From an uncultured Armatimonadetes bacterium (GTDB lineage Bacteria; Armatimonadota; Hebobacteria; Hebobacterales; Hebobacteraceae), in contig OY970296.1 of NCBI GenBank assembly GCA_963716175.1, positions 2,592,001 through 2,656,000 on the forward strand: a stretch of DNA of 64,000 nt. The letters run 5' to 3'. The notes under the pieces were generated by a model. The model worked only from the letters and a program-made list of their open reading frames with translations. It was not told the DNA's origin and ran no database searches. This document shows, piece by piece, positions 1 through 64,000 of this stretch. Made by a program: the position numbers and the translations under genes. Numbering within the stretch: the stretch's first letter is position 1; every line of letters begins with the position of its first letter.

Positions 1-1
1 C

Positions 2-340
2 CACCTGGGCCACCCCTGGGAGGCCGAGGCCATCGCCGCCATTCGCAAGCAGCCCAACCTCTACGCGGATATCTCCGCGCTCTACTACCGGCCCTGGCAG
101 TTCTACCAGGCGATGCGATTGGTCGTGGAGTACCATGCGGAAGACAACTTGCTGTTCGGGTCCGACTTCCCGGCAACCACGACCGCCGGCTCCATCGCGG
201 GCGTGCGCAATGTGAATGCCATCCTCGGCGAGAGCGGGCTGCCTCGCATCCCTGACGAAGTGATTGAGCGCATCGTTCACCGCGACACGCTGAGCCTGCT
301 GGGCTTGCGGCTGCCCGGGGGCGAGAAGGTGGAGGGATGA
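2..340 (+). CDS. Amidohydrolase_2 family protein, 5'-truncated by window edge
   Basis: Frame open from base 2: HLGHPW...NLYADISAL...LLFGSDFP, typical C-terminal motifs of amidohydrolase_2. Confidence 0.85.
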   Translation, partial: HLGHPWEAEAIAAIRKQPNLYADISALYYRPWQFYQAMRLVVEYHAEDNLLFGSDFPATTTAGSIAGVRNVNAILGESGLPRIPDEVIERIVHRDTLSLLGLRLPGGEKVEG

Positions 341-1392
341 TGCTGCTGCGCACCATGCGAGCCCTGCAGCTAAAGGAAATCGGGCGCCTCGAAGAGGTCG
401 AGCTGCCGGTCCCGGCCCCGAAGCCAGACGAGATCCTGATCAGAACGCTGGCGACCACCATCTGCACCTCTGATCTCACCGATATCAGCCACAACCCGTT
501 CGGCACCAGGCTGCCGAAGGTGCTCGGCCACGAGGGGGCCGGGGTGGTGGCGGGAGTGGGCGAGGAGGTGGACGATTTCGAGATAGGCGAGCGAGTGACC
601 GCGCACCCGGTGATACCGTGCGGCCAGTGCGATTCCTGTCTCCGGGGGCTGGGTCACCTGTGTGACCAGATGGGGCATCTCGGGGGAGACCGGGACGGCA
701 CCTTCGCCGAGCACTTCTGCATTCCCGCCAACCGTGCTCGCCACATTCCCGATGGGGTCGAGGTGGCGGTGGCGGCCTTGATGGAGCCCGTCGCGGTCTG
801 TCTGCAGGCGGTCCGGCGCGCCCGCGTGTCGGAGGGTGATGTGGTGTTGGTGCTGGGGGATGGGCCTTTTGGGATCATGATCGCGCGGCTGGCTCTTCGC
901 TACCGGCCAGCGAAGCTGATCCTGGTCGGGCATCATGACTTCCGCCTGAGCCAGGTCCCCGAGGCGGCCGGGATCAACCAGAGGCGGACCCGGGACGCGG
1001 CCGCGGCGGTGAGACAGGCGAGCGGCGGCAGAGGTGTGGATGCGGCCATCCTGGCCGCTCCGTCTGCGGAGGGGGTGGATCTCTGCCTGCAGAGCCTGAG
1101 AGCAAGAGGGCGGTTGGCGCTCTTCTCCGGGGTGCTCGAGCCGCCCCCGGTTGATCTCTTCCGCGTGCATGTGAAGGAGCTCGAGATCCTGGGCTCGTGC
1201 AATGATGAAGACTATCTCGACGAGGCCCTCGCCTGTCTCTCTGACCCGGACCTGAAGCTGGGCTCGATCATCACCCATCGCCTGCCCTTCGCTGAGTGGA
1301 GGCGCGCCATCGCGCTGGCTTCGGAGGGAAAGGACGAGGCGCTGAAGGTCGCGATCACCTTTGGGGAGAGAGCGCGCCATGAGGATTGCTGA
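337..1392 (+). CDS. Zn-dependent medium-chain alcohol/polyol dehydrogenase
   Basis: ICTSD, GHE, structural Zn CxxCxxC...C, GDGPFG Rossmann loop. Confidence 0.9.
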   Translation: MMLLRTMRALQLKEIGRLEEVELPVPAPKPDEILIRTLATTICTSDLTDISHNPFGTRLPKVLGHEGAGVVAGVGEEVDDFEIGERVTAHPVIPCGQCDSCLRGLGHLCDQMGHLGGDRDGTFAEHFCIPANRARHIPDGVEVAVAALMEPVAVCLQAVRRARVSEGDVVLVLGDGPFGIMIARLALRYRPAKLILVGHHDFRLSQVPEAAGINQRRTRDAAAAVRQASGGRGVDAAILAAPSAEGVDLCLQSLRARGRLALFSGVLEPPPVDLFRVHVKELEILGSCNDEDYLDEALACLSDPDLKLGSIITHRLPFAEWRRAIALASEGKDEALKVAITFGERARHEDC

Positions 1393-2527
1393 TGTCGAAG
1401 CCATGGTGCTGGAATCACCCTACGAGAACAGGCCGCCGGAGGGAGATGAAGAGGCGGCGGGTGTGAAGCACCTGCTCCTGCTCAAGGTCACCACTGATGA
1501 GGGCATAGTGGGCTGGGCCGACGTGGAGACCGCGCCCCACGTCGGCGCCGCGGCGGTGAACGCACCGGCCAGCGGAGTGGAGGCCTTCGACGGGCTGAAG
1601 GCGCTGGTGGTGGGGGAGGATCCTTTCGACATCGAGCGCCTCTGGGACAAGGTATACCGGGGCAGCATCTACTACGGCCGCCGCGGCGTCGCCCTCCAGG
1701 TGCTCTCCGGATTCGACATCGCTTGCCATGACATCATCGGCAAGGCCATCGGCCGGCCGGTTCATAAGATCCTGGGCGGGGCCTATCGTGATCGCGTGCG
1801 GGCCTATGCCTCCACGCTGTTTCGCCCCAACCCGGACGACATGAAGAGGGCGTGCGAGCGCTATCTCTCTCTTGGCTTCACCGCCATCAAGTTCGGATGG
1901 GGGGTATTCGGACAGGATCGGAAACGAGACATCGCGCTGGTCGAGGCCGCCCGCGAGGCCGCCGGGCCCGAGGTTGCTCTGCTGGTGGATGCCGGCTGGA
2001 GAGTGAACCGCAGCGCCTATGACGCCATCGAGCTGCTTCGCGCATTGGAGGCGTTCGACATCTTCTGGCTGGAGGATTTCTTGCACCCCGAGTGCTACGA
2101 GGGCTACGCCGCGGTGAAGGCGGCCGGCGCCAGAACTCGCCTTGCGGCGGGAGAGCAAGAAGCAACCGCCTGGGGGTTCCACGATCTCATCTGCCGGGGC
2201 CGGGTGGACGTGGTGCAGCCCGATCTCAGCCGGTGTGGTGGCTTCTCCCAGATGCGCAAGATCATCTGGGAGGCGGAGCGGGCCGGGGTTGACGTTTGCC
2301 CGCACGCCTGGCTGACCGACCTGCTCTCGGCCGCGAGCCTGCACGTGAACGCTTGTCTGCCGCGCAGCTTGTTTCTGGAGTACAACGTCTCCACCAGCCC
2401 GATGCTGAGAGAGATCATCCAGAGCCCGGTTCGGATGGAAGGGGACGGTATGATCCCGGTGCCGCAAGGGCCGGGGCTCGGGGTTGAAGTTGATGAGAAC
2501 GCGGTGGCGAGCTTCCGGATCCTCTAG
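1379..2527 (+). CDS. Mandelate racemase/muconate lactonizing enzyme family (acid-sugar dehydratase-like)
   Basis: SGFDIACHDIIGK, KFGWG, VDAG, WLED, AGEQ, QPDLSRCGG, PH, PGLGVE motifs; ATG at 1379. Confidence 0.9.
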   Translation: MRIADVEAMVLESPYENRPPEGDEEAAGVKHLLLLKVTTDEGIVGWADVETAPHVGAAAVNAPASGVEAFDGLKALVVGEDPFDIERLWDKVYRGSIYYGRRGVALQVLSGFDIACHDIIGKAIGRPVHKILGGAYRDRVRAYASTLFRPNPDDMKRACERYLSLGFTAIKFGWGVFGQDRKRDIALVEAAREAAGPEVALLVDAGWRVNRSAYDAIELLRALEAFDIFWLEDFLHPECYEGYAAVKAAGARTRLAAGEQEATAWGFHDLICRGRVDVVQPDLSRCGGFSQMRKIIWEAERAGVDVCPHAWLTDLLSAASLHVNACLPRSLFLEYNVSTSPMLREIIQSPVRMEGDGMIPVPQGPGLGVEVDENAVASFRIL

Positions 2528-2578
2528 CGCGCGGCGCGAGACTCGGATACAACCTCCCAGGCGTTCAAAGGAGTCGGT

Positions 2579-3247
2579 ATGTTCGAGACTGATGCCGATC
2601 GCTTCTCCTGGATGCGCCAGCACCTCTACGTCCCGGCGGTGTGCGATGCCTTGGATAGCCTGGGCTTTCGCTCTCAGGCCATGCACCAGCGACTGCGGCC
2701 CCTCGACCCCGAGAACTGCGTTGTCATCGGCAGGGCTCGCACCTTCCGCTGGATGGAGACGGACTATGTCGTGGAGCAGGATCCTTATGGCCTCGAGATC
2801 GAGGCCATGGACTCGCTGCGGCCGGGTGACGTGGTGGTGCACTCCACCGACTACGCCGGCAGCAACGCGCCCTGGGGAGAGCTGATGACCGCGGTGGCGA
2901 AGATGCGGGGGGCGGTGGGATGCATCTGCGACAGCCAGATTCGCGACTGCCGCAAGATTATCGCGCTCGGCTTCCCGGTGTTCCACCAGGGCATCAGGCC
3001 CCTGGACAGCATGGGCCGGGGCCGTCTGATGGCCTATGATGTCCCGGTGCGCTGCGGGGAAGTGCTGGTCCGCGCGGGCGAACTGATCTTCGCGGACTTC
3101 GACGGCATCGTCGTCATCCCGCGGGAAGTCGAAGAGGAGGCCCTGGGGAGGGCGGCCGAGAAGGCGAGCAAAGAGAGCGCCTCGCGGGCGGAGCTGCTTG
3201 AGGGCAGAAGGCTGCGGGAGGTGTATGACAAGTACGGGGTGTTGTGA
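2579..3247 (+). CDS. RraA / HMG-CHA aldolase family protein
   Basis: VCDALD, WGELM, DSQIRD, GELIFADFDGIVVIP motifs. Confidence 0.88.
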   Translation: MFETDADRFSWMRQHLYVPAVCDALDSLGFRSQAMHQRLRPLDPENCVVIGRARTFRWMETDYVVEQDPYGLEIEAMDSLRPGDVVVHSTDYAGSNAPWGELMTAVAKMRGAVGCICDSQIRDCRKIIALGFPVFHQGIRPLDSMGRGRLMAYDVPVRCGEVLVRAGELIFADFDGIVVIPREVEEEALGRAAEKASKESASRAELLEGRRLREVYDKYGVL

Positions 3248-3975
3248 AGCCCACAGGGAGCGATCGCGTGAACGTTGTGTCCGTGATGGCCCACCAGGAT
3301 GATGAGCTGGTCTGCCTCGGCGCCATGCTGAGGATGCAGCAGCGAGGCGACCAGCTTCACTTCATCTGCGCCACCGATGGCAGCGGTGGCATGGCGCAGG
3401 CGCCAGAGATGTCGCGCCAGGAGGCGGCCGCCATCCGCGACCGCGAGATGCGGGACCTGGCCCGCCAGCTCGGCGCCAGCTACACCTGCCTGGGCGAGCG
3501 GGATGAGTATCTCTACGACACGCCTGAGCTTCGCGATCTCCTGATCAATGCCATCCGCGCCTGCCGCGCCGACGTCATCTTCACCCATTTCAGCCCTGAC
3601 TACAACCTGGATCACATGACTGTGAGCTCGCTGGTGCGCCAGTGCGCGATGCAGGCGCCCTTTCCCATGATCCCCACCCCGGCCGCCCCTTTGGCTGCAG
3701 CTCCCGCGGTCTTCCTGGTGGAGCCCAGCGGAGGATTCGAGTTCGACCCCACCCACTACGTGGACATCACTGATGTGGTGGAGCGGAAGACGGAGCTGGC
3801 CCGCTGCCACCGGAGCCAGGAGGAAGCCCTCCGCGCGGCCCTGGGCGAAGGGATTGACGATTGGATCCTGGGTACTTCGCGCTATCGCGGCTCCCAGGTC
3901 GGCGTCGAGCATGCCGAAGGCTTTCGGCCCATGCTCTCGCGCGGCTTCGTGAAGGCCTATTCCATCTTACCGTGA
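3244..3975 (+). CDS. PIG-L/LmbE family deacetylase
   Basis: AHQDDE (HxDD), TDG, DYNLDH, HRSQ, AEGF motifs. Confidence 0.88.
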   Translation: MKPTGSDRVNVVSVMAHQDDELVCLGAMLRMQQRGDQLHFICATDGSGGMAQAPEMSRQEAAAIRDREMRDLARQLGASYTCLGERDEYLYDTPELRDLLINAIRACRADVIFTHFSPDYNLDHMTVSSLVRQCAMQAPFPMIPTPAAPLAAAPAVFLVEPSGGFEFDPTHYVDITDVVERKTELARCHRSQEEALRAALGEGIDDWILGTSRYRGSQVGVEHAEGFRPMLSRGFVKAYSILP

Positions 3976-4043
3976 ACGGGGAGCCGCAGGGACCTCCCTC
4001 TGCCCCGTCGAACCATGGCGTCAACTGGGTTGCCGAGGAGGTA

Positions 4044-4889
4044 ATGGCCGTGCCCGAGTTCCCGAGGACGATGGTGGGCGGAGTCTCCATGCCGCGGCTC
4101 ATATGCGGCAGCAACTGGATGCTGGGCTACTCGCACACCAGCCAGGCCAAGAATCGCCTGATCAAGGAGATGTTCGACACCCCGACCAAGGTGGCCGACG
4201 TGGTGGAGGTGTTCGCGCGCGCCGGCTGCAATGCCTTCATGTGTATGGGCGACCGCTTCGTGGCCGACGCTCTGAAGGAGGTGGAGCAGAGGACGGGCGT
4301 TCCCATGATCCTGATCTCTACCCCTGGCTATATGGAGCCCGGCAATCCGGATACCTGGAAGAAGGCGGTGGATGACGCCAAGGCCTTCGGCGCCACCTTC
4401 TGCTTTCCCCATCAGAACGTGACGGATCCCCGCATTGACCGCGTGAACCGCTGTCTCTCGCCTCAGTTGGTGGAGCACCTGCGGTATGTCCGCGAGATGG
4501 GCATGATCCCCGGGCTCAGCAGCCATACTCCCGACGCGATCGTCTGCTCGGACGCCTCGGGCGCCGATATCGAGAGCTACATCCAGCCCTACAACGCGGC
4601 TGGGTTTCTCTGCGAGGTGGAGACGGACTGGCTGCAGCAGATCATCGCCAATGCCCACAAGCCAGTGATGACCATCAAGCCCCTGGCGGCAGGCCGCTTG
4701 CTGCCTCCCACCGGCCTGGCCTTCGTCTGGAACACCATCCGGGACTGCGACATGGTCACCATCGGGACCATGAGCAGCTACGAGGCCGAGGAGGTGATTG
4801 AGCACAGCCTGGCCTGCCTGGAGAAGCGGAAGGCTGAGGTGGAGCTCCAGGTGACGCGGAGCAAGAAGAGCCTGCTGGCCGAGCCGTAG
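4044..4889 (+). CDS. Aldo/keto-reductase-like TIM-barrel hypothetical protein
   Basis: RBS GAGGAGG before ATG 4044; PRLICGSN...GYSH, PGLSSH, IKPLAAGR motifs. Confidence 0.65.
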   Translation: MAVPEFPRTMVGGVSMPRLICGSNWMLGYSHTSQAKNRLIKEMFDTPTKVADVVEVFARAGCNAFMCMGDRFVADALKEVEQRTGVPMILISTPGYMEPGNPDTWKKAVDDAKAFGATFCFPHQNVTDPRIDRVNRCLSPQLVEHLRYVREMGMIPGLSSHTPDAIVCSDASGADIESYIQPYNAAGFLCEVETDWLQQIIANAHKPVMTIKPLAAGRLLPPTGLAFVWNTIRDCDMVTIGTMSSYEAEEVIEHSLACLEKRKAEVELQVTRSKKSLLAEP

Positions 4890-4928
4890 CCGGTTCCGAG
4901 ACGGAGCAGATCGAAAGGAGAGCCGCCG

Positions 4929-5708
<780 letters not shown>

Positions 5709-5711
5709 CGG

Positions 5712-6830
5712 CTATCCCTCCTGCCCCATGGGACAGGTGACCGCGGCCTCGAACATGGCCACGATGTTCTCGGGCGGAGTTCCGCTCTGAATGGCGTGAG
5801 AGGGGCCGAGGATGTACCCCGCGCCTCGGCCCAGGATGCGGATGTAGTCCCGGACCTCTTCCCGAACATCGGCGACGCTGCCGAAGGGAAGTGTGGTCTG
5901 GACGCTGATCCCTCCCTCGAAGCAAAGGCGGTCGCCGTACTTCGCCTTCATCGCCACTGGATCCATTCCGTCCGCGCTGAACTGGAGCGCTTGCAGCACA
6001 TCCACTCCCATATCAATCAGCCCCGCGACGGCGTCCATCACGCCGCCGTCGGAGTGGTAGATGACTCCCGTGTCGAACTCGTGAATGGCCCGGTTCAGGC
6101 GGACGTGATGAGGCTTGATATGCTGCTCCCACATTTGCCGCGACATCAGCAGCCCGCGCTGGCCCACGATGTCATTGGCGGTGAACGCGAGTTCGATGCT
6201 GCGCCCGGCGGCCGCCAGGGTGCGGCGTGTGAACTCGATGTAGAAGTCGGTCACCCGGGCCATGATCTCGTGGAAAAGCTCGGGCCGCTCGATCATGTCT
6301 ATCAGAGTCTGCTCGTATCCCCGCATCCACCAGGTGCGCTCGAACGGGTTTCCGCTGTCCACCATGAGCGCGTAGTCTCGGCGCGCCGTGGCCTCGGCGA
6401 TGAGGTTGGGAAGCGCGGAGTAGTCCCACCAGTCCGGGTCAGGGAAACGATGGCGCCGGAGGTCCGCGATGTCGGTGGCCTCAGCTAGCGGGTAGCGGCA
6501 GATCTCATCATAGGCGGCTGCTCCATACCAGCAGGGCTTGCGCCACACGCCCCAGATATCTTCGTGTTCACCGCCGGCCGTTCGGCCCAGCCGCGGCCCG
6601 CGGTACTCGCGCCCCGCCCCCCGGTAGCTGCCGTTCACCGCGATCGCGTCCAGGAACCGTTCGAGGTACCGCGCTATCCCCTTCTCCTCGTCCACGCCCA
6701 GATGGCGCGCCAGAGCGGCCGGCGTCGTGCCCTCGAAGCCAGAGCAGATCAGGCTGATGGGCACGCGATCGGTCTCCTGGTGGTCCAGCGCCAATCGGAC
6801 TCGTTCGCGGGGGGAGAGTGATTCGTGCAT
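5712..6830 (-). CDS. Uroporphyrinogen decarboxylase / MtaA-CmuA methyltransferase-like family protein
   Basis: PRERV...DRVP N-terminus, YHSDG, GGISVQ, GYILGPSH..TPPEN. Confidence 0.85.
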   Translation of the reverse strand: MHESLSPRERVRLALDHQETDRVPISLICSGFEGTTPAALARHLGVDEEKGIARYLERFLDAIAVNGSYRGAGREYRGPRLGRTAGGEHEDIWGVWRKPCWYGAAAYDEICRYPLAEATDIADLRRHRFPDPDWWDYSALPNLIAEATARRDYALMVDSGNPFERTWWMRGYEQTLIDMIERPELFHEIMARVTDFYIEFTRRTLAAAGRSIELAFTANDIVGQRGLLMSRQMWEQHIKPHHVRLNRAIHEFDTGVIYHSDGGVMDAVAGLIDMGVDVLQALQFSADGMDPVAMKAKYGDRLCFEGGISVQTTLPFGSVADVREEVRDYIRILGRGAGYILGPSHAIQSGTPPENIVAMFEAAVTCPMGQEG

Positions 6831-6964
6831 AGTGTCCCCTGGCAAGTGCCTGCTGCCATCTTCTATCTGGCTGAGCCCTGCTCCTGGTGAGAGGCCGCGC
6901 GGTGCCGAGAGGTGGCCAGGCCGGGCGCGGGGAACCCTTCGCTCAAACCCACAGGAGGGAAGCC

Positions 6965-7762
6965 ATGAAGTGGACCCTTAACACCTACGAGGTTGGCCAG
7001 GAGTGGAGTCTCGAACACCTGATCGAGATGTGCCAGAAGACGGGATATCCCTACATCGAGTTCCTGATGGACTTCCAGCAGCCGCACGGCCTGGAGTGGG
7101 ATACGCCGCGGGAGCGCTTCGCCGAGGTGAAGGGCAAGCTGGACGCGGCCGGGCTCAAGTTCGGGTCGCTCACTAGCTGTCAGACCTTCCACGCGGCCGA
7201 CGCCAAGGAGCGGACGGAGTCAGTGAAGCGGGTGAAGCGCGTGATAGACATGGCTCGCGAATTCGGGTGCGACCATGTGCGCGTCCTCGGCGACCAGCTC
7301 CCGAAAGAGGAGAAGGAGCGGCCGGCCGTGGTCAAGCAGGTGGCCGACTGCATTCGCCAGCTCGGCGAGTACGCGGGCAAGGGCATTGCGGTCTCGATGG
7401 AGATGCACGGCAGCTTCACCGATCCCCATTACTCCATGGAGGTCGTCAAGCAGGTGAACCTGCCGAATGTGGGCCTGGTCTTCAACGGGCAGTTCCCGAT
7501 AGGCAGACCCTGGAAGTACCTGCTGCCGGAGGGCGCGACCTCCATCAAGCCGTTTTACGACATGATCCGGCCCCACCTCACTTCCATTCACCATCACTCC
7601 ATGGAGCGGCCCACCGAGCTGTGCTATTGGCAGGAGTTCTTCCGCCTGGCGAAGCAGGACGGCTACGCCGGCTATGTGGCGAACGAGGCCGCTTACAAGG
7701 GGCCCGATCCGGAGAAGGTGCTGCGGCTTTACACGGCCCTGTTCCAGACCATGATCGCGTGA
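6965..7762 (+). CDS. Sugar phosphate isomerase/epimerase (AP_endonuc_2 TIM barrel)
   Basis: RBS AGGAGG, EMHG motif, pattern typical of the xylose-isomerase-like fold. Confidence 0.75.
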   Translation: MKWTLNTYEVGQEWSLEHLIEMCQKTGYPYIEFLMDFQQPHGLEWDTPRERFAEVKGKLDAAGLKFGSLTSCQTFHAADAKERTESVKRVKRVIDMAREFGCDHVRVLGDQLPKEEKERPAVVKQVADCIRQLGEYAGKGIAVSMEMHGSFTDPHYSMEVVKQVNLPNVGLVFNGQFPIGRPWKYLLPEGATSIKPFYDMIRPHLTSIHHHSMERPTELCYWQEFFRLAKQDGYAGYVANEAAYKGPDPEKVLRLYTALFQTMIA

Positions 7763-7772
7763 GAGCGCTGCT

Positions 7773-8339
7773 ATGTCCGAGGGGAACGAATCGCCCGCGG
7801 GCAGCTTGCTCACCATAGGCAATGCTCTCACCGGCGCGCGGCTCATTCTGCTGCCGCTGGTGATCGTCGGCATCGCCACCCATCGCGGTCATCTTGCCGT
7901 GGTGGCGATGGCGGCGATCGTGGTCACTGATCTGCTGGATGGTCGCATCGCGCGGCGGCTGGGGCAGGCCAGTGAGTTCGGGAAGACCCTGGACAGCACG
8001 ATTGACTTCGTCCTGATCTACTCGCTGTTCATCGCCTTCTATGCCGCGGGGCGACTGGCAACGTTCCAGTTCGCCATTCTCTATCTGGCGATGCTGACCA
8101 TCTTGCTGCTCCAGTTGGTGGTGGCCGGTACCGGCCGGGGAGCGGCTCTCGGCCGCACCGCTCTCGGGAAGCTGACGGGCGCGCTCGAGTATGGGTACCT
8201 GCTGTTCCTGGTGGCGATGGAGGTGCTGCCAGGACGCCCGGTGCTGACCGCAGCCGGCATCGCCTTCTTCGTAGTCTTGGCGCTGGCCATTGTGCTCAAC
8301 AGCATCGAGTGTCTGGTGAAGCTGCGCCGCCTGACCTGA
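7773..8339 (+). CDS. CDP-alcohol phosphatidyltransferase family protein
   Basis: TDLLDGRIARRLGQASEFGKTLDSTID signature. Confidence 0.9.
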   Translation: MSEGNESPAGSLLTIGNALTGARLILLPLVIVGIATHRGHLAVVAMAAIVVTDLLDGRIARRLGQASEFGKTLDSTIDFVLIYSLFIAFYAAGRLATFQFAILYLAMLTILLLQLVVAGTGRGAALGRTALGKLTGALEYGYLLFLVAMEVLPGRPVLTAAGIAFFVVLALAIVLNSIECLVKLRRLT

Positions 8340-8380
8340 CCGTGCCCGGCAGGCAGGGAGGCAGCGCGTGATGCACGATA

Positions 8381-8923
8381 GTGCTTGACTGGGACGAAAC
8401 CGCCTTGCGCTGGATCAACGCGCACCACTACCCGCTGCTCGACGCGGTGCTGATCCCGGTCTCCTATCTGGGAGAGGCCGGCGCTATCTGGTTCGCCGTC
8501 TGCCTCGCGCTGCTGGTGTTCGGCAGGCGGGAGCAGAAGCTGACCGGCCTCACGCTGTTGCTGGCGATGGTGCTCCTGGACAGGCTCGTCGCCGGTCCTC
8601 TGGGGCAGGTCTTCCACCGCGAGCGGCCCTACCTGGCGCTCAGCGGCATCAGGCAGGTGGGCATCCGTTGGGGCGGGGGTTCCTTCCCGTCGGGTCACGC
8701 GCACAGCGTCTGGCTGGCCACCATCATCCTCAGCCATCGCTGGCGCAGGCTCACGCTGCCGCTGACCGCCTTCGCTCTTCTCACCTGTTACTCGCGCCCC
8801 TATCTTGGCATGCACTATCCACTGGACGTGATGGTGGGCGCGGCGCTCGGAATCGCCGCGGGGCTGGGCGTGGTCGGGCTGGAGAGGATCTGGCGCCGGC
8901 GGGCCGAGGTGCAGCCGCAATGA
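8381..8923 (+). CDS. PAP2 family phosphatase
   Basis: RERP, SFPSGH, SRPYLGMHYPLDV. Confidence 0.92.
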   Translation: MLDWDETALRWINAHHYPLLDAVLIPVSYLGEAGAIWFAVCLALLVFGRREQKLTGLTLLLAMVLLDRLVAGPLGQVFHRERPYLALSGIRQVGIRWGGGSFPSGHAHSVWLATIILSHRWRRLTLPLTAFALLTCYSRPYLGMHYPLDVMVGAALGIAAGLGVVGLERIWRRRAEVQPQ

Positions 8924-8961
8924 GAGTTGACGCCGGCAGATCAGCGGGAGCGGAGGGGCGC

Positions 8962-10216
8962 ATGCGCCCTCGCCAGCTGCTGGCCATCAGCGCCTACTGG
9001 CTCGCGGTCAACCTGCATTGGGGAGCGCTGCTGGTGGTGATCATGCCCAGGCAGGTGGAGTTGATATGGCCGGCGCGACAGGCGCAGCTGCTGGGCGTAA
9101 TCTTCGGGGTGGGAGCGCTGGTGGCGCTGGTGACACCGCCGATCGTGGGCGCCTACAGCGATCGCTCTCTTTCTCCTTGGGGCCGGCGTCGGCCCTACAT
9201 GACGGCTGGGGTGGCCATCAACCTCCTGGGCCTGCTGATGATGTGGGCCGCCGGAGACCGGCTGAGCTTCTGGCTCTTCCTGCTCGCCTACCTGGTGGTG
9301 CAGCTCGGCAACAATGTCTCCACGGGATCGTACACCGGGGTGATCCCCGACCTGGTGCCGGAAGGGCAAGTGGGAGACGCCAGCGGATACATGGCGGCGA
9401 TGACCCAGCTCGGGACCGTCTTGGGGGGATTCTCCAGTGGCTACCTGATGGGCCACGGCTATGTTTCCGCCAGCTACCTCATCATCGGGGTGACCTTGCT
9501 CTTGGCCCTCGGAGTCACGCTGGTGGGAGTGCGAGAACGGCCGCTGGCCCAGGCACCCGCGGCGATAACCTGGATCGGGGTGCTGAAGAGCCTCTGGATT
9601 GACCCGCGCAGGCATCCGGATTTCGCCTGGGTGTGGGTGACGCGAGCGCTGGTGACGATGGGGATGTGGACAGTGCAGCCCTTCATCCAGCCCTACCTGC
9701 GAGACGTGGTGCATGTGAAGGACTATGTGCAACAGAGCGGCGTTCTGCTCGGCACTATCCTGATCGGGGCGACCGCGGCAGGACTGGTGGGCGGCCGGCT
9801 CTCCGACCGCATCGGACGTAAGCGGGTGGTGTACGTTGCCAACGGAGTGATTGCAGCGGCCTCCCTGGTCTTCCTGCTGAGCCACTCGCTCAGCTTCACC
9901 TTCGCGGTAGGGGTGATCTATGGTCTGGGCTTTGGCGCATACTACAGTGTGGACTGGGCGCTGGGCTGCGATGTGCTGCCCGCGAAGGCGGATGCCGCGA
10001 AAGACCTAGGGGTCTGGCACATCGCCATGGTGCTGCCCCAATCTGTGGCGCCCTTCATCGCGGGTGGGGTGCTCCAGAGATTCGCGCTGACCGGGCACAC
10101 CGCGCTGGCTGGCCAGGCCGCCTACTCGCTGGCCGGCTACAGCGTCATCTTCTCTTGCCGCCTTCTTCCTGGCGCTGGGCGCGGTGCTGCTGAGGAATGT
10201 GCGCGGGGTGCGATAG
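8962..10216 (+). CDS. MFS transporter; frameshift near 10150-10156 in the last TM helix
   Basis: GAYSDR..WGRRRP and LSDRIGRK motifs; the alternative frame gives LAAFFLALGAVLLRNVRGVR-TAG(10214-10216), a normal MFS end. Confidence 0.85.
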
Positions 10217-10222
10217 GCCGCC

Positions 10223-10696
10223 CTACAGGCTGACGGCGGACGCGGCTGGCAGGACCTCTATTGCGTCACCCACCGCGATCGCCCCGCCCCTCAGGACGCG
10301 AGCGAAGACGCCTTCCTTGGGCATGACGCATTCGCCGACCTGCTCGAAGATGGCGCATCCGGCGTGGCATTCCTTGCCGACCTGCGTCACCTCCAGCTCG
10401 GCCTCGCCGATGATGATGCGGTCTCCTATCCGCAGATTCGGCACCTCCAGGGACTCGGTGGTGATATTCTCAGCGAACGCGCCCGGGCTTACGTCTACGC
10501 CCAGCGCCCGCATCCGCGCGATGCTCTCCATCGCCAGCAGGCTCACCTGGCGGTGCCACTTGCCGGCGTGAGCATCCCCGTCGATCCCCCAATCCTCCAC
10601 CAATCGCACCTTGGGCACATTGGCCTTTGGAGTTCCCGTGCGCTCGCTGACGGAGAGCGCGAGCACGCGACCGCGTGACCTGTTCATCTCATCCAT
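10223..10696 (-). CDS. MOSC domain protein
   Basis: GDAHAGKWHRQVSLL, GAFAENI, GKECH..C, MPKEGVF; exact start uncertain. Confidence 0.9.
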   Translation of the reverse strand: MDEMNRSRGRVLALSVSERTGTPKANVPKVRLVEDWGIDGDAHAGKWHRQVSLLAMESIARMRALGVDVSPGAFAENITTESLEVPNLRIGDRIIIGEAELEVTQVGKECHAGCAIFEQVGECVMPKEGVFARVLRGGAIAVGDAIEVLPAASAVSL

Positions 10697-11600
10697 GGCC
10701 TTCACCTCGCAGCATATGGAAGGCGTGAAGCAGGCCGGGGAAGAGCGCGTCCAGTGATTCGGCCGCCCCCTTCCGCGAGCCGGGCAGGTTGATGATCAGT
10801 GTGCTCCCCCGGAGGCCGGCCTTGCCCCGGGAGAGCATGGCATAGGGGGTGCGCGCCTGGCCGAAGGCGCGCGTCGCTTCCGGGATGCCCGGCACTTCTC
10901 TCTCGATCAGCTCGGCCATGGCCTCGGGCGTGCGATCGCGCGGTCCCAGGCCCGTCCCCCCGGTGGTGATCACCAGGTCGACGCGTGACTCGTCCGCATA
11001 TCGCAGCAGCGCCTCTCGGATCACGTCCACTTCATCCGGGATGATCCTGTAGTCCACGACCTCGAGACCCTCTTCCTTCAGCCGCGCCGCGATCAGTCGG
11101 CCCGAGTGGTCTTCCTTCTTCCCCTCGGCAATGGAATCGGACATCACGAGCACGGCTGCGCGCAGCGGAGTCTCGCGGCGGTCTGCGAAATCGGACTTCC
11201 CACCGGTCTTGCTCACCAGCCTCACGCCCACGATCTCCATGCTGTCGTCGAGCATCTTCACCATGTCGTAGATGGTCAGAGCCGCCACCGAGGCGGCGGT
11301 GAGCGCTTCCATCTCAACCCCGGTCCTGTAGATCGCCTTGGCAGTGCAGGTGATGACGATGCCCTCGTCTCTCAGCTCGAAGTCAACGCCCACGAAGTCC
11401 AGCGGCACAGGATGGCAGTAGGGGACGATCTCGCTGGTGCGCTTGGCCGCCTGGATGGCCGCCACCCTTGCCACCGCCAGGGGATCGCCCTTGGGAACGG
11501 CGCTGCTCCGAATCAGGTCAAGCGTCTTGGGACTGAGCCGCAGCTCCGCCTGGGCCACGGACGTCCGCAGCGTATTGGCCTTCCTCGATACATCGAGCAC
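10689..11600 (-). CDS. moaCB: Bifunctional molybdenum cofactor biosynthesis protein MoaC/MoaB
   Basis: PYCHP, TGVEMEAL, KTGGKS (MoaC) fused to TTGGTGLGPRDRTPE, NLPGS (MoaB/MogA). Confidence 0.93.
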   Translation of the reverse strand: MLDVSRKANTLRTSVAQAELRLSPKTLDLIRSSAVPKGDPLAVARVAAIQAAKRTSEIVPYCHPVPLDFVGVDFELRDEGIVITCTAKAIYRTGVEMEALTAASVAALTIYDMVKMLDDSMEIVGVRLVSKTGGKSDFADRRETPLRAAVLVMSDSIAEGKKEDHSGRLIAARLKEEGLEVVDYRIIPDEVDVIREALLRYADESRVDLVITTGGTGLGPRDRTPEAMAELIEREVPGIPEATRAFGQARTPYAMLSRGKAGLRGSTLIINLPGSRKGAAESLDALFPGLLHAFHMLRGEGHG

Positions 11601-11604
11601 TGCT

Positions 11605-12585
11605 TTAGCCCCCGATCTCGATCATGCTGCGGCTCTTGAGCCCGGCCAGCTCTCGCACCGGCGGATGCCGCGCGGGCTTCTCCGCCACCGCCGCCCGGAT
11701 AATATCCGCCAGCGCGGCATCGGAGGCTCCCTCCCGCAGGGGGCCGCGCAGGCTCGCCTCGTCCGGGCCGAAGAGGCAGGACCTGATCGCCCCATCGGCG
11801 GTTAGCCGAAGCCGGTTGCAGGTCTGGCAGAAATGAGCGGAAAGGGGAGTGATGAAGCCAATCGTCTCTGGCCTGCCGTCAACCCGGAATTCCTTCGCCG
11901 AGCTGCTGGAGCGGCTCGGGCAGGGAGTGAGCGAGTAGCGCTCTGCCAGCTTCTTCACCATCGCGGAGTGCGGGACGAACCCGGCGCGATCCCAGCCATT
12001 GCCGCGGAAGGGCATGTACTCGATGAAGCGGAGGTGAAGGAGGTTCGCCCTTGCGAACTCGACGAAGTCGCACAGCTCGTCGTCGTTCACACCTCCCATC
12101 ACCACCACGTTGAGCTTCAGGGGCGCGAAGCCCGCCGCCAGCGCGGCCTCGATCCCGGCCATCACCTGGTCGAAGCGATCCTCGCCCGCGATATCGCGGA
12201 ATCGTTCCTTCTTCAGCGTGTCCAGGCTCACATTGAGGGCGGTGAGGCCGGCCGCCTTGAGCGCGCGCGCCTTCCCCTTCAGCAAAGTCCCATTCGTGGT
12301 CATGCCGAGCGTTTCCAGGCCAGGGAGGGCAGCGAGGCGCGCCACCAGTCCTTCGATGCCTTTGCGAACCGTCGGCTCGCCCCCGGTGAGACGGATCTTG
12401 CGGATGCCCATCGCGACCAGGAGCCGCGCCACGCGGCAGATCTCCTCGTAGGAAAGTATCTCGTCGCGCTCTTTCCAGACGAAGTCCTGCGGTGCACAGT
12501 AGCGGCAGCGGAGATTGCACCTATCTGTGACCGAAACTCGCAGGTAGCTGTGTGACCTGCCGGAGCGATCGGCTAAGGCGCTCAT
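11605..12585 (-). CDS. moaA: GTP 3',8-cyclase MoaA
   Basis: YLRVSVTDRCNLRCRYC, FCQTCNRLRLTADG..C, C-terminal IGG. Confidence 0.96.
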   Translation of the reverse strand: MSALADRSGRSHSYLRVSVTDRCNLRCRYCAPQDFVWKERDEILSYEEICRVARLLVAMGIRKIRLTGGEPTVRKGIEGLVARLAALPGLETLGMTTNGTLLKGKARALKAAGLTALNVSLDTLKKERFRDIAGEDRFDQVMAGIEAALAAGFAPLKLNVVVMGGVNDDELCDFVEFARANLLHLRFIEYMPFRGNGWDRAGFVPHSAMVKKLAERYSLTPCPSRSSSSAKEFRVDGRPETIGFITPLSAHFCQTCNRLRLTADGAIRSCLFGPDEASLRGPLREGASDAALADIIRAAVAEKPARHPPVRELAGLKSRSMIEIGG

Positions 12586-12697
12586 CGCTGTCTCTTCCGG
12601 TCTCCGCCCCCGGCCAAGCGTGGGCTCGCGTGATCCGTTGGCCCGACACTGGCTCCGAACCCCCGCTCCAGGCGATGAGCCAGGGCCGGGCAAGGCC

Positions 12698-13555
12698 TCA
12701 CTGCGCGTAGGCTTCCGTGCCCTTCACGTGCGCGTAGAAGTACGCCATCCCGACGAAGATGGCGCCGCCGACGATGTTCCCCAGAGTAGCGGCAATCAGG
12801 TTGCCCGTCCACATTGTCCCCCAGTTCAACGCAGCAAGCTGTCCGGGGGCTAGTCCCGAGGCGGCCCGCGCCGCCTCGAACCCTTTCGCCAGTATGCCCG
12901 CGGGGATGAAGTACATGTTCGCCACGCAGTGCTCGAACCCGGAGGCGACGAAAGCCATGATGGGGAAGAAGATGCCCAGCACCTTGCCCCCGATGTCCCG
13001 CGCTGCCATCGCCATCATGATGGCCAGGCAGACCAGCCAGTTGCAGCCGATGGCTCGGAAGAAGAAGGCCCAGTTGTGACTGAGGCCTGGGATAACCAGA
13101 CCTGTCTTGGCCGCCGCGATCTTGATCGCGGCCCCTCCGACCGGGCCCGCCAGCAGCCCGGAGCCGCTGGCGATGATCAAGGCCAACACTAGCGAGCCCA
13201 CCAGGTTGCCCAGGTACACCACCACCCAGTTGCGCAACAGACCTCCGAGGCCGATCCGGCCAGAGCAGAGCGCCACGGTCATGAGATTGTTGCCGGTGAA
13301 CAGCTCCGCTCCGGGGATCACCACCAGCATCAGGCCAACTGTGAAGGCCGCTCCCATCAGAAGCTGCCGCACGCCGATGTTGTCCCAGTCTCCACTGCCT
13401 ACGGTGGTCGCAAGATGGGCCCCAAATCCAATGTAGACGCCGGCCAGTATGCCCAGCAGGAACATCTTGCCCAGGGGCAGCGTCGCCTTGCCCTCGCCAA
13501 CCTGGATACAGGCCCTGGAGACCTCCTGCGGCGCCAGGAATCCGCTTGTTGCCAC
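12698..13555 (-). CDS. Formate/nitrite transporter (FNT) family channel
   Basis: GAELFTGN, VYLGNLVG, CNWLVCLA, GFEHCVANM; GTG start after AGGAGG. Confidence 0.93.
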   Translation of the reverse strand: MATSGFLAPQEVSRACIQVGEGKATLPLGKMFLLGILAGVYIGFGAHLATTVGSGDWDNIGVRQLLMGAAFTVGLMLVVIPGAELFTGNNLMTVALCSGRIGLGGLLRNWVVVYLGNLVGSLVLALIIASGSGLLAGPVGGAAIKIAAAKTGLVIPGLSHNWAFFFRAIGCNWLVCLAIMMAMAARDIGGKVLGIFFPIMAFVASGFEHCVANMYFIPAGILAKGFEAARAASGLAPGQLAALNWGTMWTGNLIAATLGNIVGGAIFVGMAYFYAHVKGTEAYAQ

Positions 13556-13813
13556 CAGCTCCCTCCTGTTGATGATGCCCGGACGAACCGCACGGCGGAC
13601 CACGCGCATGTGTGATTCTGCTCCATCCCACAATTCCCCTGTCGCTCTCCGGTCGGGCGAGCAGGGTTCTCCGGTGGGCGGGCGCGGTTGTCGTCGCGCT
13701 CCAGCCGGCTTTCGTCCGCCGATCACAGCTCTGCCAATGCCGGGAGGTTTTCTTGCAGTTAGGCAGCAATAGACCAAGGCCGACCGAAAATCCGGAATGG
13801 AGGCCTGAATGCG

Positions 13814-15256
13814 ATGAGCGACGGGCGCCTTGACATCTTCACCGATGCCGAGCTGGACCAGTTGGCCGAGGCCACACTCAGCGTGCTGGAGCGGGTAGGG
13901 GTCATGTACCAGTCCGAGGCCCTGCTCGCCGCACTGGCGAAGACCGGCGCCCACGTGGACCCGGCCACGCACCGTGCCCGCCTGCCCCGGAACATGATCG
14001 AGGCCATGGTGCGGCGGCTGCGAGAAGCCCAGGGCCGGCAGCATACCTCCACCTACCGGGAACCGGGCCCCGCCAATCCTGCCCTTCCCGGGATCACGCT
14101 CCAGATCGCCCATTTCTACTACGATCACGAGCGGGGCGAGCGCCGGCGCGGCAACCGGCAGGATCTGGTCCGCATGATCCAGTTCGGCGAGGCCCTGGAC
14201 TCGCGCAACTCGGTGGATCAGGTGCTGTTGATGCACGAAGAGCCGCCCCTGGTGGAGCCGCTGGAGGCGCTTTTGCTGCTGCTCGAAAACACCTCCCGAC
14301 CAGGTCACACCTACCCGCATTTCGCGGCCCAGTTCCCCTATCTGGAGGAGATCGGCGAGATCTGGTATGGAGACGCCAAGCACTTCCTGATCGGCGGCAT
14401 TTTCCTGGTCTCTCCCCTGCGCATGGATCAGCGCTCCTGCGATTACCTGATGGAAAGGGTGCGCCGCGGCCTGTCCTGCGGGACAAGCACCCAACCGGTG
14501 AGCGGCATCTCGGCCCCCGTCACCCGCGCCGGCACTGTCGTGGTGGGGGCGGCCGAGATCCTGGGCGGTTGGGCGGCCGCCAGGGCGCTCAACCCGGAGG
14601 TCGAGCTCTCGGGGAGCATCTGCTCTGGTTCGGTGGACATGCCCACCGGCAATGTCACTTTCTGTTCACCGGAGTCCATGGTCCAGGACATCGGTTGCGT
14701 CGAGCTGTTTCGCCGGCGCTTCGGCGGTCACGTGGGCGCCGCGGGCGGGGCCGACTACACCAGCGCCAAGTTCCCTGGGTACCAGGCCGGCTTCGAGAAA
14801 GCGTTCGAGGCCATGGCCATCTCCGCCTACATGGGGGAGCCGCCTCACCTGGGTGCGGGCCTGCTGGACCTGGGCAAGATGTTCTCCCCCCTGCAGCTCT
14901 TGATAGACCGCGAGTTCGAGAGCTTCCTGGGGCGTTTCGCCGCCGGGGCCCGGGTGGACGCGGAGCAGATTGCGCTGGAGGTGATCACTTCCGTCGGGTC
15001 AGGCATCGTGGGCTCCTACCTGGAGTCCGAGCACACCCTCCGCAACTACCGGCAGAACCTTTGGTTCCCGCGGCTGGTTGACCGCAGTGTCTGGACCAGC
15101 GAACGGCAGGAGGAGCATCCGGACGAGAAGCTGCTCCAGCGCGCCCAGGCCCAGTTCCAGGAGACGATGGCCCGCTACCAGCCGCCGGAGGTTGACCAGC
15201 ACAAGTTGGCCAAGGTCAAGGAGGTGGTGAGGCGGGCGCGCCGGGAACTGCTATAG
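13814..15256 (+). CDS. Trimethylamine methyltransferase (MttB) superfamily protein, no in-frame amber codon
   Basis: N-terminal LSVLERVGV, SPLR, GISAPVTRAG, TSAK.PGYQAGFEK, YLESEHT. Confidence 0.85.
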   Translation: MSDGRLDIFTDAELDQLAEATLSVLERVGVMYQSEALLAALAKTGAHVDPATHRARLPRNMIEAMVRRLREAQGRQHTSTYREPGPANPALPGITLQIAHFYYDHERGERRRGNRQDLVRMIQFGEALDSRNSVDQVLLMHEEPPLVEPLEALLLLLENTSRPGHTYPHFAAQFPYLEEIGEIWYGDAKHFLIGGIFLVSPLRMDQRSCDYLMERVRRGLSCGTSTQPVSGISAPVTRAGTVVVGAAEILGGWAAARALNPEVELSGSICSGSVDMPTGNVTFCSPESMVQDIGCVELFRRRFGGHVGAAGGADYTSAKFPGYQAGFEKAFEAMAISAYMGEPPHLGAGLLDLGKMFSPLQLLIDREFESFLGRFAAGARVDAEQIALEVITSVGSGIVGSYLESEHTLRNYRQNLWFPRLVDRSVWTSERQEEHPDEKLLQRAQAQFQETMARYQPPEVDQHKLAKVKEVVRRARRELL

Positions 15257-15277
15257 CCCAGCTTGCATCGCAGCGCA

Positions 15278-15301
15278 GGCCCGCCCTGAGCGAAGCGAAT
15301 G
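15278..15301 (-). repeat. 24-nt micro-insertion copy inside a GTAG-type hairpin
   Basis: Minus strand cattcgcttcgctcagggcgggcc, preceded by CC, within gtagggcaggtcgcggccc|tgcgctgc. Confidence 0.7.
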
Positions 15302-15320
15302 GGGCCGCGACCTGCCCTAC

Positions 15321-16547
15321 TCAGAGTAGGCGCGTGGACTCGCAGACCAGCCGCACCCGGTCCAGCGACGTGCCAGGGGTGAGCGGACTGCCTAAGGACA
15401 CGACGAAGTTGTCCCGCCCGGCGACTGCGATCTGACGCCGCACCTCGGCCAGCACCTCCTCATCGGAGGCCTGCTCCACGAGCATCGCGTCCATGTTGCC
15501 GAAGAGCACCCGATCGGGCCCCAGCGCTCGCCGCACCTCGGCCAGGTCAATGCCGTAGTTCTTCCGGTTCTCCTCGAAGCAGAGAGCGGTGAAGGGCAGC
15601 TCCTTGAGGCAGGGGAGAAACGGCATGAGATTGCCCGAGAAGTAGAGCACGGTGCGGAAGCCCAGCTCCTCGTAGCACTGAAGCGCTTGCCTGGTATACG
15701 GGAAAACGAACTCCTGGTACATCCTCGGGGAGAGGATGTCTGCGGAGGCCAGGCATTCCTCCACGAACATGATGGTGATACCTAGCTGCCGCTCGGCCGC
15801 CAGGCGAGCAGAGGGACGGGGAAGACGGTTCTCGAGGATGCGGTGCACCAGGTCGGGCGAGTCGCTCAGCGCGTACATCAGACCCTGGAATCCGAACAGG
15901 TCGGGCAGGCCGTTGTAGGGCGAGGTGCCGTTGGTGTAAAGGGCAAGGCCGTTCGGATAGTGGCGGGCCAAGCAGATGGCGAGCTCATATCCTTCTGACG
16001 CCGCGAGCTCGCGGGCCTGCTCCGGGGCCGGCTCAGGCACAGGCGTCAGGCGATGCATGGGCCGGGCGGCGGCGTCACGCACCTGCGAGGCGCTCTCGCT
16101 CCGATCCCACAGGTCGGACCAGGGCGTGGACTTCTCTGCCGCCGCCACGCTCTGCTCCGCCTCCCGGTTCGGGGGAATCCAGGACTCGTACCCATCCGCC
16201 GACAGCCAGAACAGCTCATCGCCCCGGCGCACCACGGCAGAGCCAGCAACGCTCGCCCGACTAGATAGGTAAGGCAGGGAGAGCCAGGCCGGCGGTGGAT
16301 AGGGGCCGTCCAGCATCTCGGTGTACAGCTCCCTCTCGATCTGGAAGTGCGTCTGATAGTCAACGGGGAGCAGGTCGGTGTTCGCCTGCGCCAATCGCGC
16401 CCGCCACTTGCGCCAGCGGGATTCCATGCGGTGGAACTGAAGCGGCCCCAGCATCTCGTAGACTGGGGCCACCGGGAGGTAAGGCGCAGGCTTCCCGGTG
16501 AGGACGCGGGTGATGGCATCGTCAGAGGCGAGGGGACCTGGCACCAT
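15321..16547 (-). CDS. URO-D / MtaA-like family protein (divergent)
   Basis: ILSPRMYQEFVFPY, LFGNMD, FVVSLGSP in the C-terminal half; start uncertain. Confidence 0.75.
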   Translation of the reverse strand: MVPGPLASDDAITRVLTGKPAPYLPVAPVYEMLGPLQFHRMESRWRKWRARLAQANTDLLPVDYQTHFQIERELYTEMLDGPYPPPAWLSLPYLSSRASVAGSAVVRRGDELFWLSADGYESWIPPNREAEQSVAAAEKSTPWSDLWDRSESASQVRDAAARPMHRLTPVPEPAPEQARELAASEGYELAICLARHYPNGLALYTNGTSPYNGLPDLFGFQGLMYALSDSPDLVHRILENRLPRPSARLAAERQLGITIMFVEECLASADILSPRMYQEFVFPYTRQALQCYEELGFRTVLYFSGNLMPFLPCLKELPFTALCFEENRKNYGIDLAEVRRALGPDRVLFGNMDAMLVEQASDEEVLAEVRRQIAVAGRDNFVVSLGSPLTPGTSLDRVRLVCESTRLL

Positions 16548-16564
16548 CGCTCCGGTTTCGCCGT

Positions 16565-17647
16565 TCACACCTGGATGGGATATGCGCCCCACCTCAGGGT
16601 GGCTTCGATCATGGCGCGGTAATTGGCGAGTGGGACATAGCTGGCGACGGAGTTGCTGCTGCCCACGCAGTAGCCGCCCCCGGGCCCGACCTCCCGAATG
16701 CGCTGCTTCACCTCGGCCTCGACTTGCTGCGGCGTGCCCAGGGTCAGGGTGTAGCCCAGGTCAATATTGCCGATGAGGGCGAGGTGCTGCCCCCAGCGCC
16801 GCTTCACTTCCACGATGTCCATGGCCTTGGGTTCGATGGGCTGCAGGGCCGAGATGCCGCACTCTACCAGGTCGGGGATCACCTCCCAGATCAGCCCATC
16901 GCAGTGGTAGATCAGAGGCAGGCCTCGACTCGCTGCCACCTCACCGTAGCGCTTGAACCATGGAAACAGCACACGTCGGTAGAACTCGGGCGACATGAAG
17001 AAGCCTTGGGCGTGCGCCAGATCGTCCGCCAGCCACAGCGCGGCCACTCCTGGCAGCGCGGCCGCCCGCTGGAACACCTGGAACAGGAAGCTGCCCACCC
17101 GCTCGATCACCCCCTCCACCAGGCCGGGATCATCGTAGAGCGCAAGGCACATGCCCTCGAAGCCCGTCAATTGGCGGCTGGTCTCGAGGATACCCCAGGT
17201 CCCGGTAGTCAGCCCCATCCCTTCCGGTAGCAGCTCGCGAGCGCGGGCTATGTGATCGTACTGCACCCGCCCGAGATCTGGCCACGGATATCGCTCCAGG
17301 TCTTGGCGGCTGGCAATCACTCCCCGATGCTCCTCCATCCATGCCTTCTCTACCGGGCCCGGCGAGTAGGCGCTGTAGGTGTCACGCGCCACGTGCCAGC
17401 CCTCCGGAAACAGGTGTAGGTACCAGGGCGCGAGGTGGATGTAGTCATAGCCGGCCGCGGCCCAGAACTCGACGTCGGCAGCGACGTCGTAGTCGTCGGT
17501 CCCCAGCAGCGAGTTCCCCACCGGCCGGCCCAGGAAGGCCTGCTTCACCGGCGGGTCCACCAGGAACTCGGAAAGCGGCACGCGATCCGGCTCTTGCCGC
17601 CGCAGTGCCGTCAGGAACCGGGCGATGTCGGGCTTGTCGTCAAGCAC
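16565..17647 (-). CDS. URO-D / MtaA-like family protein
   Basis: EPDRVP, ADDLA, YHCDG, GNIDL, GGGYCVGSSN. Confidence 0.88.
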   Translation of the reverse strand: MLDDKPDIARFLTALRRQEPDRVPLSEFLVDPPVKQAFLGRPVGNSLLGTDDYDVAADVEFWAAAGYDYIHLAPWYLHLFPEGWHVARDTYSAYSPGPVEKAWMEEHRGVIASRQDLERYPWPDLGRVQYDHIARARELLPEGMGLTTGTWGILETSRQLTGFEGMCLALYDDPGLVEGVIERVGSFLFQVFQRAAALPGVAALWLADDLAHAQGFFMSPEFYRRVLFPWFKRYGEVAASRGLPLIYHCDGLIWEVIPDLVECGISALQPIEPKAMDIVEVKRRWGQHLALIGNIDLGYTLTLGTPQQVEAEVKQRIREVGPGGGYCVGSSNSVASYVPLANYRAMIEATLRWGAYPIQV

Positions 17648-17733
17648 TGGCCCACCTCCCATGGACCATCCACACTTGGACCTCGCCCGCCCGAATCCCT
17701 GTAAGGGGACCAGAATCGTGGCCGGCCGCGGCC

Positions 17734-18912
17734 TCAGGTCTCGGCTGTCCGCAGCGCTTCCATGAGATCGGCGGCGGGCCGGCCCGCGCGGATCTCGTGA
17801 CTCATCGCCTTCAGCACCTGGGCGCTGTGGGAGAAGAACTGGCGATAGGCCGCGCAGAGATAGGAGACAGGCTTGCCGTCTTCCCCCAGATGGAGACGGT
17901 GCTTGGGGCAGTCGCCGCCGCACCAGGGGAGTACCGCGCACCGCCGGCACCGTTCTGAGAGGTCGGCCTTGGCCAGGCCGAACTCGCGCTGCGCGGGACC
18001 CTCTACCAGGGAGGCGAGGCTATCCACTGTCACTCGCCCGCGAAGGTGCGCCGGGTAGACGAAGTGGTCGCAGGCATAGAGATCGCCGGTGTGTTCGACC
18101 GCCAGGGCGTACCCGCAGGTCGGGGCGAAGACGCACTGCGACGGCGGCTCGCCCAGCCACACCGCCAGCGCTGACTCGAGAGCCTGCACGAACACCTGCC
18201 CCACATCGCGACTCGCCCAGTAGTCGAAGACCTCGCACAGGAAGCGGCCGAAGGCCTCCGGGCGCACCGACCAAGGGGTCACTTTCCGGCTGCGCTGCGA
18301 CTGCCGCTCCACGACCGGGACGAACTGCAGATGCGCCAGCCCCAGCCCGGTCAGGTGGCGGTAGACTGTCAGCGGGTGCTCAGCATTCGCGCGGTTGACC
18401 GCCACCAGGGCGTTGCACTTCACCTGGCGCCCTTGCAGGATTTCCAGCCCGGCCCGCACCCGACGATGGGTGGGATTGCCCCCCTGGTCGCGCCGGTAAC
18501 GGTCATGCAGCTCAGGAGGACCATCTATGCTGATCCCGACCAGGAACTGGTGCTCGGCGAAGAAGGCTGCCCACTCCTCATCTATCAGCGTGCCATTGGT
18601 CTGGACCGCGTTCACCACTCGCTGACCCGGCCGCGCGTATCTCCTCTGCAAGTCGAGCGCGCGCGCAAAGAAGTCCAGCCCGATCAGCAGGGGCTCACCG
18701 CCCTGCCAGCCGAACACCACCTCGGGAGCGGGGTTGGCCCGGAGATAGGCGGCGGTGACACGCTCCAGCGTTTCTCCATCCATGCGGAAGCTGCTCCCCG
18801 GATAATAGGCCGCCTTCTCCCGGTAATAGCAGTACTCGCAGGCAAGGTTGCAGGCCGCGCCCACTGGTTTGATCATGAGGTGGAAAGGCTTGGAGGCGAG
18901 GGAAGCGGTCAC
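17734..18912 (-). CDS. Anaerobic sulfatase maturase (radical SAM/SPASM, anSME)
   Basis: KPVGAACNLACEYCYY, WQGGEP, QTNG, YACDHF, CxxC..C.GDCPK. Confidence 0.93.
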   Translation of the reverse strand: MTASLASKPFHLMIKPVGAACNLACEYCYYREKAAYYPGSSFRMDGETLERVTAAYLRANPAPEVVFGWQGGEPLLIGLDFFARALDLQRRYARPGQRVVNAVQTNGTLIDEEWAAFFAEHQFLVGISIDGPPELHDRYRRDQGGNPTHRRVRAGLEILQGRQVKCNALVAVNRANAEHPLTVYRHLTGLGLAHLQFVPVVERQSQRSRKVTPWSVRPEAFGRFLCEVFDYWASRDVGQVFVQALESALAVWLGEPPSQCVFAPTCGYALAVEHTGDLYACDHFVYPAHLRGRVTVDSLASLVEGPAQREFGLAKADLSERCRRCAVLPWCGGDCPKHRLHLGEDGKPVSYLCAAYRQFFSHSAQVLKAMSHEIRAGRPAADLMEALRTAET

Positions 18913-18926
18913 GAGAGGGGCCTCGC

Positions 18927-20393
18927 CTAGCGTCCGGCGAACTCGCGCGGATGCCTCCGCTTCAGTTCCGGGATCGCCCATCCCCGGCCGGTCTGCTCCA
19001 GGTAGTCGCAGTAATCCCGCAGATACCCCCGGGCGTGGTAGGGCCCACCCTCCTTCATCACCGTCCAGAGCGGGTCCACGGCCTCGGGCATGGACTGCAT
19101 CATGGCCGCATGCCAGTCGTTCAAGTAGTGCACCGCCTCGCGGCAGACCTCAGGACAGCTGGCCGCGATGTCGTTCTGCTCATGGGGGTCTTGCGCGAGA
19201 TCGAACAGCATCTCCTCGGGGAAGAGGTGGTAGCCGTCGTGGTAGGTCCGCAAGTAGATCCAGGGGCCGAAGCGCACGCTCCGCTGGCAGACATGCGCAC
19301 ACTGGCTCAGCACCAGGTAGTCGCGACCGCAGGTCTCCGCGCGGGTGATGGTGGGAGCATAGCTTCTGCCATCCCAGCTCGGGGCCGGTTTCTTGCCGAA
19401 GAGATCGGCTAGAGTCGGTCCCAGGTCGAGCTGGTAGTGGAGGCCGCGGTCCACGTACCCGGCCGCGCTCTGGGGCCAGCGTATGATCATCGGGATGCGC
19501 GGTGTGATGCCATCGGCGGTGGCGTGCTCGCCGTAGATTCCCAGCTCGCCCAGGTTCTCGCCGTGGTCCGAGCTGATGATGATCGCCAGTTCGTCCCATA
19601 CCCCCTGCGCCTCCAGGGCCGAGAAGAGGCGGCCGATGTGCTCGTCCATGTAGCGGACCCCACAGTCGTAGCCGTCAATCACCCGGCGCAGATCTCGCAT
19701 GTCTCCCAGTTCCCTCGGCTGGCGCGAGTACCGCGGGTCCCGTTTGTTGTCGAACATGTTCAGCTCGCGCGCCTTCATCGGCCCCACCATCCGCCGGTGC
19801 TTCTCCAGCACTTCCTGCGTGAGCCAGGCTGGCAGGGGCGTCTGCTCGAACGGGTTGCCGAACTCCTCCGGCGCCCGGTAGGGGGTATGGGGATCCCAGT
19901 AGTTCACATGGAGAAACCAGTTGTCGCGCTTCGCGTTCCGCTCGATCCAGCTCAACACCGTGGGCGTGATCTCCTCCGCTGATTCCATCCCCCCGCGGCC
20001 AGTGTTGTGCATCTCCTTGAAGCCGGCGTAGAACCACCAGGCGCCATGGCGCTCGGCAAAAGGGCTGATGGTGACGGTCTCGAGGCCTGCCGAGCGCAGG
20101 AAGGCCGGGAGACTCTCTCGGCGCAGCCGGTCGGAGAAGCCGCGGCTCTCGCCCTCCAGTCGCATGTCCGCGGCCGTGCCGCCGTGCCCCACCACCCCGG
20201 TGTGAATCCCGAAACGCCCGGTGATCAAGGCCGCGCGGGAGGGCAGGCAGGGGGCATCCGAGCAGTAGTAGTTGTCGAAGCGCACCCCCTGGGCCGCGAT
20301 GCGGTCAATGTTGGGGGAGGTGTCCCGGTGGTAGCCGTAGCACCCGAGATGGTCGGGACGAAGGGTATCGAGATCAAGGAAGAGGATACGCAT
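18927..20393 (-). CDS. Cys-type sulfatase
   Basis: DTLRPDH, CLPSR motif, DPHTPY, SDHGE. Confidence 0.93.
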   Translation of the reverse strand: MRILFLDLDTLRPDHLGCYGYHRDTSPNIDRIAAQGVRFDNYYCSDAPCLPSRAALITGRFGIHTGVVGHGGTAADMRLEGESRGFSDRLRRESLPAFLRSAGLETVTISPFAERHGAWWFYAGFKEMHNTGRGGMESAEEITPTVLSWIERNAKRDNWFLHVNYWDPHTPYRAPEEFGNPFEQTPLPAWLTQEVLEKHRRMVGPMKARELNMFDNKRDPRYSRQPRELGDMRDLRRVIDGYDCGVRYMDEHIGRLFSALEAQGVWDELAIIISSDHGENLGELGIYGEHATADGITPRIPMIIRWPQSAAGYVDRGLHYQLDLGPTLADLFGKKPAPSWDGRSYAPTITRAETCGRDYLVLSQCAHVCQRSVRFGPWIYLRTYHDGYHLFPEEMLFDLAQDPHEQNDIAASCPEVCREAVHYLNDWHAAMMQSMPEAVDPLWTVMKEGGPYHARGYLRDYCDYLEQTGRGWAIPELKRRHPREFAGR

Positions 20394-20420
20394 GGCTGGC
20401 CTCACATCGCATGGCAGGTC

Positions 20421-21932
20421 TCAAGCACCCCACACGCGGGGCATCCACAGCGGTTCCTTGCCCATTTCAGCGAACAGCAGCTTCATCACCAGATCGGCCT
20501 TCAGTGCCTGGTGGGCCGGGCTGTCCCAGAGGTTGCGGATCTCCCCCGGGTCCTCCTGCAGGTCGAAGAGCTCGCCATAGGGCCGCCGGTAGTAGATGGT
20601 GAGCTTGTACCGCTCATCCACATAGGTCTTCAGGTGGATGGTGGTCGGCTCATGGCGGTTCTCCACCACCACGTGGTCCCGCGCCGACTCGCTTTCGCCG
20701 CGCCAGACCGCGCTCTGATCCACGCCGCTCATGGCGCGGGGGATAGGGAGCCCGGCGAGGCGGAGAAAGGTAGGCGCCAGATCCACCAGTGACTGGAGCG
20801 CATCGCGTCTGACTCCCGGGGGCACGCGCCCCGGATGGCGCACTATGAGCGGCACCCTGAGCAAGTCTTCGTAGTGGAAGGGCCCTTTGGCGATCAGGCC
20901 ATGCTGCCCGAAGAGGTGCCCGTGGTCACTGGCAAAAACCACCACGGTGCTCTCTGCCAGCTTGAGCGCGTCGAGCTGATCCAGGATGGCGCCGATGTAC
21001 TTGTCCATCAAGCTGATCATCCCGTAGTAGACCCCGACGTCCTTCGCCAGCTCGGCCCGGTCTTGCCGGTGCGAGTGCAGGCCGTGCATCCACTGGTGGC
21101 TCTCCTCCCAGGCAGAGAAATCCGGGTCGGCCTGCTGGGTGAGCTGGTGATGCAGAGGGTTGTGATCGTGCTCGCCCGGGGTGAGGGCGGGAATGGTCAG
21201 CCGGCTCGGGTCGTACATCGTGTCCCAGGGCTCCGGCGCCAGGTACGGTGGGTGCGGGTCGAGGAAGCTCACCCACAAGAAGAACCGCTCCCGCCGCTCC
21301 TGATACTCGCGGAGCAGGGCGGCGGTGCGCTCCGCGATCCAGGTATCGTAGTGATACTGCTCCGGGATCAGCCACTTCCAGCGCTGGGAAGCGTTATTCC
21401 CCGTCGGAGGCTGGAAGTAGTCGCGCCAGTTGGCACATCCTCTCTCTTCCATCCACAGCGCGTAATGCTGGCCCACCAGGTGCTCATCGGTGTGATTCCG
21501 CGCCAGTTCGACGTGCTCGAAGCCATAGAAAGGCCCGTGGAACCTCCGCCAGAAGGCCAGGTTCTGCATCACGGGAACAGCCTCCAGGGAGGCGAACTCC
21601 TCCGTGGATCGCAGGGGCTGGAAGTGCGCCTTGCCCACCAACGCGGTGCGGTAACCTGCTTGCTGCAGGTCTTCGCCCACGGTGTGCGCGCCCTCGGGAA
21701 GCTTGGTGCCCAGCGACCAGGCCCCGTGCTGGCTGGGATACCGGCCGGTGATGATCGAGGCCCGCGTGGGCGTGCAGGTCGGATTGGGGCAGTAGGCGCG
21801 CGTGAAAAGAGTGCCTTCTTCCGCCAGCCGGTCGAGGTGCGGAGTGGCGATCTCCGGGTTCAGGCAACCGAGGGTGCTCCAGTGCTGCTGGTCAGAGGTG
21901 ATGAACAGGAAATTGGGCTTTCCCTCTGCCAT
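20421..21932 (-). CDS. Cys-type sulfatase
   Basis: SDQQH, CTPTR motif, GKAHF, DPHPPY, SDHG. Confidence 0.93.
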   Translation of the reverse strand: MAEGKPNFLFITSDQQHWSTLGCLNPEIATPHLDRLAEEGTLFTRAYCPNPTCTPTRASIITGRYPSQHGAWSLGTKLPEGAHTVGEDLQQAGYRTALVGKAHFQPLRSTEEFASLEAVPVMQNLAFWRRFHGPFYGFEHVELARNHTDEHLVGQHYALWMEERGCANWRDYFQPPTGNNASQRWKWLIPEQYHYDTWIAERTAALLREYQERRERFFLWVSFLDPHPPYLAPEPWDTMYDPSRLTIPALTPGEHDHNPLHHQLTQQADPDFSAWEESHQWMHGLHSHRQDRAELAKDVGVYYGMISLMDKYIGAILDQLDALKLAESTVVVFASDHGHLFGQHGLIAKGPFHYEDLLRVPLIVRHPGRVPPGVRRDALQSLVDLAPTFLRLAGLPIPRAMSGVDQSAVWRGESESARDHVVVENRHEPTTIHLKTYVDERYKLTIYYRRPYGELFDLQEDPGEIRNLWDSPAHQALKADLVMKLLFAEMGKEPLWMPRVWGA

Positions 21933-21941
21933 GTCCTGGCC

Positions 21942-22925
21942 TCATTCCACTAGGGCGCGGCGCGCGTGCTCTGCCCAATCGGGATCCTCGAGCATGGCGC
22001 TCCCGACGGCGGCGAAATCGCAGTGACCCTCCGCGATCGCCCGCTCGGCATCGGCCGGATCACCGAGACGCCCGGCGACGATGATCGGCAGGTATGTGAG
22101 GGCCTTCGCGCGCTGCCCCAGCGACCTGTCATCCCCGAAATAGCCCCGGAAAGCGCCGTCGCCATCGGTCGAGAGGTGGAGCACGTCAACCCCCGCGCCC
22201 TCCAAGCCTTTGACAAGCTGCTCGAAGTCGGGCCGCGCGAACCCCTCGCGGATCTTGTTGAAGATGCTGATGCGGCAGATCAGCACCGCGCCCTCTCCCA
22301 GCCGCGACTTGACCCGCTGGCAGGTTTCCACCAGCATGCGCATCCGGCCTTCGATCGGTCCGCCGTAAGCGTCGTCCCGGAGGTTGCGCTGCAATGACAG
22401 GAAGGAGTCGAGCAGGAAGCCATGCGCCCCGTGAACCTCCACCGCGTCGAATCCCGCGGCCACCGCGCGGGCGGCCGCCTCCCCGAAGTGCCCCTGGATG
22501 GCCTGCATCTCCGCGACCGAGAGCGGCCGCGGCTCCGGCGCATCGTCAGAGGGCCGCACCGCTGATGGGCCCACGGTCGGAGAGCCAGACGCCTCGGGAG
22601 AGGCTTGCGGGCCGCCGTGTACCAGTTGGATAGCGGCCACTGCTCCGGCCTGGTGGAGGCACCCGGCGAGGGCCGATAGGCCGGCCTCGTGTCGCGGGCT
22701 TGCGGCCCCCAGGCCTCGCTCCCAGCATCTGCCTCCCTCATGCACATAGGTGGCCTCGACGATGACCATGCCAGTGCCCCCGCGTGCCCGGCGCTCGTAG
22801 TGCGCGATGATCTCGTCGGTAGCGCAGCCGCTGGTGTCGGCCCGCCCTGTCACCATGGGTGGCATCACCACGCGGTTGCGGAAAGTGAGGCCTTTGACCT
22901 GCATGGGAGAGAACAGAAGGCTCAT
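21942..22925 (-). CDS. NADH:flavin oxidoreductase (Old Yellow Enzyme family)
   Basis: NRVVMPPM, QLVHGG, GFDAVEVHGAHG, N.R.D.YGG. Confidence 0.92.
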   Translation of the reverse strand: MSLLFSPMQVKGLTFRNRVVMPPMVTGRADTSGCATDEIIAHYERRARGGTGMVIVEATYVHEGGRCWERGLGAASPRHEAGLSALAGCLHQAGAVAAIQLVHGGPQASPEASGSPTVGPSAVRPSDDAPEPRPLSVAEMQAIQGHFGEAAARAVAAGFDAVEVHGAHGFLLDSFLSLQRNLRDDAYGGPIEGRMRMLVETCQRVKSRLGEGAVLICRISIFNKIREGFARPDFEQLVKGLEGAGVDVLHLSTDGDGAFRGYFGDDRSLGQRAKALTYLPIIVAGRLGDPADAERAIAEGHCDFAAVGSAMLEDPDWAEHARRALVE

Positions 22926-22954
22926 CCGGCGTTCCTCCAGTGCTCCTGCGAGGA

Positions 22955-22982
22955 AGTGGCAGGAGCCAAGCTCCTGCCCAAC
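22955..22982 (+). repeat. REP-like hairpin; empty-site form of the 24-nt insertion target
   Basis: agtggcaggagccaagctcctgcccaac; matches the flanks at 43481-43532 without the insert. Confidence 0.75.
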
Positions 22983-23023
22983 ATGAGTCTTGGTTCACTT
23001 TGCCCGCGATTCCTTCTCTGGTC

Positions 23024-23047
23024 CTTCGGCTCCGCTCGGGGCAGGCC
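23024..23047 (+). repeat. 24-nt micro-insertion copy (intergenic)
   Basis: cttcggctccgctcggggcaggcc, 22/24 identical to the copy at 43501. Confidence 0.75.
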
Positions 23048-23117
23048 TTACGGGAGAGGTATCACTTTGATCTCTGCCGAAGCTTCGCGGGCAACCCGTC
23101 CCACAGAGGAGGTCTCG

Positions 23118-23903
23118 ATGCGCATCGGCGCCACCCAGATCTGCTTCTCCGATAAGTCTGTCAGCGACAGCCTCGCCTACGCCAAGGCCACCGGATACGA
23201 GAGCCTGGAGCTGACCGTCCACGCGAAAGGCGAACTCGACCCTGGAACCGACGACGCCTCCTTGCGCGGGATAGCGGGCGAGGCCGAGCGGGTGGGGATC
23301 GCCATCTGCTCGCTGGCCGCGGGGATGTGTTCGGGGTTCGCCTCGCCCGACCCGGCGGTGCGCGCCGGCGCCCTGGATGGCCTGCGCAAGTGCATCCACA
23401 TTGCCACCATGTTGGGGGCGGACACGATCCTGGTGCATCCCGGCCAGCTCACACCTCAGGTGCGCTATGACATCATGTACCAGAACGTGCAGGAGGCCAT
23501 GCGCAAAGTGGCGCCGGAGGCGGAGCGAGCACGCGTGTTCATCGGTGTCGAGAACGTCTGGAACAAGTTCCTGCTGTCGCCGCTGGAGGCGAAGCAGTTT
23601 GTGGATGAGATCGCGTCCGAGTATGTTGGGATCTACTTCGATATCGGCAACTTCGTGCCCTGGGCCTACCCCGAGCAGTGGATCGAAATCCTGGGCCGCC
23701 GGGTCAAGAAGGTGCACTTCAAGGACTTCCGTCGCAAGGGTCACCAGTTCGTCCCACTCCTGGAGGGCGATGTGGACTGGCCGGCGGTGATGAAGGCACT
23801 GCGGAGCATCGGGTATGACTCCGATGTCATCCAGGAGGTGGCCGGGGACGAGGCCGGCATGAGGGCGACCGCGGAGGCGATGCGCAAGATCGTGCGGATG
23901 TAG
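23118..23903 (+). CDS. Sugar phosphate isomerase/epimerase (hexulose-6P isomerase-like)
   Basis: ENVWNKFLLSPLE, YFDIGN, HFKDF, GDVDW. Confidence 0.9.
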   Translation: MRIGATQICFSDKSVSDSLAYAKATGYESLELTVHAKGELDPGTDDASLRGIAGEAERVGIAICSLAAGMCSGFASPDPAVRAGALDGLRKCIHIATMLGADTILVHPGQLTPQVRYDIMYQNVQEAMRKVAPEAERARVFIGVENVWNKFLLSPLEAKQFVDEIASEYVGIYFDIGNFVPWAYPEQWIEILGRRVKKVHFKDFRRKGHQFVPLLEGDVDWPAVMKALRSIGYDSDVIQEVAGDEAGMRATAEAMRKIVRM

Positions 23904-23975
23904 AGGGCATGGGCCAGGCTGGGAGCCCGCCACAAGGCCGGCGGGCGGGCCTGGGCTACCGAAGGGAGGGAGGGC

Positions 23976-24995
23976 ATGCGGTTCATCCTGGTTGGCGTGG
24001 GCGGCTTCGGCACTTCCTGGCGGCAGGGCCTCACGACCACGCCTGGGGTCGAGGTGTTGGCGCTGGTGGACATCAGGCGCGACCGTCTGGAGGAAGCCGC
24101 GTCTTTCTTTGGCGTTCCCCCGGACCGGTGTTTCCCCAGCGACGAGCTGCCCTGGGAGCAGGTGGAGGCCGATGGCATAGTGCACAGCACGCCTCAGAAC
24201 TTCCGCGCCGCCCACGCCCTGCGCGCGCTGCGCGCGGGCAAGCACGTGCTTGCAGTCAAACCGATGAGCGACCAGTGGGAGACGGGAGTGGCGATGGCGG
24301 AGGAGGCAGCTCGCCGCGGCCGCAAGCTGGTGATCGCCCAGCAGATGCGTTGGCACCCGCTGATCCTGAAGCTGCGCGAGCTGGTGCAGGGCGGGGCCCT
24401 GGGCGAGATCGGCTACGTGCACGTGGACTTCTTCTACGGGTTCGAGGGCTACGCTGGCAGCTATCTCCAGCCCTATCCGCTGCTGGTGCAGGGCGCCATC
24501 CACCACTTCGATTTCTTGCGCTGGATCCTGGGCGCGGATGCCAAGCGGGTGTGGGCGGAGAACTTCAACCCCCCTTGGATCGCAGGGCCGGACGTTCGCA
24601 GCGCCTATGTCGCATTCGAGATGGCCAACGGGGTGCGCGCCTGCTACCGGTCTGTGCCCAGTCGCAGCGACCACAACAGCTGGCTCTGCGGGTGGCGCAT
24701 AGAGGGCACGAAAGGGCTGGCCGAAGCCAAGCAGGACCGCGTCTACCTCGATGGCGAGGAGATCCTCTCGGCCTGGGAGGACGGCGAGACCTTCAACAAC
24801 CGGCGGCTCCCCGAGCTGCAACAGGTGGTGCTCCAGCAGTTCATTGCCTACGCCAACGGGGGTGAAGAGCCAGGCATCTCCGGGCGCAATAACCTGAACA
24901 GCCTGGAGATGTGCTTCGGCGCTATCCGCGCCTCGGAGACGGGCCGGCGGCAAGAGCTGGGGAGAGACCGCGGCCAGGCCGGAGGCCCGCCATAG
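23976..24995 (+). CDS. Gfo/Idh/MocA family oxidoreductase
   Basis: GVGGFG, GKHVLAVKP, IHHFD. Confidence 0.9.
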   Translation: MRFILVGVGGFGTSWRQGLTTTPGVEVLALVDIRRDRLEEAASFFGVPPDRCFPSDELPWEQVEADGIVHSTPQNFRAAHALRALRAGKHVLAVKPMSDQWETGVAMAEEAARRGRKLVIAQQMRWHPLILKLRELVQGGALGEIGYVHVDFFYGFEGYAGSYLQPYPLLVQGAIHHFDFLRWILGADAKRVWAENFNPPWIAGPDVRSAYVAFEMANGVRACYRSVPSRSDHNSWLCGWRIEGTKGLAEAKQDRVYLDGEEILSAWEDGETFNNRRLPELQQVVLQQFIAYANGGEEPGISGRNNLNSLEMCFGAIRASETGRRQELGRDRGQAGGPP

Positions 24996-25018
24996 GGCCG
25001 GCGGGCCTGGGCTGCTGA

Positions 25019-25933
25019 CTAGGGTCGGGACCGCCCCAGTTGCACCCGCTTACGGTACTCCGTCGGCGTCCAGCCGTACCGCTTCCGGAAACGACGATGG
25101 AGGTGGCTCCCATCCACAAAGTGGGCCTCTGCGGCTATGCTCTCCACTGATCTCTCGGTAGTGAGCAGGAGGTGGGCGGCAAAGGTGAGGCGAGCGCGCT
25201 CGCGGAACCTCCCGAAGCTGATCCCCATGGTATGCCTGAAGATGGCGTCGAAGTGCGAGCGGCTGAGGGCGCAAGCTGCCGCAGCATCAGAAACGCCTAA
25301 CCGGTGCGCGGGGTCAGAGTGGACGAGGGTGAGCGCGGGCATGATCCGGGCGACATTGCTGACACGCAGTCGGGCCTGTCGGCCGGAGGCCGCGGGCTGC
25401 TCCCATCCCCGCCGCAGCATTACGAGCAAGAGCAGCGTGTAAAGCCGCAGCGCGGTCTCCCAGGCCGGTCCTCTCTCGTGCACTTCCCGCCAGAGATGCC
25501 GGCCAATCGCCAACGCCTCCTGCCGCATCTGGGGGGTGCTGGCTCGGGGCCGCTGGGCCGGAGGAACGGCGAATAGGCTCAACCAGGGGACTCCGTCCAG
25601 CATCTCCTCCCCAAGGAAGTCCGGGAGGAATACCAGCACCGCGTTCTCTGTCCTCGGCTCGGTGATCCGCCAGCCGTGGGGCTCCCACATGGCGCACAGC
25701 CAGACGTCGCCCGGCCTCGTGGACAGCACCATCTCGTCGAAGCTAATCTCCTGACCCCCGGCCAGGATGACGCCGATCTCTAGCCCTGCGTGCACGTGTA
25801 AGTCCCGGCCCGTGGGCACAGGATGCGCCATCGCGCTCACCCAGAACGGACTGGCCTCGGTGAGTTGATGGTCATAGAGGGCGGGCCCGGGCCCGGCCGA
25901 TATGCGAGGCACTTCACTCATTAGGGCAATCAT
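25019..25933 (-). CDS. AraC family transcriptional regulator
   Basis: Cupin H.H..LE N-domain and C-terminal double HTH (LSRSHF...F...GWTPTEYR); start uncertain. Confidence 0.9.
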   Translation of the reverse strand: MIALMSEVPRISAGPGPALYDHQLTEASPFWVSAMAHPVPTGRDLHVHAGLEIGVILAGGQEISFDEMVLSTRPGDVWLCAMWEPHGWRITEPRTENAVLVFLPDFLGEEMLDGVPWLSLFAVPPAQRPRASTPQMRQEALAIGRHLWREVHERGPAWETALRLYTLLLLVMLRRGWEQPAASGRQARLRVSNVARIMPALTLVHSDPAHRLGVSDAAAACALSRSHFDAIFRHTMGISFGRFRERARLTFAAHLLLTTERSVESIAAEAHFVDGSHLHRRFRKRYGWTPTEYRKRVQLGRSRP

Positions 25934-26157
25934 ACTGGACTCGGCGCCTCCTGTCGAGGGTGTGAGCAGGTGCTGCGCCGACCAGGCGAAGTGTGCGCCA
26001 ATGGGCTGCAGGAATGCATCCTGGCCCGTCACAGCAGGAGAGCATTAGCTTTCCAAGTCCCGGATCGGAGCTTGCGGCCGCGTGTTCCCGCCCAGCAGAA
26101 TCGTGAAATCCTACAGGAATGCTCGCCAACCGTACAATGACGTGAAGAGGCCTGAGT

Positions 26158-26283
26158 GCTAGTCTAGACTAGGTGGGAAGTCGTTCCCCGTCGTGATGGC
26201 CCACTTGCAGGCGCCAGCGGCCAACGCGAGAGGAGGTGGGACAGGTCCAAGCGCGACGTTAGCGGGGAGTGGCCTAGACCAGA
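26158..26283 (+). promoter_or_regulatory. Two GntR/HutC-type (DasR/NagR-like) operator candidates upstream of the DUF1559 gene
   Basis: Perfect palindrome CTAGTCTAGACTAG 26159-26172 and AGTGGCCTAGACCAGA 26268-26283, both downstream of TACAAT 26133-26138. Confidence 0.55.
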
Positions 26284-26306
26284 CCCTATACAGGAGGTGT
26301 GACAAG

Positions 26307-27341
26307 ATGCGGTCTCGCCGAAAGGATGGTTTCACGCTGATCGAGCTGCTGGTGGTGATCGCGATCATCGCGATCCTGGCCGCGATGCTGTTCCCGGTAT
26401 TTGCCCGGGCGAGGGAGTCAGCCCGCAAGATTCAGTGCCTTTCCAATGTCAAGAACATCTCCCTCGCCTTCCAGATGTACCTCTCGGACTACGACAGGTT
26501 CCCACCCTCGGAGCACCGGCAGGAGGTGGTTGACTGGTTCTACACCGACCCCGTCGGGGACTGCGCTCCCGTGGACGAGCACGCCGCGCACTGGGGGGCG
26601 GACCGGTCCAATCCCTATCTGCGCTGGCCGGTCATATTGGACGAGTACGTGAAGAACCGCGACGTGTGGCGCTGCCCCAGCGCCAAGTTCGTGAGTGGCG
26701 CTGCCTGGATTATCCCCGGAACCGACTGGGTCAAGACGCTGCAGGTTCACCAGGGCGAATGGGGCAGCACTGACGTCGGCGGGCCCTGCGACCTGGGCTG
26801 GCCTCCAGGTTGGGGGGGCACGGTCACCGACTCCTTCACCCAGGGAAAGGCCAGAAGCGGAAGTGAGCAGACCAGCGCCCTCGGCGCCTTCGAGCAGACG
26901 ATCGGCACCAACGAGCTCGACCGGATGGACTACAAGGTGTCGGCGATTGAGGACCCGGCCGCGTTCGTGATCTGCGGAGACGCAGGCGCCGGCCCCAACC
27001 CCGGCGAGATGGACTCCTGGGGCACGCTGGCGTTCCCCGAGACCTGCCACATCGGGGGCTGCTGCGGCGCGGACTGGAACAACTGCTCATTCACGCAGTC
27101 CTGCGGACTGGACACCAGTCTTCTGAAGTCTTTCTGGACCGACCCCGATCTGAGGAAGCAGTACACCCGTCACCTGGGTGGCAGCAACATGGGCTTCGCG
27201 GATGGCCACGCCTCGTGGATGGCCGCGGACGCTATCATTGCTAGCTCGCCGGGTGGCGTGAACGGAGTAGGCGACGCGAACAAGGGCTTTCTGCGCGGCC
27301 TGCGTGACTGCTTCTGCCAGTATTGCGACGGCATGTTCTAG
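26307..27341 (+). CDS. Prepilin-type N-terminal cleavage/methylation protein, DUF1559 with H-X9-DG motif
   Basis: [33 protein letters not shown]; [14 protein letters not shown]. Confidence 0.92.
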
Positions 27342-27615
27342 AGAGCTTCGCCGAATGAAGTAACACGGCGAAGCTCAAGAGGCGGCCCAGACGGGCACGG
27401 GGCGATGCTCGCACATTACTTCGTTGTGCGAACATCATTAGAGAGCGAGAGGCAGACCAGGGCGTCTGCGCGGCCTGCTGTGCTTCTGCCAGAATTGCGC
27501 CTGGGCCGTGCGCCGACAGGGCAAGCTGAAGAACGGGGAGCGCCCACGGGCGCTCCCCCTCCTGTTCCCCGTCCCGGCGCTGCCCGATTGCTGCCGCCGA
27601 TAGGAGGCGATCCCG

Positions 27616-28420
27616 GTGAAGATCAGTGTCATGCTGTTATGCTTTGCGCAGGCCCTGGAGACAGGCCGCTACTCCTTGGCCGATGCCTTCGCCTGCTGCG
27701 CCGAGGCCGGGGCCGTCGGGATCGAGACCATGGACAGCATGGTCGCAGAGGTGAGCGATGAAGAGCTGAAGGGCCTGCTCACCAAGTACGGACTCCTGGC
27801 GGCCGCGCACGACGTGAGTGTCGAGCTGGTCCGGGAAGATGCCGCGGGGCGGCGGCGCGCCATCAGATGACCTGGCGCGGGAACTGCGGCGCGCCGGCCA
27901 CATGGGCGCTCCCATCGTGATGTTGGTGCCGGGCTTCTTGGAGCCAGAGCAAGATTGGGGCCAGGCATTCGCTCACGCCGTCGAGGGGATCCGGGAAGTG
28001 CTGCCGCTGGCCGCCCAGCTCGGGGTGACCGTGACCGCGGAGCAGATGGGCTCGACCGCGCTCTGCTCCAACGCGCAGCAGCTGCGGAAGCTAGCGCAGG
28101 CGGTCAACTCGCCCCAGTTCGCGCTCTGCTTCGACACCGGCAACGCGATGCGCACCCAGGAGGGGCCTCTTGAGACGCTGCCCGCGCTCTTGCCCTTGGT
28201 CCGGCATGTTCACGCCAAGGATCACATGCTGACCGCGCAGGGCCAACGCAAAGATGTCCCGCTCGGTCGAGGGCGAGTGCCACTGGCGGAGATATATCGC
28301 TTGCTCGAAGCCGGAGGCTACCAGGGCTATCTCTCGGTGGAGCACATGCTTCCAGCGGATGATCCGCTTCCCGATCTACGCGCTTGTATCTCCTATCTGC
28401 GGCCGCTGATAGGGAACTAA
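27616..28420 (+). pseudogene. Sugar phosphate isomerase/epimerase split by a +1 frameshift at ~27865 (possibly an assembly error)
   Basis: Removing A27865 fuses RRRAI to DDLARELRR...FDTGN...HVHAKD...SVEH. Confidence 0.75.
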
Positions 28421-28504
28421 GCGATCCCGCCTGGTGAGCCACGGGTGCGGAGGCCCCCGGGGCCAGGCAGGGATGCAGCCCCGAGACTCGGAATCAAGAA
28501 CTCT

Positions 28505-29365
28505 GTGTCGAAGCAGCACCAGACCAGAGAAGCAGGCCAGACTGTCACCCGAGATCGGATCGCACGCGACCTCGCCGCGCTAGGCCTGCGCCCTGGTGAC
28601 GTGGTCTTCTTCCATAGCTCCCTGAGCAGCCTGGGTTGGGTGGAAGGCGGCCCCGACGCGGTGATAGATGCGTTCCTCGACGTGGTAGGACCGGAGGGGC
28701 TGGTGGCCGTGCCCACCCACTCCTATAGCTACCTCCATTACCATACCACCACCGCTCCCTTTGATCCGAGAGAGACGCCTTCCCGTACCGGCAAGCTCCC
28801 CGATACCCTCTGGCGGCGGCCTGATGCCTTCCGCAGCGCGCACCCCACTCATTCGGTGGCCGCTATCGGCCAGCGCGCCCGGGAGTTGGTGGCCGGCCAC
28901 GACCGGACCTCCACCTTCGGCCGGGAGGGTCCGCATCGGCGCTATGTGGACTGGGGCGCCAAGCTGCTGTTCCTGGGTGTGGGCCTGCACTGCAACACCA
29001 CCCTGCATGCCATTGAAGATTGGCTCGACCTGCCCTACCTGCAGGTGGAACGAGCCCTGGTGAAGGGGCCAGACGGGCAGCCGCGCGTGATCGAGGTGAC
29101 CAAGTCGCCGAGCGGCCACCGGGATTTCTATCGCGATGGCTCCAGGGTGGAGCGGCGGCTGCGCCGGGCCGGCTTGATCCACCATGGCAGGGTCGGCGCG
29201 GCCCGGACCCTGTGGCTCCCTTCCCAGGAGATGGTGGCGGAGGTGGTGAACGGGATCCACGAAGAGCCGGATCTGCTGCTGTGCGAGCGGGCCAACTGTG
29301 ACTTCTGCCAGCGTTACCGCCAGCCCGTCATTGACCACGTGCGCCGTCGCCGGCCTACCCTCTAG
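28505..29365 (+). CDS. AAC(3)/YokD family N-acetyltransferase
   Basis: HSSLSSLGWVEGG, RSAHPTHS, NTTLHAIE, C-terminal CxxxxCxxC; start uncertain. Confidence 0.88.
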   Translation: MSKQHQTREAGQTVTRDRIARDLAALGLRPGDVVFFHSSLSSLGWVEGGPDAVIDAFLDVVGPEGLVAVPTHSYSYLHYHTTTAPFDPRETPSRTGKLPDTLWRRPDAFRSAHPTHSVAAIGQRARELVAGHDRTSTFGREGPHRRYVDWGAKLLFLGVGLHCNTTLHAIEDWLDLPYLQVERALVKGPDGQPRVIEVTKSPSGHRDFYRDGSRVERRLRRAGLIHHGRVGAARTLWLPSQEMVAEVVNGIHEEPDLLLCERANCDFCQRYRQPVIDHVRRRRPTL

Positions 29366-29390
29366 CCGCCGGGTGAGGAGTGCTTCCTGG

Positions 29391-30659
29391 ATGCACCTCG
29401 AATCAGCAGTTGCGGAGCTCGAACTCAGCCACTCCTCTCATCTGCTGCAGGTCGGGTGGGACTCATCGCAGCAGTCCATGCCCGAGGGCACCGTGTTCTT
29501 CCTCAGGCCGGGCTTCGTGGCCCAGGCCTGTGAGGAGGCGGCTCTCCCGCAGCAGGTGGCCCAGGCCGCCATCGCCGCCAGCCGCCGCGTCGCCGGCAGT
29601 GCCCCCCTGTGCGCGCTGGCCTGGCATTTCCATCACTGCCTCTTCCAGGCGGCCGATTACCCACGCGATAGCATCAGCGAGTGGCCTACCCTGGAGGCGG
29701 CCTTGCAGGAGGATGGCGGACTCTTCTACCTGCTGGTGCTGCTCTCCGGGATGCCCGGACTGCAAGCCGTCAACGAAGGGCACGGGGTGCCTAGCGAGGT
29801 TGTTCGCGACACGCTCAGCGACATCAAGCGCTGGATCGGCGGAGGGGAAGAGGATGGGCCGGCGCTTCCTCCCTGGGGTCTAGCGCCGCGCGCATTGAGC
29901 TGGCTTGTCAACCACCTGAGGGGCGAGCTTTATGGCTTGGGCCGGCTGCAGTTCCAGTTCGGCTGTTCCCAGCTCCAGGTCCGGGTGTTCCGCCGGCGAG
30001 TATCGGGCACCGTGGCGGCGCTGTCTGAGGACGGGGTGTGCTACCGCGGCGATGGGAGCAGAGCACGTTCTGATGGGAGCGAGCAGGCGGACTCGTGGCA
30101 GGCCAGTCTGCGGGTGGGCGATGGCGAGGTGATGGGCTATCCGATCCTGCCCACCGGGCGCGCTCTCCCGCGGCAGGTGGCGCTGCGGACGGCGGAATGG
30201 CAGCAGGTGCTGGCCCCCGGTCAGCCGGTGCTGCACGTTCATATCCCCGCGGGCAGCCCCATGAGCCACCAGCGCTGCGGCGAATCGTTTCGCCAGGCCG
30301 CCGAGTTCTTCCCGCGCCACTTCCCGGAGCGTTCCTTCGCGGCCTTCTGCTGTGGCTCTTGGCTGCTCGATGGCCAGCTGCAAGGCTTTCTTCCGCCCAC
30401 CTCCAATATCGTGCGCTTCCAGCGCGAGGTTTATCTCGTTCCTGTCCGGCTCAGTCCGAAGTACCTGCTCTATCGCGTTTTCGGTGAAGTCCCGGAGGAC
30501 CTGACGCGGGCACCCCGGCAGACCAGCCTGCAGCGCGCGCTGCTAGATCACATGCAGGCTGGCAAGCAGCTCCGACCCTTTGGCGGAGGCTGCTTCCTCT
30601 TCGCTCAGGACCTCGACTGGGGAGCCCAGGTCTACCGCCAACAACCCTTCCCCTGGTAG
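29391..30659 (+). CDS. Acyltransferase-domain protein (DUF5596-like N-domain + GNAT-like C-domain)
   Basis: LGRLQF, LHVHIP.G, CGSWLLD, SNIVRFQ, TSLQRA. Confidence 0.8.
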   Translation: MHLESAVAELELSHSSHLLQVGWDSSQQSMPEGTVFFLRPGFVAQACEEAALPQQVAQAAIAASRRVAGSAPLCALAWHFHHCLFQAADYPRDSISEWPTLEAALQEDGGLFYLLVLLSGMPGLQAVNEGHGVPSEVVRDTLSDIKRWIGGGEEDGPALPPWGLAPRALSWLVNHLRGELYGLGRLQFQFGCSQLQVRVFRRRVSGTVAALSEDGVCYRGDGSRARSDGSEQADSWQASLRVGDGEVMGYPILPTGRALPRQVALRTAEWQQVLAPGQPVLHVHIPAGSPMSHQRCGESFRQAAEFFPRHFPERSFAAFCCGSWLLDGQLQGFLPPTSNIVRFQREVYLVPVRLSPKYLLYRVFGEVPEDLTRAPRQTSLQRALLDHMQAGKQLRPFGGGCFLFAQDLDWGAQVYRQQPFPW

Positions 30660-30736
30660 CGAGCGGGGTGCGGATAGGTGCCGCCCCTGCAACTCGCAAT
30701 GTCGCCCTTCTGTCACAAACCCGGGTACCGACGCTC

Positions 30737-30764
30737 TTGCCAGCGGCCCGCCATTCGCTACAAT
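30737..30764 (+). promoter_or_regulatory. Putative sigma70 promoter of the EPS locus
   Basis: TTGCCA-16nt-TACAAT about 330 nt upstream of the wza-like gene. Confidence 0.4.
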
Positions 30765-31091
30765 TGCTGGCGCGGCAGAGCAGCAGCGGTTCTCGCGCGG
30801 TGAGGAGAATCGGACCGCAACGAGTTGCTGCTCTGCCCGAGACGAGCGCCGCGGATAGCAGGCGCTCACAAAGGGCGGCGGGCAAGCGACGCCTGTTGCT
30901 TAGATGAAGTAGCGGTCCTCGACTGACTGCTGAGGCGACCCGGCCTATGACCGGGTCGCACGCTTTTGTAAGCCCTGACGCTGCGCGCTGCAGGCGGAGG
31001 TACGACTGCCCGAGCCGCCAGCGCAGGGACCGGATGGGGACAGGGGGTGGTGGCAGTGGGTGCAGCGAGAGGTCGGAAATGGCGGACGGCG

Positions 31092-32324
31092 ATGCGTCTC
31101 TCACTCCTCCTCATCCCGACTTGCGCCGGCCTCACCCGGGCGGGAGCGGCGACGGCCTTGCAGTCATCACCTGTGGTGCGAGAGGCCCCACTGGCCGCGG
31201 GGGATAGCTACCGCATTGCCATTGGCGACAGCCTGGCTATTGCCGTGTTCGGGGAGGAGCGCTTCAGCCAGGAGTGTCAAGTCAATGGAGCGGGCACTAT
31301 CTCCTATTCCCTTCTAGGGGATGTCAAGGCCGCGGGGCTCACCTGCGCCGAACTCGAGACTCGCCTGCGTGCAGCTCTCAAGGTCTATCTCAAGAACCCG
31401 CAGCTCGTGGTGAGCGTGAAGCAGTACGGGGCGTTGGGGATGAGTGTCTTCGTCCTGGGAGAGGTGAAGACCCCGGGGGTCTATCCGCTCGCCGCCACCT
31501 CGGGGCTGATGCAAGCGGTGGCCGCCGCCGGAGGCCCGGCCAGCGTCGCCAGTGGAGAGGTCACCATCATCAAGGCGCATTCCGGGGAGGTCCACACCGC
31601 GGGCCTGGAACAGGCGATGGCGGGAGGGCCGGAGGCGGCCCCGGCGAGACTGGATCCTGGCGATGTGATCGTGGTCAACCGGCGCCCGGCCCCGGCTGAG
31701 AGCCGCCGCTACGCGGTGCTGGGCGAAGTGCCCAGGCCGGGCATGTACGAGATGCCGGCCGAGGGCGAAGCCAGGGTGCTGGACGCCATGGAGAAGGCCG
31801 GCTTGCTGGACACCGGCAGCGGCGGCAACCCCGGCGGACGCGCGCTCAAGGAGGAAGCCCGGGGCGCGGACCTGGAGCACGCGCTCCTGACCCGGGGCCA
31901 GGTGACGGTGCCGGTTAGCCTCACCGCGCTGCTCCAGGGCGATACCTCGCAGAACCTCCTGCTGCAAGCCGGCGACGTCCTCACCGTACCGCGCCGGCCG
32001 CTGATCTCGGTCTTTGCGCTCGGCGAAGTGCGGGCCCCCGGCAGGCAGCAACTGCCGCCTGACGCTACCGCGCTTGATCTCCTGAACGCGGTCGGCGGGG
32101 TGACCGCGGCCGCCAACCTCGGCGGCGCCACCCTCCTGCGCCAGGACTCGGGAAAACCTACTCCCATCGCCCTTGACCTGGGCCGGCTGTTGCGCCAGGC
32201 CAATCCCAAGCAGAATGTGCCCTTGCAGGAGGGCGATGTGCTCTTCGTTCCCGCCAGAGGGGAAAGAGGCCAGACGGTGTGGAGCTTCCTGCCTCTGCTG
32301 CCCTATCTGGTGCGATGGCCGTAG
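31092..32324 (+). CDS. Polysaccharide export protein, Wza-like with multiple SLBB domains
   Basis: YRIAIGDSL.I.V, repeated V.GEV..PG / GD...VP units, amphipathic C-terminus. Confidence 0.88.
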   Translation: MRLSLLLIPTCAGLTRAGAATALQSSPVVREAPLAAGDSYRIAIGDSLAIAVFGEERFSQECQVNGAGTISYSLLGDVKAAGLTCAELETRLRAALKVYLKNPQLVVSVKQYGALGMSVFVLGEVKTPGVYPLAATSGLMQAVAAAGGPASVASGEVTIIKAHSGEVHTAGLEQAMAGGPEAAPARLDPGDVIVVNRRPAPAESRRYAVLGEVPRPGMYEMPAEGEARVLDAMEKAGLLDTGSGGNPGGRALKEEARGADLEHALLTRGQVTVPVSLTALLQGDTSQNLLLQAGDVLTVPRRPLISVFALGEVRAPGRQQLPPDATALDLLNAVGGVTAAANLGGATLLRQDSGKPTPIALDLGRLLRQANPKQNVPLQEGDVLFVPARGERGQTVWSFLPLLPYLVRWP

Positions 32325-32441
32325 GGCGGGCGCGCCCGTGCCCGCATGTGGGGTTTGGGCCTGCTCGCGTCGGCGAGCAGAGACTACTGCGCGGGCCCGT
32401 CCGCGGCGGGCGGGCCTCCCCGCAGCAACGAGGTGAGTGAG

Positions 32442-33452
32442 ATGGTCAGGTCTTCCCGTCTGATGGCAGTGTTGTGCGCGCTCAGCCTGCTCCTGGGGGC
32501 CCTCCCGCTGACGGCGAGCGCGGGGTCCGCCCCCCAAGGGATGACCCTGGCGGACCAGGGATGGCGGGTAATCCAGCAGCAGGGCAAGAAGCAGATCGAG
32601 GTGCGCGTCCTGGTCACCAATCAGACCAAGGCGCCCCTCCGCTACCAGGTCCGGTTCTTCATGGAGGTCCGGGAGCCGTCGAAGGCGGCGGCAGAGGCTG
32701 CCAAGGATGCGATCTGGTCTACTTTGAAGACAGTGACGGTCGAGGGTGGCCCGCTGGCGCCCGGCGCTTCCCAGGCGGTCACCGGCCTGTTCCCCTATGA
32801 GCTGCTCCAGAAGGGCCGGGCCTTCCGCTTCCGAGCGGAGCTGGTGGAGTCCGACTCCGGCGCAGTGCTCGGCGCCGCCGCCATCACCGCCAAGGCTGGT
32901 GCTCTGCTCAGCGGCGCGGGCGCGGTGGCCGCGGCGGCAGTAGCCGGCGTGGGCCTCTCCCGCCTGGCGGCAACCGGCCACGAGACGCCCAGCACTCCGG
33001 CCCCGAGCGGGTCGGGCACGATGAGCGGCCAGCATGAGTCGCAGCGGGTGAACGGCCAGTGGGTCGAGCACGGGTCCGGCACCATAGATGTCACCGGGCC
33101 CAGCGGCCGTCTGGTGTTGGAGTACAGCTACGACGCGCAGGGGGCCAGCGCCTCCGATGTCACTGCCTCCGCCACTGCCAGCGGGCAGTTGATCCCGGCC
33201 GCGGGCGAGCCCCAGGCTGTCAATATCACCTCGGCCTCGGCGCAGATCTCCCGGCCGGGGCTGCGGCAGCAGAGCGGCCAGACCGTGACCAGAGTCGGCG
33301 GCTACGCTACCGGCACCTTCTCGGGCACGGTGGGGGGAACCTCCTGGACGGGGGTGTTGACCCTGTCGGACGGCGACATGACCCTGGACCTGAGCACTGG
33401 TCAGGGCACGCACGAATTCCAGGTCCAGTTCACCGCCAGCCAGTCGGGGTAG
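32442..33452 (+). CDS. Secreted hypothetical protein, beta-rich
   Basis: Signal peptide ending ASA, central Ala/Gly hydrophobic stretch, Gly/Ser/Thr-rich beta C-domain; high-GC codon pattern. Confidence 0.7.
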   Translation: MVRSSRLMAVLCALSLLLGALPLTASAGSAPQGMTLADQGWRVIQQQGKKQIEVRVLVTNQTKAPLRYQVRFFMEVREPSKAAAEAAKDAIWSTLKTVTVEGGPLAPGASQAVTGLFPYELLQKGRAFRFRAELVESDSGAVLGAAAITAKAGALLSGAGAVAAAAVAGVGLSRLAATGHETPSTPAPSGSGTMSGQHESQRVNGQWVEHGSGTIDVTGPSGRLVLEYSYDAQGASASDVTASATASGQLIPAAGEPQAVNITSASAQISRPGLRQQSGQTVTRVGGYATGTFSGTVGGTSWTGVLTLSDGDMTLDLSTGQGTHEFQVQFTASQSG

Positions 33453-33512
33453 GTCAGGGTCGCCGGGGGTGGCAGGACCTCCTGATCCTGCCCAACATGG
33501 GGGTTAGCCAGC

Positions 33513-35754
33513 ATGTCCGAGATGAACGATGGCAGTCGGTTGCCGGCGCGGCTGGACTCATCCGAGTCGGCGTTGGTGGGGCCGGGCGGCCACGCCCTCG
33601 CCACCTTCGAGCCCGCGCCCTCGCCCATGCGCGAGTACGCCTACGTGTTCCTCCGCCGCAAGTGGATCGTGCTCTCCTGCCTGGCCGCCGTGTTCGGGCT
33701 CACGTGCCTGATCACCGCCACCAGCCCTCGCATCTACGAGGCCACCGCCTCCCTCCTGGTCAGCCAATCAACCGATAGCAAAGCGGTGTCGGCAGGCGAG
33801 ATGCCACCCATGATGGCCGCTATCGCCGCCCCGAACATCGAGACTCACGTCTCCCTCTTGCAGGGCGATCAGACCGCCCGCGAGACTGCGCAGTGGCTGA
33901 AGGAGCATGGCGGTCCGGCCTTCAGCCCAGAGAATGGTGAAGGCGGCGGTGCGCGCCAAAGCTGTGCCTCTGACTCAGTTAGTGCGAGTGAGCGGGCGCG
34001 CTCGTTCGCCGCGAGAGGCGCAGCAGATCGCCAACGCCGCCGCTCAGGCCTATGTCAGCATGAATCGCCGCCGCGCCCAGAGCTCATCCGAGAGCGCCAG
34101 CCAGTACCTGGCCGAGCAGCTGGTGGTGGCGAGGACCAACCTGACCGAGGCCGAGCGCGCCCTGCGGGCCTTCAAGGAGAAGACGGGCAGCGTCGCCCCG
34201 GATGGGGCCGCCTCGGACTTGCTGGCCCGGGTGGCCCTGCTCCGCGGGGACGCTGACAAGACCAAGGCCGACCTCGCCCAGACCCGGCAGAGGGGGAAGA
34301 AGGTGCAGTCCCAGCTCGCTCTGCAGAACCGCAGCATCGCGGTGGGCCGCATCAGGGACAACGGGGTGGTGCAGCAGCTCAGCGCCAAGCTGGTAGCGCT
34401 GCAGGGCGAGCGGCTGGCGGTCCAGGCGCGCTACACCTCCGCATTCCCCGGGCCCGTGAATCAGATTGACCAGCAGATCCGCATCACCGAGAACCAGCTC
34501 GCGTCACAGATCCGCAGCATTGTGGGCCAGGCCGGTGGTGACCTTGGGGTGCAGCAGATGCTGGCGGGCCAGCTCATCCAGGGCGAATCGGAGGTGGCCG
34601 CCCTCTCCGCCCGGTATCAGCAGCTCACCGCCGAGATGAGCCAGGCGCAGCGGCAGCTGCAGCAGGTCCCAGCCCGGCAGATTACCCTGGCCGGGCTGCA
34701 GCGACAGGTGGAGGTTGCCCAGAGTATCTACTCCGACCTGCTCAAGCGAAGCCAGGAGATCGAGGTGGGGCGGGTGATGGCTCTGGGCAACACCGATATC
34801 GCCGAGGCCGCCACCGAGCCCCACGCGCCGGTCAAGCCCAATGCTCCTCTGGATCTCGCCTTCGGGCTCTTGCTGGGCCTCGCCGCCGGGGTCGGGCTGG
34901 CCCTGTTGCGAGAGCAGCTCGACGACACGGTGCGGGATCTGGACGAGGTGGCTCGGCTGGTCGAGGCTCCGGTGCTGGGCATGGTGCCAGTGTTCGAGAG
35001 GAGAGACGGCGCGCCCACCCTGCGGGTGACCGGCTCCCCGGGCCGTGCGCTCGAGGCCTACCGCGCGCTGCGCTACAGCCTGGGCTTCGTGGTGCCAGGC
35101 ACTGGGTCGCGGGTGGTGTTGGTGACCAGCGCCGGCCCGCTGGAGGGGAAGAGCACCACCTCCATCAACCTGGCCATCGCCGCCTCCCTCAGCGGGCGGC
35201 GCGTGGTCCTGGTTGACGGGGACTTGCGCCGCCCCTCTCTCCAGCGCACGCTCCGGCTGGAGGGTCTGAGGGGTCTGACTGATGTGCTGGCGGGAGAGGC
35301 CAAGCTGGAGGACAGCATCCAGAGGCTTCCCAACGCCGATCTCCAGGTGATCACCGCGGGGACTCGCGCTCCCAACCCGACGGAGCTGCTGGATTCGGCG
35401 GCAATGCAGCGCACCATGCAGCAGCTGCGCCAGCAAGCAGATCTGATCGTCCTGGACAGCCCGCCGCTGCTGTCTGTGGCCGACAGCCTGGTGCTGGCCG
35501 GCTTCACCGACGCGGTACTCATGGTATGTGTGCCTGGGTCCTCCCATCGCCGCGCTCTGCGTCGGGCGCGGCTGCTGCTGGCGCAGACCGGGCGGTCCAT
35601 CTCCGGGGTGGTGCTCAACAAGGTAGAGTCCAAGCCCGGCTATGGCGACTACTACGGCGGCTACTACTCCTACTACCACTACTACGACGACCGCGAGCCC
35701 GAGCCCGAGGCCGCGGCGAGTGGCGGGCGCAGGCACGCCCGCCATAAAGAATAG
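33513..35754 (+). CDS. wzc: Wzc-like polysaccharide co-polymerase / BY-kinase; +1 frameshift at ~33933
   Basis: Wzz-type N-terminus, coiled coils, Walker A EGKSTT, DGDLRRP, DSPP, Tyr cluster YGDYYGGYYSYYHYY; removing one A at 33933-33934 fuses the two ORFs. Confidence 0.88.
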
Positions 35755-35882
35755 AAGCTGTTTCATAACCTTCCCAGAGGAGGTTATGAAACAGCACTGC
35801 ACAACGTCAGGCCGTGGCCGGCGCATTTCATGCGAGGGCGTGGTGCGGCCAGCCAGCAGGTAGGTTATGAAATGCGCTCTAG
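35752..35882. repeat. MITE-like element with internal and terminal inverted repeats
   Basis: Perfect 15-bp stem 35757-35771/35781-35795; 11-bp IR 35821-35831/35867-35877; ends TAGA..TTTCATAACCT / AGGTTATGAAA..TCTAG. Confidence 0.5.
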
Positions 35883-35986
35883 GCATCAGGGGGCGGGTTA
35901 GCAGGCTGGGAGCCTGTGCTGCCGGCAGACTGATCGGCAGGCAGGCGCATGCCCGACTTACAGGCGGGGATAGTTTGGGGTGAGGG

Positions 35987-37483
35987 ATGGTCGGACGGCG
36001 GTCTGTGCTGCTGCTGGTGATGGCTGACGCCTGCTGGATAGGGTCCACGCTGCTCGCGGCCTGGGCGCTGGACGGCTGGCGCCGCTCGCTACCCATGTGG
36101 CAGATGAACCCGGCTCATCTCACTCACCTGACCGGGGCGGTGGCGATCTGGCTGCTTGCGCTCTACATCTGCGGCGCCTATGAGCGCAAGTACCTGACGC
36201 TGAAGGGCCGAAACCTGAGCCTCACCCTATGCGGCAGCGCGGTGGGGACCGCCGCCACCGCGGGCAGCCTGTATCTGCTCCCTCAGTGGCACATGAGCCG
36301 GTTCGCTTTTCTCCTGCTGGGGATGGGAGCGGTGTCGGGTCTGGTTGCCATCCGCGCTATCTGGCTCGTTCACCAGCGGCGCATTCCCCTCCCCGCCTTT
36401 CTCGGGGTGGGCGACCCGGAGGTGCTGGGGGATATCTGGCTCGAGCTAACGCGTGTCACCGCGGTTCAGGGGCAGCTTCCAGTGGTCTCGCCAAACGGCC
36501 ACAGCCCCTCGGCTGCGCTCGGGGCAGGCCCGGCCCGCACGCATCCAGGTGTCTCCCTCTGTTCCGAAGAGGCCGCCCTCGCCGCGCTCGCGGCGCACCG
36601 CGGCGGGATGGTCGTGCTCAGCGATGGCACCATCCCCTCCTCGCAGGCCGCCTCCATCCTCAACCGAGCCAGCCTCTCCGGCAGCACCGTGGCAGACATT
36701 TCCACCTTCTATGAGATCTACACCGGCCGCGCGCCCATCTTCCGCACCGCCGGCGGCTGGCTCTTCCGCGCTCAGCACCATGCGCCGGACACCCTGGCCT
36801 ACTACAGCAAGCGGCTCTTCGACGTGACCGTGACTCTGCTCTTGCTGCCAGTCGCGGTCCCGGTGCTGGCGCTGGCCGCGCTGGCAATCAAGCTCACATC
36901 TCCAGGACCTGTGTTCTACCGACAGCGCCGGATCGGGAGCCGAGGGCGTGAGTTCTCCCTGGTCAAGCTGCGCTCCATGTCCGTGGACGCGGAGAGGAAC
37001 ACCGGGCCGGTGTGGGCGGGGGAGGAGGATAGCCGCATCACCCCGGTGGGCCGGGTGCTGCGCGCCACCGGCATTGATGAGCTGGCTCAGCTTTGGAATG
37101 TGCTGCGAGGTGAGATCAGCCTGGTGGGCCCCCGCCCGGAGCGACCGGAGGTGGTGCGCGGCATAGTGCAAGAGGTGGCCCCCTACCTTCAGCGCCACGT
37201 GGTGCCGGCCGGGATCACGGGGTGGGCGCAGGTTCATCGGGGGGGAGACAGCAGCCTGGAGGATGTGGTGGACAAGGTCCGGCTCGATCTCTACTACGCC
37301 CGCAACTTCTCGCTCTGGTTCGACATCGTGATCCTGCTGCGCACATTCCAGATGCTGCTGGCGCATGCCAAGCCAGCCCCTACCGCCACGGTTGGGCAGG
37401 AGCGGGCGCTCCTGCCACGGTCGGGCGCTTCCCCGCTCCCGGCCTCAGTCGGCCTTGGTTCGGGAGGCAGGTCCGATGGCTGA
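35987..37483 (+). CDS. Polyprenyl glycosylphosphotransferase (WcaJ/WbaP-like sugar transferase)
   Basis: N-terminal TM helices; KRLFD, KLRSM, RIT.VG..LR..GIDEL.QL.NVL.G..SLVGPRPE, GITGWAQV. Confidence 0.93.
   Translation: MVGRRSVLLLVMADACWIGSTLLAAWALDGWRRSLPMWQMNPAHLTHLTGAVAIWLLALYICGAYERKYLTLKGRNLSLTLCGSAVGTAATAGSLYLLPQWHMSRFAFLLLGMGAVSGLVAIRAIWLVHQRRIPLPAFLGVGDPEVLGDIWLELTRVTAVQGQLPVVSPNGHSPSAALGAGPARTHPGVSLCSEEAALAALAAHRGGMVVLSDGTIPSSQAASILNRASLSGSTVADISTFYEIYTGRAPIFRTAGGWLFRAQHHAPDTLAYYSKRLFDVTVTLLLLPVAVPVLALAALAIKLTSPGPVFYRQRRIGSRGREFSLVKLRSMSVDAERNTGPVWAGEEDSRITPVGRVLRATGIDELAQLWNVLRGEISLVGPRPERPEVVRGIVQEVAPYLQRHVVPAGITGWAQVHRGGDSSLEDVVDKVRLDLYYARNFSLWFDIVILLRTFQMLLAHAKPAPTATVGQERALLPRSGASPLPASVGLGSGGRSDG
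36507..36530 (+). repeat. 24-nt micro-insertion, in frame inside the sugar transferase
   Basis: cctcggctgcgctcggggcaggcc after CC; adds 8 codons (PSAALGAG). Confidence 0.75.
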
Positions 37484-38936
37484 AGCCCTGAAGGCGGGCC
37501 GAGGCCACGCCGCGGCCACGGCCATGCCCAGCCGGGAGGCGCGCCCCTATCCGAGTGCCAGCCTGTTCGCTGCCTGCGGGGTGCTGGCGCTCGCAGCCGG
37601 GGCGGGGCTGCTCGCCGAGACCGCCGACCCCCTTCCCTTCGGCCTCCAGCACCTCAGCGGGCCGACGCTTGCCATCTCTCTTTCCGCCCCGCTCATCTGC
37701 CTGATCTGGCCCGAGCTGGCGCTGCCAGTGATCATCATCGGCGCCGAGCTACTCGACCGTGAGTTCGGTGGGGGCCGAGTGCGACATCTGGTTTTCATGA
37801 AGCTGGCCCTGCTCATCTTCGCGGCGGTGGGAGTGCTGCTCAAGACCTGGGGGCAAGGGGGAAGGATGCCGCGCGTCAAGACTCCAGCTGACTTCCCCGC
37901 GGTGCTGCTGGCCGGGTACACTGCGCTTTCCGCTGCCTACGCCTACCTGGTGGTGGGCCGGGACCTGGATCTGGTGGCCGTTGCCGGCTACCATCTCTCC
38001 CAGTTGGCGCTTTACCACTTCCTCGTGACCACCACCCTGGGGCGGGAGCAGGCGTTCCGGCGGGCCGGGCTGATCGTGGCCGGCCGCGCCTTGCTCATGG
38101 TGGTGCCGAGCATTCTCGGCGGGGGCCGGCATGGTGGCACGGGCACCACCTGGCTGATCGTGCTGCTCTGCTACGCCTTGCTGCAGAGGACCAACTGGGG
38201 GGTTCTCGCCTGGGTCGCGTTGCCCCTGGCTATGCTCGACACTGTGACCTGCGGGTTCCGCACCCTGTGGGTCACCGTTGGTGGGCAGCTGGCCTGGCTG
38301 GCCCTGGCTGGGATCTGGCTGCGGCTGCACAGGCTGGCCGCAGTCGCGGTCTTCGTCCTGGTGGCAGGGGTGGGCGGCGTCTTCCTCGCCCTGGGTCACC
38401 CCGGCCTCCTGGCCGGCGTTCCCTCCGCGGTGACCCTGGACCGCTATCAAGGCGGAATGCTGCTCGGCGGCTACCGGGTGCCGGAGGCGGTGATCGGGAT
38501 CGAGTCTGCTCTCGAGCACCCGCTTCTTGGCCAGGGCATGGGCTACCAGACGCAGCTTCGCTGGGTGCAGACCATGGGCAATATGGCGGTCGGCCCCATC
38601 CATCATATCTACTACGTGAGCTACCTCTCCAACGAAGGCCTGGTGGGGCTGGCGCTTGTCCTGTGGTACTTCGGCGCCGTGCTCTTCTCCCGCCCCGCGA
38701 GGCAGTTGCGAAGACTGGCGGCTGTGGAACCGTGGGCGGCAGTCGCCCTCGGGCTGCAGGCTGCGTTCTTCGGGGCGATCCTGGGAGCCTTTCTGTCCGG
38801 CCCCCCGGATGGGCATTGGACCTGGGGGATGTTCGGCGCCGCCTCTCTCCTGCCCGCCACCTGGATTGCCTCGCGGCCGGCTGGTGGCGGCACCCGGCGG
38901 GAGTGGGCACGCCCGCCCTACCGCAGGGCGGTGTGA
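37476..38936 (+). CDS. O-antigen ligase/polymerase (Wzy_C) family membrane protein
   Basis: Many TM segments; HPLLGQGMG..H..Y...L...GLVGL pattern. Confidence 0.78.
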   Translation: MAEALKAGRGHAAATAMPSREARPYPSASLFAACGVLALAAGAGLLAETADPLPFGLQHLSGPTLAISLSAPLICLIWPELALPVIIIGAELLDREFGGGRVRHLVFMKLALLIFAAVGVLLKTWGQGGRMPRVKTPADFPAVLLAGYTALSAAYAYLVVGRDLDLVAVAGYHLSQLALYHFLVTTTLGREQAFRRAGLIVAGRALLMVVPSILGGGRHGGTGTTWLIVLLCYALLQRTNWGVLAWVALPLAMLDTVTCGFRTLWVTVGGQLAWLALAGIWLRLHRLAAVAVFVLVAGVGGVFLALGHPGLLAGVPSAVTLDRYQGGMLLGGYRVPEAVIGIESALEHPLLGQGMGYQTQLRWVQTMGNMAVGPIHHIYYVSYLSNEGLVGLALVLWYFGAVLFSRPARQLRRLAAVEPWAAVALGLQAAFFGAILGAFLSGPPDGHWTWGMFGAASLLPATWIASRPAGGGTRREWARPPYRRAV

Positions 38937-38941
38937 AGGCT

Positions 38942-40306
38942 ATGGGCAGAGACGCCGCAGCAGACAGCCTGGCTGGAGACACGGCGAGTGTGGTCGCCTC
39001 TCAGGCGGTGGTGATGGTTGCCGGCCTAGCCGGCTCGATCATCACCGCCCGCGTGCTGGGGCCTTCGGGGAGAGGAGTGCTCTCGCTGGTGACCTTGTGG
39101 GTGCTGCTGCTCGCCATCGCGGCCCCCTTGAGCTGTGGCTACGGGCTCATCTATCACCTGCGGAACTCCAGCACTGACTTCCCGCAAGCCCTCTCCACCG
39201 CGCTCGGGCTCTCCCTTGGGTTCGGGGCGATGGCGGTCGGCGTGTCGCTGCTGGGCGGGCATCTGCTCCGCCACAGCCTGCTGCGAGGCGTGCCCTTCAG
39301 CTATCTACTCCTGGTCTCCCTCGCCCTGCCGGCTGCCATCTTCGTGGGAGTATCGGGGTTGGCGTTGATCGGCGCCGGGCGCGTGAAGCAGGTCTCGACC
39401 CTCACCGCGGTCAACTCGGGGTTGGGGTTGGGGCTGCTCTGCCTGTTCCTGTTCGCGCTGCGCCTGGGCCTGCTGGGCGCCGTCATTGCCTCCGCCATCA
39501 CCTCCGTGCTGGGCGCGGCGATTGCCATCGCCTGGCTCTGGCCGCACTTGCGCTGGCGCCGCCTGATGAGGGCCGGGCACTGGTCCTCGGTGGTCTGCTT
39601 TGGCCTCAAGACCCACGGCGGCGCAGTGGCGCAATTGGCGAACTACTCCCTCGACCGCTTCCTGATCAACCTCTATCTGGGGCCGACCGCGGTCGGCATC
39701 TACAGCATCGCCGGCCTGCTGGCCGAGCGCTTATGGGTGCTGCCGGGAGCGGTGCAGACGGCGCTCTATCCCCGCACCGGGGGCGAGGCCCGAGATGACG
39801 GCGAGCTCACGGCGGCTGCCTGCCGCAAGGCCCTCTGGCTGATGGCCGGCGCTTGTCTCGCCGTCGCAGCCGCGGGACCCTGGCTCATCAGCGCTCTCTT
39901 CGGCCCCGATTTCTCCGGCGCCGCCAGACCCCTGCTGATCCTCCTGCCGGGGGTGCTGTTCCTCAGCGCGGGCAAAGTCATGGTGCCCTATATCCAGAAT
40001 CGCGGCCGGCCGCTGATGGTCACCTATGTTCCCCTGGGATCGCTGGTCCTCACCCTCAGTTTCAACCTTCTGCTCATTCCCAGATGGGGCATCTCGGGCT
40101 CAGCGGCCGCCTCCACCCTCGCCTATGCCGCCTATGGGATTGCTCTCACCGCTGTGTTCGTCCGGCTCTCCAAGCGGAGAGTGGTTGACCTTATCAGATT
40201 CCCCTTCTCCGACCTGATGGCAGCCAGGCGGCTGCGCCTTCGCCTACAGGCCCGTCGTCGGGCGCCCACCTCCCAGGCCGAACCCGCACCAATCAGGGGG
40301 AAGTAG
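38942..40306 (+). CDS. Oligosaccharide flippase (Wzx)
   Basis: ARVLGPSGRG, DRFLI..YLG..AVGIYS, NLLLIPRWG..G.A.A. Confidence 0.88.
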   Translation: MGRDAAADSLAGDTASVVASQAVVMVAGLAGSIITARVLGPSGRGVLSLVTLWVLLLAIAAPLSCGYGLIYHLRNSSTDFPQALSTALGLSLGFGAMAVGVSLLGGHLLRHSLLRGVPFSYLLLVSLALPAAIFVGVSGLALIGAGRVKQVSTLTAVNSGLGLGLLCLFLFALRLGLLGAVIASAITSVLGAAIAIAWLWPHLRWRRLMRAGHWSSVVCFGLKTHGGAVAQLANYSLDRFLINLYLGPTAVGIYSIAGLLAERLWVLPGAVQTALYPRTGGEARDDGELTAAACRKALWLMAGACLAVAAAGPWLISALFGPDFSGAARPLLILLPGVLFLSAGKVMVPYIQNRGRPLMVTYVPLGSLVLTLSFNLLLIPRWGISGSAAASTLAYAAYGIALTAVFVRLSKRRVVDLIRFPFSDLMAARRLRLRLQARRRAPTSQAEPAPIRGK

Positions 40307-40307
40307 C

Positions 40308-41276
40308 ATGCCTCGCGTATCTGTGGTCATCCCCACCTACGACCGAGCGGACCGGGTCCAGGAGGCCGTTGACAGCGTGTTGGCACAGACCTATCGCGAC
40401 TTCGAGATCGTCGTGGTGGACGACGGGTCCACCGATGAGACCGGGCGCGCGCTGGCGCGGTACGGCGATCGCATCCGCTACCTCTGGCAGCACAACCGGG
40501 GTGCGGGCGCGGCGAGGAACGCGGGCATCGCGGCGAGCGGCGGGGAGCTGATCGCGTTCCTGGATTCCGATGATCTCTATCTGCCGCAGCGTCTGGAGGT
40601 AGCGGTGGCCGTGCTGGACGCCCACCCGAGCTTCGGGGCCAATTACGTAGATGCTCGCATCCTGGATGCCTCTGGCCGGCTGTGGGTGCGCAGTCACCTG
40701 GAGCGATGCGGCAGCGCCCCTTCCGGCTGGATCTTCGATGCCCTCCTGCGCCGGCAGCTTCTCACCTGCAACACCGTGACCGTCAGGCGGGAAGCGATGG
40801 CTCGCTCGGGCTGCTTCGGTGAGGAGTGCTTCAGCGGCGAAGACACTCGCTTCTTCTGGCGCCTTGCCCGCGTCTGCCAGATCATCGCGCTGCCGCAGGT
40901 GTTGGTGGTGGGGCGGGAGACGCGGGGCAGCCGCTCTGACTTCCGCCAGGGGCGGGAGCGTCACACCGAGCTGCTGGCAGAGTGGGCGCGGGGAGAGGAG
41001 GGGTTTCTCAGGACCTGGGATGACCTTTCCGGCCGGCAGAAGACGCGGCTGGCGCGGCGCATCTGGGGCCTCCATCACCAGCGCGCGGGGCTGCTGTCGA
41101 AGCTGGGCCGGGAGGGGGAGGCGCACGCCGCCGCTCGCCAGGCAAACGCCATGGCCCGAGAGTTTGGCCTATTCCTCCCCGGCGCGAGGGCGATGCTGAG
41201 CAAGCTCGTCCCTCTGGTGCACAGGCTCCCTCTGTTCTCCTGGCGTCCGCCAGGCGCAAAGGCGGCCACGCCATGA
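40308..41276 (+). CDS. Glycosyltransferase family 2
   Basis: VSVVIPTY, VVDDGSTD, ARNAG, FLDSDD. Confidence 0.93.
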   Translation: MPRVSVVIPTYDRADRVQEAVDSVLAQTYRDFEIVVVDDGSTDETGRALARYGDRIRYLWQHNRGAGAARNAGIAASGGELIAFLDSDDLYLPQRLEVAVAVLDAHPSFGANYVDARILDASGRLWVRSHLERCGSAPSGWIFDALLRRQLLTCNTVTVRREAMARSGCFGEECFSGEDTRFFWRLARVCQIIALPQVLVVGRETRGSRSDFRQGRERHTELLAEWARGEEGFLRTWDDLSGRQKTRLARRIWGLHHQRAGLLSKLGREGEAHAAARQANAMAREFGLFLPGARAMLSKLVPLVHRLPLFSWRPPGAKAATP

Positions 41277-42301
41277 GGACAGGTCTGGTCCAGGACACCG
41301 TCTCGGTGGTTATCCCTGCCTACAACTGCGCCGATCTCGTCGGCGGCGCGATCCGGAGCGCGCTGGAGCAAACTCACCCTCCTCTGGAGGTGATTGTGGT
41401 TGACGATGGCTCGACGGATGGGACCTGGGAAGTCGTCAGGCAGTACGGCGCTCCGGTGCGCGCGCTGAGACGAGGGCACGCCGGGGTGGCCGCTGCTCGC
41501 AACGCTGGTGTCGCGGCTACTCAGGGCCGCTGGATCGCGTTCCTGGATGCCGATGATCTCTGGCACCCCAACAAGACGGAGCGCCAGCTCGCAGTCCTGC
41601 AGCGCGCAACGAGTGCCGCCTTCTGCCTTGCCGGCTACCAGTACTTCCTCCCGATAGTAGGAGGCGAGCCCCATGTGGTGAGCCGCGGATTGCCCGTGAT
41701 CGAGGACGATGATAGCGGCGCGCTAAGACATCTGCTCACCACCGGGTTCTTCAACATATCCAGCCTGTTGGTGCGTTGGGACGCGCTCGCAGCGCCTCAG
41801 TGGTTCACCTATCCGCGCCCGTGCGAGGACTTCGAGTTCTCGCTCCGCCTCTCTTGCGCACATGCTGGAGTGGCCGTGCCGGAGGTGCTGGTGTCCAACC
41901 TCTATCACCGCGGCCACCTCGAGTACGACATGGTCCGGGGTCATCAGCTCCGCGCGCAGTCCCTCGCCACCTGCCTCGGCTCGCGAGCGTGGCCCGATCG
42001 GGAGCGCAAGCTCTTCCGATGGGCGTTGGCGCGCGAGCGCTATGCTCTTGGCTGCGAGTTGATCAAGCGCGGATACCGCTGGCAGGCGCTGGCACCCCTA
42101 CTGCGTGCCCTGGCTTGCCCGCGACTGAGCCTGAAGGCCAGCTTGCGGCTAGCGAGCTGCGCCTTGCCGACCAAGCTGGCCGCCAGACTGTGGCCCTACC
42201 AGTATCGCCTGGAGAGGGACTATCAACGGGCGGCCGCGGCTGCGAAACGGGTCGCGCGGCGCGGCCGCGCCTCCATGGCCATGCCGGGGCGGAGTGCCTG
42301 A
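41273..42301 (+). CDS. Glycosyltransferase family 2
   Basis: VSVVIPAYN, DDGSTD, FLDADD, ED motif. Confidence 0.92.
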   Translation: MRTGLVQDTVSVVIPAYNCADLVGGAIRSALEQTHPPLEVIVVDDGSTDGTWEVVRQYGAPVRALRRGHAGVAAARNAGVAATQGRWIAFLDADDLWHPNKTERQLAVLQRATSAAFCLAGYQYFLPIVGGEPHVVSRGLPVIEDDDSGALRHLLTTGFFNISSLLVRWDALAAPQWFTYPRPCEDFEFSLRLSCAHAGVAVPEVLVSNLYHRGHLEYDMVRGHQLRAQSLATCLGSRAWPDRERKLFRWALARERYALGCELIKRGYRWQALAPLLRALACPRLSLKASLRLASCALPTKLAARLWPYQYRLERDYQRAAAAAKRVARRGRASMAMPGRSA

Positions 42302-42302
42302 C

Positions 42303-43223
42303 ATGGCCAGAACGGCGGTGATCGTCCCCTGCTATAACTCCGAGCGCTACCTGCGCCCGGCGGTCGAGAGCGCCCTGGCTCAGGAGCAGCAGGACTGTGA
42401 GATCCTGTGCGTTGACAACGGCTCCTCCGACAGCACCCTGGCGATCCTCGAAAGCTATGGAGGCCGGGTTCGTGTGATCCACGAAACGCGGCGGGGCGCG
42501 CCCTGCGCCCGCAACGCTGGGATTCGCCAGGCCGACTCCGAGTTCGTCGCCTTTCTTGACTCCGACGATTACTGGGAGCCGGAGAAGCTGGCGCGCCAAT
42601 TGGAGGTGATGCGATCCCGGCCCGAGGTGGGCCTGGTGGCGACGGATTTCTGGGTGCGAACTGCGGGGTCGCGCGGAGAGCGGACCCTCGTCCGCTGTCC
42701 TCGCTCTGATCACCTGCGTGCGCTGTTCTGGGGATGTTGTCTCCACACCAGCACCTTGCTCATGCGGCGAGAGGTGCTAGACGAGGTGGGGTTGCTGGAT
42801 GAATCGCTGCCCATGAGCGATGACTACGACCTCTTGCTTCGCATTGCTGCGCGTTACCCGATCGCCACCGTGCCCGCGCCGCTCTCCACCTATCGGCTGC
42901 ACGAGGGCAGCCTCTCGCTGCGCAGCTTCGAGCAGACCATCGCCTGCACCGACCGCGTGATCACCTCCTTCTGTCAGCGCCATCCCGGGTTCCGGCGCCT
43001 CGCACCCAGGCGCAGGGCGCAGGAGCGGGTCCGCGTCGCTCGTCTACTGCTCACCCGCAACCGGGTGCTGGCGGCGCGGCTGAACTGGGAGGCGTTGCGA
43101 CTCGACCCCGGCCAATGGCAGGCCGGCCTGGGCCTCGGGCTGTGCGCGCTGCCGGCTCCCTATGGGCCGCTGCGCAAGTGCTCGCGGCTGCTTTCCGGGC
43201 TGCGCGCGGAGGCATGCAGATGA
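42303..43223 (+). CDS. Glycosyltransferase family 2
   Basis: VIVPCYN, DNGSSD, FLDSDD, DDYD. Confidence 0.92.
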   Translation: MARTAVIVPCYNSERYLRPAVESALAQEQQDCEILCVDNGSSDSTLAILESYGGRVRVIHETRRGAPCARNAGIRQADSEFVAFLDSDDYWEPEKLARQLEVMRSRPEVGLVATDFWVRTAGSRGERTLVRCPRSDHLRALFWGCCLHTSTLLMRREVLDEVGLLDESLPMSDDYDLLLRIAARYPIATVPAPLSTYRLHEGSLSLRSFEQTIACTDRVITSFCQRHPGFRRLAPRRRAQERVRVARLLLTRNRVLAARLNWEALRLDPGQWQAGLGLGLCALPAPYGPLRKCSRLLSGLRAEACR

Positions 43224-44584
43224 CCGCGCCGACGGGTGTGGAGCATGGCACGCAACGGCAGGAGGCAAGCTCCCTTCGACTGCGCTCAGGGCAGGCCTGC
43301 CCAGCCGGAGAGCTGCCGGCGCAGGTGGTGATGGTCTCCGCCCTCCCCTGGGCCGGGGTGCCTCATCGCCAGCACGAGCTGGCGGCCGGCCTGGCTAGGC
43401 GCCTCGATTGCATCTATCTGGAGCCACCGCGGGGGCCGAGTTGGCGCGCGCGTGGGATGGTGACAGAAAGCCCGGGAGCAAGTGGCAGGAGGCAAGCTCC
43501 CTTCGGCTTCGCTCAGGGCAGGCCTGCCCAACTGGGCGAGGGCCCGGAGTTCGGCGGGGAGGGACCCGCCGCGCGGCCGCGGGTGGCGCGCACTGCAACG
43601 CCTGTGCCCAAGCGGCTCTGGTATCTCTCCGCCGCCGCGGACAGGCTGCGATTCCGCCTCGCCTGGCAAGCTGTGGCGAGAGACCTGGCGCAGACTCCCG
43701 GTCGGCCGCGGCTGCTGTGGGTGGATGGGGGCAGTAGCGCCCCGGCCATCACGGCCGTGCCCCACGACCTGCTCGTCTACGACTGCGTTGATCTGGACTG
43801 GGCCTATTCTCACTTCGCCCCGCGCCGCGCCGCGCTGCGCGCCTGGCATGAGCTGCTGCTGGCACGGGCCGATCTGGTGTTCTTCTCCATGGGCGCCCTC
43901 TGCCAGGAACAGCAGGCCCGGCGAGGTGGCTGCCACTTCGTGCCCAATGCTTGCAGCCAATCTCACTTCGCCGCCGACCTGGCATGCCCGGCGCCCCTGC
44001 GCCCACTCCCATGGCCCCGGCTTGGATTCGTAGGAGCGATGCTCGCCAGGCGCTTCGATTGCGACCTGATCGCCAACCTCGCTCGCCACCACCCGGAGTG
44101 GCACTTCCCATTGGTGGGAGAGGCCGACCAGGCGGTGCGGGCCGCACTCGCCGGCCTGGAGAACGTGCATCTCCTGGGCCGGCAGCCTCACCCCGAGATG
44201 CCGGCTTATCTCGCCCACTTCGATGTCTGCCTGCTCCCCAACCGCGTGGACACCGAGCTTAGCTACTGTTTTCCCAAGAAGCTCTGGGAGTATCTGGCGG
44301 CCGGCAAGCCGGTGGTCTCCACCGCCATTCCCGAGGCGCTTCCGCTGCAAGGCCTGGTCCGCGTCGGGCACACCCGCCAGGAGTTCGCGCGCCAGGTGCA
44401 GGCGGCGCTGATGGAGGAAGCTGACCCCGCGTCTGCCGCACAGTCGCGGGCCAGGCGCCGCGAGCTGGCGCAGGAGAATACCTGGGACCAACGCGTGGAG
44501 CAGATCGTCCAGATTCTGCGTGTCGAGCTGGGCCGGCGCGGCATCGTGCCCCGCCCTGTGGACGGGGAGAGCCATCATGCCTGA
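43220..44584 (+). CDS. GT-B (GT4-like) glycosyltransferase
   Basis: VYDCVD, ADLVF, FDVCLLP, PKKLWEYLAAGKPVVST. Confidence 0.88.
   Translation: MTAPTGVEHGTQRQEASSLRLRSGQACPAGELPAQVVMVSALPWAGVPHRQHELAAGLARRLDCIYLEPPRGPSWRARGMVTESPGASGRRQAPFGFAQGRPAQLGEGPEFGGEGPAARPRVARTATPVPKRLWYLSAAADRLRFRLAWQAVARDLAQTPGRPRLLWVDGGSSAPAITAVPHDLLVYDCVDLDWAYSHFAPRRAALRAWHELLLARADLVFFSMGALCQEQQARRGGCHFVPNACSQSHFAADLACPAPLRPLPWPRLGFVGAMLARRFDCDLIANLARHHPEWHFPLVGEADQAVRAALAGLENVHLLGRQPHPEMPAYLAHFDVCLLPNRVDTELSYCFPKKLWEYLAAGKPVVSTAIPEALPLQGLVRVGHTRQEFARQVQAALMEEADPASAAQSRARRRELAQENTWDQRVEQIVQILRVELGRRGIVPRPVDGESHHA
43257..43530 (+). repeat. Two 47-nt direct repeats (43257-43303, 43484-43530): REP hairpin carrying the 24-nt insertion, inside a CDS
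   Basis: 45/47 identical; translated in different frames (SSLRLRSGQACP and APFGFAQGRPA). Confidence 0.85.
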
Positions 44585-45515
44585 TCTCGTCATCATCACC
44601 GTCAGCTACAACACGCGCGGCCTGCTCCAGCGCTGTCTGTCGGCGCTGCGGCCTCACTGGCTGCGGCTGGCCGCCCAGGTGGTGGTGGTGGACAACGCTT
44701 CCGGCGATGGCAGCGCGGCCATGGTGTCGGCTGAGTTCCCCGAGGTCACGCTGATTGCCAACCCCGGGAACGTGGGCTTCGCCAAGGCGAACAATCAGGC
44801 GATTGCAGCCACGGATTCGCGCTATCTCTTGCTGCTGAATAGCGACGCCTTCCTGGTGGGCGATGCCGCGGAGAGGCTGCGCGTCGGCTTGGAGGCGAAC
44901 CCGCATGCCGCCGCCGCGGGCCCGCGCATGTGCGATGGGCAGGGAAGGGTGCTCGCCTCCGCGCACGCCTTCGAGAGCTTGCCCCGACTCGCCGGCTCCG
45001 CCCTCCACGTCTCGCGGCTACTCCCGGAGCGCCTGCTGGACGCCGCCGCCCCCCTGCTGGGGCGAGCCGGGGGGCAGCACTTGCTCAACTACCAGGCGAC
45101 CTGTCCAGTGAACGTGGACTGGGTCTCTGGGGCCTGCATGCTGGTGAGAAGATCGGCGGTGGAGCGGGTGGGCCTGCTGGATGAGGGCTTCTTCATGTAC
45201 ATGGAGGACGAGGATTGGTGCCGGCGTTTCCGCCAGGCCGGATACGAGGTGCTCTATCTGCCACAGGCCGAGGCCATCCACTACGTAGCCCGGTCCTCCG
45301 GCGGCAACCTGCAGAGCGCGCTCCGCTACCGCAAGAGCCGCCTGCGCTACCATCGCCGCTATCATCCCCGTCTCTATCCGGCCTTCTGGCTGCTGGCAAA
45401 CTGCTACACCCTGCGGCAGGGCGGGGTGGCGGGGCTGGTGGATTGGGTTAGCCGGAGGCGTCCGGTGGGCATGCCGACTGCAGGCATACCAGCCCTACGG
45501 GAAGCTGAGCGATGA
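44577..45515 (+). CDS. Glycosyltransferase family 2 (WbbL/rhamnosyltransferase-like)
   Basis: VSYN, VDNASGDGS, NVGFAKANN, LLNSD, WVSGAC, FFMYMED.DW. Confidence 0.92.
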   Translation: MPDLVIITVSYNTRGLLQRCLSALRPHWLRLAAQVVVVDNASGDGSAAMVSAEFPEVTLIANPGNVGFAKANNQAIAATDSRYLLLLNSDAFLVGDAAERLRVGLEANPHAAAAGPRMCDGQGRVLASAHAFESLPRLAGSALHVSRLLPERLLDAAAPLLGRAGGQHLLNYQATCPVNVDWVSGACMLVRRSAVERVGLLDEGFFMYMEDEDWCRRFRQAGYEVLYLPQAEAIHYVARSSGGNLQSALRYRKSRLRYHRRYHPRLYPAFWLLANCYTLRQGGVAGLVDWVSRRRPVGMPTAGIPALREAER

Positions 45516-46787
45516 GACTCACCATCGTGAACAGCGGCGCACCAGGCACCGCTTCCGTGCTGGCCCCGTTCTTCGAAGCGGTGGCGGAGGAGCCCGGCGT
45601 CGAGCTGGTGGTGTTGGAGCAGACGCCGGCCCGCGAGTGCAGTCGCGTGGCGGCAGGGCCGGTTCCCTGCGGTCGCTATCGCCTATTCAGGTTGCCGACC
45701 TACTGCTATCAGCGGCGCCATGCCTGCGCCCAAGTGCTGGCGCCGGGGTACCGTCGGCTGCTCGCCGCTAGCCAACCTCACGTCATCTGATGTTCTGGGG
45801 GAGCCGGGGTATCTGAGTACCTTTCAGGTGATGAGATCCGCGTGGCACTGGCTCCCCCAGACCAAGCTCTGCCTGCTCGCCGCTCAGAATGTGTATCAAC
45901 GCTTCCCTCCGCCATTCCCGTTGATGGAGCGCCATGTGCTGGCGCACCTTGACCACGCCTTCGTCCTGGGGCGCGATCATGAGCAGGTGCTCCGGCGCAA
46001 GGGCTATCGCGGCCCAGCCACTCCTCTGCCACTCGGGGTAGACACCCAGACCTTTGCGCCCGATGGGCCCCGCCTGCTTCCGGGAAGGCTGCATCTGCAG
46101 CGGCCGGTCGTGGGATACGTGGGGGATTTCCTGCCCGCGCGCAATCTGCCATTGCTGATCGAGGCGGTGAGCCAGCGCCGCAGCCCGGCGGGCCTCCTCC
46201 TGGTCGGTGACGGTGCCAGCAGGCCTCGGTTGGAGAGCCTGGCGAGCCGGAGAGGGCTGGATGGCAAGGCGAAGTTCGTGGGGCGCGTGCCTCACGCTCA
46301 GGTGCCAGCCTACCTCAATGCTATGGACATTTTCGTGCTTCCGAGCAAGCCGGTGCGCAACCGCTGCTTCGGCCTCTTCCACATCGCCAACGCCGAGCAG
46401 TTCGGCCGCGTCCTGGTGGAGGCGATGGCCTGCGGCAAACCCGTGGTGGGATCCTCCTGCGGTGAGATCCCCCATGTCATCGGCAACGCCGGGAGAGTGT
46501 TCCCGGAAGGAGACGTAGCCGCGCTGACCCGGGTCCTGGATGAGCTGTGTTCCGATCTGTCGTTGCGGGAACAGCTGGGCCAGCGAGGCCTGACTCGCGC
46601 CCGTGCCCACTACGACTGGCGCGTGATCGCCGCGCGCTTCCTGGCCGAGGTGCAGAAGATGCTGGCGCCAGTGCCCGCCGGCCCGCCCCGTGTAGGGCGG
46701 GCGTGCCTCCGCCCGCCACCCGCCCCCCGGGGCACGGAGGCCTGGGCTAGGGAGAAGGTCGGCGCAGGCGGTAGAGCTGCTCGATGA
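45512..46787 (+). CDS. Glycosyltransferase family 4; +1 frameshift at ~45788
   Basis: EQFGRVLVEAMACGKPVV; removing T45788 fuses PHVI to DVLGEPGY. Confidence 0.85.
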
Positions 46788-48294
46788 CCTGCTCCTCCCC
46801 GAGGCGGTACTCCACCCGAGCCGATGGCATCAGGTCAGCGGTTTCCCGGGGCCGGCGCGCCAGCGCGGCCAACTCCGGGTGGTCGCGCGTATTCACCACC
46901 ATGAACGCCGCCTGGTGATAGTGAGCATACCGCAGCACGCGCTCCAGCGGCGCCCAGGGGACTGCAAGATAGTCTCTCTCCGCGCGGAAAGCGAGCGCGT
47001 GATCCCCCAAGATCGGCCCGGGCGCGTCCGGTGTCTGCTGCACCGCCGCGGTGAGGGCGTTGATGCTGACACTTTGGCCGCTGGCCATAAGAGAGCCATT
47101 CGCCCCCAGCATCCAGAGGAAGGTGCCAGCCAACGCTGCGTAGGTGATGGCGAGGCGTGACCATCCCAGCGAAGGCGCATCCTCCGGTAGTTTCTCGCTG
47201 CCCGCGGGCGCGGCCAGCAGGATGGGCAGCACCGAGGACAGCAGCAGCATCCGTTTCTCGACGAAGAACAGCGGCAGCAGCAGGAGCGGGGCCGCCAGCG
47301 CCAGCGTCACCGGCCAGGCGAGAGCACTGCGCCGCCTCCATGCCCCCGAACTCAGGCCCAGGCCTACGCACGCCACCAGAAACGGGCTCACCATATTGGT
47401 CAGCAGCTCCAGCTCGTGCTGGGCGTTCCGGGCCACGCGATTGGCGGCGGCCCTCAGGCTGGTGGTGGGCGCTGGCAGCGAGATGGTGGTGTCGTCGGCA
47501 GACAGGGTGCTCAGGCGCTCCCACGGCGTGTCGGCGGTCCGCCCCTCGGCCACCGCCAGGTTGACGTCTACTTTGCCGCTCAACTGCCAGCGGCCGGTGT
47601 GGACGTGCAGGTAGTTCAGGTACGGAAACGAGACTGCCACGAAGCCGGCCATGATCAGGGCGAATCGCCTCCAGGATGGCGCTTGCTTGAGGCCGGCGAG
47701 CAGCGCACCCAGCGCCGCCACCCCGAATATCGCCAGGCCCTCGGTGCGCGTCAGATAGCCGGCCCCCAGCAACGCTCCGCAGACCAGCCCCAGCCGCGGC
47801 CGCCGACTGGAGGCCACCCACACCAGCAGGCCGGCCAGCACCAGGGCAACATAGACGCTCTCGCTCCACACCATGGCCGAGGTCATCACCCGTACCGGCA
47901 GCAGCGCGAACAGCCATGCGGCGATGATCGCCGGTCTGCCGGGGGAGAAGACAGTGGCCAGCAAGTAGACGAGCAGGATGGCGAGCAGGGAGGCCGCGAG
48001 GGAGATCGTCCTCCCGGCCGTAACCGGGTCCCGCACTACCCGGTCGAGGCCTCCGATGAGCAGGGGGTAGAGGGGAGGGAAGACAAGCTGGTCATCACCC
48101 GCGAGACTCTTGAAGCCCTGTCCGCGCCACAGGGTCTGCCCGCCTCGCATGTAATCGAAGCTGTCCGGAGTGGTGGGCGCAGCAGCGCGGGAATAGGCGA
48201 GGCTGAGCAGCAGCCCCATTGCCAGCGCACCACCGACCCAGGCGCGTGTTCTCCACGCGGCTGACGGCCCTCGGGCCTCGTGTAATGAGTTCAC
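46747..48294 (-). CDS. GT-C membrane glycosyltransferase (ArnT/PMT-like)
   Basis: DSFDY, PPLYPLL, WSES, YLTRTEG, multiple TM segments; GTG start after GGAGG. Confidence 0.8.
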   Translation of the reverse strand: MNSLHEARGPSAAWRTRAWVGGALAMGLLLSLAYSRAAAPTTPDSFDYMRGGQTLWRGQGFKSLAGDDQLVFPPLYPLLIGGLDRVVRDPVTAGRTISLAASLLAILLVYLLATVFSPGRPAIIAAWLFALLPVRVMTSAMVWSESVYVALVLAGLLVWVASSRRPRLGLVCGALLGAGYLTRTEGLAIFGVAALGALLAGLKQAPSWRRFALIMAGFVAVSFPYLNYLHVHTGRWQLSGKVDVNLAVAEGRTADTPWERLSTLSADDTTISLPAPTTSLRAAANRVARNAQHELELLTNMVSPFLVACVGLGLSSGAWRRRSALAWPVTLALAAPLLLLPLFFVEKRMLLLSSVLPILLAAPAGSEKLPEDAPSLGWSRLAITYAALAGTFLWMLGANGSLMASGQSVSINALTAAVQQTPDAPGPILGDHALAFRAERDYLAVPWAPLERVLRYAHYHQAAFMVVNTRDHPELAALARRPRETADLMPSARVEYRLGEEQVIEQLYRLRRPSP

Positions 48295-48440
48295 CTGTCC
48301 CTCCGAGAGGCGAGCAAGCTGCTGGTCGTCTTCGGCGCACTCTCCCAGCCTCCTGGCGCCGCTTGACCGACTTGGCGTCCCTTGTGTTACACTCTGGCCT
48401 GCAGCTTGCACCCATGATCGCGCGATGTGAATATGAGACG

Positions 48441-50378
48441 ATGGCCGATCCCGCAGTTGCTGCCGGCAGTGACCAGCGCCGCACGCCCATCAGAGCCCGC
48501 GCCTTGGTGGCGATACTGCTGTTGGTGCCGAGCCTGATCCTCCTGATGGTCTGGGGGAACTGGCTGGTGGGCGGCAACGGGCCCATGGATTCCCTCAACG
48601 GCCCTGCGGTGGCCTTGCTCTTCCTCCTGACGGCGCTGAATCTCATTCTGAAACGCCGCAAGCCGGCCTGGGCCTTCTCCGCCGGGGAGCTGATCGTCGT
48701 CTACGTGGTGGTCGCCGCAGCCGCCGGCATAACCGGAAACGTCTGGAGTTGGGGCGGCAACCTCGCCCCCAACCTCGCCTATCCCATCTGGCAAGCCGGC
48801 CCGGCCAACCGCTGGGCCGAGATCATGTGGCCGAACCTCCCTGTTGGGCTGACGCCGGTGGACCGGGACGCACTCCAGGGGTTCTTTCTGGGGAGCACCA
48901 GCCCTTATCAGCGCGACATCCTGCTGACCTGGGCCGTACCCGCCCTATGGTGGACCGGCTGGGTCACCGCCACCCTCTGGGTGACCCTCTGTTTCAGCGT
49001 CATCATCCGCCGCCGCTGGTCTGAGGAGGAAAAGCTCCCCTTCCCCATGACCCTGCTGCCCATTCACCTGACCGACCCGCAGCAGGGGCTCTTCCGCAGC
49101 CCCCTGTGGTGGATCGGGCTGGGCGGCTCGGCCGCGCTTGGTGTCCTCGACCTGGTGAGTTCCTTCGTCCCCACCATCCCCACCGTTCCCACCTACCTGG
49201 ACATCAGCACCTTCCTCACCAACAACAAACCCTGGGACGCCATCCGCACCACCTCCCTGAGCTGGGGACCGTGGCAGCTGGGCCTCACCTATCTCATGCC
49301 CGCCGACCTCGCTTTCTCCCTCATCGTGTTCAACCTGTTCTGGCGCGCCGAGTACGTGTCGTCCCGGATGGGCGGGTGGCTGACCGATGCCTGGGGCGGA
49401 TTCCCCTATGGCGACCAGCAGGTGATCGGCGCTTATCTATCACTGATGGTCTCCGTGCTCTGGCTTGACCGCCGCTACCTGGTTCAGGTGCTGCGCCGCG
49501 CCTTCGGGCTGTACTCTCATGCCAGGGAGAGCGGGGAGGCCTTCAGCTATCGCACCGCCGTCTTCGGAGGCATGGCGGGGCTGGGCTATCTCTGCTGGTT
49601 CTACGTCCGGAGCGGCATGAGCCCGGTCATCGCAGTTTCCTTCATCGCGCTGTTCTTCATCATGGTGATGGCCATGATCCGGATGCGAGCCCACATCGGG
49701 CCGCCCAGCCACTGGATGTACGGCACCATGCCGGAGTTCGTGCTCACCCAGTTTCCGGGGACTCGCGCCCTGGGGCCGCGCGCGCTGGGCATGATCGCCC
49801 TGATGCGGCCTTTCATGTACGAGCAGGATACCGAGGCGGCACCCATCCAGCTCGAGGCGCTGCGCATGGCCGAGCGCACCGCCACGAACCCCACTCCTCT
49901 CGCCTGGATCATGATCGCCGCCATTCCCCTCACCATCCTCTCCTACTTCTGGGCCAGCCTCCAGATCGGCTACCATCTGGGCCTCGGGGCCAAAGGTTAC
50001 CAGGACATGACCTTCGTCTGCCGCCAGGGCTCGGACAAGCTCGACTTCTGGTTGCACGACCCCGGCGGCGCCAACTGGAGTGGAGTGCGGGCGATCGGGC
50101 TCGGGTTTGCCATCACCGTGCTGCTGATGGTGATCAAGCTCAGGTTTCCCCTGTGGCCTCTTCACCCCCTGGCCTTCCCGCTCGCCTTCAGTTGGACCAT
50201 AGACTCGCTCCTGCCGGCGGTGTTCGTCACCTGGCTGGCCAAAGCCCTGCTGCTCCGCTATGGCGGGCTGCGCGCCCACCGCCGGGCCTTCCCCTTCTTC
50301 CTGGGTCTCATCGTCGGCAGCGGCACCATCTCCTTTCTCCAACTGCTCCTGTTCCGGGCTTTGGGCATCGCCAGGTAG
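48441..50378 (+). CDS. Large polytopic membrane protein, DUF6785/DUF6784-like
   Basis: RRRWSEEEKLPFP, WPLHPLAF, LLRYGG...PFFLGLIVG motifs. Confidence 0.75.
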   Translation: MADPAVAAGSDQRRTPIRARALVAILLLVPSLILLMVWGNWLVGGNGPMDSLNGPAVALLFLLTALNLILKRRKPAWAFSAGELIVVYVVVAAAAGITGNVWSWGGNLAPNLAYPIWQAGPANRWAEIMWPNLPVGLTPVDRDALQGFFLGSTSPYQRDILLTWAVPALWWTGWVTATLWVTLCFSVIIRRRWSEEEKLPFPMTLLPIHLTDPQQGLFRSPLWWIGLGGSAALGVLDLVSSFVPTIPTVPTYLDISTFLTNNKPWDAIRTTSLSWGPWQLGLTYLMPADLAFSLIVFNLFWRAEYVSSRMGGWLTDAWGGFPYGDQQVIGAYLSLMVSVLWLDRRYLVQVLRRAFGLYSHARESGEAFSYRTAVFGGMAGLGYLCWFYVRSGMSPVIAVSFIALFFIMVMAMIRMRAHIGPPSHWMYGTMPEFVLTQFPGTRALGPRALGMIALMRPFMYEQDTEAAPIQLEALRMAERTATNPTPLAWIMIAAIPLTILSYFWASLQIGYHLGLGAKGYQDMTFVCRQGSDKLDFWLHDPGGANWSGVRAIGLGFAITVLLMVIKLRFPLWPLHPLAFPLAFSWTIDSLLPAVFVTWLAKALLLRYGGLRAHRRAFPFFLGLIVGSGTISFLQLLLFRALGIAR

Positions 50379-50456
50379 CCCAGTCGGCGGCAGGACGCGG
50401 CCGCGGCCGGCAGAAGTAGCGTTCCAGGTAGCAGAACCCCATCTACTGGAGGCGCC

Positions 50457-51494
50457 ATGAAGCAGGAGCGATTCGATCGCAGCAGCCTGAGGCTGCGGCC
50501 GCTGTCCGAGCGGACGCACGATATGACTGTGAGCGATGTGCTCCCGCTCGACGCCCCGCTGCCGCGGTTCGAGCATCCAGACCTGCCGAAGCTGGCAGAC
50601 CGGATGGTGCAGGCGCGGCGGGCCGAGCGCGAGGTGATCGTGCTCATGGGCGCGCATGTGATCAAGCAGGGCCTCTCTCGCTTTGTGATTGACCTGATGC
50701 AGCGAGGGGTTATCACTTGCCTGGGCATGAACGGCGCCTGCGTGATCCACGATTACGAGCTGGCGCGGGTCGGGGGCACCACGGAGAGCGTCGCCCGCTA
50801 TATCCGCACTGGCGAGTTCGGCCTGTGGCAGGAGACCGGGGAGATCAACGACATCGTCAACGCGGCCGGACCAGAGAAAGGTTTCGGCGCTGCGATAGGG
50901 GAGGCCATCGCACGGCAGGCGTTGCCGGCCTTCACCGGTTGTCATCGCGAGCGCAGCGAAGGGGCCCGCCTCTCTGACTGCGTGCCCTTCCCTCATGCCG
51001 ACGTCAGCCTCCTCGCTGCAGCCCATCGCCTGGGCCTTCCCGCCACCGTCCACGTGGGCATCGGCTACGATATCATCCACGAGCACCCAAACTTCGATGG
51101 CGCCAAGACCGGCGCGGCCTCCTACCACGACTTCCTCACCTTCGCGGAGCACATCCGCCGCCTGGAGGGCGGCGTTTTCGTCTGTCTGGGCAGCGCGGTG
51201 ATGGGGCCCGAGGTCTATCTGAAGGCCCTGGCCATGGCGCGCAATGTCGAGCGCCAGGAGGGCCGCGAGATCCGCCGCATCACCACCGCGGTCTTCGATC
51301 TTGCCGACCTGGGCGATGACATCCACCAGGAACCCCGCAAGACCGACGCCCGCTACTACTTCCGTCCTCTGAAGACAGTGCTGATCCGCACCGTGGCCGA
51401 TGGCGGGGAGAGCTTCTACATCAGGGGAGACATGCAGGCGACGCTGCCGGCCCTGCATCGCGCAGTGATCGCTCGCATCGGGCAATCGGCGTGA
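50457..51494 (+). CDS. Deoxyhypusine-synthase-like fold hypothetical protein
   Basis: MGAHVIK.G, MNGA..IHD.E, TVHVGIG.DI.H.HP, GSAV.GPEV.LKAL. Confidence 0.7.
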   Translation: MKQERFDRSSLRLRPLSERTHDMTVSDVLPLDAPLPRFEHPDLPKLADRMVQARRAEREVIVLMGAHVIKQGLSRFVIDLMQRGVITCLGMNGACVIHDYELARVGGTTESVARYIRTGEFGLWQETGEINDIVNAAGPEKGFGAAIGEAIARQALPAFTGCHRERSEGARLSDCVPFPHADVSLLAAAHRLGLPATVHVGIGYDIIHEHPNFDGAKTGAASYHDFLTFAEHIRRLEGGVFVCLGSAVMGPEVYLKALAMARNVERQEGREIRRITTAVFDLADLGDDIHQEPRKTDARYYFRPLKTVLIRTVADGGESFYIRGDMQATLPALHRAVIARIGQSA

Positions 51495-52543
51495 CTAGGC
51501 AGCGCCTGGAGGCCATCGTCTCCGGCTTCTCCCGCGCCGCCATCGCCGTGGTCGGCGACTTCTTCCTCGACAAGTACCTGGAGACCGACCCTGCCCTCAG
51601 CGAGACCTCCCTCGAAACCGGCCTGGAGGCGCGGCAGGTGGTGGAGGTACGCTGTCAGCCGGGAGCGGCCGGCACCGTGGTCTCGAATCTGTACACGCTG
51701 GGGGCGGGCCGGGTGATCTGCATCGGCTTCGTCGGGGACGATGGCGAGGGGTTCGAGCTGACCAGGGGCCTGCGGCGGATGGGAGCGGAGACGGACCACC
51801 TCCTGATCCGAGGCGACCGGTTCACGCCCACCTACTGCAAGCCAATGGTGCGCCAGGCTGATGGGCGCCTCCGGGAACTGGAACGCCTCGACACCAAGAA
51901 CCGGGAGCCGCTGCCCAAAGACCTGGAGGAGGCCCTGATCACTGCACTGCGCGGGGTGGCGCCGGAGGTCAACGCGGTGATCGCGCAGGACCAGGTCCAG
52001 GAGCCGGATTGCGGGGTGATTACCGCGCGCATGAGAGGGGCGCTGGCCGAACTGGGGGAGGCCTACCCAAGCGTGGTCTGGTTCGGCGACTCGCGGGCGC
52101 GCATCGGGCAATACCGCAATCTCTCGGTGAAGCCGAACCGGGAGGAGGCGTGCGGCGCAGTGCACCCCGGCACGCCGGCCCATGACATCGAAGGAGCAAT
52201 GAAGTGCGCGGCGGCGCTCAGCGCCCGCGTGGGGCGCCCGGTGTACCTGACTCTAGGAGCCGAGGGGATGGCGCTGGTCACACCCGAGAAGGCGCAACTG
52301 CTCCCTACCGCGCGCCTGGAGGGCGAACTCGACATCGTGGGCGCGGGCAACAGCGCGACTGCCGGCATCGTCTCCGCGCTGTGCGCGGGGGCAACGCGGG
52401 AAGAGGCTGGCCTCATGGGCAACATCGTCGCCTCGATCACCGTCCAGCAGATCGGGACGACGGGGACCGCGACGCAAGCGCAGGTGCGGGAGCAGTTCGC
52501 GCGGCACCAGTCCGTGTGGCGCGACCTGCCCCCCGCGAGATAA
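51491..52543 (+). CDS. PfkB family kinase, HldE/RfaE domain I-like
   Basis: VVGDFFLD, PGAAG.V..N, KPNREEA, TLGAEG, DIVGAGN. Confidence 0.85.
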   Translation: MTRQRLEAIVSGFSRAAIAVVGDFFLDKYLETDPALSETSLETGLEARQVVEVRCQPGAAGTVVSNLYTLGAGRVICIGFVGDDGEGFELTRGLRRMGAETDHLLIRGDRFTPTYCKPMVRQADGRLRELERLDTKNREPLPKDLEEALITALRGVAPEVNAVIAQDQVQEPDCGVITARMRGALAELGEAYPSVVWFGDSRARIGQYRNLSVKPNREEACGAVHPGTPAHDIEGAMKCAAALSARVGRPVYLTLGAEGMALVTPEKAQLLPTARLEGELDIVGAGNSATAGIVSALCAGATREEAGLMGNIVASITVQQIGTTGTATQAQVREQFARHQSVWRDLPPAR

Positions 52544-52548
52544 AGAAT

Positions 52549-52597
52549 GCAGAGGCGCAGAGAGCTGTCTTGTGCTCCGCGTTCTCCGCGCCTTTGC
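52549..52597. terminator. Inverted repeat between convergent genes
   Basis: gcagaggcgcagaga / tctccgcgcctttgc, 13/15 complementary. Confidence 0.45.
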
Positions 52598-52609
52598 GGT
52601 GGAATGCGG

Positions 52610-53677
52610 TTACGCAGTTTCCGGGAAGGCCGTTCCCTTCCGCGCCTGGCGGATAATCCACATCACCTCGCGCACTTTCTCCGGCTGGACGAAAAGCGGC
52701 TTGCCTTTGCGGATGGAGTCGTAGAGGTAATCGTAGAATTCGCGCTTGCTGGGAAGCGCCGACGGCATGGTCTCTTCCTTGAAGGTGAGCTTCTCCCCGG
52801 CCGGGAGCACCCCGTATCTGCGGCCCGCCACCGCCCGGCTGTCAACGGCCTTGAGCCTGGGCAGCCTCTTCGGCTCGTGATAGCGCAGCCGCGAGGTCTT
52901 GCCATCCGAGACCAGGGTGCCGCGAGAGCCCATCAGCACCCAGGTGGGCAGAGGCAGCGCGCAGGCCGTGCTCACCTCCACTTCCGCCACCATCCCGCTC
53001 TCCGCGCGCATCACCACCTTCAGGTGATCTTCGGTGTCGCCCGGGATCAAGATCTGCTGCAGGTCCCCGAAGACATCCTTCACCGGCGAATCCAGGAGCT
53101 GCACCACCTGGTCTATCATGTGCACGCCGTTGTTGTTGAGGTTGCCGCCACCATACTTGCGCAGGGTCTGCCAGTCGTTGCGCCTCCCGTAACCATAGGA
53201 GCCGCGCCTGATGTTGAAGATGTTCCCCAGCACCCCACTGCGCATGATCTCCTTCACGTGCAGGAGGTCGGGCGCAAGCCTCGCGTTCTGGTGGATGGTG
53301 AAGATGAGCCCTCTCGCCTTCGCCGCCTTGGCCGCCGCCAGCAGGCGGTCCATATCTCGGAAGCGCGTGACCACCGGCTTCTCGGAGAGCACATGCTTCC
53401 CAGCTTTCAGCGCCTCCCAGGACATCCAGGCGTGATCCTTGGACTGACTGGCGATCACCGCCAGCTCCGCGTCCGAGTCCCCCAGGAACTCCCGGAAATC
53501 GCGGTAGGTGCGACAGCCGAACTCGGCGCGGGCCTCTTCCAACCGCCCCTTGTCGAGGTCAACGACGTCCGTCAGCACGAAATCCTTGCGGCCCCGAATG
53601 GCGCGGATGTGGATGTCCCATCCCGCCCTTCCCAGTCCCACCACGGCCATGCGCACTGGAGTGTCTTTGGCTCTCAT
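52610..53677 (-). CDS. Gfo/Idh/MocA family oxidoreductase
   Basis: GLGRAG, GKHVLSEKP, GGG.L...G.H..DQ. Confidence 0.9.
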   Translation of the reverse strand: MRAKDTPVRMAVVGLGRAGWDIHIRAIRGRKDFVLTDVVDLDKGRLEEARAEFGCRTYRDFREFLGDSDAELAVIASQSKDHAWMSWEALKAGKHVLSEKPVVTRFRDMDRLLAAAKAAKARGLIFTIHQNARLAPDLLHVKEIMRSGVLGNIFNIRRGSYGYGRRNDWQTLRKYGGGNLNNNGVHMIDQVVQLLDSPVKDVFGDLQQILIPGDTEDHLKVVMRAESGMVAEVEVSTACALPLPTWVLMGSRGTLVSDGKTSRLRYHEPKRLPRLKAVDSRAVAGRRYGVLPAGEKLTFKEETMPSALPSKREFYDYLYDSIRKGKPLFVQPEKVREVMWIIRQARKGTAFPETA

Positions 53678-53752
53678 CAGGTCTCCTCTCTTCCCGCCAG
53701 CATCTTCGACGGGAAGTGGCCTCACCCTTTCGGGGCAGGTCACAGGCCCGCC

Positions 53753-53920
53753 CTACTCGCTCAGCGCTTTGGCAACCTCGCGGCAGCAGGCCGGCAGGCT
53801 GCCCCCTGAGACGTGAGCGCGGATGCACTCACAGCAGGTGCCGCGCCGCGGGCAGTCCTCGCTGGTGCAAGGGCAACCTTCCAGATTCATCTTGAGGTTG
53901 GGGCAGGGTTGCTCAGGCAT
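53753..53920 (-). CDS. Small Cys-rich protein (DUF6485-like)
   Basis: CPCTSEDCPRRGTCCECIRAH...LPAC; RBS AAGGAGG. Confidence 0.75.
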   Translation of the reverse strand: MPEQPCPNLKMNLEGCPCTSEDCPRRGTCCECIRAHVSGGSLPACCREVAKALSE

Positions 53921-55025
53921 GAGATCCTCCTTTGTGATGTACCTCTTGAACCTGATAGCGCGCCAGGCGCCGCAGCGCCTGCAGCTTCTCCCGGTCGGCC
54001 AGCTTCGCTCGATCCACCGCCTCCCGCAGCAGCTCGATGGAGTGGTCGTAGGTCTGGCGATCCACCGGGTACGGGACGCCATCCTTGCCCCCGTGGGCGA
54101 AGCTGAAGGTGGCCGGGTCGCGCACGCTGGCCTTCGCGCCATAGACCAGGTCGGCGATGAGCGCCAGCGCGCGAATCGTCTTCGGCCCCACTCCGGGCCG
54201 CGCCAGCAGGGCCTCGAAGTCCGCGGGAGGGTGCTCGTAGCTTTTCGCCAGGATGCGTTCGAAGGACTCCGGCCGGATGTCCGCGGCGATGATGTCGTGC
54301 CGCCCGGGAAGCGACAGCTCTTGCGCCCGGCGCAGCTCTCGCGCCAGCCTGTCGGGGGGCTCGGCCGCGACCAGCGCGCTCGCCTTGCGCGCCTCTTCGC
54401 TCTCGTGGGCCACCAGGTTCAGCACCAGTTGCGCCTTGCGCTCCGCCACGATGGCGGCGTGGGGTTCATCCACGAAGTCCTTCACCCCGGTGGAGAGCCA
54501 GTGGTAGCGCCGCGCCCAGCCAGTGGTGTCGTTCATCCCCTGCTGCACCACCGCCCATTCTCCGGCCGGGGTGAACAGAAAGCAGTGGTGATAGAGCTGG
54601 TATCCATCCTGCACCGCGGTGTTGTCCACTTTGGCCGAGATCTTGCTGGCATAGACCAGCTCGTCGGCAGGCCGAGCAACCGCATGCTGCTCGGCGTGGG
54701 CCACGATCTCGGCCGGCGTCTTCCGGGAGGCCGCGCCCTTGCCTCCGGCGACGAAAAGGCCGAAGTCCGGCTCTCTCCCTCTCACCGCCTCCTTGAGCGC
54801 GCCCGTGGTCGTGGTGGTGAGGCCGGAGCTGTGCCAATCGAAACCCAGCACACAGCCCAGGGCCTGGAACCAGTGGGGATCGGCGACGCGCACCAGCACC
54901 TCCCCGGGCCCGAACTCCTCCACTAGCACCCGCAGAATCTCCCGCGACAGCAGCACCATGCGGGAGAACAGCCAGCGCGGCGCGCGGCCGCCGTGGAGCG
55001 GGAGGTTGGCGGTGCCGGTTCTCAT
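53913..55025 (-). CDS. DUF763 domain protein
   Basis: LPLHGG.AP.WL, GFDWHSSG.TT, KVDN.AVQDGY.LYHH, FAHGGKDG.P. Confidence 0.9.
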   Translation of the reverse strand: MRTGTANLPLHGGRAPRWLFSRMVLLSREILRVLVEEFGPGEVLVRVADPHWFQALGCVLGFDWHSSGLTTTTTGALKEAVRGREPDFGLFVAGGKGAASRKTPAEIVAHAEQHAVARPADELVYASKISAKVDNTAVQDGYQLYHHCFLFTPAGEWAVVQQGMNDTTGWARRYHWLSTGVKDFVDEPHAAIVAERKAQLVLNLVAHESEEARKASALVAAEPPDRLARELRRAQELSLPGRHDIIAADIRPESFERILAKSYEHPPADFEALLARPGVGPKTIRALALIADLVYGAKASVRDPATFSFAHGGKDGVPYPVDRQTYDHSIELLREAVDRAKLADREKLQALRRLARYQVQEVHHKGGSHA

Positions 55026-55072
55026 TGGGGAGATGATACCTGGTGAAGGCAGCCGGAGCAAGCCGCGATGTG

Positions 55073-55101
55073 GTGGGGCAGGAGCTTCGCTCCTGCCCTG
55101 C
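55073..55101 (+). repeat. REP-like hairpin
   Basis: gtggggcaggagc-ttc-gctcctgccctgc. Confidence 0.7.
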
Positions 55102-55111
55102 CGGGCTCCCT

Positions 55112-55875
55112 TCAGCGCCCCCGACGGAGCCCCTTGGCTATCTCCTCGGAGCAGGAGAAGCCTTTCGCCGTCAGTTTGTAGCCCGCTGCTTGATCGCCGT
55201 GCACGAGCTTCCACGCGACAGCCTTCTTCAGGGTACCCGTAACCGTCGACGCACTTCTCCGCATGTCCTTGCCCAACTGGTTCCGTGACGCCCGTTCCGG
55301 GTAGTAGTGTCTGAGAAGAAGCAGGAGTTCGTCCATCGGCGTGACCTCGGCCAAGACAAGCCGGTCGCTGCCGAAGTCTTCGACCACCTGGCTGATCGGC
55401 ACCTGTACGAACTCGGCCATCTTGCCGGCCGTCGTCACATCCGACTGCATACAATGCCGGATAATCTCCGCCAAGATCCACTGTGCTCCGTGGTACAGGA
55501 GCCTCAAGTCATAGATGTTGGGGTCGACAGCGCCCTTGTGAAGTATGTTGCGCCTGCTCCGGAGAGCATACATACCACGGGCGACGCGGGCACCCGTGAC
55601 CCTCAGGTCGTCAGCGAGCGCCTGGGTCCCCCCGGTGCCCCTCTCACACTCGTTCAGGAAACCCTCGACCTTGATGTGGCCGGCTGCATCGGGGGTACGT
55701 CGCGGAGATGCTGCAACGCCTGAACGAAACTCTCAACGAACTTGCCGGGCGAAGATCGGCCCAGTGTCGCCGTGATGACATCCTGTCGAATCTGAAGGAA
55801 CTCCGACACGACATCGGTGGCCAGGTCGCGACCGATGCAAGGTTCCAGTGCGGCGATCAGCTCATCTGGCTGCAT
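55112..55875 (-). CDS. HEPN-like (Rx4H) + C-terminal winged-helix protein; frameshift near the G5 run 55691-55695
   Basis: Adding one base joins ...LQHL to ...KVEGFLNEC...ARGMYALRSRRNILHKGAVDPN; C-terminus STVTGTLKK...YKLTAKG. Confidence 0.6.
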
Positions 55876-55917
55876 GGGTCACCCCATTGTTCGCAGTAAG
55901 GCAGCGCTGTCGTCCTT

Positions 55918-56457
55918 TCAAGCGTGGTGTTCGATGAGCTCCTTGGCTCGCTTCTTCCAGTCTCCGCTCAACTGCAGGCATTTCTTCCCCTTCACCGTGG
56001 TCACCCTCAGCAACGACTCTTGGCTAACCTCGCGGTCGACGTTGCCCGTGACACCCAGCTGCGTGAGCGCCTTGCGGACGCCCGGGAGCGGGTAGTTGAT
56101 GATCTGTTCGAGTACGCGTGCGGACCAGACGAGCAACACTGCGGCGTTCCTGGTACGTTCGGCCTCGGTGTGGCCTAGTGCGCCGCTGATGAGGTGCACG
56201 CCGCTCTCATCAGACGCGAACAGCTGCATTACGTGTTCCTTACTGACCCCGGCGGCCTCAGCCAGACGCTTGGCCCACTCGCCAGCGGGTACACCCGCTC
56301 CCTCCTTACCCTCCGCGCCCCCGCCCACGCGTTTGCTGTGGTCCACTCGCGACTGAAGCAGATACTCGAACGCTCGGGCCTGAACCGCCTCCGGGAGTTC
56401 CTTGACGGCTTCCCCGAGTGCTTTCATCAGCTCAACTGCGTTCTCATCGATCTCCAT
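55918..56457 (-). CDS. Hypothetical protein with N-terminal helical hairpin and possible wHTH
   Basis: Clear RBS, 179 aa, same-strand operon context, N-terminal EAVKELPEAVQARAFEYLL. Confidence 0.7.
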   Translation of the reverse strand: MEIDENAVELMKALGEAVKELPEAVQARAFEYLLQSRVDHSKRVGGGAEGKEGAGVPAGEWAKRLAEAAGVSKEHVMQLFASDESGVHLISGALGHTEAERTRNAAVLLVWSARVLEQIINYPLPGVRKALTQLGVTGNVDREVSQESLLRVTTVKGKKCLQLSGDWKKRAKELIEHHA

Positions 56458-56531
56458 ACCTGCTCCCCCCCTTACGGATTGGCAATCTGCCAGCTTACAC
56501 CTCTCATGGCTCAGAGCCAAGGAGCCGAGGC

Positions 56532-57011
56532 TCACTCAGCCTTTGGCAACTGCTCCTCGACGTATTTCTTGCCTTTGTTCGACAGGGCGAACTTACCCCT
56601 AGCGACCGATCGCATGTAGCCATCTCGCTTCGCGTCCCTCAAGACCTGAGCCGGCTCGTTGATCCGTTTCATCTTTCCGCGGGCCACCTCAGAGAAGGCC
56701 GAGTCCAGGTCATCCTTCGTGGTGGCTGCCAATCCCGCGTGCTCCTCGCGATGATACGCGATCACCAGCGCGGTTTCCCAATCGTTGGCTGGTTTCCTCT
56801 CGCCCATAAACGCGTCTAGGTCTGCACTGGGATGCTGCTTGGGGCCGCGCTTACGCTCAGCCTCAGCATCTTGGCCGTCGCCTTTGCCTTCCCTGGGCTG
56901 AGTCAGCAGATACTGTAGTACGGCGCCACAACAGGCCGCGCGCAGCTCCTCGGGTACATCTTTGACCGCCTCGACAGCAGCGCGAACGGCAGCCTTGATC
57001 CGGTGTTCCAT
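56532..57011 (-). CDS. Hypothetical winged-helix protein
   Basis: 159 aa; LVIAY..., VLRDAKRDGYM...GKFALSNKGKKYV wing pattern. Confidence 0.72.
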   Translation of the reverse strand: MEHRIKAAVRAAVEAVKDVPEELRAACCGAVLQYLLTQPREGKGDGQDAEAERKRGPKQHPSADLDAFMGERKPANDWETALVIAYHREEHAGLAATTKDDLDSAFSEVARGKMKRINEPAQVLRDAKRDGYMRSVARGKFALSNKGKKYVEEQLPKAE

Positions 57012-57051
57012 GGAACCCCTCGCTTCCTGACCACCCCACACCCTTCGATAT

Positions 57052-57060
57052 ATACTAGCA
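57052..57060 (-). promoter_or_regulatory. Extended -10 promoter candidate for the three-gene cassette
   Basis: TGCTAGTAT on the minus strand ~40 nt upstream of ATG 57011. Confidence 0.4.
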
Positions 57061-57242
57061 CGGATGGACCCCGGGAGAAAGCCCTCAGCGCTGAGTCCGA
57101 AGCCATGCTTAAGTGCCCAGCAATGGCTTCTCCGGTAGCGTACTGTCGAATCTCGTCCTCGACCGCGGCCTGCACGCCTCCGCCCTGCGAGTGCTGATGC
57201 GAATCTGGAGCGCTATCCCCCGACCGAGGCCGGCCCGCATTC

Positions 57243-64000: not shown

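Follow-up and report, generated by a model that had tools for sequence, protein, structure and literature searches.

The mobile G+C clusters of yeast mitochondria are palindromic, GC-rich sequences of ∼30 to 50 nt that are present or absent at given sites, sometimes in coding regions, and are accompanied by short duplicated target bases; we know of no enzyme for them. The Rickettsia palindromic elements (RPE) measure ∼100 to 150 bp, and the small dispersed repeats (SDRs) of Nostocaceae are reportedly 21 to 27 nt long and nested within themselves. In the literature passages drawn on here, SDRs (Elhai et al. 2008, Genome Res 18:1484, as cited there) are found inserted inside other short repeats (SDR5 in HIP1); they are described as very short dispersed repeats of about 20 bp that might be mobile (PMC2884548) and are reported to be confined to Nostocaceae (PMC5861425). 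The cited passages of PMC3733652 present RPE as selfish elements that lie in frame in genes probably still encoding working proteins, and REPs as occurring inside open reading frames (ORFs), with loops that are variable or complex. Here, we describe a 24-nt sequence, the unit, which by its behavior would rank among the smallest known elements of DNA that can insert.

The window, a 64,000-nt stretch of contig OY970296.1 from an uncultured Armatimonadetes bacterium, was scanned with the pattern of an earlier note on this DNA, allowing up to 3 mismatches. Four matches were found against 0.01 expected, a count reached in 0 of 100 shuffles (Table 1). The earlier note had claimed five copies; the fifth, at 15278, is diverged but real, with 4 substitutions relative to CCTTCGGCTTCGCTCAGGGCAGGC and a position-weight matrix (PWM) score of 24.8 bits. 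It is flanked by gtagggcaggtcgcggcc and ctgcgct and lies in a hairpin (∼15272 to 15320) whose GTAG head is on the minus strand; the genes on either side, one MTTB-like and one URO-D-like, are convergent. The copy at 23024 lies in the spacer shared by two divergent genes, one encoding Oxidored_FMN (minus strand, ending at 22925) and one of AP_endonuc_2 type. It precedes the likely ATG of the latter, at 23118, by 71 nt; this start was deduced from the Pfam domain, which in the long ORF begins at residue 162, and from a preceding ggagg ribosome-binding-like site, and the copy probably belongs to the 5′ leader, outside the coding sequence (CDS). The earlier note had put three copies in REP hairpin arms; three copies lie in REP hairpins, one of REP-D type and two of REP-C. 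Three had also been placed within CDSs: those at 36507 and 43501 are, the latter together with its entire hairpin inside the GT1 CDS (∼43325 to 44584), but the copy at 43274 falls in the spacer that separates the GT2 stop (43223) from the GT1 start (∼43325 to 43331), which was set by the 56%-identical homolog P0242, aligning from the MVMVSALPW start. The public gene call P0241 reads through this copy as SLRLRSGQA.

Table 1 Unit copies in the window, and host repeats that occur with and without the unit
Feature	Position	Strand	Remarks
Diverged unit copy	15278-15301	minus	Inside REP-D type hairpin
Empty REP-C hairpin	22955-22982	plus	GGCAGGAGC-CAA-GCTCCTGCC; unfilled counterpart of the copies at 43.2 to 43.5 kb
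Solo unit copy	23024-23047	plus	0 mismatches to the earlier note's pattern
Unit copy in Bac_transf (polyprenyl glycosylphosphotransferase) CDS, 35987-37483	36507-36530	plus	1 mismatch; read PSAALGAG
Unit copy in 3′ arm of REP-C hairpin (∼43257-43303)	43274-43297	plus	0 mismatches; GT2/GT1 spacer
Unit copy in 3′ arm of second REP-C hairpin (∼43484-43529)	43501-43524	plus	0 mismatches; read PFGFAQGRP
Empty REP-C			24 nt shorter than filled
Empty REP-D			24 nt shorter than filled
Empty REP-A			Net 24 nt shorter than filled
Empty GTCATSCTGAGC hairpin			23 to 24 nt shorter than filled
Composite repeat, ∼170 nt			L064 equals L062 plus 25 nt

Across the whole genome, a position-weight scan returned 89 unit copies, against 4 in the reversed-sequence control. 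A separate comparison with such a control gave 62 matches against 1. The information profile of the 89 copies stays at 0.7 to 2.2 bits inside a block of ∼26 nt and at ∼0.1 to 0.3 bit beyond it, with sharp edges. The core of ∼22 nt, CTTCGRCTNCGCTCAGGGCAGG, is bounded by CC on both sides, so that the net gain is 24 nt; two of its positions, R and N, vary freely, and N is near the middle. In a flank-pair test of 66 of the 89 sites (score of at least 24), distances peaked at the filled state (31 loci) and exactly 24 nt below it (104 loci). Thus, the fixed length and boundaries proposed from a few copies hold genome-wide. As had been stated, none of the three sense frames of the unit contains a stop. 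Its two termini, CTTCG... and ...CAGGCC, do not form inverted repeats, and the conserved ∼26-nt block contains no GTAG. With 2 to 3 flanking bases, neither strand is predicted to fold better than shuffles (z scores of +0.31 and +0.29 as DNA and of +0.76 and −0.33 as RNA), and a hairpin substrate is therefore unsupported by energy. Relative to replication, the copies show a weak strand bias, with 41 of 66 on one side (p = 0.06).

Filled and empty sites define the insert. The flanks of the filled REP-C site at 43481 to 43532 match the empty hairpin of the window at 27 of 28 positions, and the filled site has exactly 24 bases extra, just as the earlier note had it. The empty site forms a 9-bp hairpin (−10.7 kcal/mol; z score, −4.3) that none of 200 shuffles equals; the filled REP-C sites fold no better than shuffles (z scores of +0.4 and +0.8). 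At least five hairpin or repeat contexts occur both with and without the unit, differing by 24 to 25 nt in the cleanest pairs. The REP-A junction is not clean, with 3 of the 5 adjacent loop bases differing between filled and empty copies, and in the composite repeat the insert stands directly 5′ of a similar CTTCG...CTCAG word. The CC junction that had been noted in the window recurs as CC or CCC at both junctions in five filled/empty comparisons (REP-C, REP-D, FGGY, Bac_transf, and the activase gene), which fits a target-site duplication and, equally, an element with CC at both of its ends; the composite repeat differs by 25 nt. GTAG tags belong to the arms of the host REP-A, REP-C, and REP-D. 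Recognizable REP, hairpin, or tandem settings hold 42 of the 89 copies (19 REP-A, 7 REP-D, 4 REP-C, 5 B-type, and 7 tandem), and the remaining 47 include some that resemble REPs as well. Because REP families can spread as whole REPs and hold most copies, independent insertions of the unit must be far fewer than 89.

Genes carry the unit in two forms. The bare unit, with no REP arms left, is found in four of them. In MnmA, it makes an exact 8-residue insertion that is absent from 15 of 17 homologs; a 98% homolog carries the insertion, and one homolog has a different, 16-residue insert. In Bac_transf, a gap of exactly 8 was seen in 9 of 11 homologs (55 to 62% identity), with one gap of 9 and one of 10, and the insertion is located in the linker ahead of the catalytic domain. 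The FGGY kinase and a BcrAD-type activase show exact 8-residue gaps in 11 of 11 relatives and 10 of 10 informative relatives, respectively. REP-plus-unit inserts occur in AroA, where 22 residues are missing from 9 of 10 same-family orthologs, and in GT1, where the alignment to P0242 shows a gap of 27 columns (∼20 query residues) spanning TESPGASGRRQAPFGFAQGR and the 99% homolog P0241 has the insert. The AroA, FGGY, and activase insertions are not shared with the closest relative searched (G005). No clean 8-residue insertion was seen in MTTB, whose relatives are only 2 to 4 residues shorter, or in Lhr-C, which differs by 3 residues from its single ortholog. All 13 CDS-internal copies are in the sense orientation. 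Taken with the fixed boundaries, the absence of the segment from most relatives supports the earlier reading of a tiny element that sits in REPs and adds 8-residue loops to proteins. The polymorphism that this reading led one to look for among near-identical strains was not seen at the three copies tested: contigs of 98 to 99% similar strains from four metagenome runs span those at 36507, 43274, and 43501 without gaps.

The exact 24-mer is present at at least 124 loci in many phyla, including Acidobacteriota, Chloroflexota, Bacteroidota, Patescibacteria, and Nitrospirota, with unrelated flanks; isolates that contain it include Edaphobacter aggregans and Aequorivita sinensis. Within the host phylum, the unit is patchy, occurring in 14 of 201 genomes (reversed control, 0 hits), and G005 holds 31 copies of its own. 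In genome G092, all 14 fetched copies lie in one local REP family, 13 of them in the same variant. In other phyla, the unit is found inside other, lineage-specific hairpins, and extra hairpins are nested at the N position.

We put at about 0.6 the probability that the unit is a discrete insertable cassette that was copied, independently and many times, into new sites of this lineage; its discrete length, repeated junctions, filled and empty sites, absence from orthologs, identity across phyla, and patchiness all point this way. Such a cassette, seemingly kept nearly letter-perfect across distant bacterial phyla, may be copied or moved as single-stranded DNA by a putative trans-acting, sequence-specific enzyme that does not read the R and N positions, with C-rich sites exposed in stalled or hairpinned DNA as the destination. 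Its preferred landing sites would follow a C-run within arms or loops that belong to other small hairpin repeats, the likely targets being three GTAG-type REP families, the GTCATSCTGAGC...GAAGSAT hairpin, and the composite repeat; its entry would split and inactivate these hairpins. Occasionally, it would land in genes, where its length of 24 nt and the lack of stops in every sense frame could let it survive as an 8-residue surface loop.

A candidate for this enzyme was sought near the unit. The genome has five Y1_Tnp (RAYT-type) matches, two of them flanked by empty REP-A or REP-C, and no unit copy lies within 5 kb of any of the five by computed distance. Nor does one lie within 5 kb of the 4 GIY-YIG, 11 IS110, or 7 serine recombinase matches, as read by eye from the coordinates, and a search of the genome found no TnpB zinc ribbon. 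The check suggested earlier, for RAYT or GIY-YIG genes flanked by the motif, thus found none within 5 kb of a unit. Across 31 relatives, Y1 matches do not track the unit: genomes of family f3 have 3 to 13 Y1 matches each, and just 1 of 12 has a unit copy, while no Y1 match was seen in G001 and G004 (81% completeness), which carry 5 and 4 units. We infer that the unit is nonautonomous, with a mobilizer elsewhere.

It is unlikely, in our estimation, that the unit is immobile alone and serves as a functional module (a protein-binding site or a small structured RNA or DNA) riding RAYT-mobilized REPs, its solo copies being decayed REPs. Such a module would agree with the 42 copies in REP, hairpin, or tandem contexts, with an orientation to the GTAG head that is identical in REP-A, REP-C, and REP-D, with the one family and nearly uniform variant of G092, and with RAYT genes flanked by REP-A and REP-C. 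It would also suit the compensatory outer-stem changes in related hairpins that share the CTTCG...CTCAG core (GATC/GATG, 8; GATT/AATG, 7; GATG/CATG, 3). However, the four genes with exact 8-residue inserts show no REP arms, insertion destroys the fold of the host REP, and Y1 matches do not follow the unit. Rfam found only tRNA in the window at the gathering score and no match in ten unit-bearing loci at E values up to 1. At least five host hairpins that are unrelated to each other hold the unit here, and further lineage-specific ones hold it in other phyla, which requires repeated entry of the unit itself.

A cassette copied by a dedicated enzyme must also be weighed against template switching or microhomology-mediated repair at stalled hairpins, with a C-run or CTTCG as the microhomology, an origin that we regard as distinctly improbable. 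The CC or CCC at both junctions in five comparisons, the similar CTTCG...CTCAG word next to the composite-repeat insert, the predominance of hairpins among the sites, and the failure to find a mobilizer gene speak for it. Yet two switches on 2 to 3 nt of homology are not expected to repeat the same 24-nt boundaries, nor would they keep 22 positions identical across phyla while two float; the nearest other copy to the solo copies in genes is tens of kilobases or more away; and patchiness among relatives with similar GC content and REPs better fits an invading and dying-out element. The freely varying N near the middle of the unit, and the extra hairpins nested at N in other phyla and in related hairpins, would fit another origin, in which the unit is what remains after excision of a larger insertion sequence, the ends of which are the halves of the 24-mer (CCTTCGRCT and CGCTCAGGGCAGGC), joined at N. 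This origin is very improbable, as G000 has only 8 orphan right halves per strand, none convincingly paired with a left half within 6 kb, and none of the loci read showed a long element with the halves at its ends. Chance, composition, or misassembly, which a 66% GC genome with many spurious ORFs overlapping real genes might bring to mind, is refuted by the window and reversed-sequence controls above, by the same copies in independent metagenome contigs and a 98% homolog, and by exact copies in isolate genomes of other phyla.

The independently inserted cassette that we favor lends itself to a wider reading, which as a whole we offer tentatively and at somewhat less than even odds: the unit would represent a pan-bacterial class of mobile DNA whose size, 22 nt with a junction of 2 nt added, lies at the lower limit, with no gene and no evident hairpin, that colonizes and disables REP hairpins and writes loops into proteins. 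Its letter-perfect identity across phyla would then reflect a putative enzyme, horizontally spreading or widely conserved, that reads 22 of the 24 bases. If so, essential enzymes of many lineages would carry an 8-residue loop reading PFGxAQGR, LRLxSGQA, or PSAxLRAG, depending on the frame.

If true, 24 bases would be enough for an evolutionary unit of its own, far short of the sizes at which one usually looks for mobile DNA, and selfish DNA would supply conserved enzymes with ready-made 8-residue loops, namely MnmA, a sugar kinase, a glycosylphosphotransferase, and, together with a REP, AroA. This would account for a class of short peptides that recurs in predicted proteins and for part of the diversity that REP families show in their loops and arms, and it would reveal an origin of small indels in bacterial proteins that is general and has been overlooked. 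Since the unit is nearly identical across phyla, the putative enzyme should be tractable, and its presence should predict copy number across genomes. In annotation, units are expected to extend false ORFs, as in P0241 through the copy at 43274.

Among known systems, MITEs have terminal inverted repeats and ∼50 to 500 bp, unlike the unit, which has 24 nt and ends that are not inverted repeats. GTAG-type REPs are imperfect palindromes of ∼20 to 40 nt that form a stem-loop and carry GTAG (or CGTC) at one end. Like REP/REPIN elements, the unit is short, high copy, and mostly intergenic, and its hosts are true GTAG REPs; unlike them, it has no GTAG tag and no stem-loop fold better than shuffles, interrupts REP stems, adjoins no RAYT within 5 kb, and does not track Y1 matches. 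With RPE, as the cited passages describe them, it shares in-frame insertion in intact genes (8 residues, or ∼20 with a REP), but RPE are palindromic, restricted to Rickettsia, and several times longer, whereas the unit has no significant fold and occurs in many phyla. Like the yeast G+C clusters, the unit is a short, GC-rich, present/absent cassette; unlike them, it is neither mitochondrial nor palindromic, and it has 24 nt. It resembles the SDRs (∼20 to 27 nt, dispersed, many copies) in its 24 nt net, ∼26-nt block, and 89 copies and, as far as the cited SDR passages go, in being nested in other short repeats, here in five host contexts with empty counterparts. SDRs are described there as confined to Nostocaceae, and compared with them by description alone, the unit differs in that the same sequence is found in many phyla; it further differs in the exact 8-residue insertions in conserved enzymes shown here.

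We read the 24-nt unit as a cassette that is mobilised in trans and inserts by a single-strand route, and we give this reading as a whole a probability of about 60%; the insertion-cassette part of it is much firmer than the single-strand route. In the window, the 24-mer pattern with ≤3 mismatches gave four matches against 0.01 expected, and a position-weight scan recovered the fifth, more diverged copy that the earlier note had also claimed. In the filled and empty sites paired in that note (43481-43532 and 22955-22982), 27 of the 28 flanking positions are indeed identical, and the lengths differ by exactly 24 bases. When empty, the site folds into a 9-bp hairpin (-10.7 kcal/mol, z -4.3, folding against shuffles), whereas the predicted fold of the filled site is not better than shuffles; the insert thus splits and disables its host hairpin.

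Three window copies had been assigned to coding sequences. By Pfam, two of them are within genes, the copy at 36507 in a glycosylphosphotransferase (Bac_transf) gene (35987-37483) and the copy at 43501 in a group-1 glycosyltransferase (GT1) gene. The third, at 43274, is a spacer copy after the stop of a second glycosyltransferase gene (GT2) at 43223, because the first residues of P0242, a homolog at 56% identity, correspond to codons from about 43325 onward; P0241, a public gene call, nevertheless runs through this copy. At 23024, a copy precedes an AP_endonuc_2-type gene by 71 nt, counted to its probable ATG (23118); this start was placed using the position of the domain and a ggagg site. The genes on either side of the copy at 15278 are convergent. 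An exopolysaccharide-type gene cluster (window positions 33907-45515) holds the copies at 36.5 and 43.3-43.5 kb; it encodes a GNVR/ParA-like tyrosine-kinase-type protein, Bac_transf, GT2, GT1, and GT2.

The source genome (G000) is a single contig of 4.56 Mb with 66% GC; the window corresponds to G000:C1:2592001-2656000, and the names of homologs point to Armatimonadota. An iterated weight-matrix scan of this genome found 89 copies, whereas its reversed sequence gave 4. Boundaries are fixed, as had been proposed: flanking positions carry 0.1-0.3 bit of information, versus 0.7-2.2 bits in the conserved block, whose limits are one base upstream of CCTTCG and two bases past CAGGC. Two positions, R and N, float freely, and a second variant has the end GGGTRAAC, then TCCG. 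The table gives the contexts; the copies scored as elsewhere include a class of other GGCGGGC-type REPs, merged as too loose (it had caught window copy 36507). Within REP-A, REP-C, and REP-D, the GTAG-headed REP hairpin families that host it, the unit is oriented in the same way with respect to the GTAG head. We consider it unlikely that the unit is a module carried by REPs only.

Unit copies, their contexts, and associated repeats (G000; window coordinates unless a contig is named)
Feature	Coordinates	Mismatches or copies	Basis
Unit copy	15278-15301, minus	4 substitutions vs CCTTCGGCTTCGCTCAGGGCAGGC	position-weight scan, 24.8 bits
Unit copy	23024-23047	0 mismatches	pattern match
Unit copy	36507-36530	1 mismatch	pattern match
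Unit copy	43274-43297	0 mismatches	pattern match
Unit copy	43501-43524	0 mismatches	pattern match
Unit in REP-A loop (GGCGGGCATG...CATGCCCGCC-CTAC)		19 copies	context tally
Unit in REP-D 3' arm (GGGCAGGTCGCGGAC^CTGCCCTAC)		7 copies	context tally
Unit in REP-C 3' arm		4 copies	context tally
Unit in GTCATSCTGAGC...GAAGSAT hairpin		5 copies	context tally
Unit directly before second CTTCG...CTCAG word		7 copies	context tally
Unit elsewhere		47 copies	context tally remainder
Composite repeat, ~170 nt (L062)	G000:C1:1157350-1157750		
Composite repeat, ~170 nt (L064)	G000:C1:4004350-4004750		
Longer palindromic repeat, example loci (outside window)	G000:C1 9187-9246, 196132-196191, 330493-330552, 671887-671946		

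For 66 of the 89 sites (score ≥24), both 13-nt flanks were searched separately and their spacing elsewhere in G000 was tabulated. There are two spacing peaks, one at the filled distance, with 31 loci, and one precisely 24 nt shorter, with 104 loci that are mostly REP-A. Clean pairs occur in REP-C and REP-D, where the empty site is ...CC^TGCCC and the filled site ...CC[CTTCG...CAGGCC]TGCCC. REP-A shows a net difference of 24 nt, yet three of the five adjacent loop bases differ between filled and empty copies; the difference in the GTCATSCTGAGC hairpin is 23-24 nt. Between L062 and L064, two copies of a composite repeat, the unit is the sole difference (25 nt). This repeat is built of a GTCATCCTGAGCG..AGCGAAGGATC hairpin, a GCCGT..ACGGCGGGATTC stem, and a GATTCTTCGC...GCTCAGAATGACA hairpin and has the end GACTTTGCGGTCAC; modules resembling it are also found in G005, the closest relative searched, and in Acidobacteriota and Kiritimatiellae loci. 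CC or CCC stands both before the core and at its end in REP-C, REP-D, and the FGGY, Bac_transf, and activase genes. The earlier note likened the CC junctions of the window copies to a 2-bp duplication; the junctions fit a 22-nt element with a duplicated or shared CC and fit equally a 24-nt element beginning or ending in CC. Copying of the unit by template switching on microhomology seems to us improbable.

The same cassette is found inside genes: 13 copies are well inside genes (codon-usage scan and crude gene calls), several of them within known domains (Pfam). Comparison with orthologs confirmed frame-preserving 8-residue inserts, absent from the orthologs, in MnmA, Bac_transf, an FGGY kinase, and a BcrAD/DUF2229 activase. 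MnmA reads CPGIR-SPRLGSGQ-ACCG in the query and in a 98% homolog, and 15 of 17 homologs have nothing at the insert; P0018, a homolog at 69% identity, carries an unrelated 16-residue insert at exactly this loop (alignment A1). For Bac_transf (36507), the gap is exactly 8 in 9 of 11 homologs at 55-62% identity, 9 in one, and 10 in one, and three distant homologs show unrelated residues at this position; judged from these alignments, removing the 24 bases would leave a stretch of the same length as in the homologs. For the FGGY kinase, a gap of 8 columns is present in all 11 relatives, including the 55% ortholog of G005, and for the activase in all 10 informative relatives.

Larger inserts comprise a REP together with the unit. 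In AroA, 22 residues corresponding to the whole REP-A plus unit are missing from 9 of 10 same-family orthologs; the tenth (L016, G006:C91) has an independent GTAG-headed REP in the opposite orientation, which adds 13 residues to the same surface loop. This loop is thus a repeated landing or tolerated site, occupied by a REP in G000 and by an independent one in a different genus, G006. None of the GT1 orthologs among the relatives was close enough, and the comparison for 43501 was made through a large protein search instead; there, REP-C and the unit fall in a gap of 27 columns in P0242, corresponding to about 20 query residues. Two genes gave no clean 8-residue fit: in MTTB, a variable loop is shorter in the relatives by only 2-4 residues, and the single ortholog of Lhr-C is 3 residues shorter.

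The forward strand of the unit is the coding strand in 13/13 internal copies, and the five "antisense" calls are all near a crude gene end, at 33-98 nt. Since the antisense strand has two open frames out of three, copies oriented at random among stop-free frames would give 13/13 with a probability of about 0.6^13 = 0.001. In a reciprocal test on 22 G005 copies in 20 loci, 17 had a spanning open frame and no in-CDS case was shown; tblastn matched G000 in only 2, neither match covering the unit.

The unit is widespread but patchy. With ≤1 mismatch, the 19-nt core has at least one copy in 18 of 31 relatives (45 in G000, 31 in G005), whereas the reversed core control gave 0 in all except three of the genomes compared. 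Among 201 genomes sampled evenly across the phylum, 14 contain an exact copy and none the reversed control; numbers peak in G000 (28), G005 (15), G092 (14), G018 (8), and G017 (6). The G092 copies are housed in a REP belonging to that genome, TCGGGCT^GGAAGCCCGA-CTACGCG, and empty REP copies lie close by. When one genome per species was scanned, the exact 24-mer appeared at no fewer than 124 loci, where 22 fixed bases and about 1.2e12 positions predict <0.1 chance matches. Among the matches listed are Acidobacteriota (most), Chloroflexota, Bacteroidota, Patescibacteria, Nitrospirota, Verrucomicrobiota and Kiritimatiellae, Gemmatimonadota, Alphaproteobacteria, Dormibacterota, Latescibacterota, and Binatia, and the isolates Edaphobacter aggregans DSM 19364 and Aequorivita sinensis. 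The flanks of these cross-phylum loci are mutually unrelated and often lineage-specific hairpins. Viral contigs hold 35 unit loci.

Several single loci deserve mention. One Saprospiraceae copy looks in frame within a propeller-repeat gene. On the cyanobacterial plasmid pPg_02 of Pseudanabaena galeata (L246, 1505-1613), an annotated DEAD/DEAH helicase CDS contains the 16-nt core three times within 110 nt, with both orientations represented. A Trichlorobacter match from the plasmid search (24/26 bases) is inside a transposase CDS by annotation; Lactobacillaceae plasmid matches in a RelB/DinJ antitoxin gene, of only 21-24 nt with E values of 0.9-3, were treated as chance.

Insertion polymorphism was not seen among close strains: in four metagenome runs (X1-X4), contigs from strains of 98-99% similarity span 36507, 43274, and 43501 without gaps; these insertions are thus older than the strain divergence. 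In turn, they are younger than the split from G005, a genome without the AroA, FGGY, and activase inserts but with 31 copies of its own. In four sediment/wetland runs, contig depth rose to 80-160 in the bins of window positions 43216-43700, and at position 43510 it reached 300-1226 in three of the four; the unit appears to be abundant in these habitats because many unrelated contigs share the REP-C plus unit segment. A replication-strand bias of the copies (41/66, p = 0.06) is not convincing.

Searches for a mobiliser within 5 kb of unit copies in G000 covered five Y1_Tnp genes, 4 GIY-YIG matches, 11 IS110 matches (8 over the cut-off), and 7 serine recombinase matches, and none lay that close (the last three by comparing coordinates by eye); all of the GIY-YIG, IS110, and serine recombinase matches are in long frames. 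No TnpB zinc ribbon was found in G000, and Y1 transposase matches show no association with the unit across 31 relatives. IS110-type (DEDD) transposase matches occur at G000:C1:816029, 2788245, and 4048462 and in five other places; three have identical scores, which suggests recent copies, and that at 4048462 is 2 kb from a gene for a RAYT (REP-associated Y1 transposase) at 4050831. REPs flank two of the five Y1 (RAYT-type) genes, at G000:C1:962134-962391 (REP-A) and 1199920-1200165 (REP-C); one REP-A copy at the first has a different 31-nt loop, and a GTCGCC...GGCGAC hairpin is nested in the loop of one REP-C copy at the second. REP loops of G000 accept several kinds of insert besides the 24-nt unit. 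A longer palindromic repeat at about 20 G000 loci, GGGCCCGTCTGAGCAGTTGCCTGAG-CTTCGCCC...GGGCGAAG-CTCAG-TAG, looks like an insertion sequence end or another structured repeat.

The unit is a discrete cassette with the same boundaries in many unrelated sites and a patchy distribution, and 22 of its 24 positions are under strong sequence constraint across phyla. This is the pattern expected of a selfish element mobilised in trans. Such an element may insert as a single strand after C-runs that hairpin arms or loops expose, through a putative sequence-specific enzyme, and only copies retaining the recognition sequence would be propagated. That the unit is instead the footprint of a larger element, with CCTTCGRCT and CGCTCAGGGCAGGC as the imagined ends, is very improbable, as G000 contains neither paired orphan halves nor a split parent element.

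At gathering score, the sole Rfam match of the window is a tRNA gene (60326-60399, minus strand), and ten unit loci searched with E up to 1 gave nothing. On neither strand, as DNA or RNA, does the unit have a fold that beats shuffles. Related G000 hairpins with a CTTCG...CTCAG core show compensatory outer-stem changes (GATC/GATG 8, GATT/AATG 7, GATG/CATG 3), and this wider family is therefore structured, although the 24-mer alone is not so predicted. We rejected the unit as a REP: it has no GTAG, no palindrome, no adjacent RAYT, and no Y1 transposase association across relatives. A literature search, thin on subscription journals, found no publication with the unit's DNA or peptide strings; the one hit it gave was unrelated. 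According to PMC3733652, REPs inside ORFs and in-frame RPEs are already known, and its Additional file 3, which tabulates REP-encoded residues in ORFs, might contain related cases. The closest published idea, as described in passages citing it, is the small dispersed repeats (SDRs) of Nostocaceae. Compared with these elements, the unit differs in combining small size with the absence of a palindrome, in forming exact 8-residue inserts in conserved enzymes, and in its cross-phylum identity.

Follow-up and report, generated by a model that had tools for sequence, protein, structure and literature searches.

The cassette at positions 55112-57011 of the window (the whole 64,000-nucleotide stretch analysed here) probably represents a toxin-antitoxin or abortive-infection-like module that was acquired horizontally and has an RNase of HEPN type as its effector; the family had no counterpart in the libraries searched. 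RNases of the HEPN kind recur as effectors in toxin-antitoxin systems, abortive infection and CRISPR-associated immunity. The family, its synteny and translational coupling, the invariance of its residues, the helical fold and the foreign composition, which carry this reading, are documented below.

Results

An earlier note on this DNA had claimed three genes of the same orientation at this place, and the ORF lists confirmed them on the minus strand: G1 (56532-57011, 159 aa; an N-terminal helix, a low-complexity linker and a C-terminal winged-helix-like domain), the orphan G2 (55918-56457, 179 aa), which lies between the other two, and G3, read in two frames. The N-terminal piece of G3 (frame A, 55690-55875) comprises 61 codons before a frame break, its ORF continuing to a stop at 55654, and the C-terminal piece (frame B, 55112-55690; 192 aa plus stop) lies in a stop-to-stop ORF at 55112-55732. 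Pfam identified both flanking genes as had been claimed, a Gfo/Idh/MocA oxidoreductase (57919-59004; 1.9e-26) and DUF763 (53913-55025; 1.4e-131), and the surroundings consisted of sugar-metabolism genes and housekeeping flanks. The lower GC and the larger share of A/T-ending codons, previously judged by eye, were borne out by measurement. The GC of the cassette was 0.614, whereas 1.9-kb intervals of the window averaged 0.666 (sd 0.016); 0.3% of such intervals were as low, and the lowest ones all overlapped the cassette. GC3 was 0.69 in G1, 0.77 in G2, 0.69 in the N-terminal and 0.78 in the C-terminal piece of G3, as compared with 0.84-0.89 in the flanking genes and a mean of 0.824 (sd 0.036, minimum 0.739) in 41 coding-like long ORFs. 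As for the extended -10 described before, an AT-rich TG-n-TAGTAT is visible by eye on the minus strand at 57052-57060, 41-49 nt 5' of the G1 ATG, as a weak and possible -10, but a promoter scan disclosed no minus-strand two-hexamer site. A GC-rich hairpin with a perfect 10 bp stem (55076-55099, assigned to no strand), terminator-like or REP-like, follows 13 nt 3' of the G3 stop. This hairpin and that at 57243-57268 were ruled out as cassette boundaries: the palindrome repeats at 22957-22979 and 37394-37417 and is therefore a host-type element.

A protein search with the C-terminal piece of G3 recovered 20 homologues of 198-254 aa (E 2e-49 to 2e-27). G3-related genes were located at 42 genomic loci in at least 10 phyla, and the family as a whole comprises at least 792 representatives (50% clustering, E<=1e-3; 515 at E<=1e-10). 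No model of Pfam, NCBIfam, PADLOC or PHROGs matched it; HEPN-clan Pfam models, in particular, gave no match at E<=5 in 20 members and none at E<=0.01 in 64 representatives. PADLOC-DB v2.0.0 contained no family for G1, G2 or the N-terminal piece of G3, and for the C-terminal piece it returned only CARF3--CARF_TM (E 0.017), over the wHTH region. A tblastn search of phage and plasmid collections with this piece yielded no match, and no description of the G3 family was found in the literature searched. The earlier note had been unable to assign the genes to a named system, and this still holds, since G1, G2 and G3 match none in PADLOC, NCBIfam, PHROGs, Pfam or that literature.

The residues R101, K103, R104, N105, H108, E48, D118, W128 and E132 were invariant in 36 of 36 loci. 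Among 92 diverse full-length representatives, R101, R104, H108, D118 and W128 were present in all and E48 in 91. R101-x6-H108, present in 36/36 loci and 92/92 representatives, fits the HEPN Rx4-6H motif, with a spacing at the edge of the HEPN range, and the polar residue expected after the Arg was N or S in 90 of these 92. In the window, the putative catalytic motif reads R-S-R-R-N-I-L-H (55538-55561, minus strand; family positions R101 to H108). The letters RRNILH, formerly read as Rx4H, are indeed there (55538-55555), but the conserved spacing is R-x6-H plus the invariant R104, and 72 of 92 relatives have K in place of the R with which the Rx4H begins. Of the Ex3[K/R] form only about half is seen, position 52 being R in 46/92 and Q in 40/92.

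The AF2 model of the G3 N-domain is an all-helical bundle of seven helices (pLDDT 90.5, pTM 0.87). R101 lies in the final turn of helix 84-103, R104-H108 in the loop 104-113 and E48 within helix 42-59, with an extra helix (68-77) between helix 42-59 and helix 84-103; how HEPN helices 1-4 map onto the model is something that we infer. PMC3710099 describes for HEPN an Rx4-6H motif with a polar residue after the R, an acidic helix-2 residue and an insert that separates helix 2 from helix 3, and the G3 motif, E48 and the extra helix occupy the same positions. Structural neighbours of G3 residues 1-155 in the Atlas include Abi_C (TM 0.60), HEPN PF05168 (0.59) and DUF4145 (0.57). The matches listed by Foldseek against the PDB, down to rank 50, include five HEPN structures (1wol, 2hsb, 6tug, 3o10 and 4nqf; TM 0.39-0.59, the best 0.53/0.59); generic four-helix bundles such as FAT domains, cytochrome c' and designed proteins score equal to these, and neither the full-length nor the N-domain model had a PDB match at E<=1e-3. 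In BFVD, the N-domain model had none at E<=1e-3 and the names were uninformative. Taken together, the fold searches point to HEPN, without statistical significance. Of the HEPN domain originally proposed, what stands is a helical N-domain with invariant Arg and His placed as in HEPN, but not a significant fold match.

The C-terminal winged helix of G3 fared alike. A domain of about 77 aa (55115-55345, minus strand), delimited by AF2, Foldseek and sub-threshold profiles, was modelled as helix-helix-helix-strand-strand-helix and looks winged-helix-like, but its profile and fold matches were all sub-threshold: MarR/MepR and AspA with Foldseek against the PDB (TM by target 0.44-0.78, E 0.3-0.6), Rio2_N with Pfam (9 of 20 members), MarR_2/HTH_27/HVO_A0261_N among the relatives, and further weak matches to SloR/ScaR (E 0.05-0.1).

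The genes had been presented as one cassette, and co-occurrence was found elsewhere, as an effector gene that most genomes couple translationally to a partner gene 5' of it. What is conserved is a pair of genes rather than a trio. A partner gene encoding about 170 aa lies 5' of the effector gene in 36 of the 42 loci (two truncated), and overlaps or abuts it in 34-36 of the 42. The end of the partner gene overlaps the effector start by 8 nt in 20 cases and by 4 nt in 4, and the spacing is between -14 and +5 nt in 35/35 measured. Partner and effector thus behave as two adjacent small genes travelling together, as in a type II-like toxin-antitoxin module. In the partner, an acidic low-complexity linker joins a conserved N-terminal helix to a C-domain that looks winged-helix-like and has sub-threshold PadR matches in 16 of 34 proteins. 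Pfam disclosed no nucleotidyltransferase domain in G1, G2 or the 34 partner proteins. When the partner profile was compared with PDB sequences, the only matches, to eIF3h and flagellin, were disregarded as low-complexity. A complex prediction with the effector (A4) and partner (A3) alignments scored 0.00, under the mark, which counts neither for nor against binding.

G1 had no family in Pfam, PADLOC, NCBIfam or PHROG and a single homologue (P0023, 46% identity). Profile comparison by hhalign of G1 plus P0023 with the 34-member partner alignment A3 gave 95.3% (E 2.1e-8), and 96.3% (E 1.6e-9) when two more relatives were added; by these alignments, G1 is a divergent member of the partner family. 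The winged helix claimed for G1 is consistent with this kinship, but the PadR matches in that family are themselves sub-threshold. Moreover, G1 is not next to G3 in the window, G2 being in between, unlike the canonical operon. For G2, a Shine-Dalgarno-like box (GGGGGAG) lies 5' of the ORF, and the GC1/2/3 values of 0.69/0.42/0.77 are coding-like. The protein search found no homologue of G2 but itself, tblastn gave no match in the 42 loci, and PDB sequence searches with G1 and G2 gave none. Matches of G2 to Atlas features were to unnamed clusters only (scores 0.91-0.92). G2 was considered as a second partner paralogue and rejected: the hhalign match to the partner family was confined to residues 6-35 (E about 1e-3; 19-22% probability), a weak score for the N-helix, and the C-terminal half gave nothing, so that the resemblance remains a visual impression. 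Accordingly, the winged helix attributed to G2 found no supporting match, and of the two partners once proposed, G1 is kin to the conserved partner, but G2 has no homologue and the canonical form has one partner.

Some loci depart from the canonical pair. In L029 an IS truncates the partner and leaves the effector gene intact, and the canonical upstream partner is absent from L003, L007 and L008, which argues against a strictly essential antitoxin. In L007, a G1-like gene (93% to G1 plus P0023) lies 5' of a CAP12-type TIR effector, which suggests that the partner is used with interchangeable effectors. Genes of 121-133 aa in L001, L007 and L003, and a divergently oriented 196-aa gene in L007 and L008, were tried as alternative partners and rejected on insignificant hhalign results.

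The neighbourhoods of the 42 loci, which these counts cover rather than the wider 792-representative family, were different at nearly every one. A defence-type gene was found within two genes of 6 loci clearly (TIR, type III RM, DpnI-like, SIR2, AbiE and AbiL) and of 2 ambiguously, and the other 34 had none. The cassette itself lies among sugar metabolism and housekeeping genes, not in a defence island. PADLOC matches to 'mad2', 'mad3', 'PD-T4-6' and 'IetA' beside several loci were kept out of the tally of clear defence genes because Pfam identified them as generic methyltransferases, ABC ATPases, a kinase-HDOD protein and an AAA fragment.

Once repaired, G3 has the length of about 254 aa that had been predicted (61+1+192=254 aa, with one X at the single break), and intact homologues measure 245-254 aa, each encoded in one ORF. 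The break, with the sequence and the two frames read directly, is a C5 run (55691-55695, minus strand) that has one base too few for an open frame (-1/+2 with respect to the intact homologues). The N-terminal piece aligns with residues 1 to about 60 of the latter (tblastn E 1e-9 to 1e-16 in 40 of 42 loci) and contains the first two helices of the HEPN-like domain, with G44 and E48, while the C-terminal piece covers the remainder of this domain and the winged-helix-like C-domain; no family-invariant residue is missing from the two. The protein set of the source contains only a 153-aa C-terminal G3 ORF (P0001), which would start just 5' of the motif. An uninterrupted single ORF is present in 39 of the 41 scorable homologous loci, L039 being cut by a contig end, and the other split copies, L040 and L041, are both from MAG assemblies. 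Cultured isolates with an intact pair are Paraburkholderia translucens (L027), Sphingomonas fuzhouensis (L035), Ensifer sp. (L037) and Lutimaribacter pacificus (L038). The break position in the window, in a loop with poor conservation, is shared by none of these loci. Since G3 is broken here, activity of this copy cannot be assumed.

G3 in this window is, therefore, either freshly inactivated or mis-assembled. There is a substantial possibility that the C5 break is an assembly or sequencing error and that the organism has an intact, functional three-gene variant: the break is located in a homopolymer, the conserved residues are all intact, the 4.56 Mb contig suggests a long-read assembly, and L040 and L041 have similar splits. 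However, DUF763 and both Gfo genes are full length with respect to their Pfam models, and the assembly is therefore not riddled with frameshifts nearby. It is also possible, if somewhat doubtful, that the frameshift is real and the cassette a decaying remnant, with G3 a pseudogene and G1 and G2 leftovers lacking a current function here. Toxin genes are often inactivated, the frame break and the lone 153-aa ORF of the source protein set would be natural in such a remnant, and an unrelated gene parts G1 from G3, whereas the genes of the canonical operon overlap. Nevertheless, there is a single break, in a homopolymer of the kind that is typically the place for long-read assembly errors, both pieces keep every family-invariant residue, G1 and G2 are unbroken and their GC by codon position is coding-like, and the remaining split copies (L040 and L041) both come from MAG assemblies. 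As read in this genome, the cassette is foreign, probably selfish, and has its effector gene interrupted.

Discussion

In the mechanism that we infer, with its RNase activity, toxicity, neutralisation by the partner and trigger, G3 would be an N-terminal HEPN-type four-helix bundle fused to a C-terminal winged helix, and R101-[N/S]-[K/R]-R104-x3-H108, E48, D118 and E132 would build a metal-independent RNase site. The canonical effector gene is preceded by that of the partner of about 170 aa, with overlapping stop and start codons, and the partner would repress the operon and keep the RNase inactive until infection or partner loss, upon which RNA cleavage would lead to growth arrest. In the window, G1 is the partner homologue and G2 a lineage-specific extra gene with a partner-like N-helix.

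That G3 and its partners are instead ordinary winged-helix transcription regulators with a non-nuclease helical sensor or dimerisation domain, and neither toxin nor defence genes, seems improbable. The sequence-level matches are indeed only to wHTH regulators (MarR, PadR, DtxR-type and Rio2_N), the HEPN match was never significant and the neighbours in the window are housekeeping genes. Against this, R101, R104, H108, D118 and W128 are invariant, and E48 and E132 nearly so, among the 92 representatives, which is typical of a catalytic site and not of a sensor pocket; HEPN families are the structural neighbours; and the patchy distribution among phyla, the variable neighbourhoods and the foreign GC are in keeping with a module of selfish or defence type. 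As to the break, it is scarcely credible that ribosomes make G3 through programmed -1 frameshifting in the C-run, for although the frames share about 40 nt around the C5 run, A-CCC-CCG does not fit the X-XXY-YYZ slippery heptamer, 39 of 41 scorable loci have a single ORF with the break common to none, and the region is a poorly conserved loop.

The toxin-antitoxin or abortive-infection-like module that we favour can be extended, in a rather unlikely but far-reaching form, to an unrecognised and widespread anti-phage abortive-infection family. The partners would then be a modular sensor/antitoxin class with interchangeable effectors (HEPN-wHTH or, in L007, CAP12-type TIR), matching winged helices on the two proteins would sense a cue in nucleic acid, and in G1-G2-G3 a second partner would change the specificity. 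If the favoured reading holds, the family would add a new effector-plus-regulator architecture, a HEPN-winged helix fusion gated by a winged-helix partner, with a partner module that the TIR pairing suggests to be shared, and it would help to annotate 'hypothetical' pairs in environmental genomes and in defence-system discovery. For this genome, the practical message is modest.

Among known proteins, the nearest Atlas structural clusters to G3 are the HEPN families AbiJ/Abi_C (PF14355), DUF4145 (PF13643) and classical HEPN (PF05168), as defined by Anantharaman et al. 2013 (PMC3710099), at TM 0.57-0.60. Like them, G3 is an all-helical bundle, and it has the helix-2 acidic residue, the insert between helices 2 and 3 and, in R-[N/S]-K-R-x3-H, a six-residue spacing within the range given for HEPN in PMC3710099. 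On the other side, no Pfam model of these families matches the G3 family. A C-terminal wHTH fusion combined with a wHTH partner 5' of it is missing from the portions of the PMC3710099 architecture tables covered here, where EC042_2821 and MTES_1575 are the only wHTH fusions. In the type VII system HepT/MntA, according to PMC7641770 and PMC4621449, the gene next to that of a HEPN RNase toxin with an Rx4-6H site encodes the protein that neutralises it. The module described here likewise has two genes and a putative HEPN RNase, but its effector has its own wHTH and its partner has no nucleotidyltransferase domain, so that neutralisation by AMPylation is not expected.

The closest analogy for the way in which a wHTH partner could gate a HEPN RNase is the type IX retron (Retron-Kva2). 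There, according to bioRxiv 10.64898/2026.07.14.738597, a winged-helix protein with two alpha-beta HEPN-binding domains wraps and silences the active site of a HEPN nuclease without the canonical motif, and infection releases it. In contrast, the window flanks contain no RT domain and 54000-59000 no ncRNA, the Rfam search of this interval giving no match. PADLOC retron models had no sequence similarity to the cassette proteins. RVT_3 was the sole RT-like name that Pfam gave at the 42 loci, on a 144-aa protein by L013 that also matched RNase H.

RnlA/RnlB and LsoA/LsoB, according to PMC8266594, each have an antitoxin protein dedicated to their HEPN RNase toxin and act in anti-phage abortive infection. 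The present genes differ from both in that they had no sequence match to them. The domain architecture of these systems also differs from that of G3, and to our knowledge their antitoxin is not a wHTH protein. Finally, AbiEi/AbiEii (type IV toxin-antitoxin/abortive infection) is, like the pair described here, a tight bicistron with a wHTH antitoxin/autoregulator upstream and the toxin downstream, but the AbiE toxin is a nucleotidyltransferase, not a HEPN protein, and G1-G3 match no AbiE model. In L040, AbiE adjoins the G3 homologue.

Results and Discussion

Organization and composition of the cassette

The cassette consists of three minus-strand genes, G1 (56532-57011, 159 aa), G2 (55918-56457, 179 aa, with GGGGGAG ahead of its ATG) and the candidate effector gene G3, separated by 74 nt (G1-G2) and 42 nt (G2-G3). 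ORFs and Pfam matches agreed with the earlier note in placing three co-oriented genes between a Gfo/Idh/MocA oxidoreductase gene upstream (57919-59004; 1.9e-26) and a DUF763 gene downstream (53913-55025; 1.4e-131). The farther flanks encode glycosyltransferases, a PfkB kinase, a second Gfo protein, a xylose-isomerase-like TIM barrel, a response regulator and a ROK protein, and no defence or mobility genes were found among the wider flanks in the window. The lower GC and more frequent A/T-ending codons, previously judged by eye, were borne out: the cassette had a GC of 0.614 against 0.666 +/- 0.016 in 1.9-kb windows, the minimum of the whole 64 kb, and GC3 was 0.69 in G1, 0.77 in G2, 0.69 in the G3 N piece and 0.78 in the G3 C piece, below the 0.84-0.89 of the adjoining genes and compared with a mean of 0.824 (sd 0.036, minimum 0.739) over 41 coding-like long ORFs. 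This composition is foreign to the host genome. The proposal that the cassette has its own extended -10 was only partly upheld, as TG-n-TAGTAT is visible by eye in an AT-rich box (57052-57060, minus) but a two-hexamer promoter scan returned no site on the cassette strand. A tRNA-Arg gene (anticodon GCG; 60323-60399, minus) lies 3.3 kb from the cassette and, not being adjacent, provides no obvious integration site. Just downstream of DUF763 there is a Cys-rich short ORF (53753-53917, minus; about 54 aa when begun at an internal Met in a 129-aa ORF, 53753-54142), without a Pfam match at 1e-5.

The frame break in G3

G3 is divided into a 73-aa ORF (frame A, 55654-55875, minus) and a second frame of 206 codons stop-to-stop (frame B, 55112-55732, minus). 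Frame A reads ...LQHLRDVP across a C5 run (55691-55695), and frame B resumes at 55690 with DAAGHIKVEGFLNE... The open frame is broken by the lack of one base; an X inserted there gives a product of 61+1+192 = 254 aa, the length predicted in the earlier note. Both pieces align to the homologues, each of which is encoded by one ORF (245-254 aa). The alignment places the break in a poorly conserved loop, and G3 keeps all family-invariant residues. Two other effector homologues, L040 (7962-8581) and L041 (8001-8746), are also split into two ORFs each, and both are from MAG assemblies. Because the break is in a homopolymer and the other two split copies are of MAG origin, it may be either a real, recent inactivation or an assembly error. 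Programmed frameshifting is unlikely: no slippery heptamer occurs at the break, and of the 41 scorable homologous loci (L039, cut by a contig end, was left out) 39 are uninterrupted.

The effector is probably a HEPN protein with a winged helix

Toxin modules built on HEPN proteins are well known, and the note had been unable to match the cassette to a named system. Our searches led to the same result, as G1, G2 and G3 reached no model in Pfam, PADLOC, NCBIfam or PHROG, 20 close and 64 distant members of the effector family reached none in Pfam, and the effector had no match in the phage and plasmid collections. With the G3 C piece as query, 20 relatives were recovered (E 2e-49 to 2e-27), and a genome scan gave 42 loci with G3 homologues in Dehalococcoidia, Planctomycetota, Bdellovibrionales, Deltaproteobacteria, Lentisphaerae, Acidobacteria, Alpha-, Beta- and Gammaproteobacteria, Actinobacteria, Bipolaricaulota, a Peribacteria MAG and Bacteroidetes. 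A profile of the helical N-terminal part (N-domain) run against 1.84 billion representatives matched 792 proteins at E<=1e-3, of which 515 reached <=1e-10 and 61 reached <=1e-30. The majority of these matches are about 250-265 aa long, so that the two-domain architecture is the rule. One protein, P0070 (2259 aa, 26 short matches), was rejected as a repetitive artefact with coiled-coil/repeat families only in Pfam.

In the effector, a set of invariant Arg, His and acidic residues sits on a helical bundle that is followed by a probable winged helix. In 36 loci G44, E48, R92, Y98, R101, K103, R104, N105, H108, D118, W128 and E132 are invariant; among 92 full-length representatives, reaching down to E 4e-20, R101, R104, H108, D118 and W128 occur in all, E48 and E132 in 91, and N or S directly follows R101 in 90. 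The conserved spacing differs from that of the proposed Rx4H motif: the family shares Y-x-[LIV]-R-[NS]-[KR]-R-x-x-x-H (R-x6-H), and position 103, the Arg of Rx4H, is Lys in 72/92 relatives, the invariant arginines being R101 and R104. The AF2 model of the N-domain is all-helical (pLDDT 90.5, pTM 0.87); R101 is in the closing turn of helix 84-103, H108 is in the next loop and E48 is part of helix 42-59, the two helices being separated by an additional short one (68-77). Anantharaman et al. (PMC3710099) characterise HEPN domains by an Rx4-6H motif whose Arg is followed by a polar residue, by an acidic position conserved in helix 2 and by insertions that are common between this helix and helix 3; the model fits each of these points under our putative helix mapping.

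Structural searches were less specific. Among the ESM Atlas neighbours of its own model of the family member P0002 (residues 1-155) were Abi_C (TM 0.60), HEPN PF05168 (0.59) and DUF4145 (0.57), with three unnamed clusters ranking ahead of Abi_C. Foldseek against PDB gave at least five HEPN structures among the matches listed to rank 50 (1wol, 2hsb, 6tug, 3o10, 4nqf), but no match at E 1e-3, unrelated helical bundles scored as high, and HEPN Pfam models matched none of the 20 + 64 members. The HEPN assignment of the note stands as probable but unproven. Neither family nor architecture had a match in the libraries and literature searched, although the minor HEPN families in the supplements of PMC3710099 could include it.

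In the full-length AF2 model (pLDDT 82) the C-terminal part is a helix-helix-helix-hairpin-helix. Foldseek returned MepR/MarR and AspA (TM by target 0.44-0.78, E 0.3-0.6), SloR/ScaR matched at E 0.05-0.1, and sub-threshold Pfam matches were to Rio2_N (9/20 members) and, in relatives, to MarR_2, HTH_27, HTH_24 and HVO_A0261_N (best 4.8e-6, still under the cut-off). It is likely a winged helix in no named family.

A conserved partner gene

Clustering of every ORF up to 4 kb away from any of the 42 effector genes disclosed a single conserved neighbour, a co-oriented gene of about 170-200 aa directly upstream in 36/42 loci (truncated in L029 and L040). Its stop lies -14 to +5 nt from the effector start in 35/35 measured cases, with 8-nt overlaps at 20 loci and 4-nt overlaps at four; the two form a mobile, translationally coupled pair. 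In the partner protein an N-terminal helix and a C-terminal part of about 95 aa are conserved, whereas the acidic low-complexity linker joining them varies; the C-terminal part gave sub-threshold PadR matches in 16/34 members. A word-indexed search with G1 yielded P0023 as sole homologue (46%), and tblastn across the loci matched L007 alone. A profile of G1+P0023 nevertheless matched the partner family at 95.3% (E 2.1e-8), or 96.3% with two further relatives, which by sequence identifies G1 as a partner homologue. G2 gave no homologue in searches, no match at any of the 42 loci and only unnamed clusters in the Atlas; its likeness to the partner N-helix is confined to the first ~35 residues (E about 1e-3, probability about 20%). 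Of the two partners postulated, only one is thus conserved: the system shared across loci comprises two genes, and the window carries a variant of three, with G2 between G1 and G3.

Genomic context of related loci

Neighbours (149 ORFs, up to two per side; 158 picked automatically, 15 dropped and 6 added by hand) differed at nearly every locus and were chiefly housekeeping genes, as expected for a self-contained mobile pair. The cassette of the window is not part of a defence island, and clear defence-type genes stood beside 6/42 related loci: CAP12-type TIR/PDC-S35 (L007), type III restriction (L011), DpnI-like (L021), SIR2/PDC-S65 (L024), AbiEi/AbiEii (L040) and AbiL (L042). Two more were ambiguous (L015, IetA-like AAA fragment; L031, kinase), and the remaining PADLOC matches were discarded as generic methyltransferases or ABC ATPases by Pfam. 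An integrase adjoins L020.

In L007 a tight co-oriented trio (5371-7285) lies 0.7 kb upstream of the G3 homologue. Its G1-like gene (93% to G1+P0023) directly precedes that of a 307-aa protein whose TIR domain is of the CAP12/Pycsar type (Pfam 4.5e-22; PADLOC PDC-S35), and the other member is a 121-aa wHTH-like gene. Judging from this single case, partners of this class may act with more than one effector. L007 and L008 also carry, divergent from the effector gene, a 196-aa gene (7353-7943, minus) of partner-like layout (N-terminal module, acidic low-complexity linker, wHTH-like end), without a significant profile match.

Proposed mechanism

HEPN enzymes act as dimers, and the effector would be a metal-independent RNase working in this form. 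The partner would autoregulate and neutralise it, and infection or partner loss would free the RNase and arrest growth. A strict antitoxin role is argued against by L029 (6486-8696), where an IS interrupts the partner, its IS4/5-family transposase (DUF4096 + DDE_Tnp_1) separating a partner gene cut down to 94 aa from an effector homologue that is intact, and by L003, L007 and L008, which lack a canonical upstream partner. The observations of the note hold for the most part and its interpretation in part; on balance we lean towards a toxin-antitoxin/abortive-infection module. The type IX retron (bioRxiv 10.64898/2026.07.14.738597), in which a winged-helix protein stays wrapped around the active site of the HEPN protein until it is freed by a phage nuclease, is the nearest mechanistic analogy in print. 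In contrast to that retron, RT and ncRNA are absent from the cassette surroundings (Pfam, Rfam) and the proteins are unrelated by sequence (PADLOC models).

Repeats around the cassette

Local repeats (57313-57750) fill the 907 nt that separate the Gfo gene from G1, including a 38-nt unit present six times, a 145-nt unit present twice (92% identity) and a perfect 15-bp palindrome (57338-57368); five of the eight pattern matches of the window fall within these repeats, which had no match in Rfam. Another palindrome, GGGCAGGAGC-N3/4-GCTCCTGCCC, recurs at 55076-55098, 22957-22979 and 37394-37417, with degenerate versions at 57243-57268 and 57469-57523, and is probably a terminator or a REP-type hairpin of the host.
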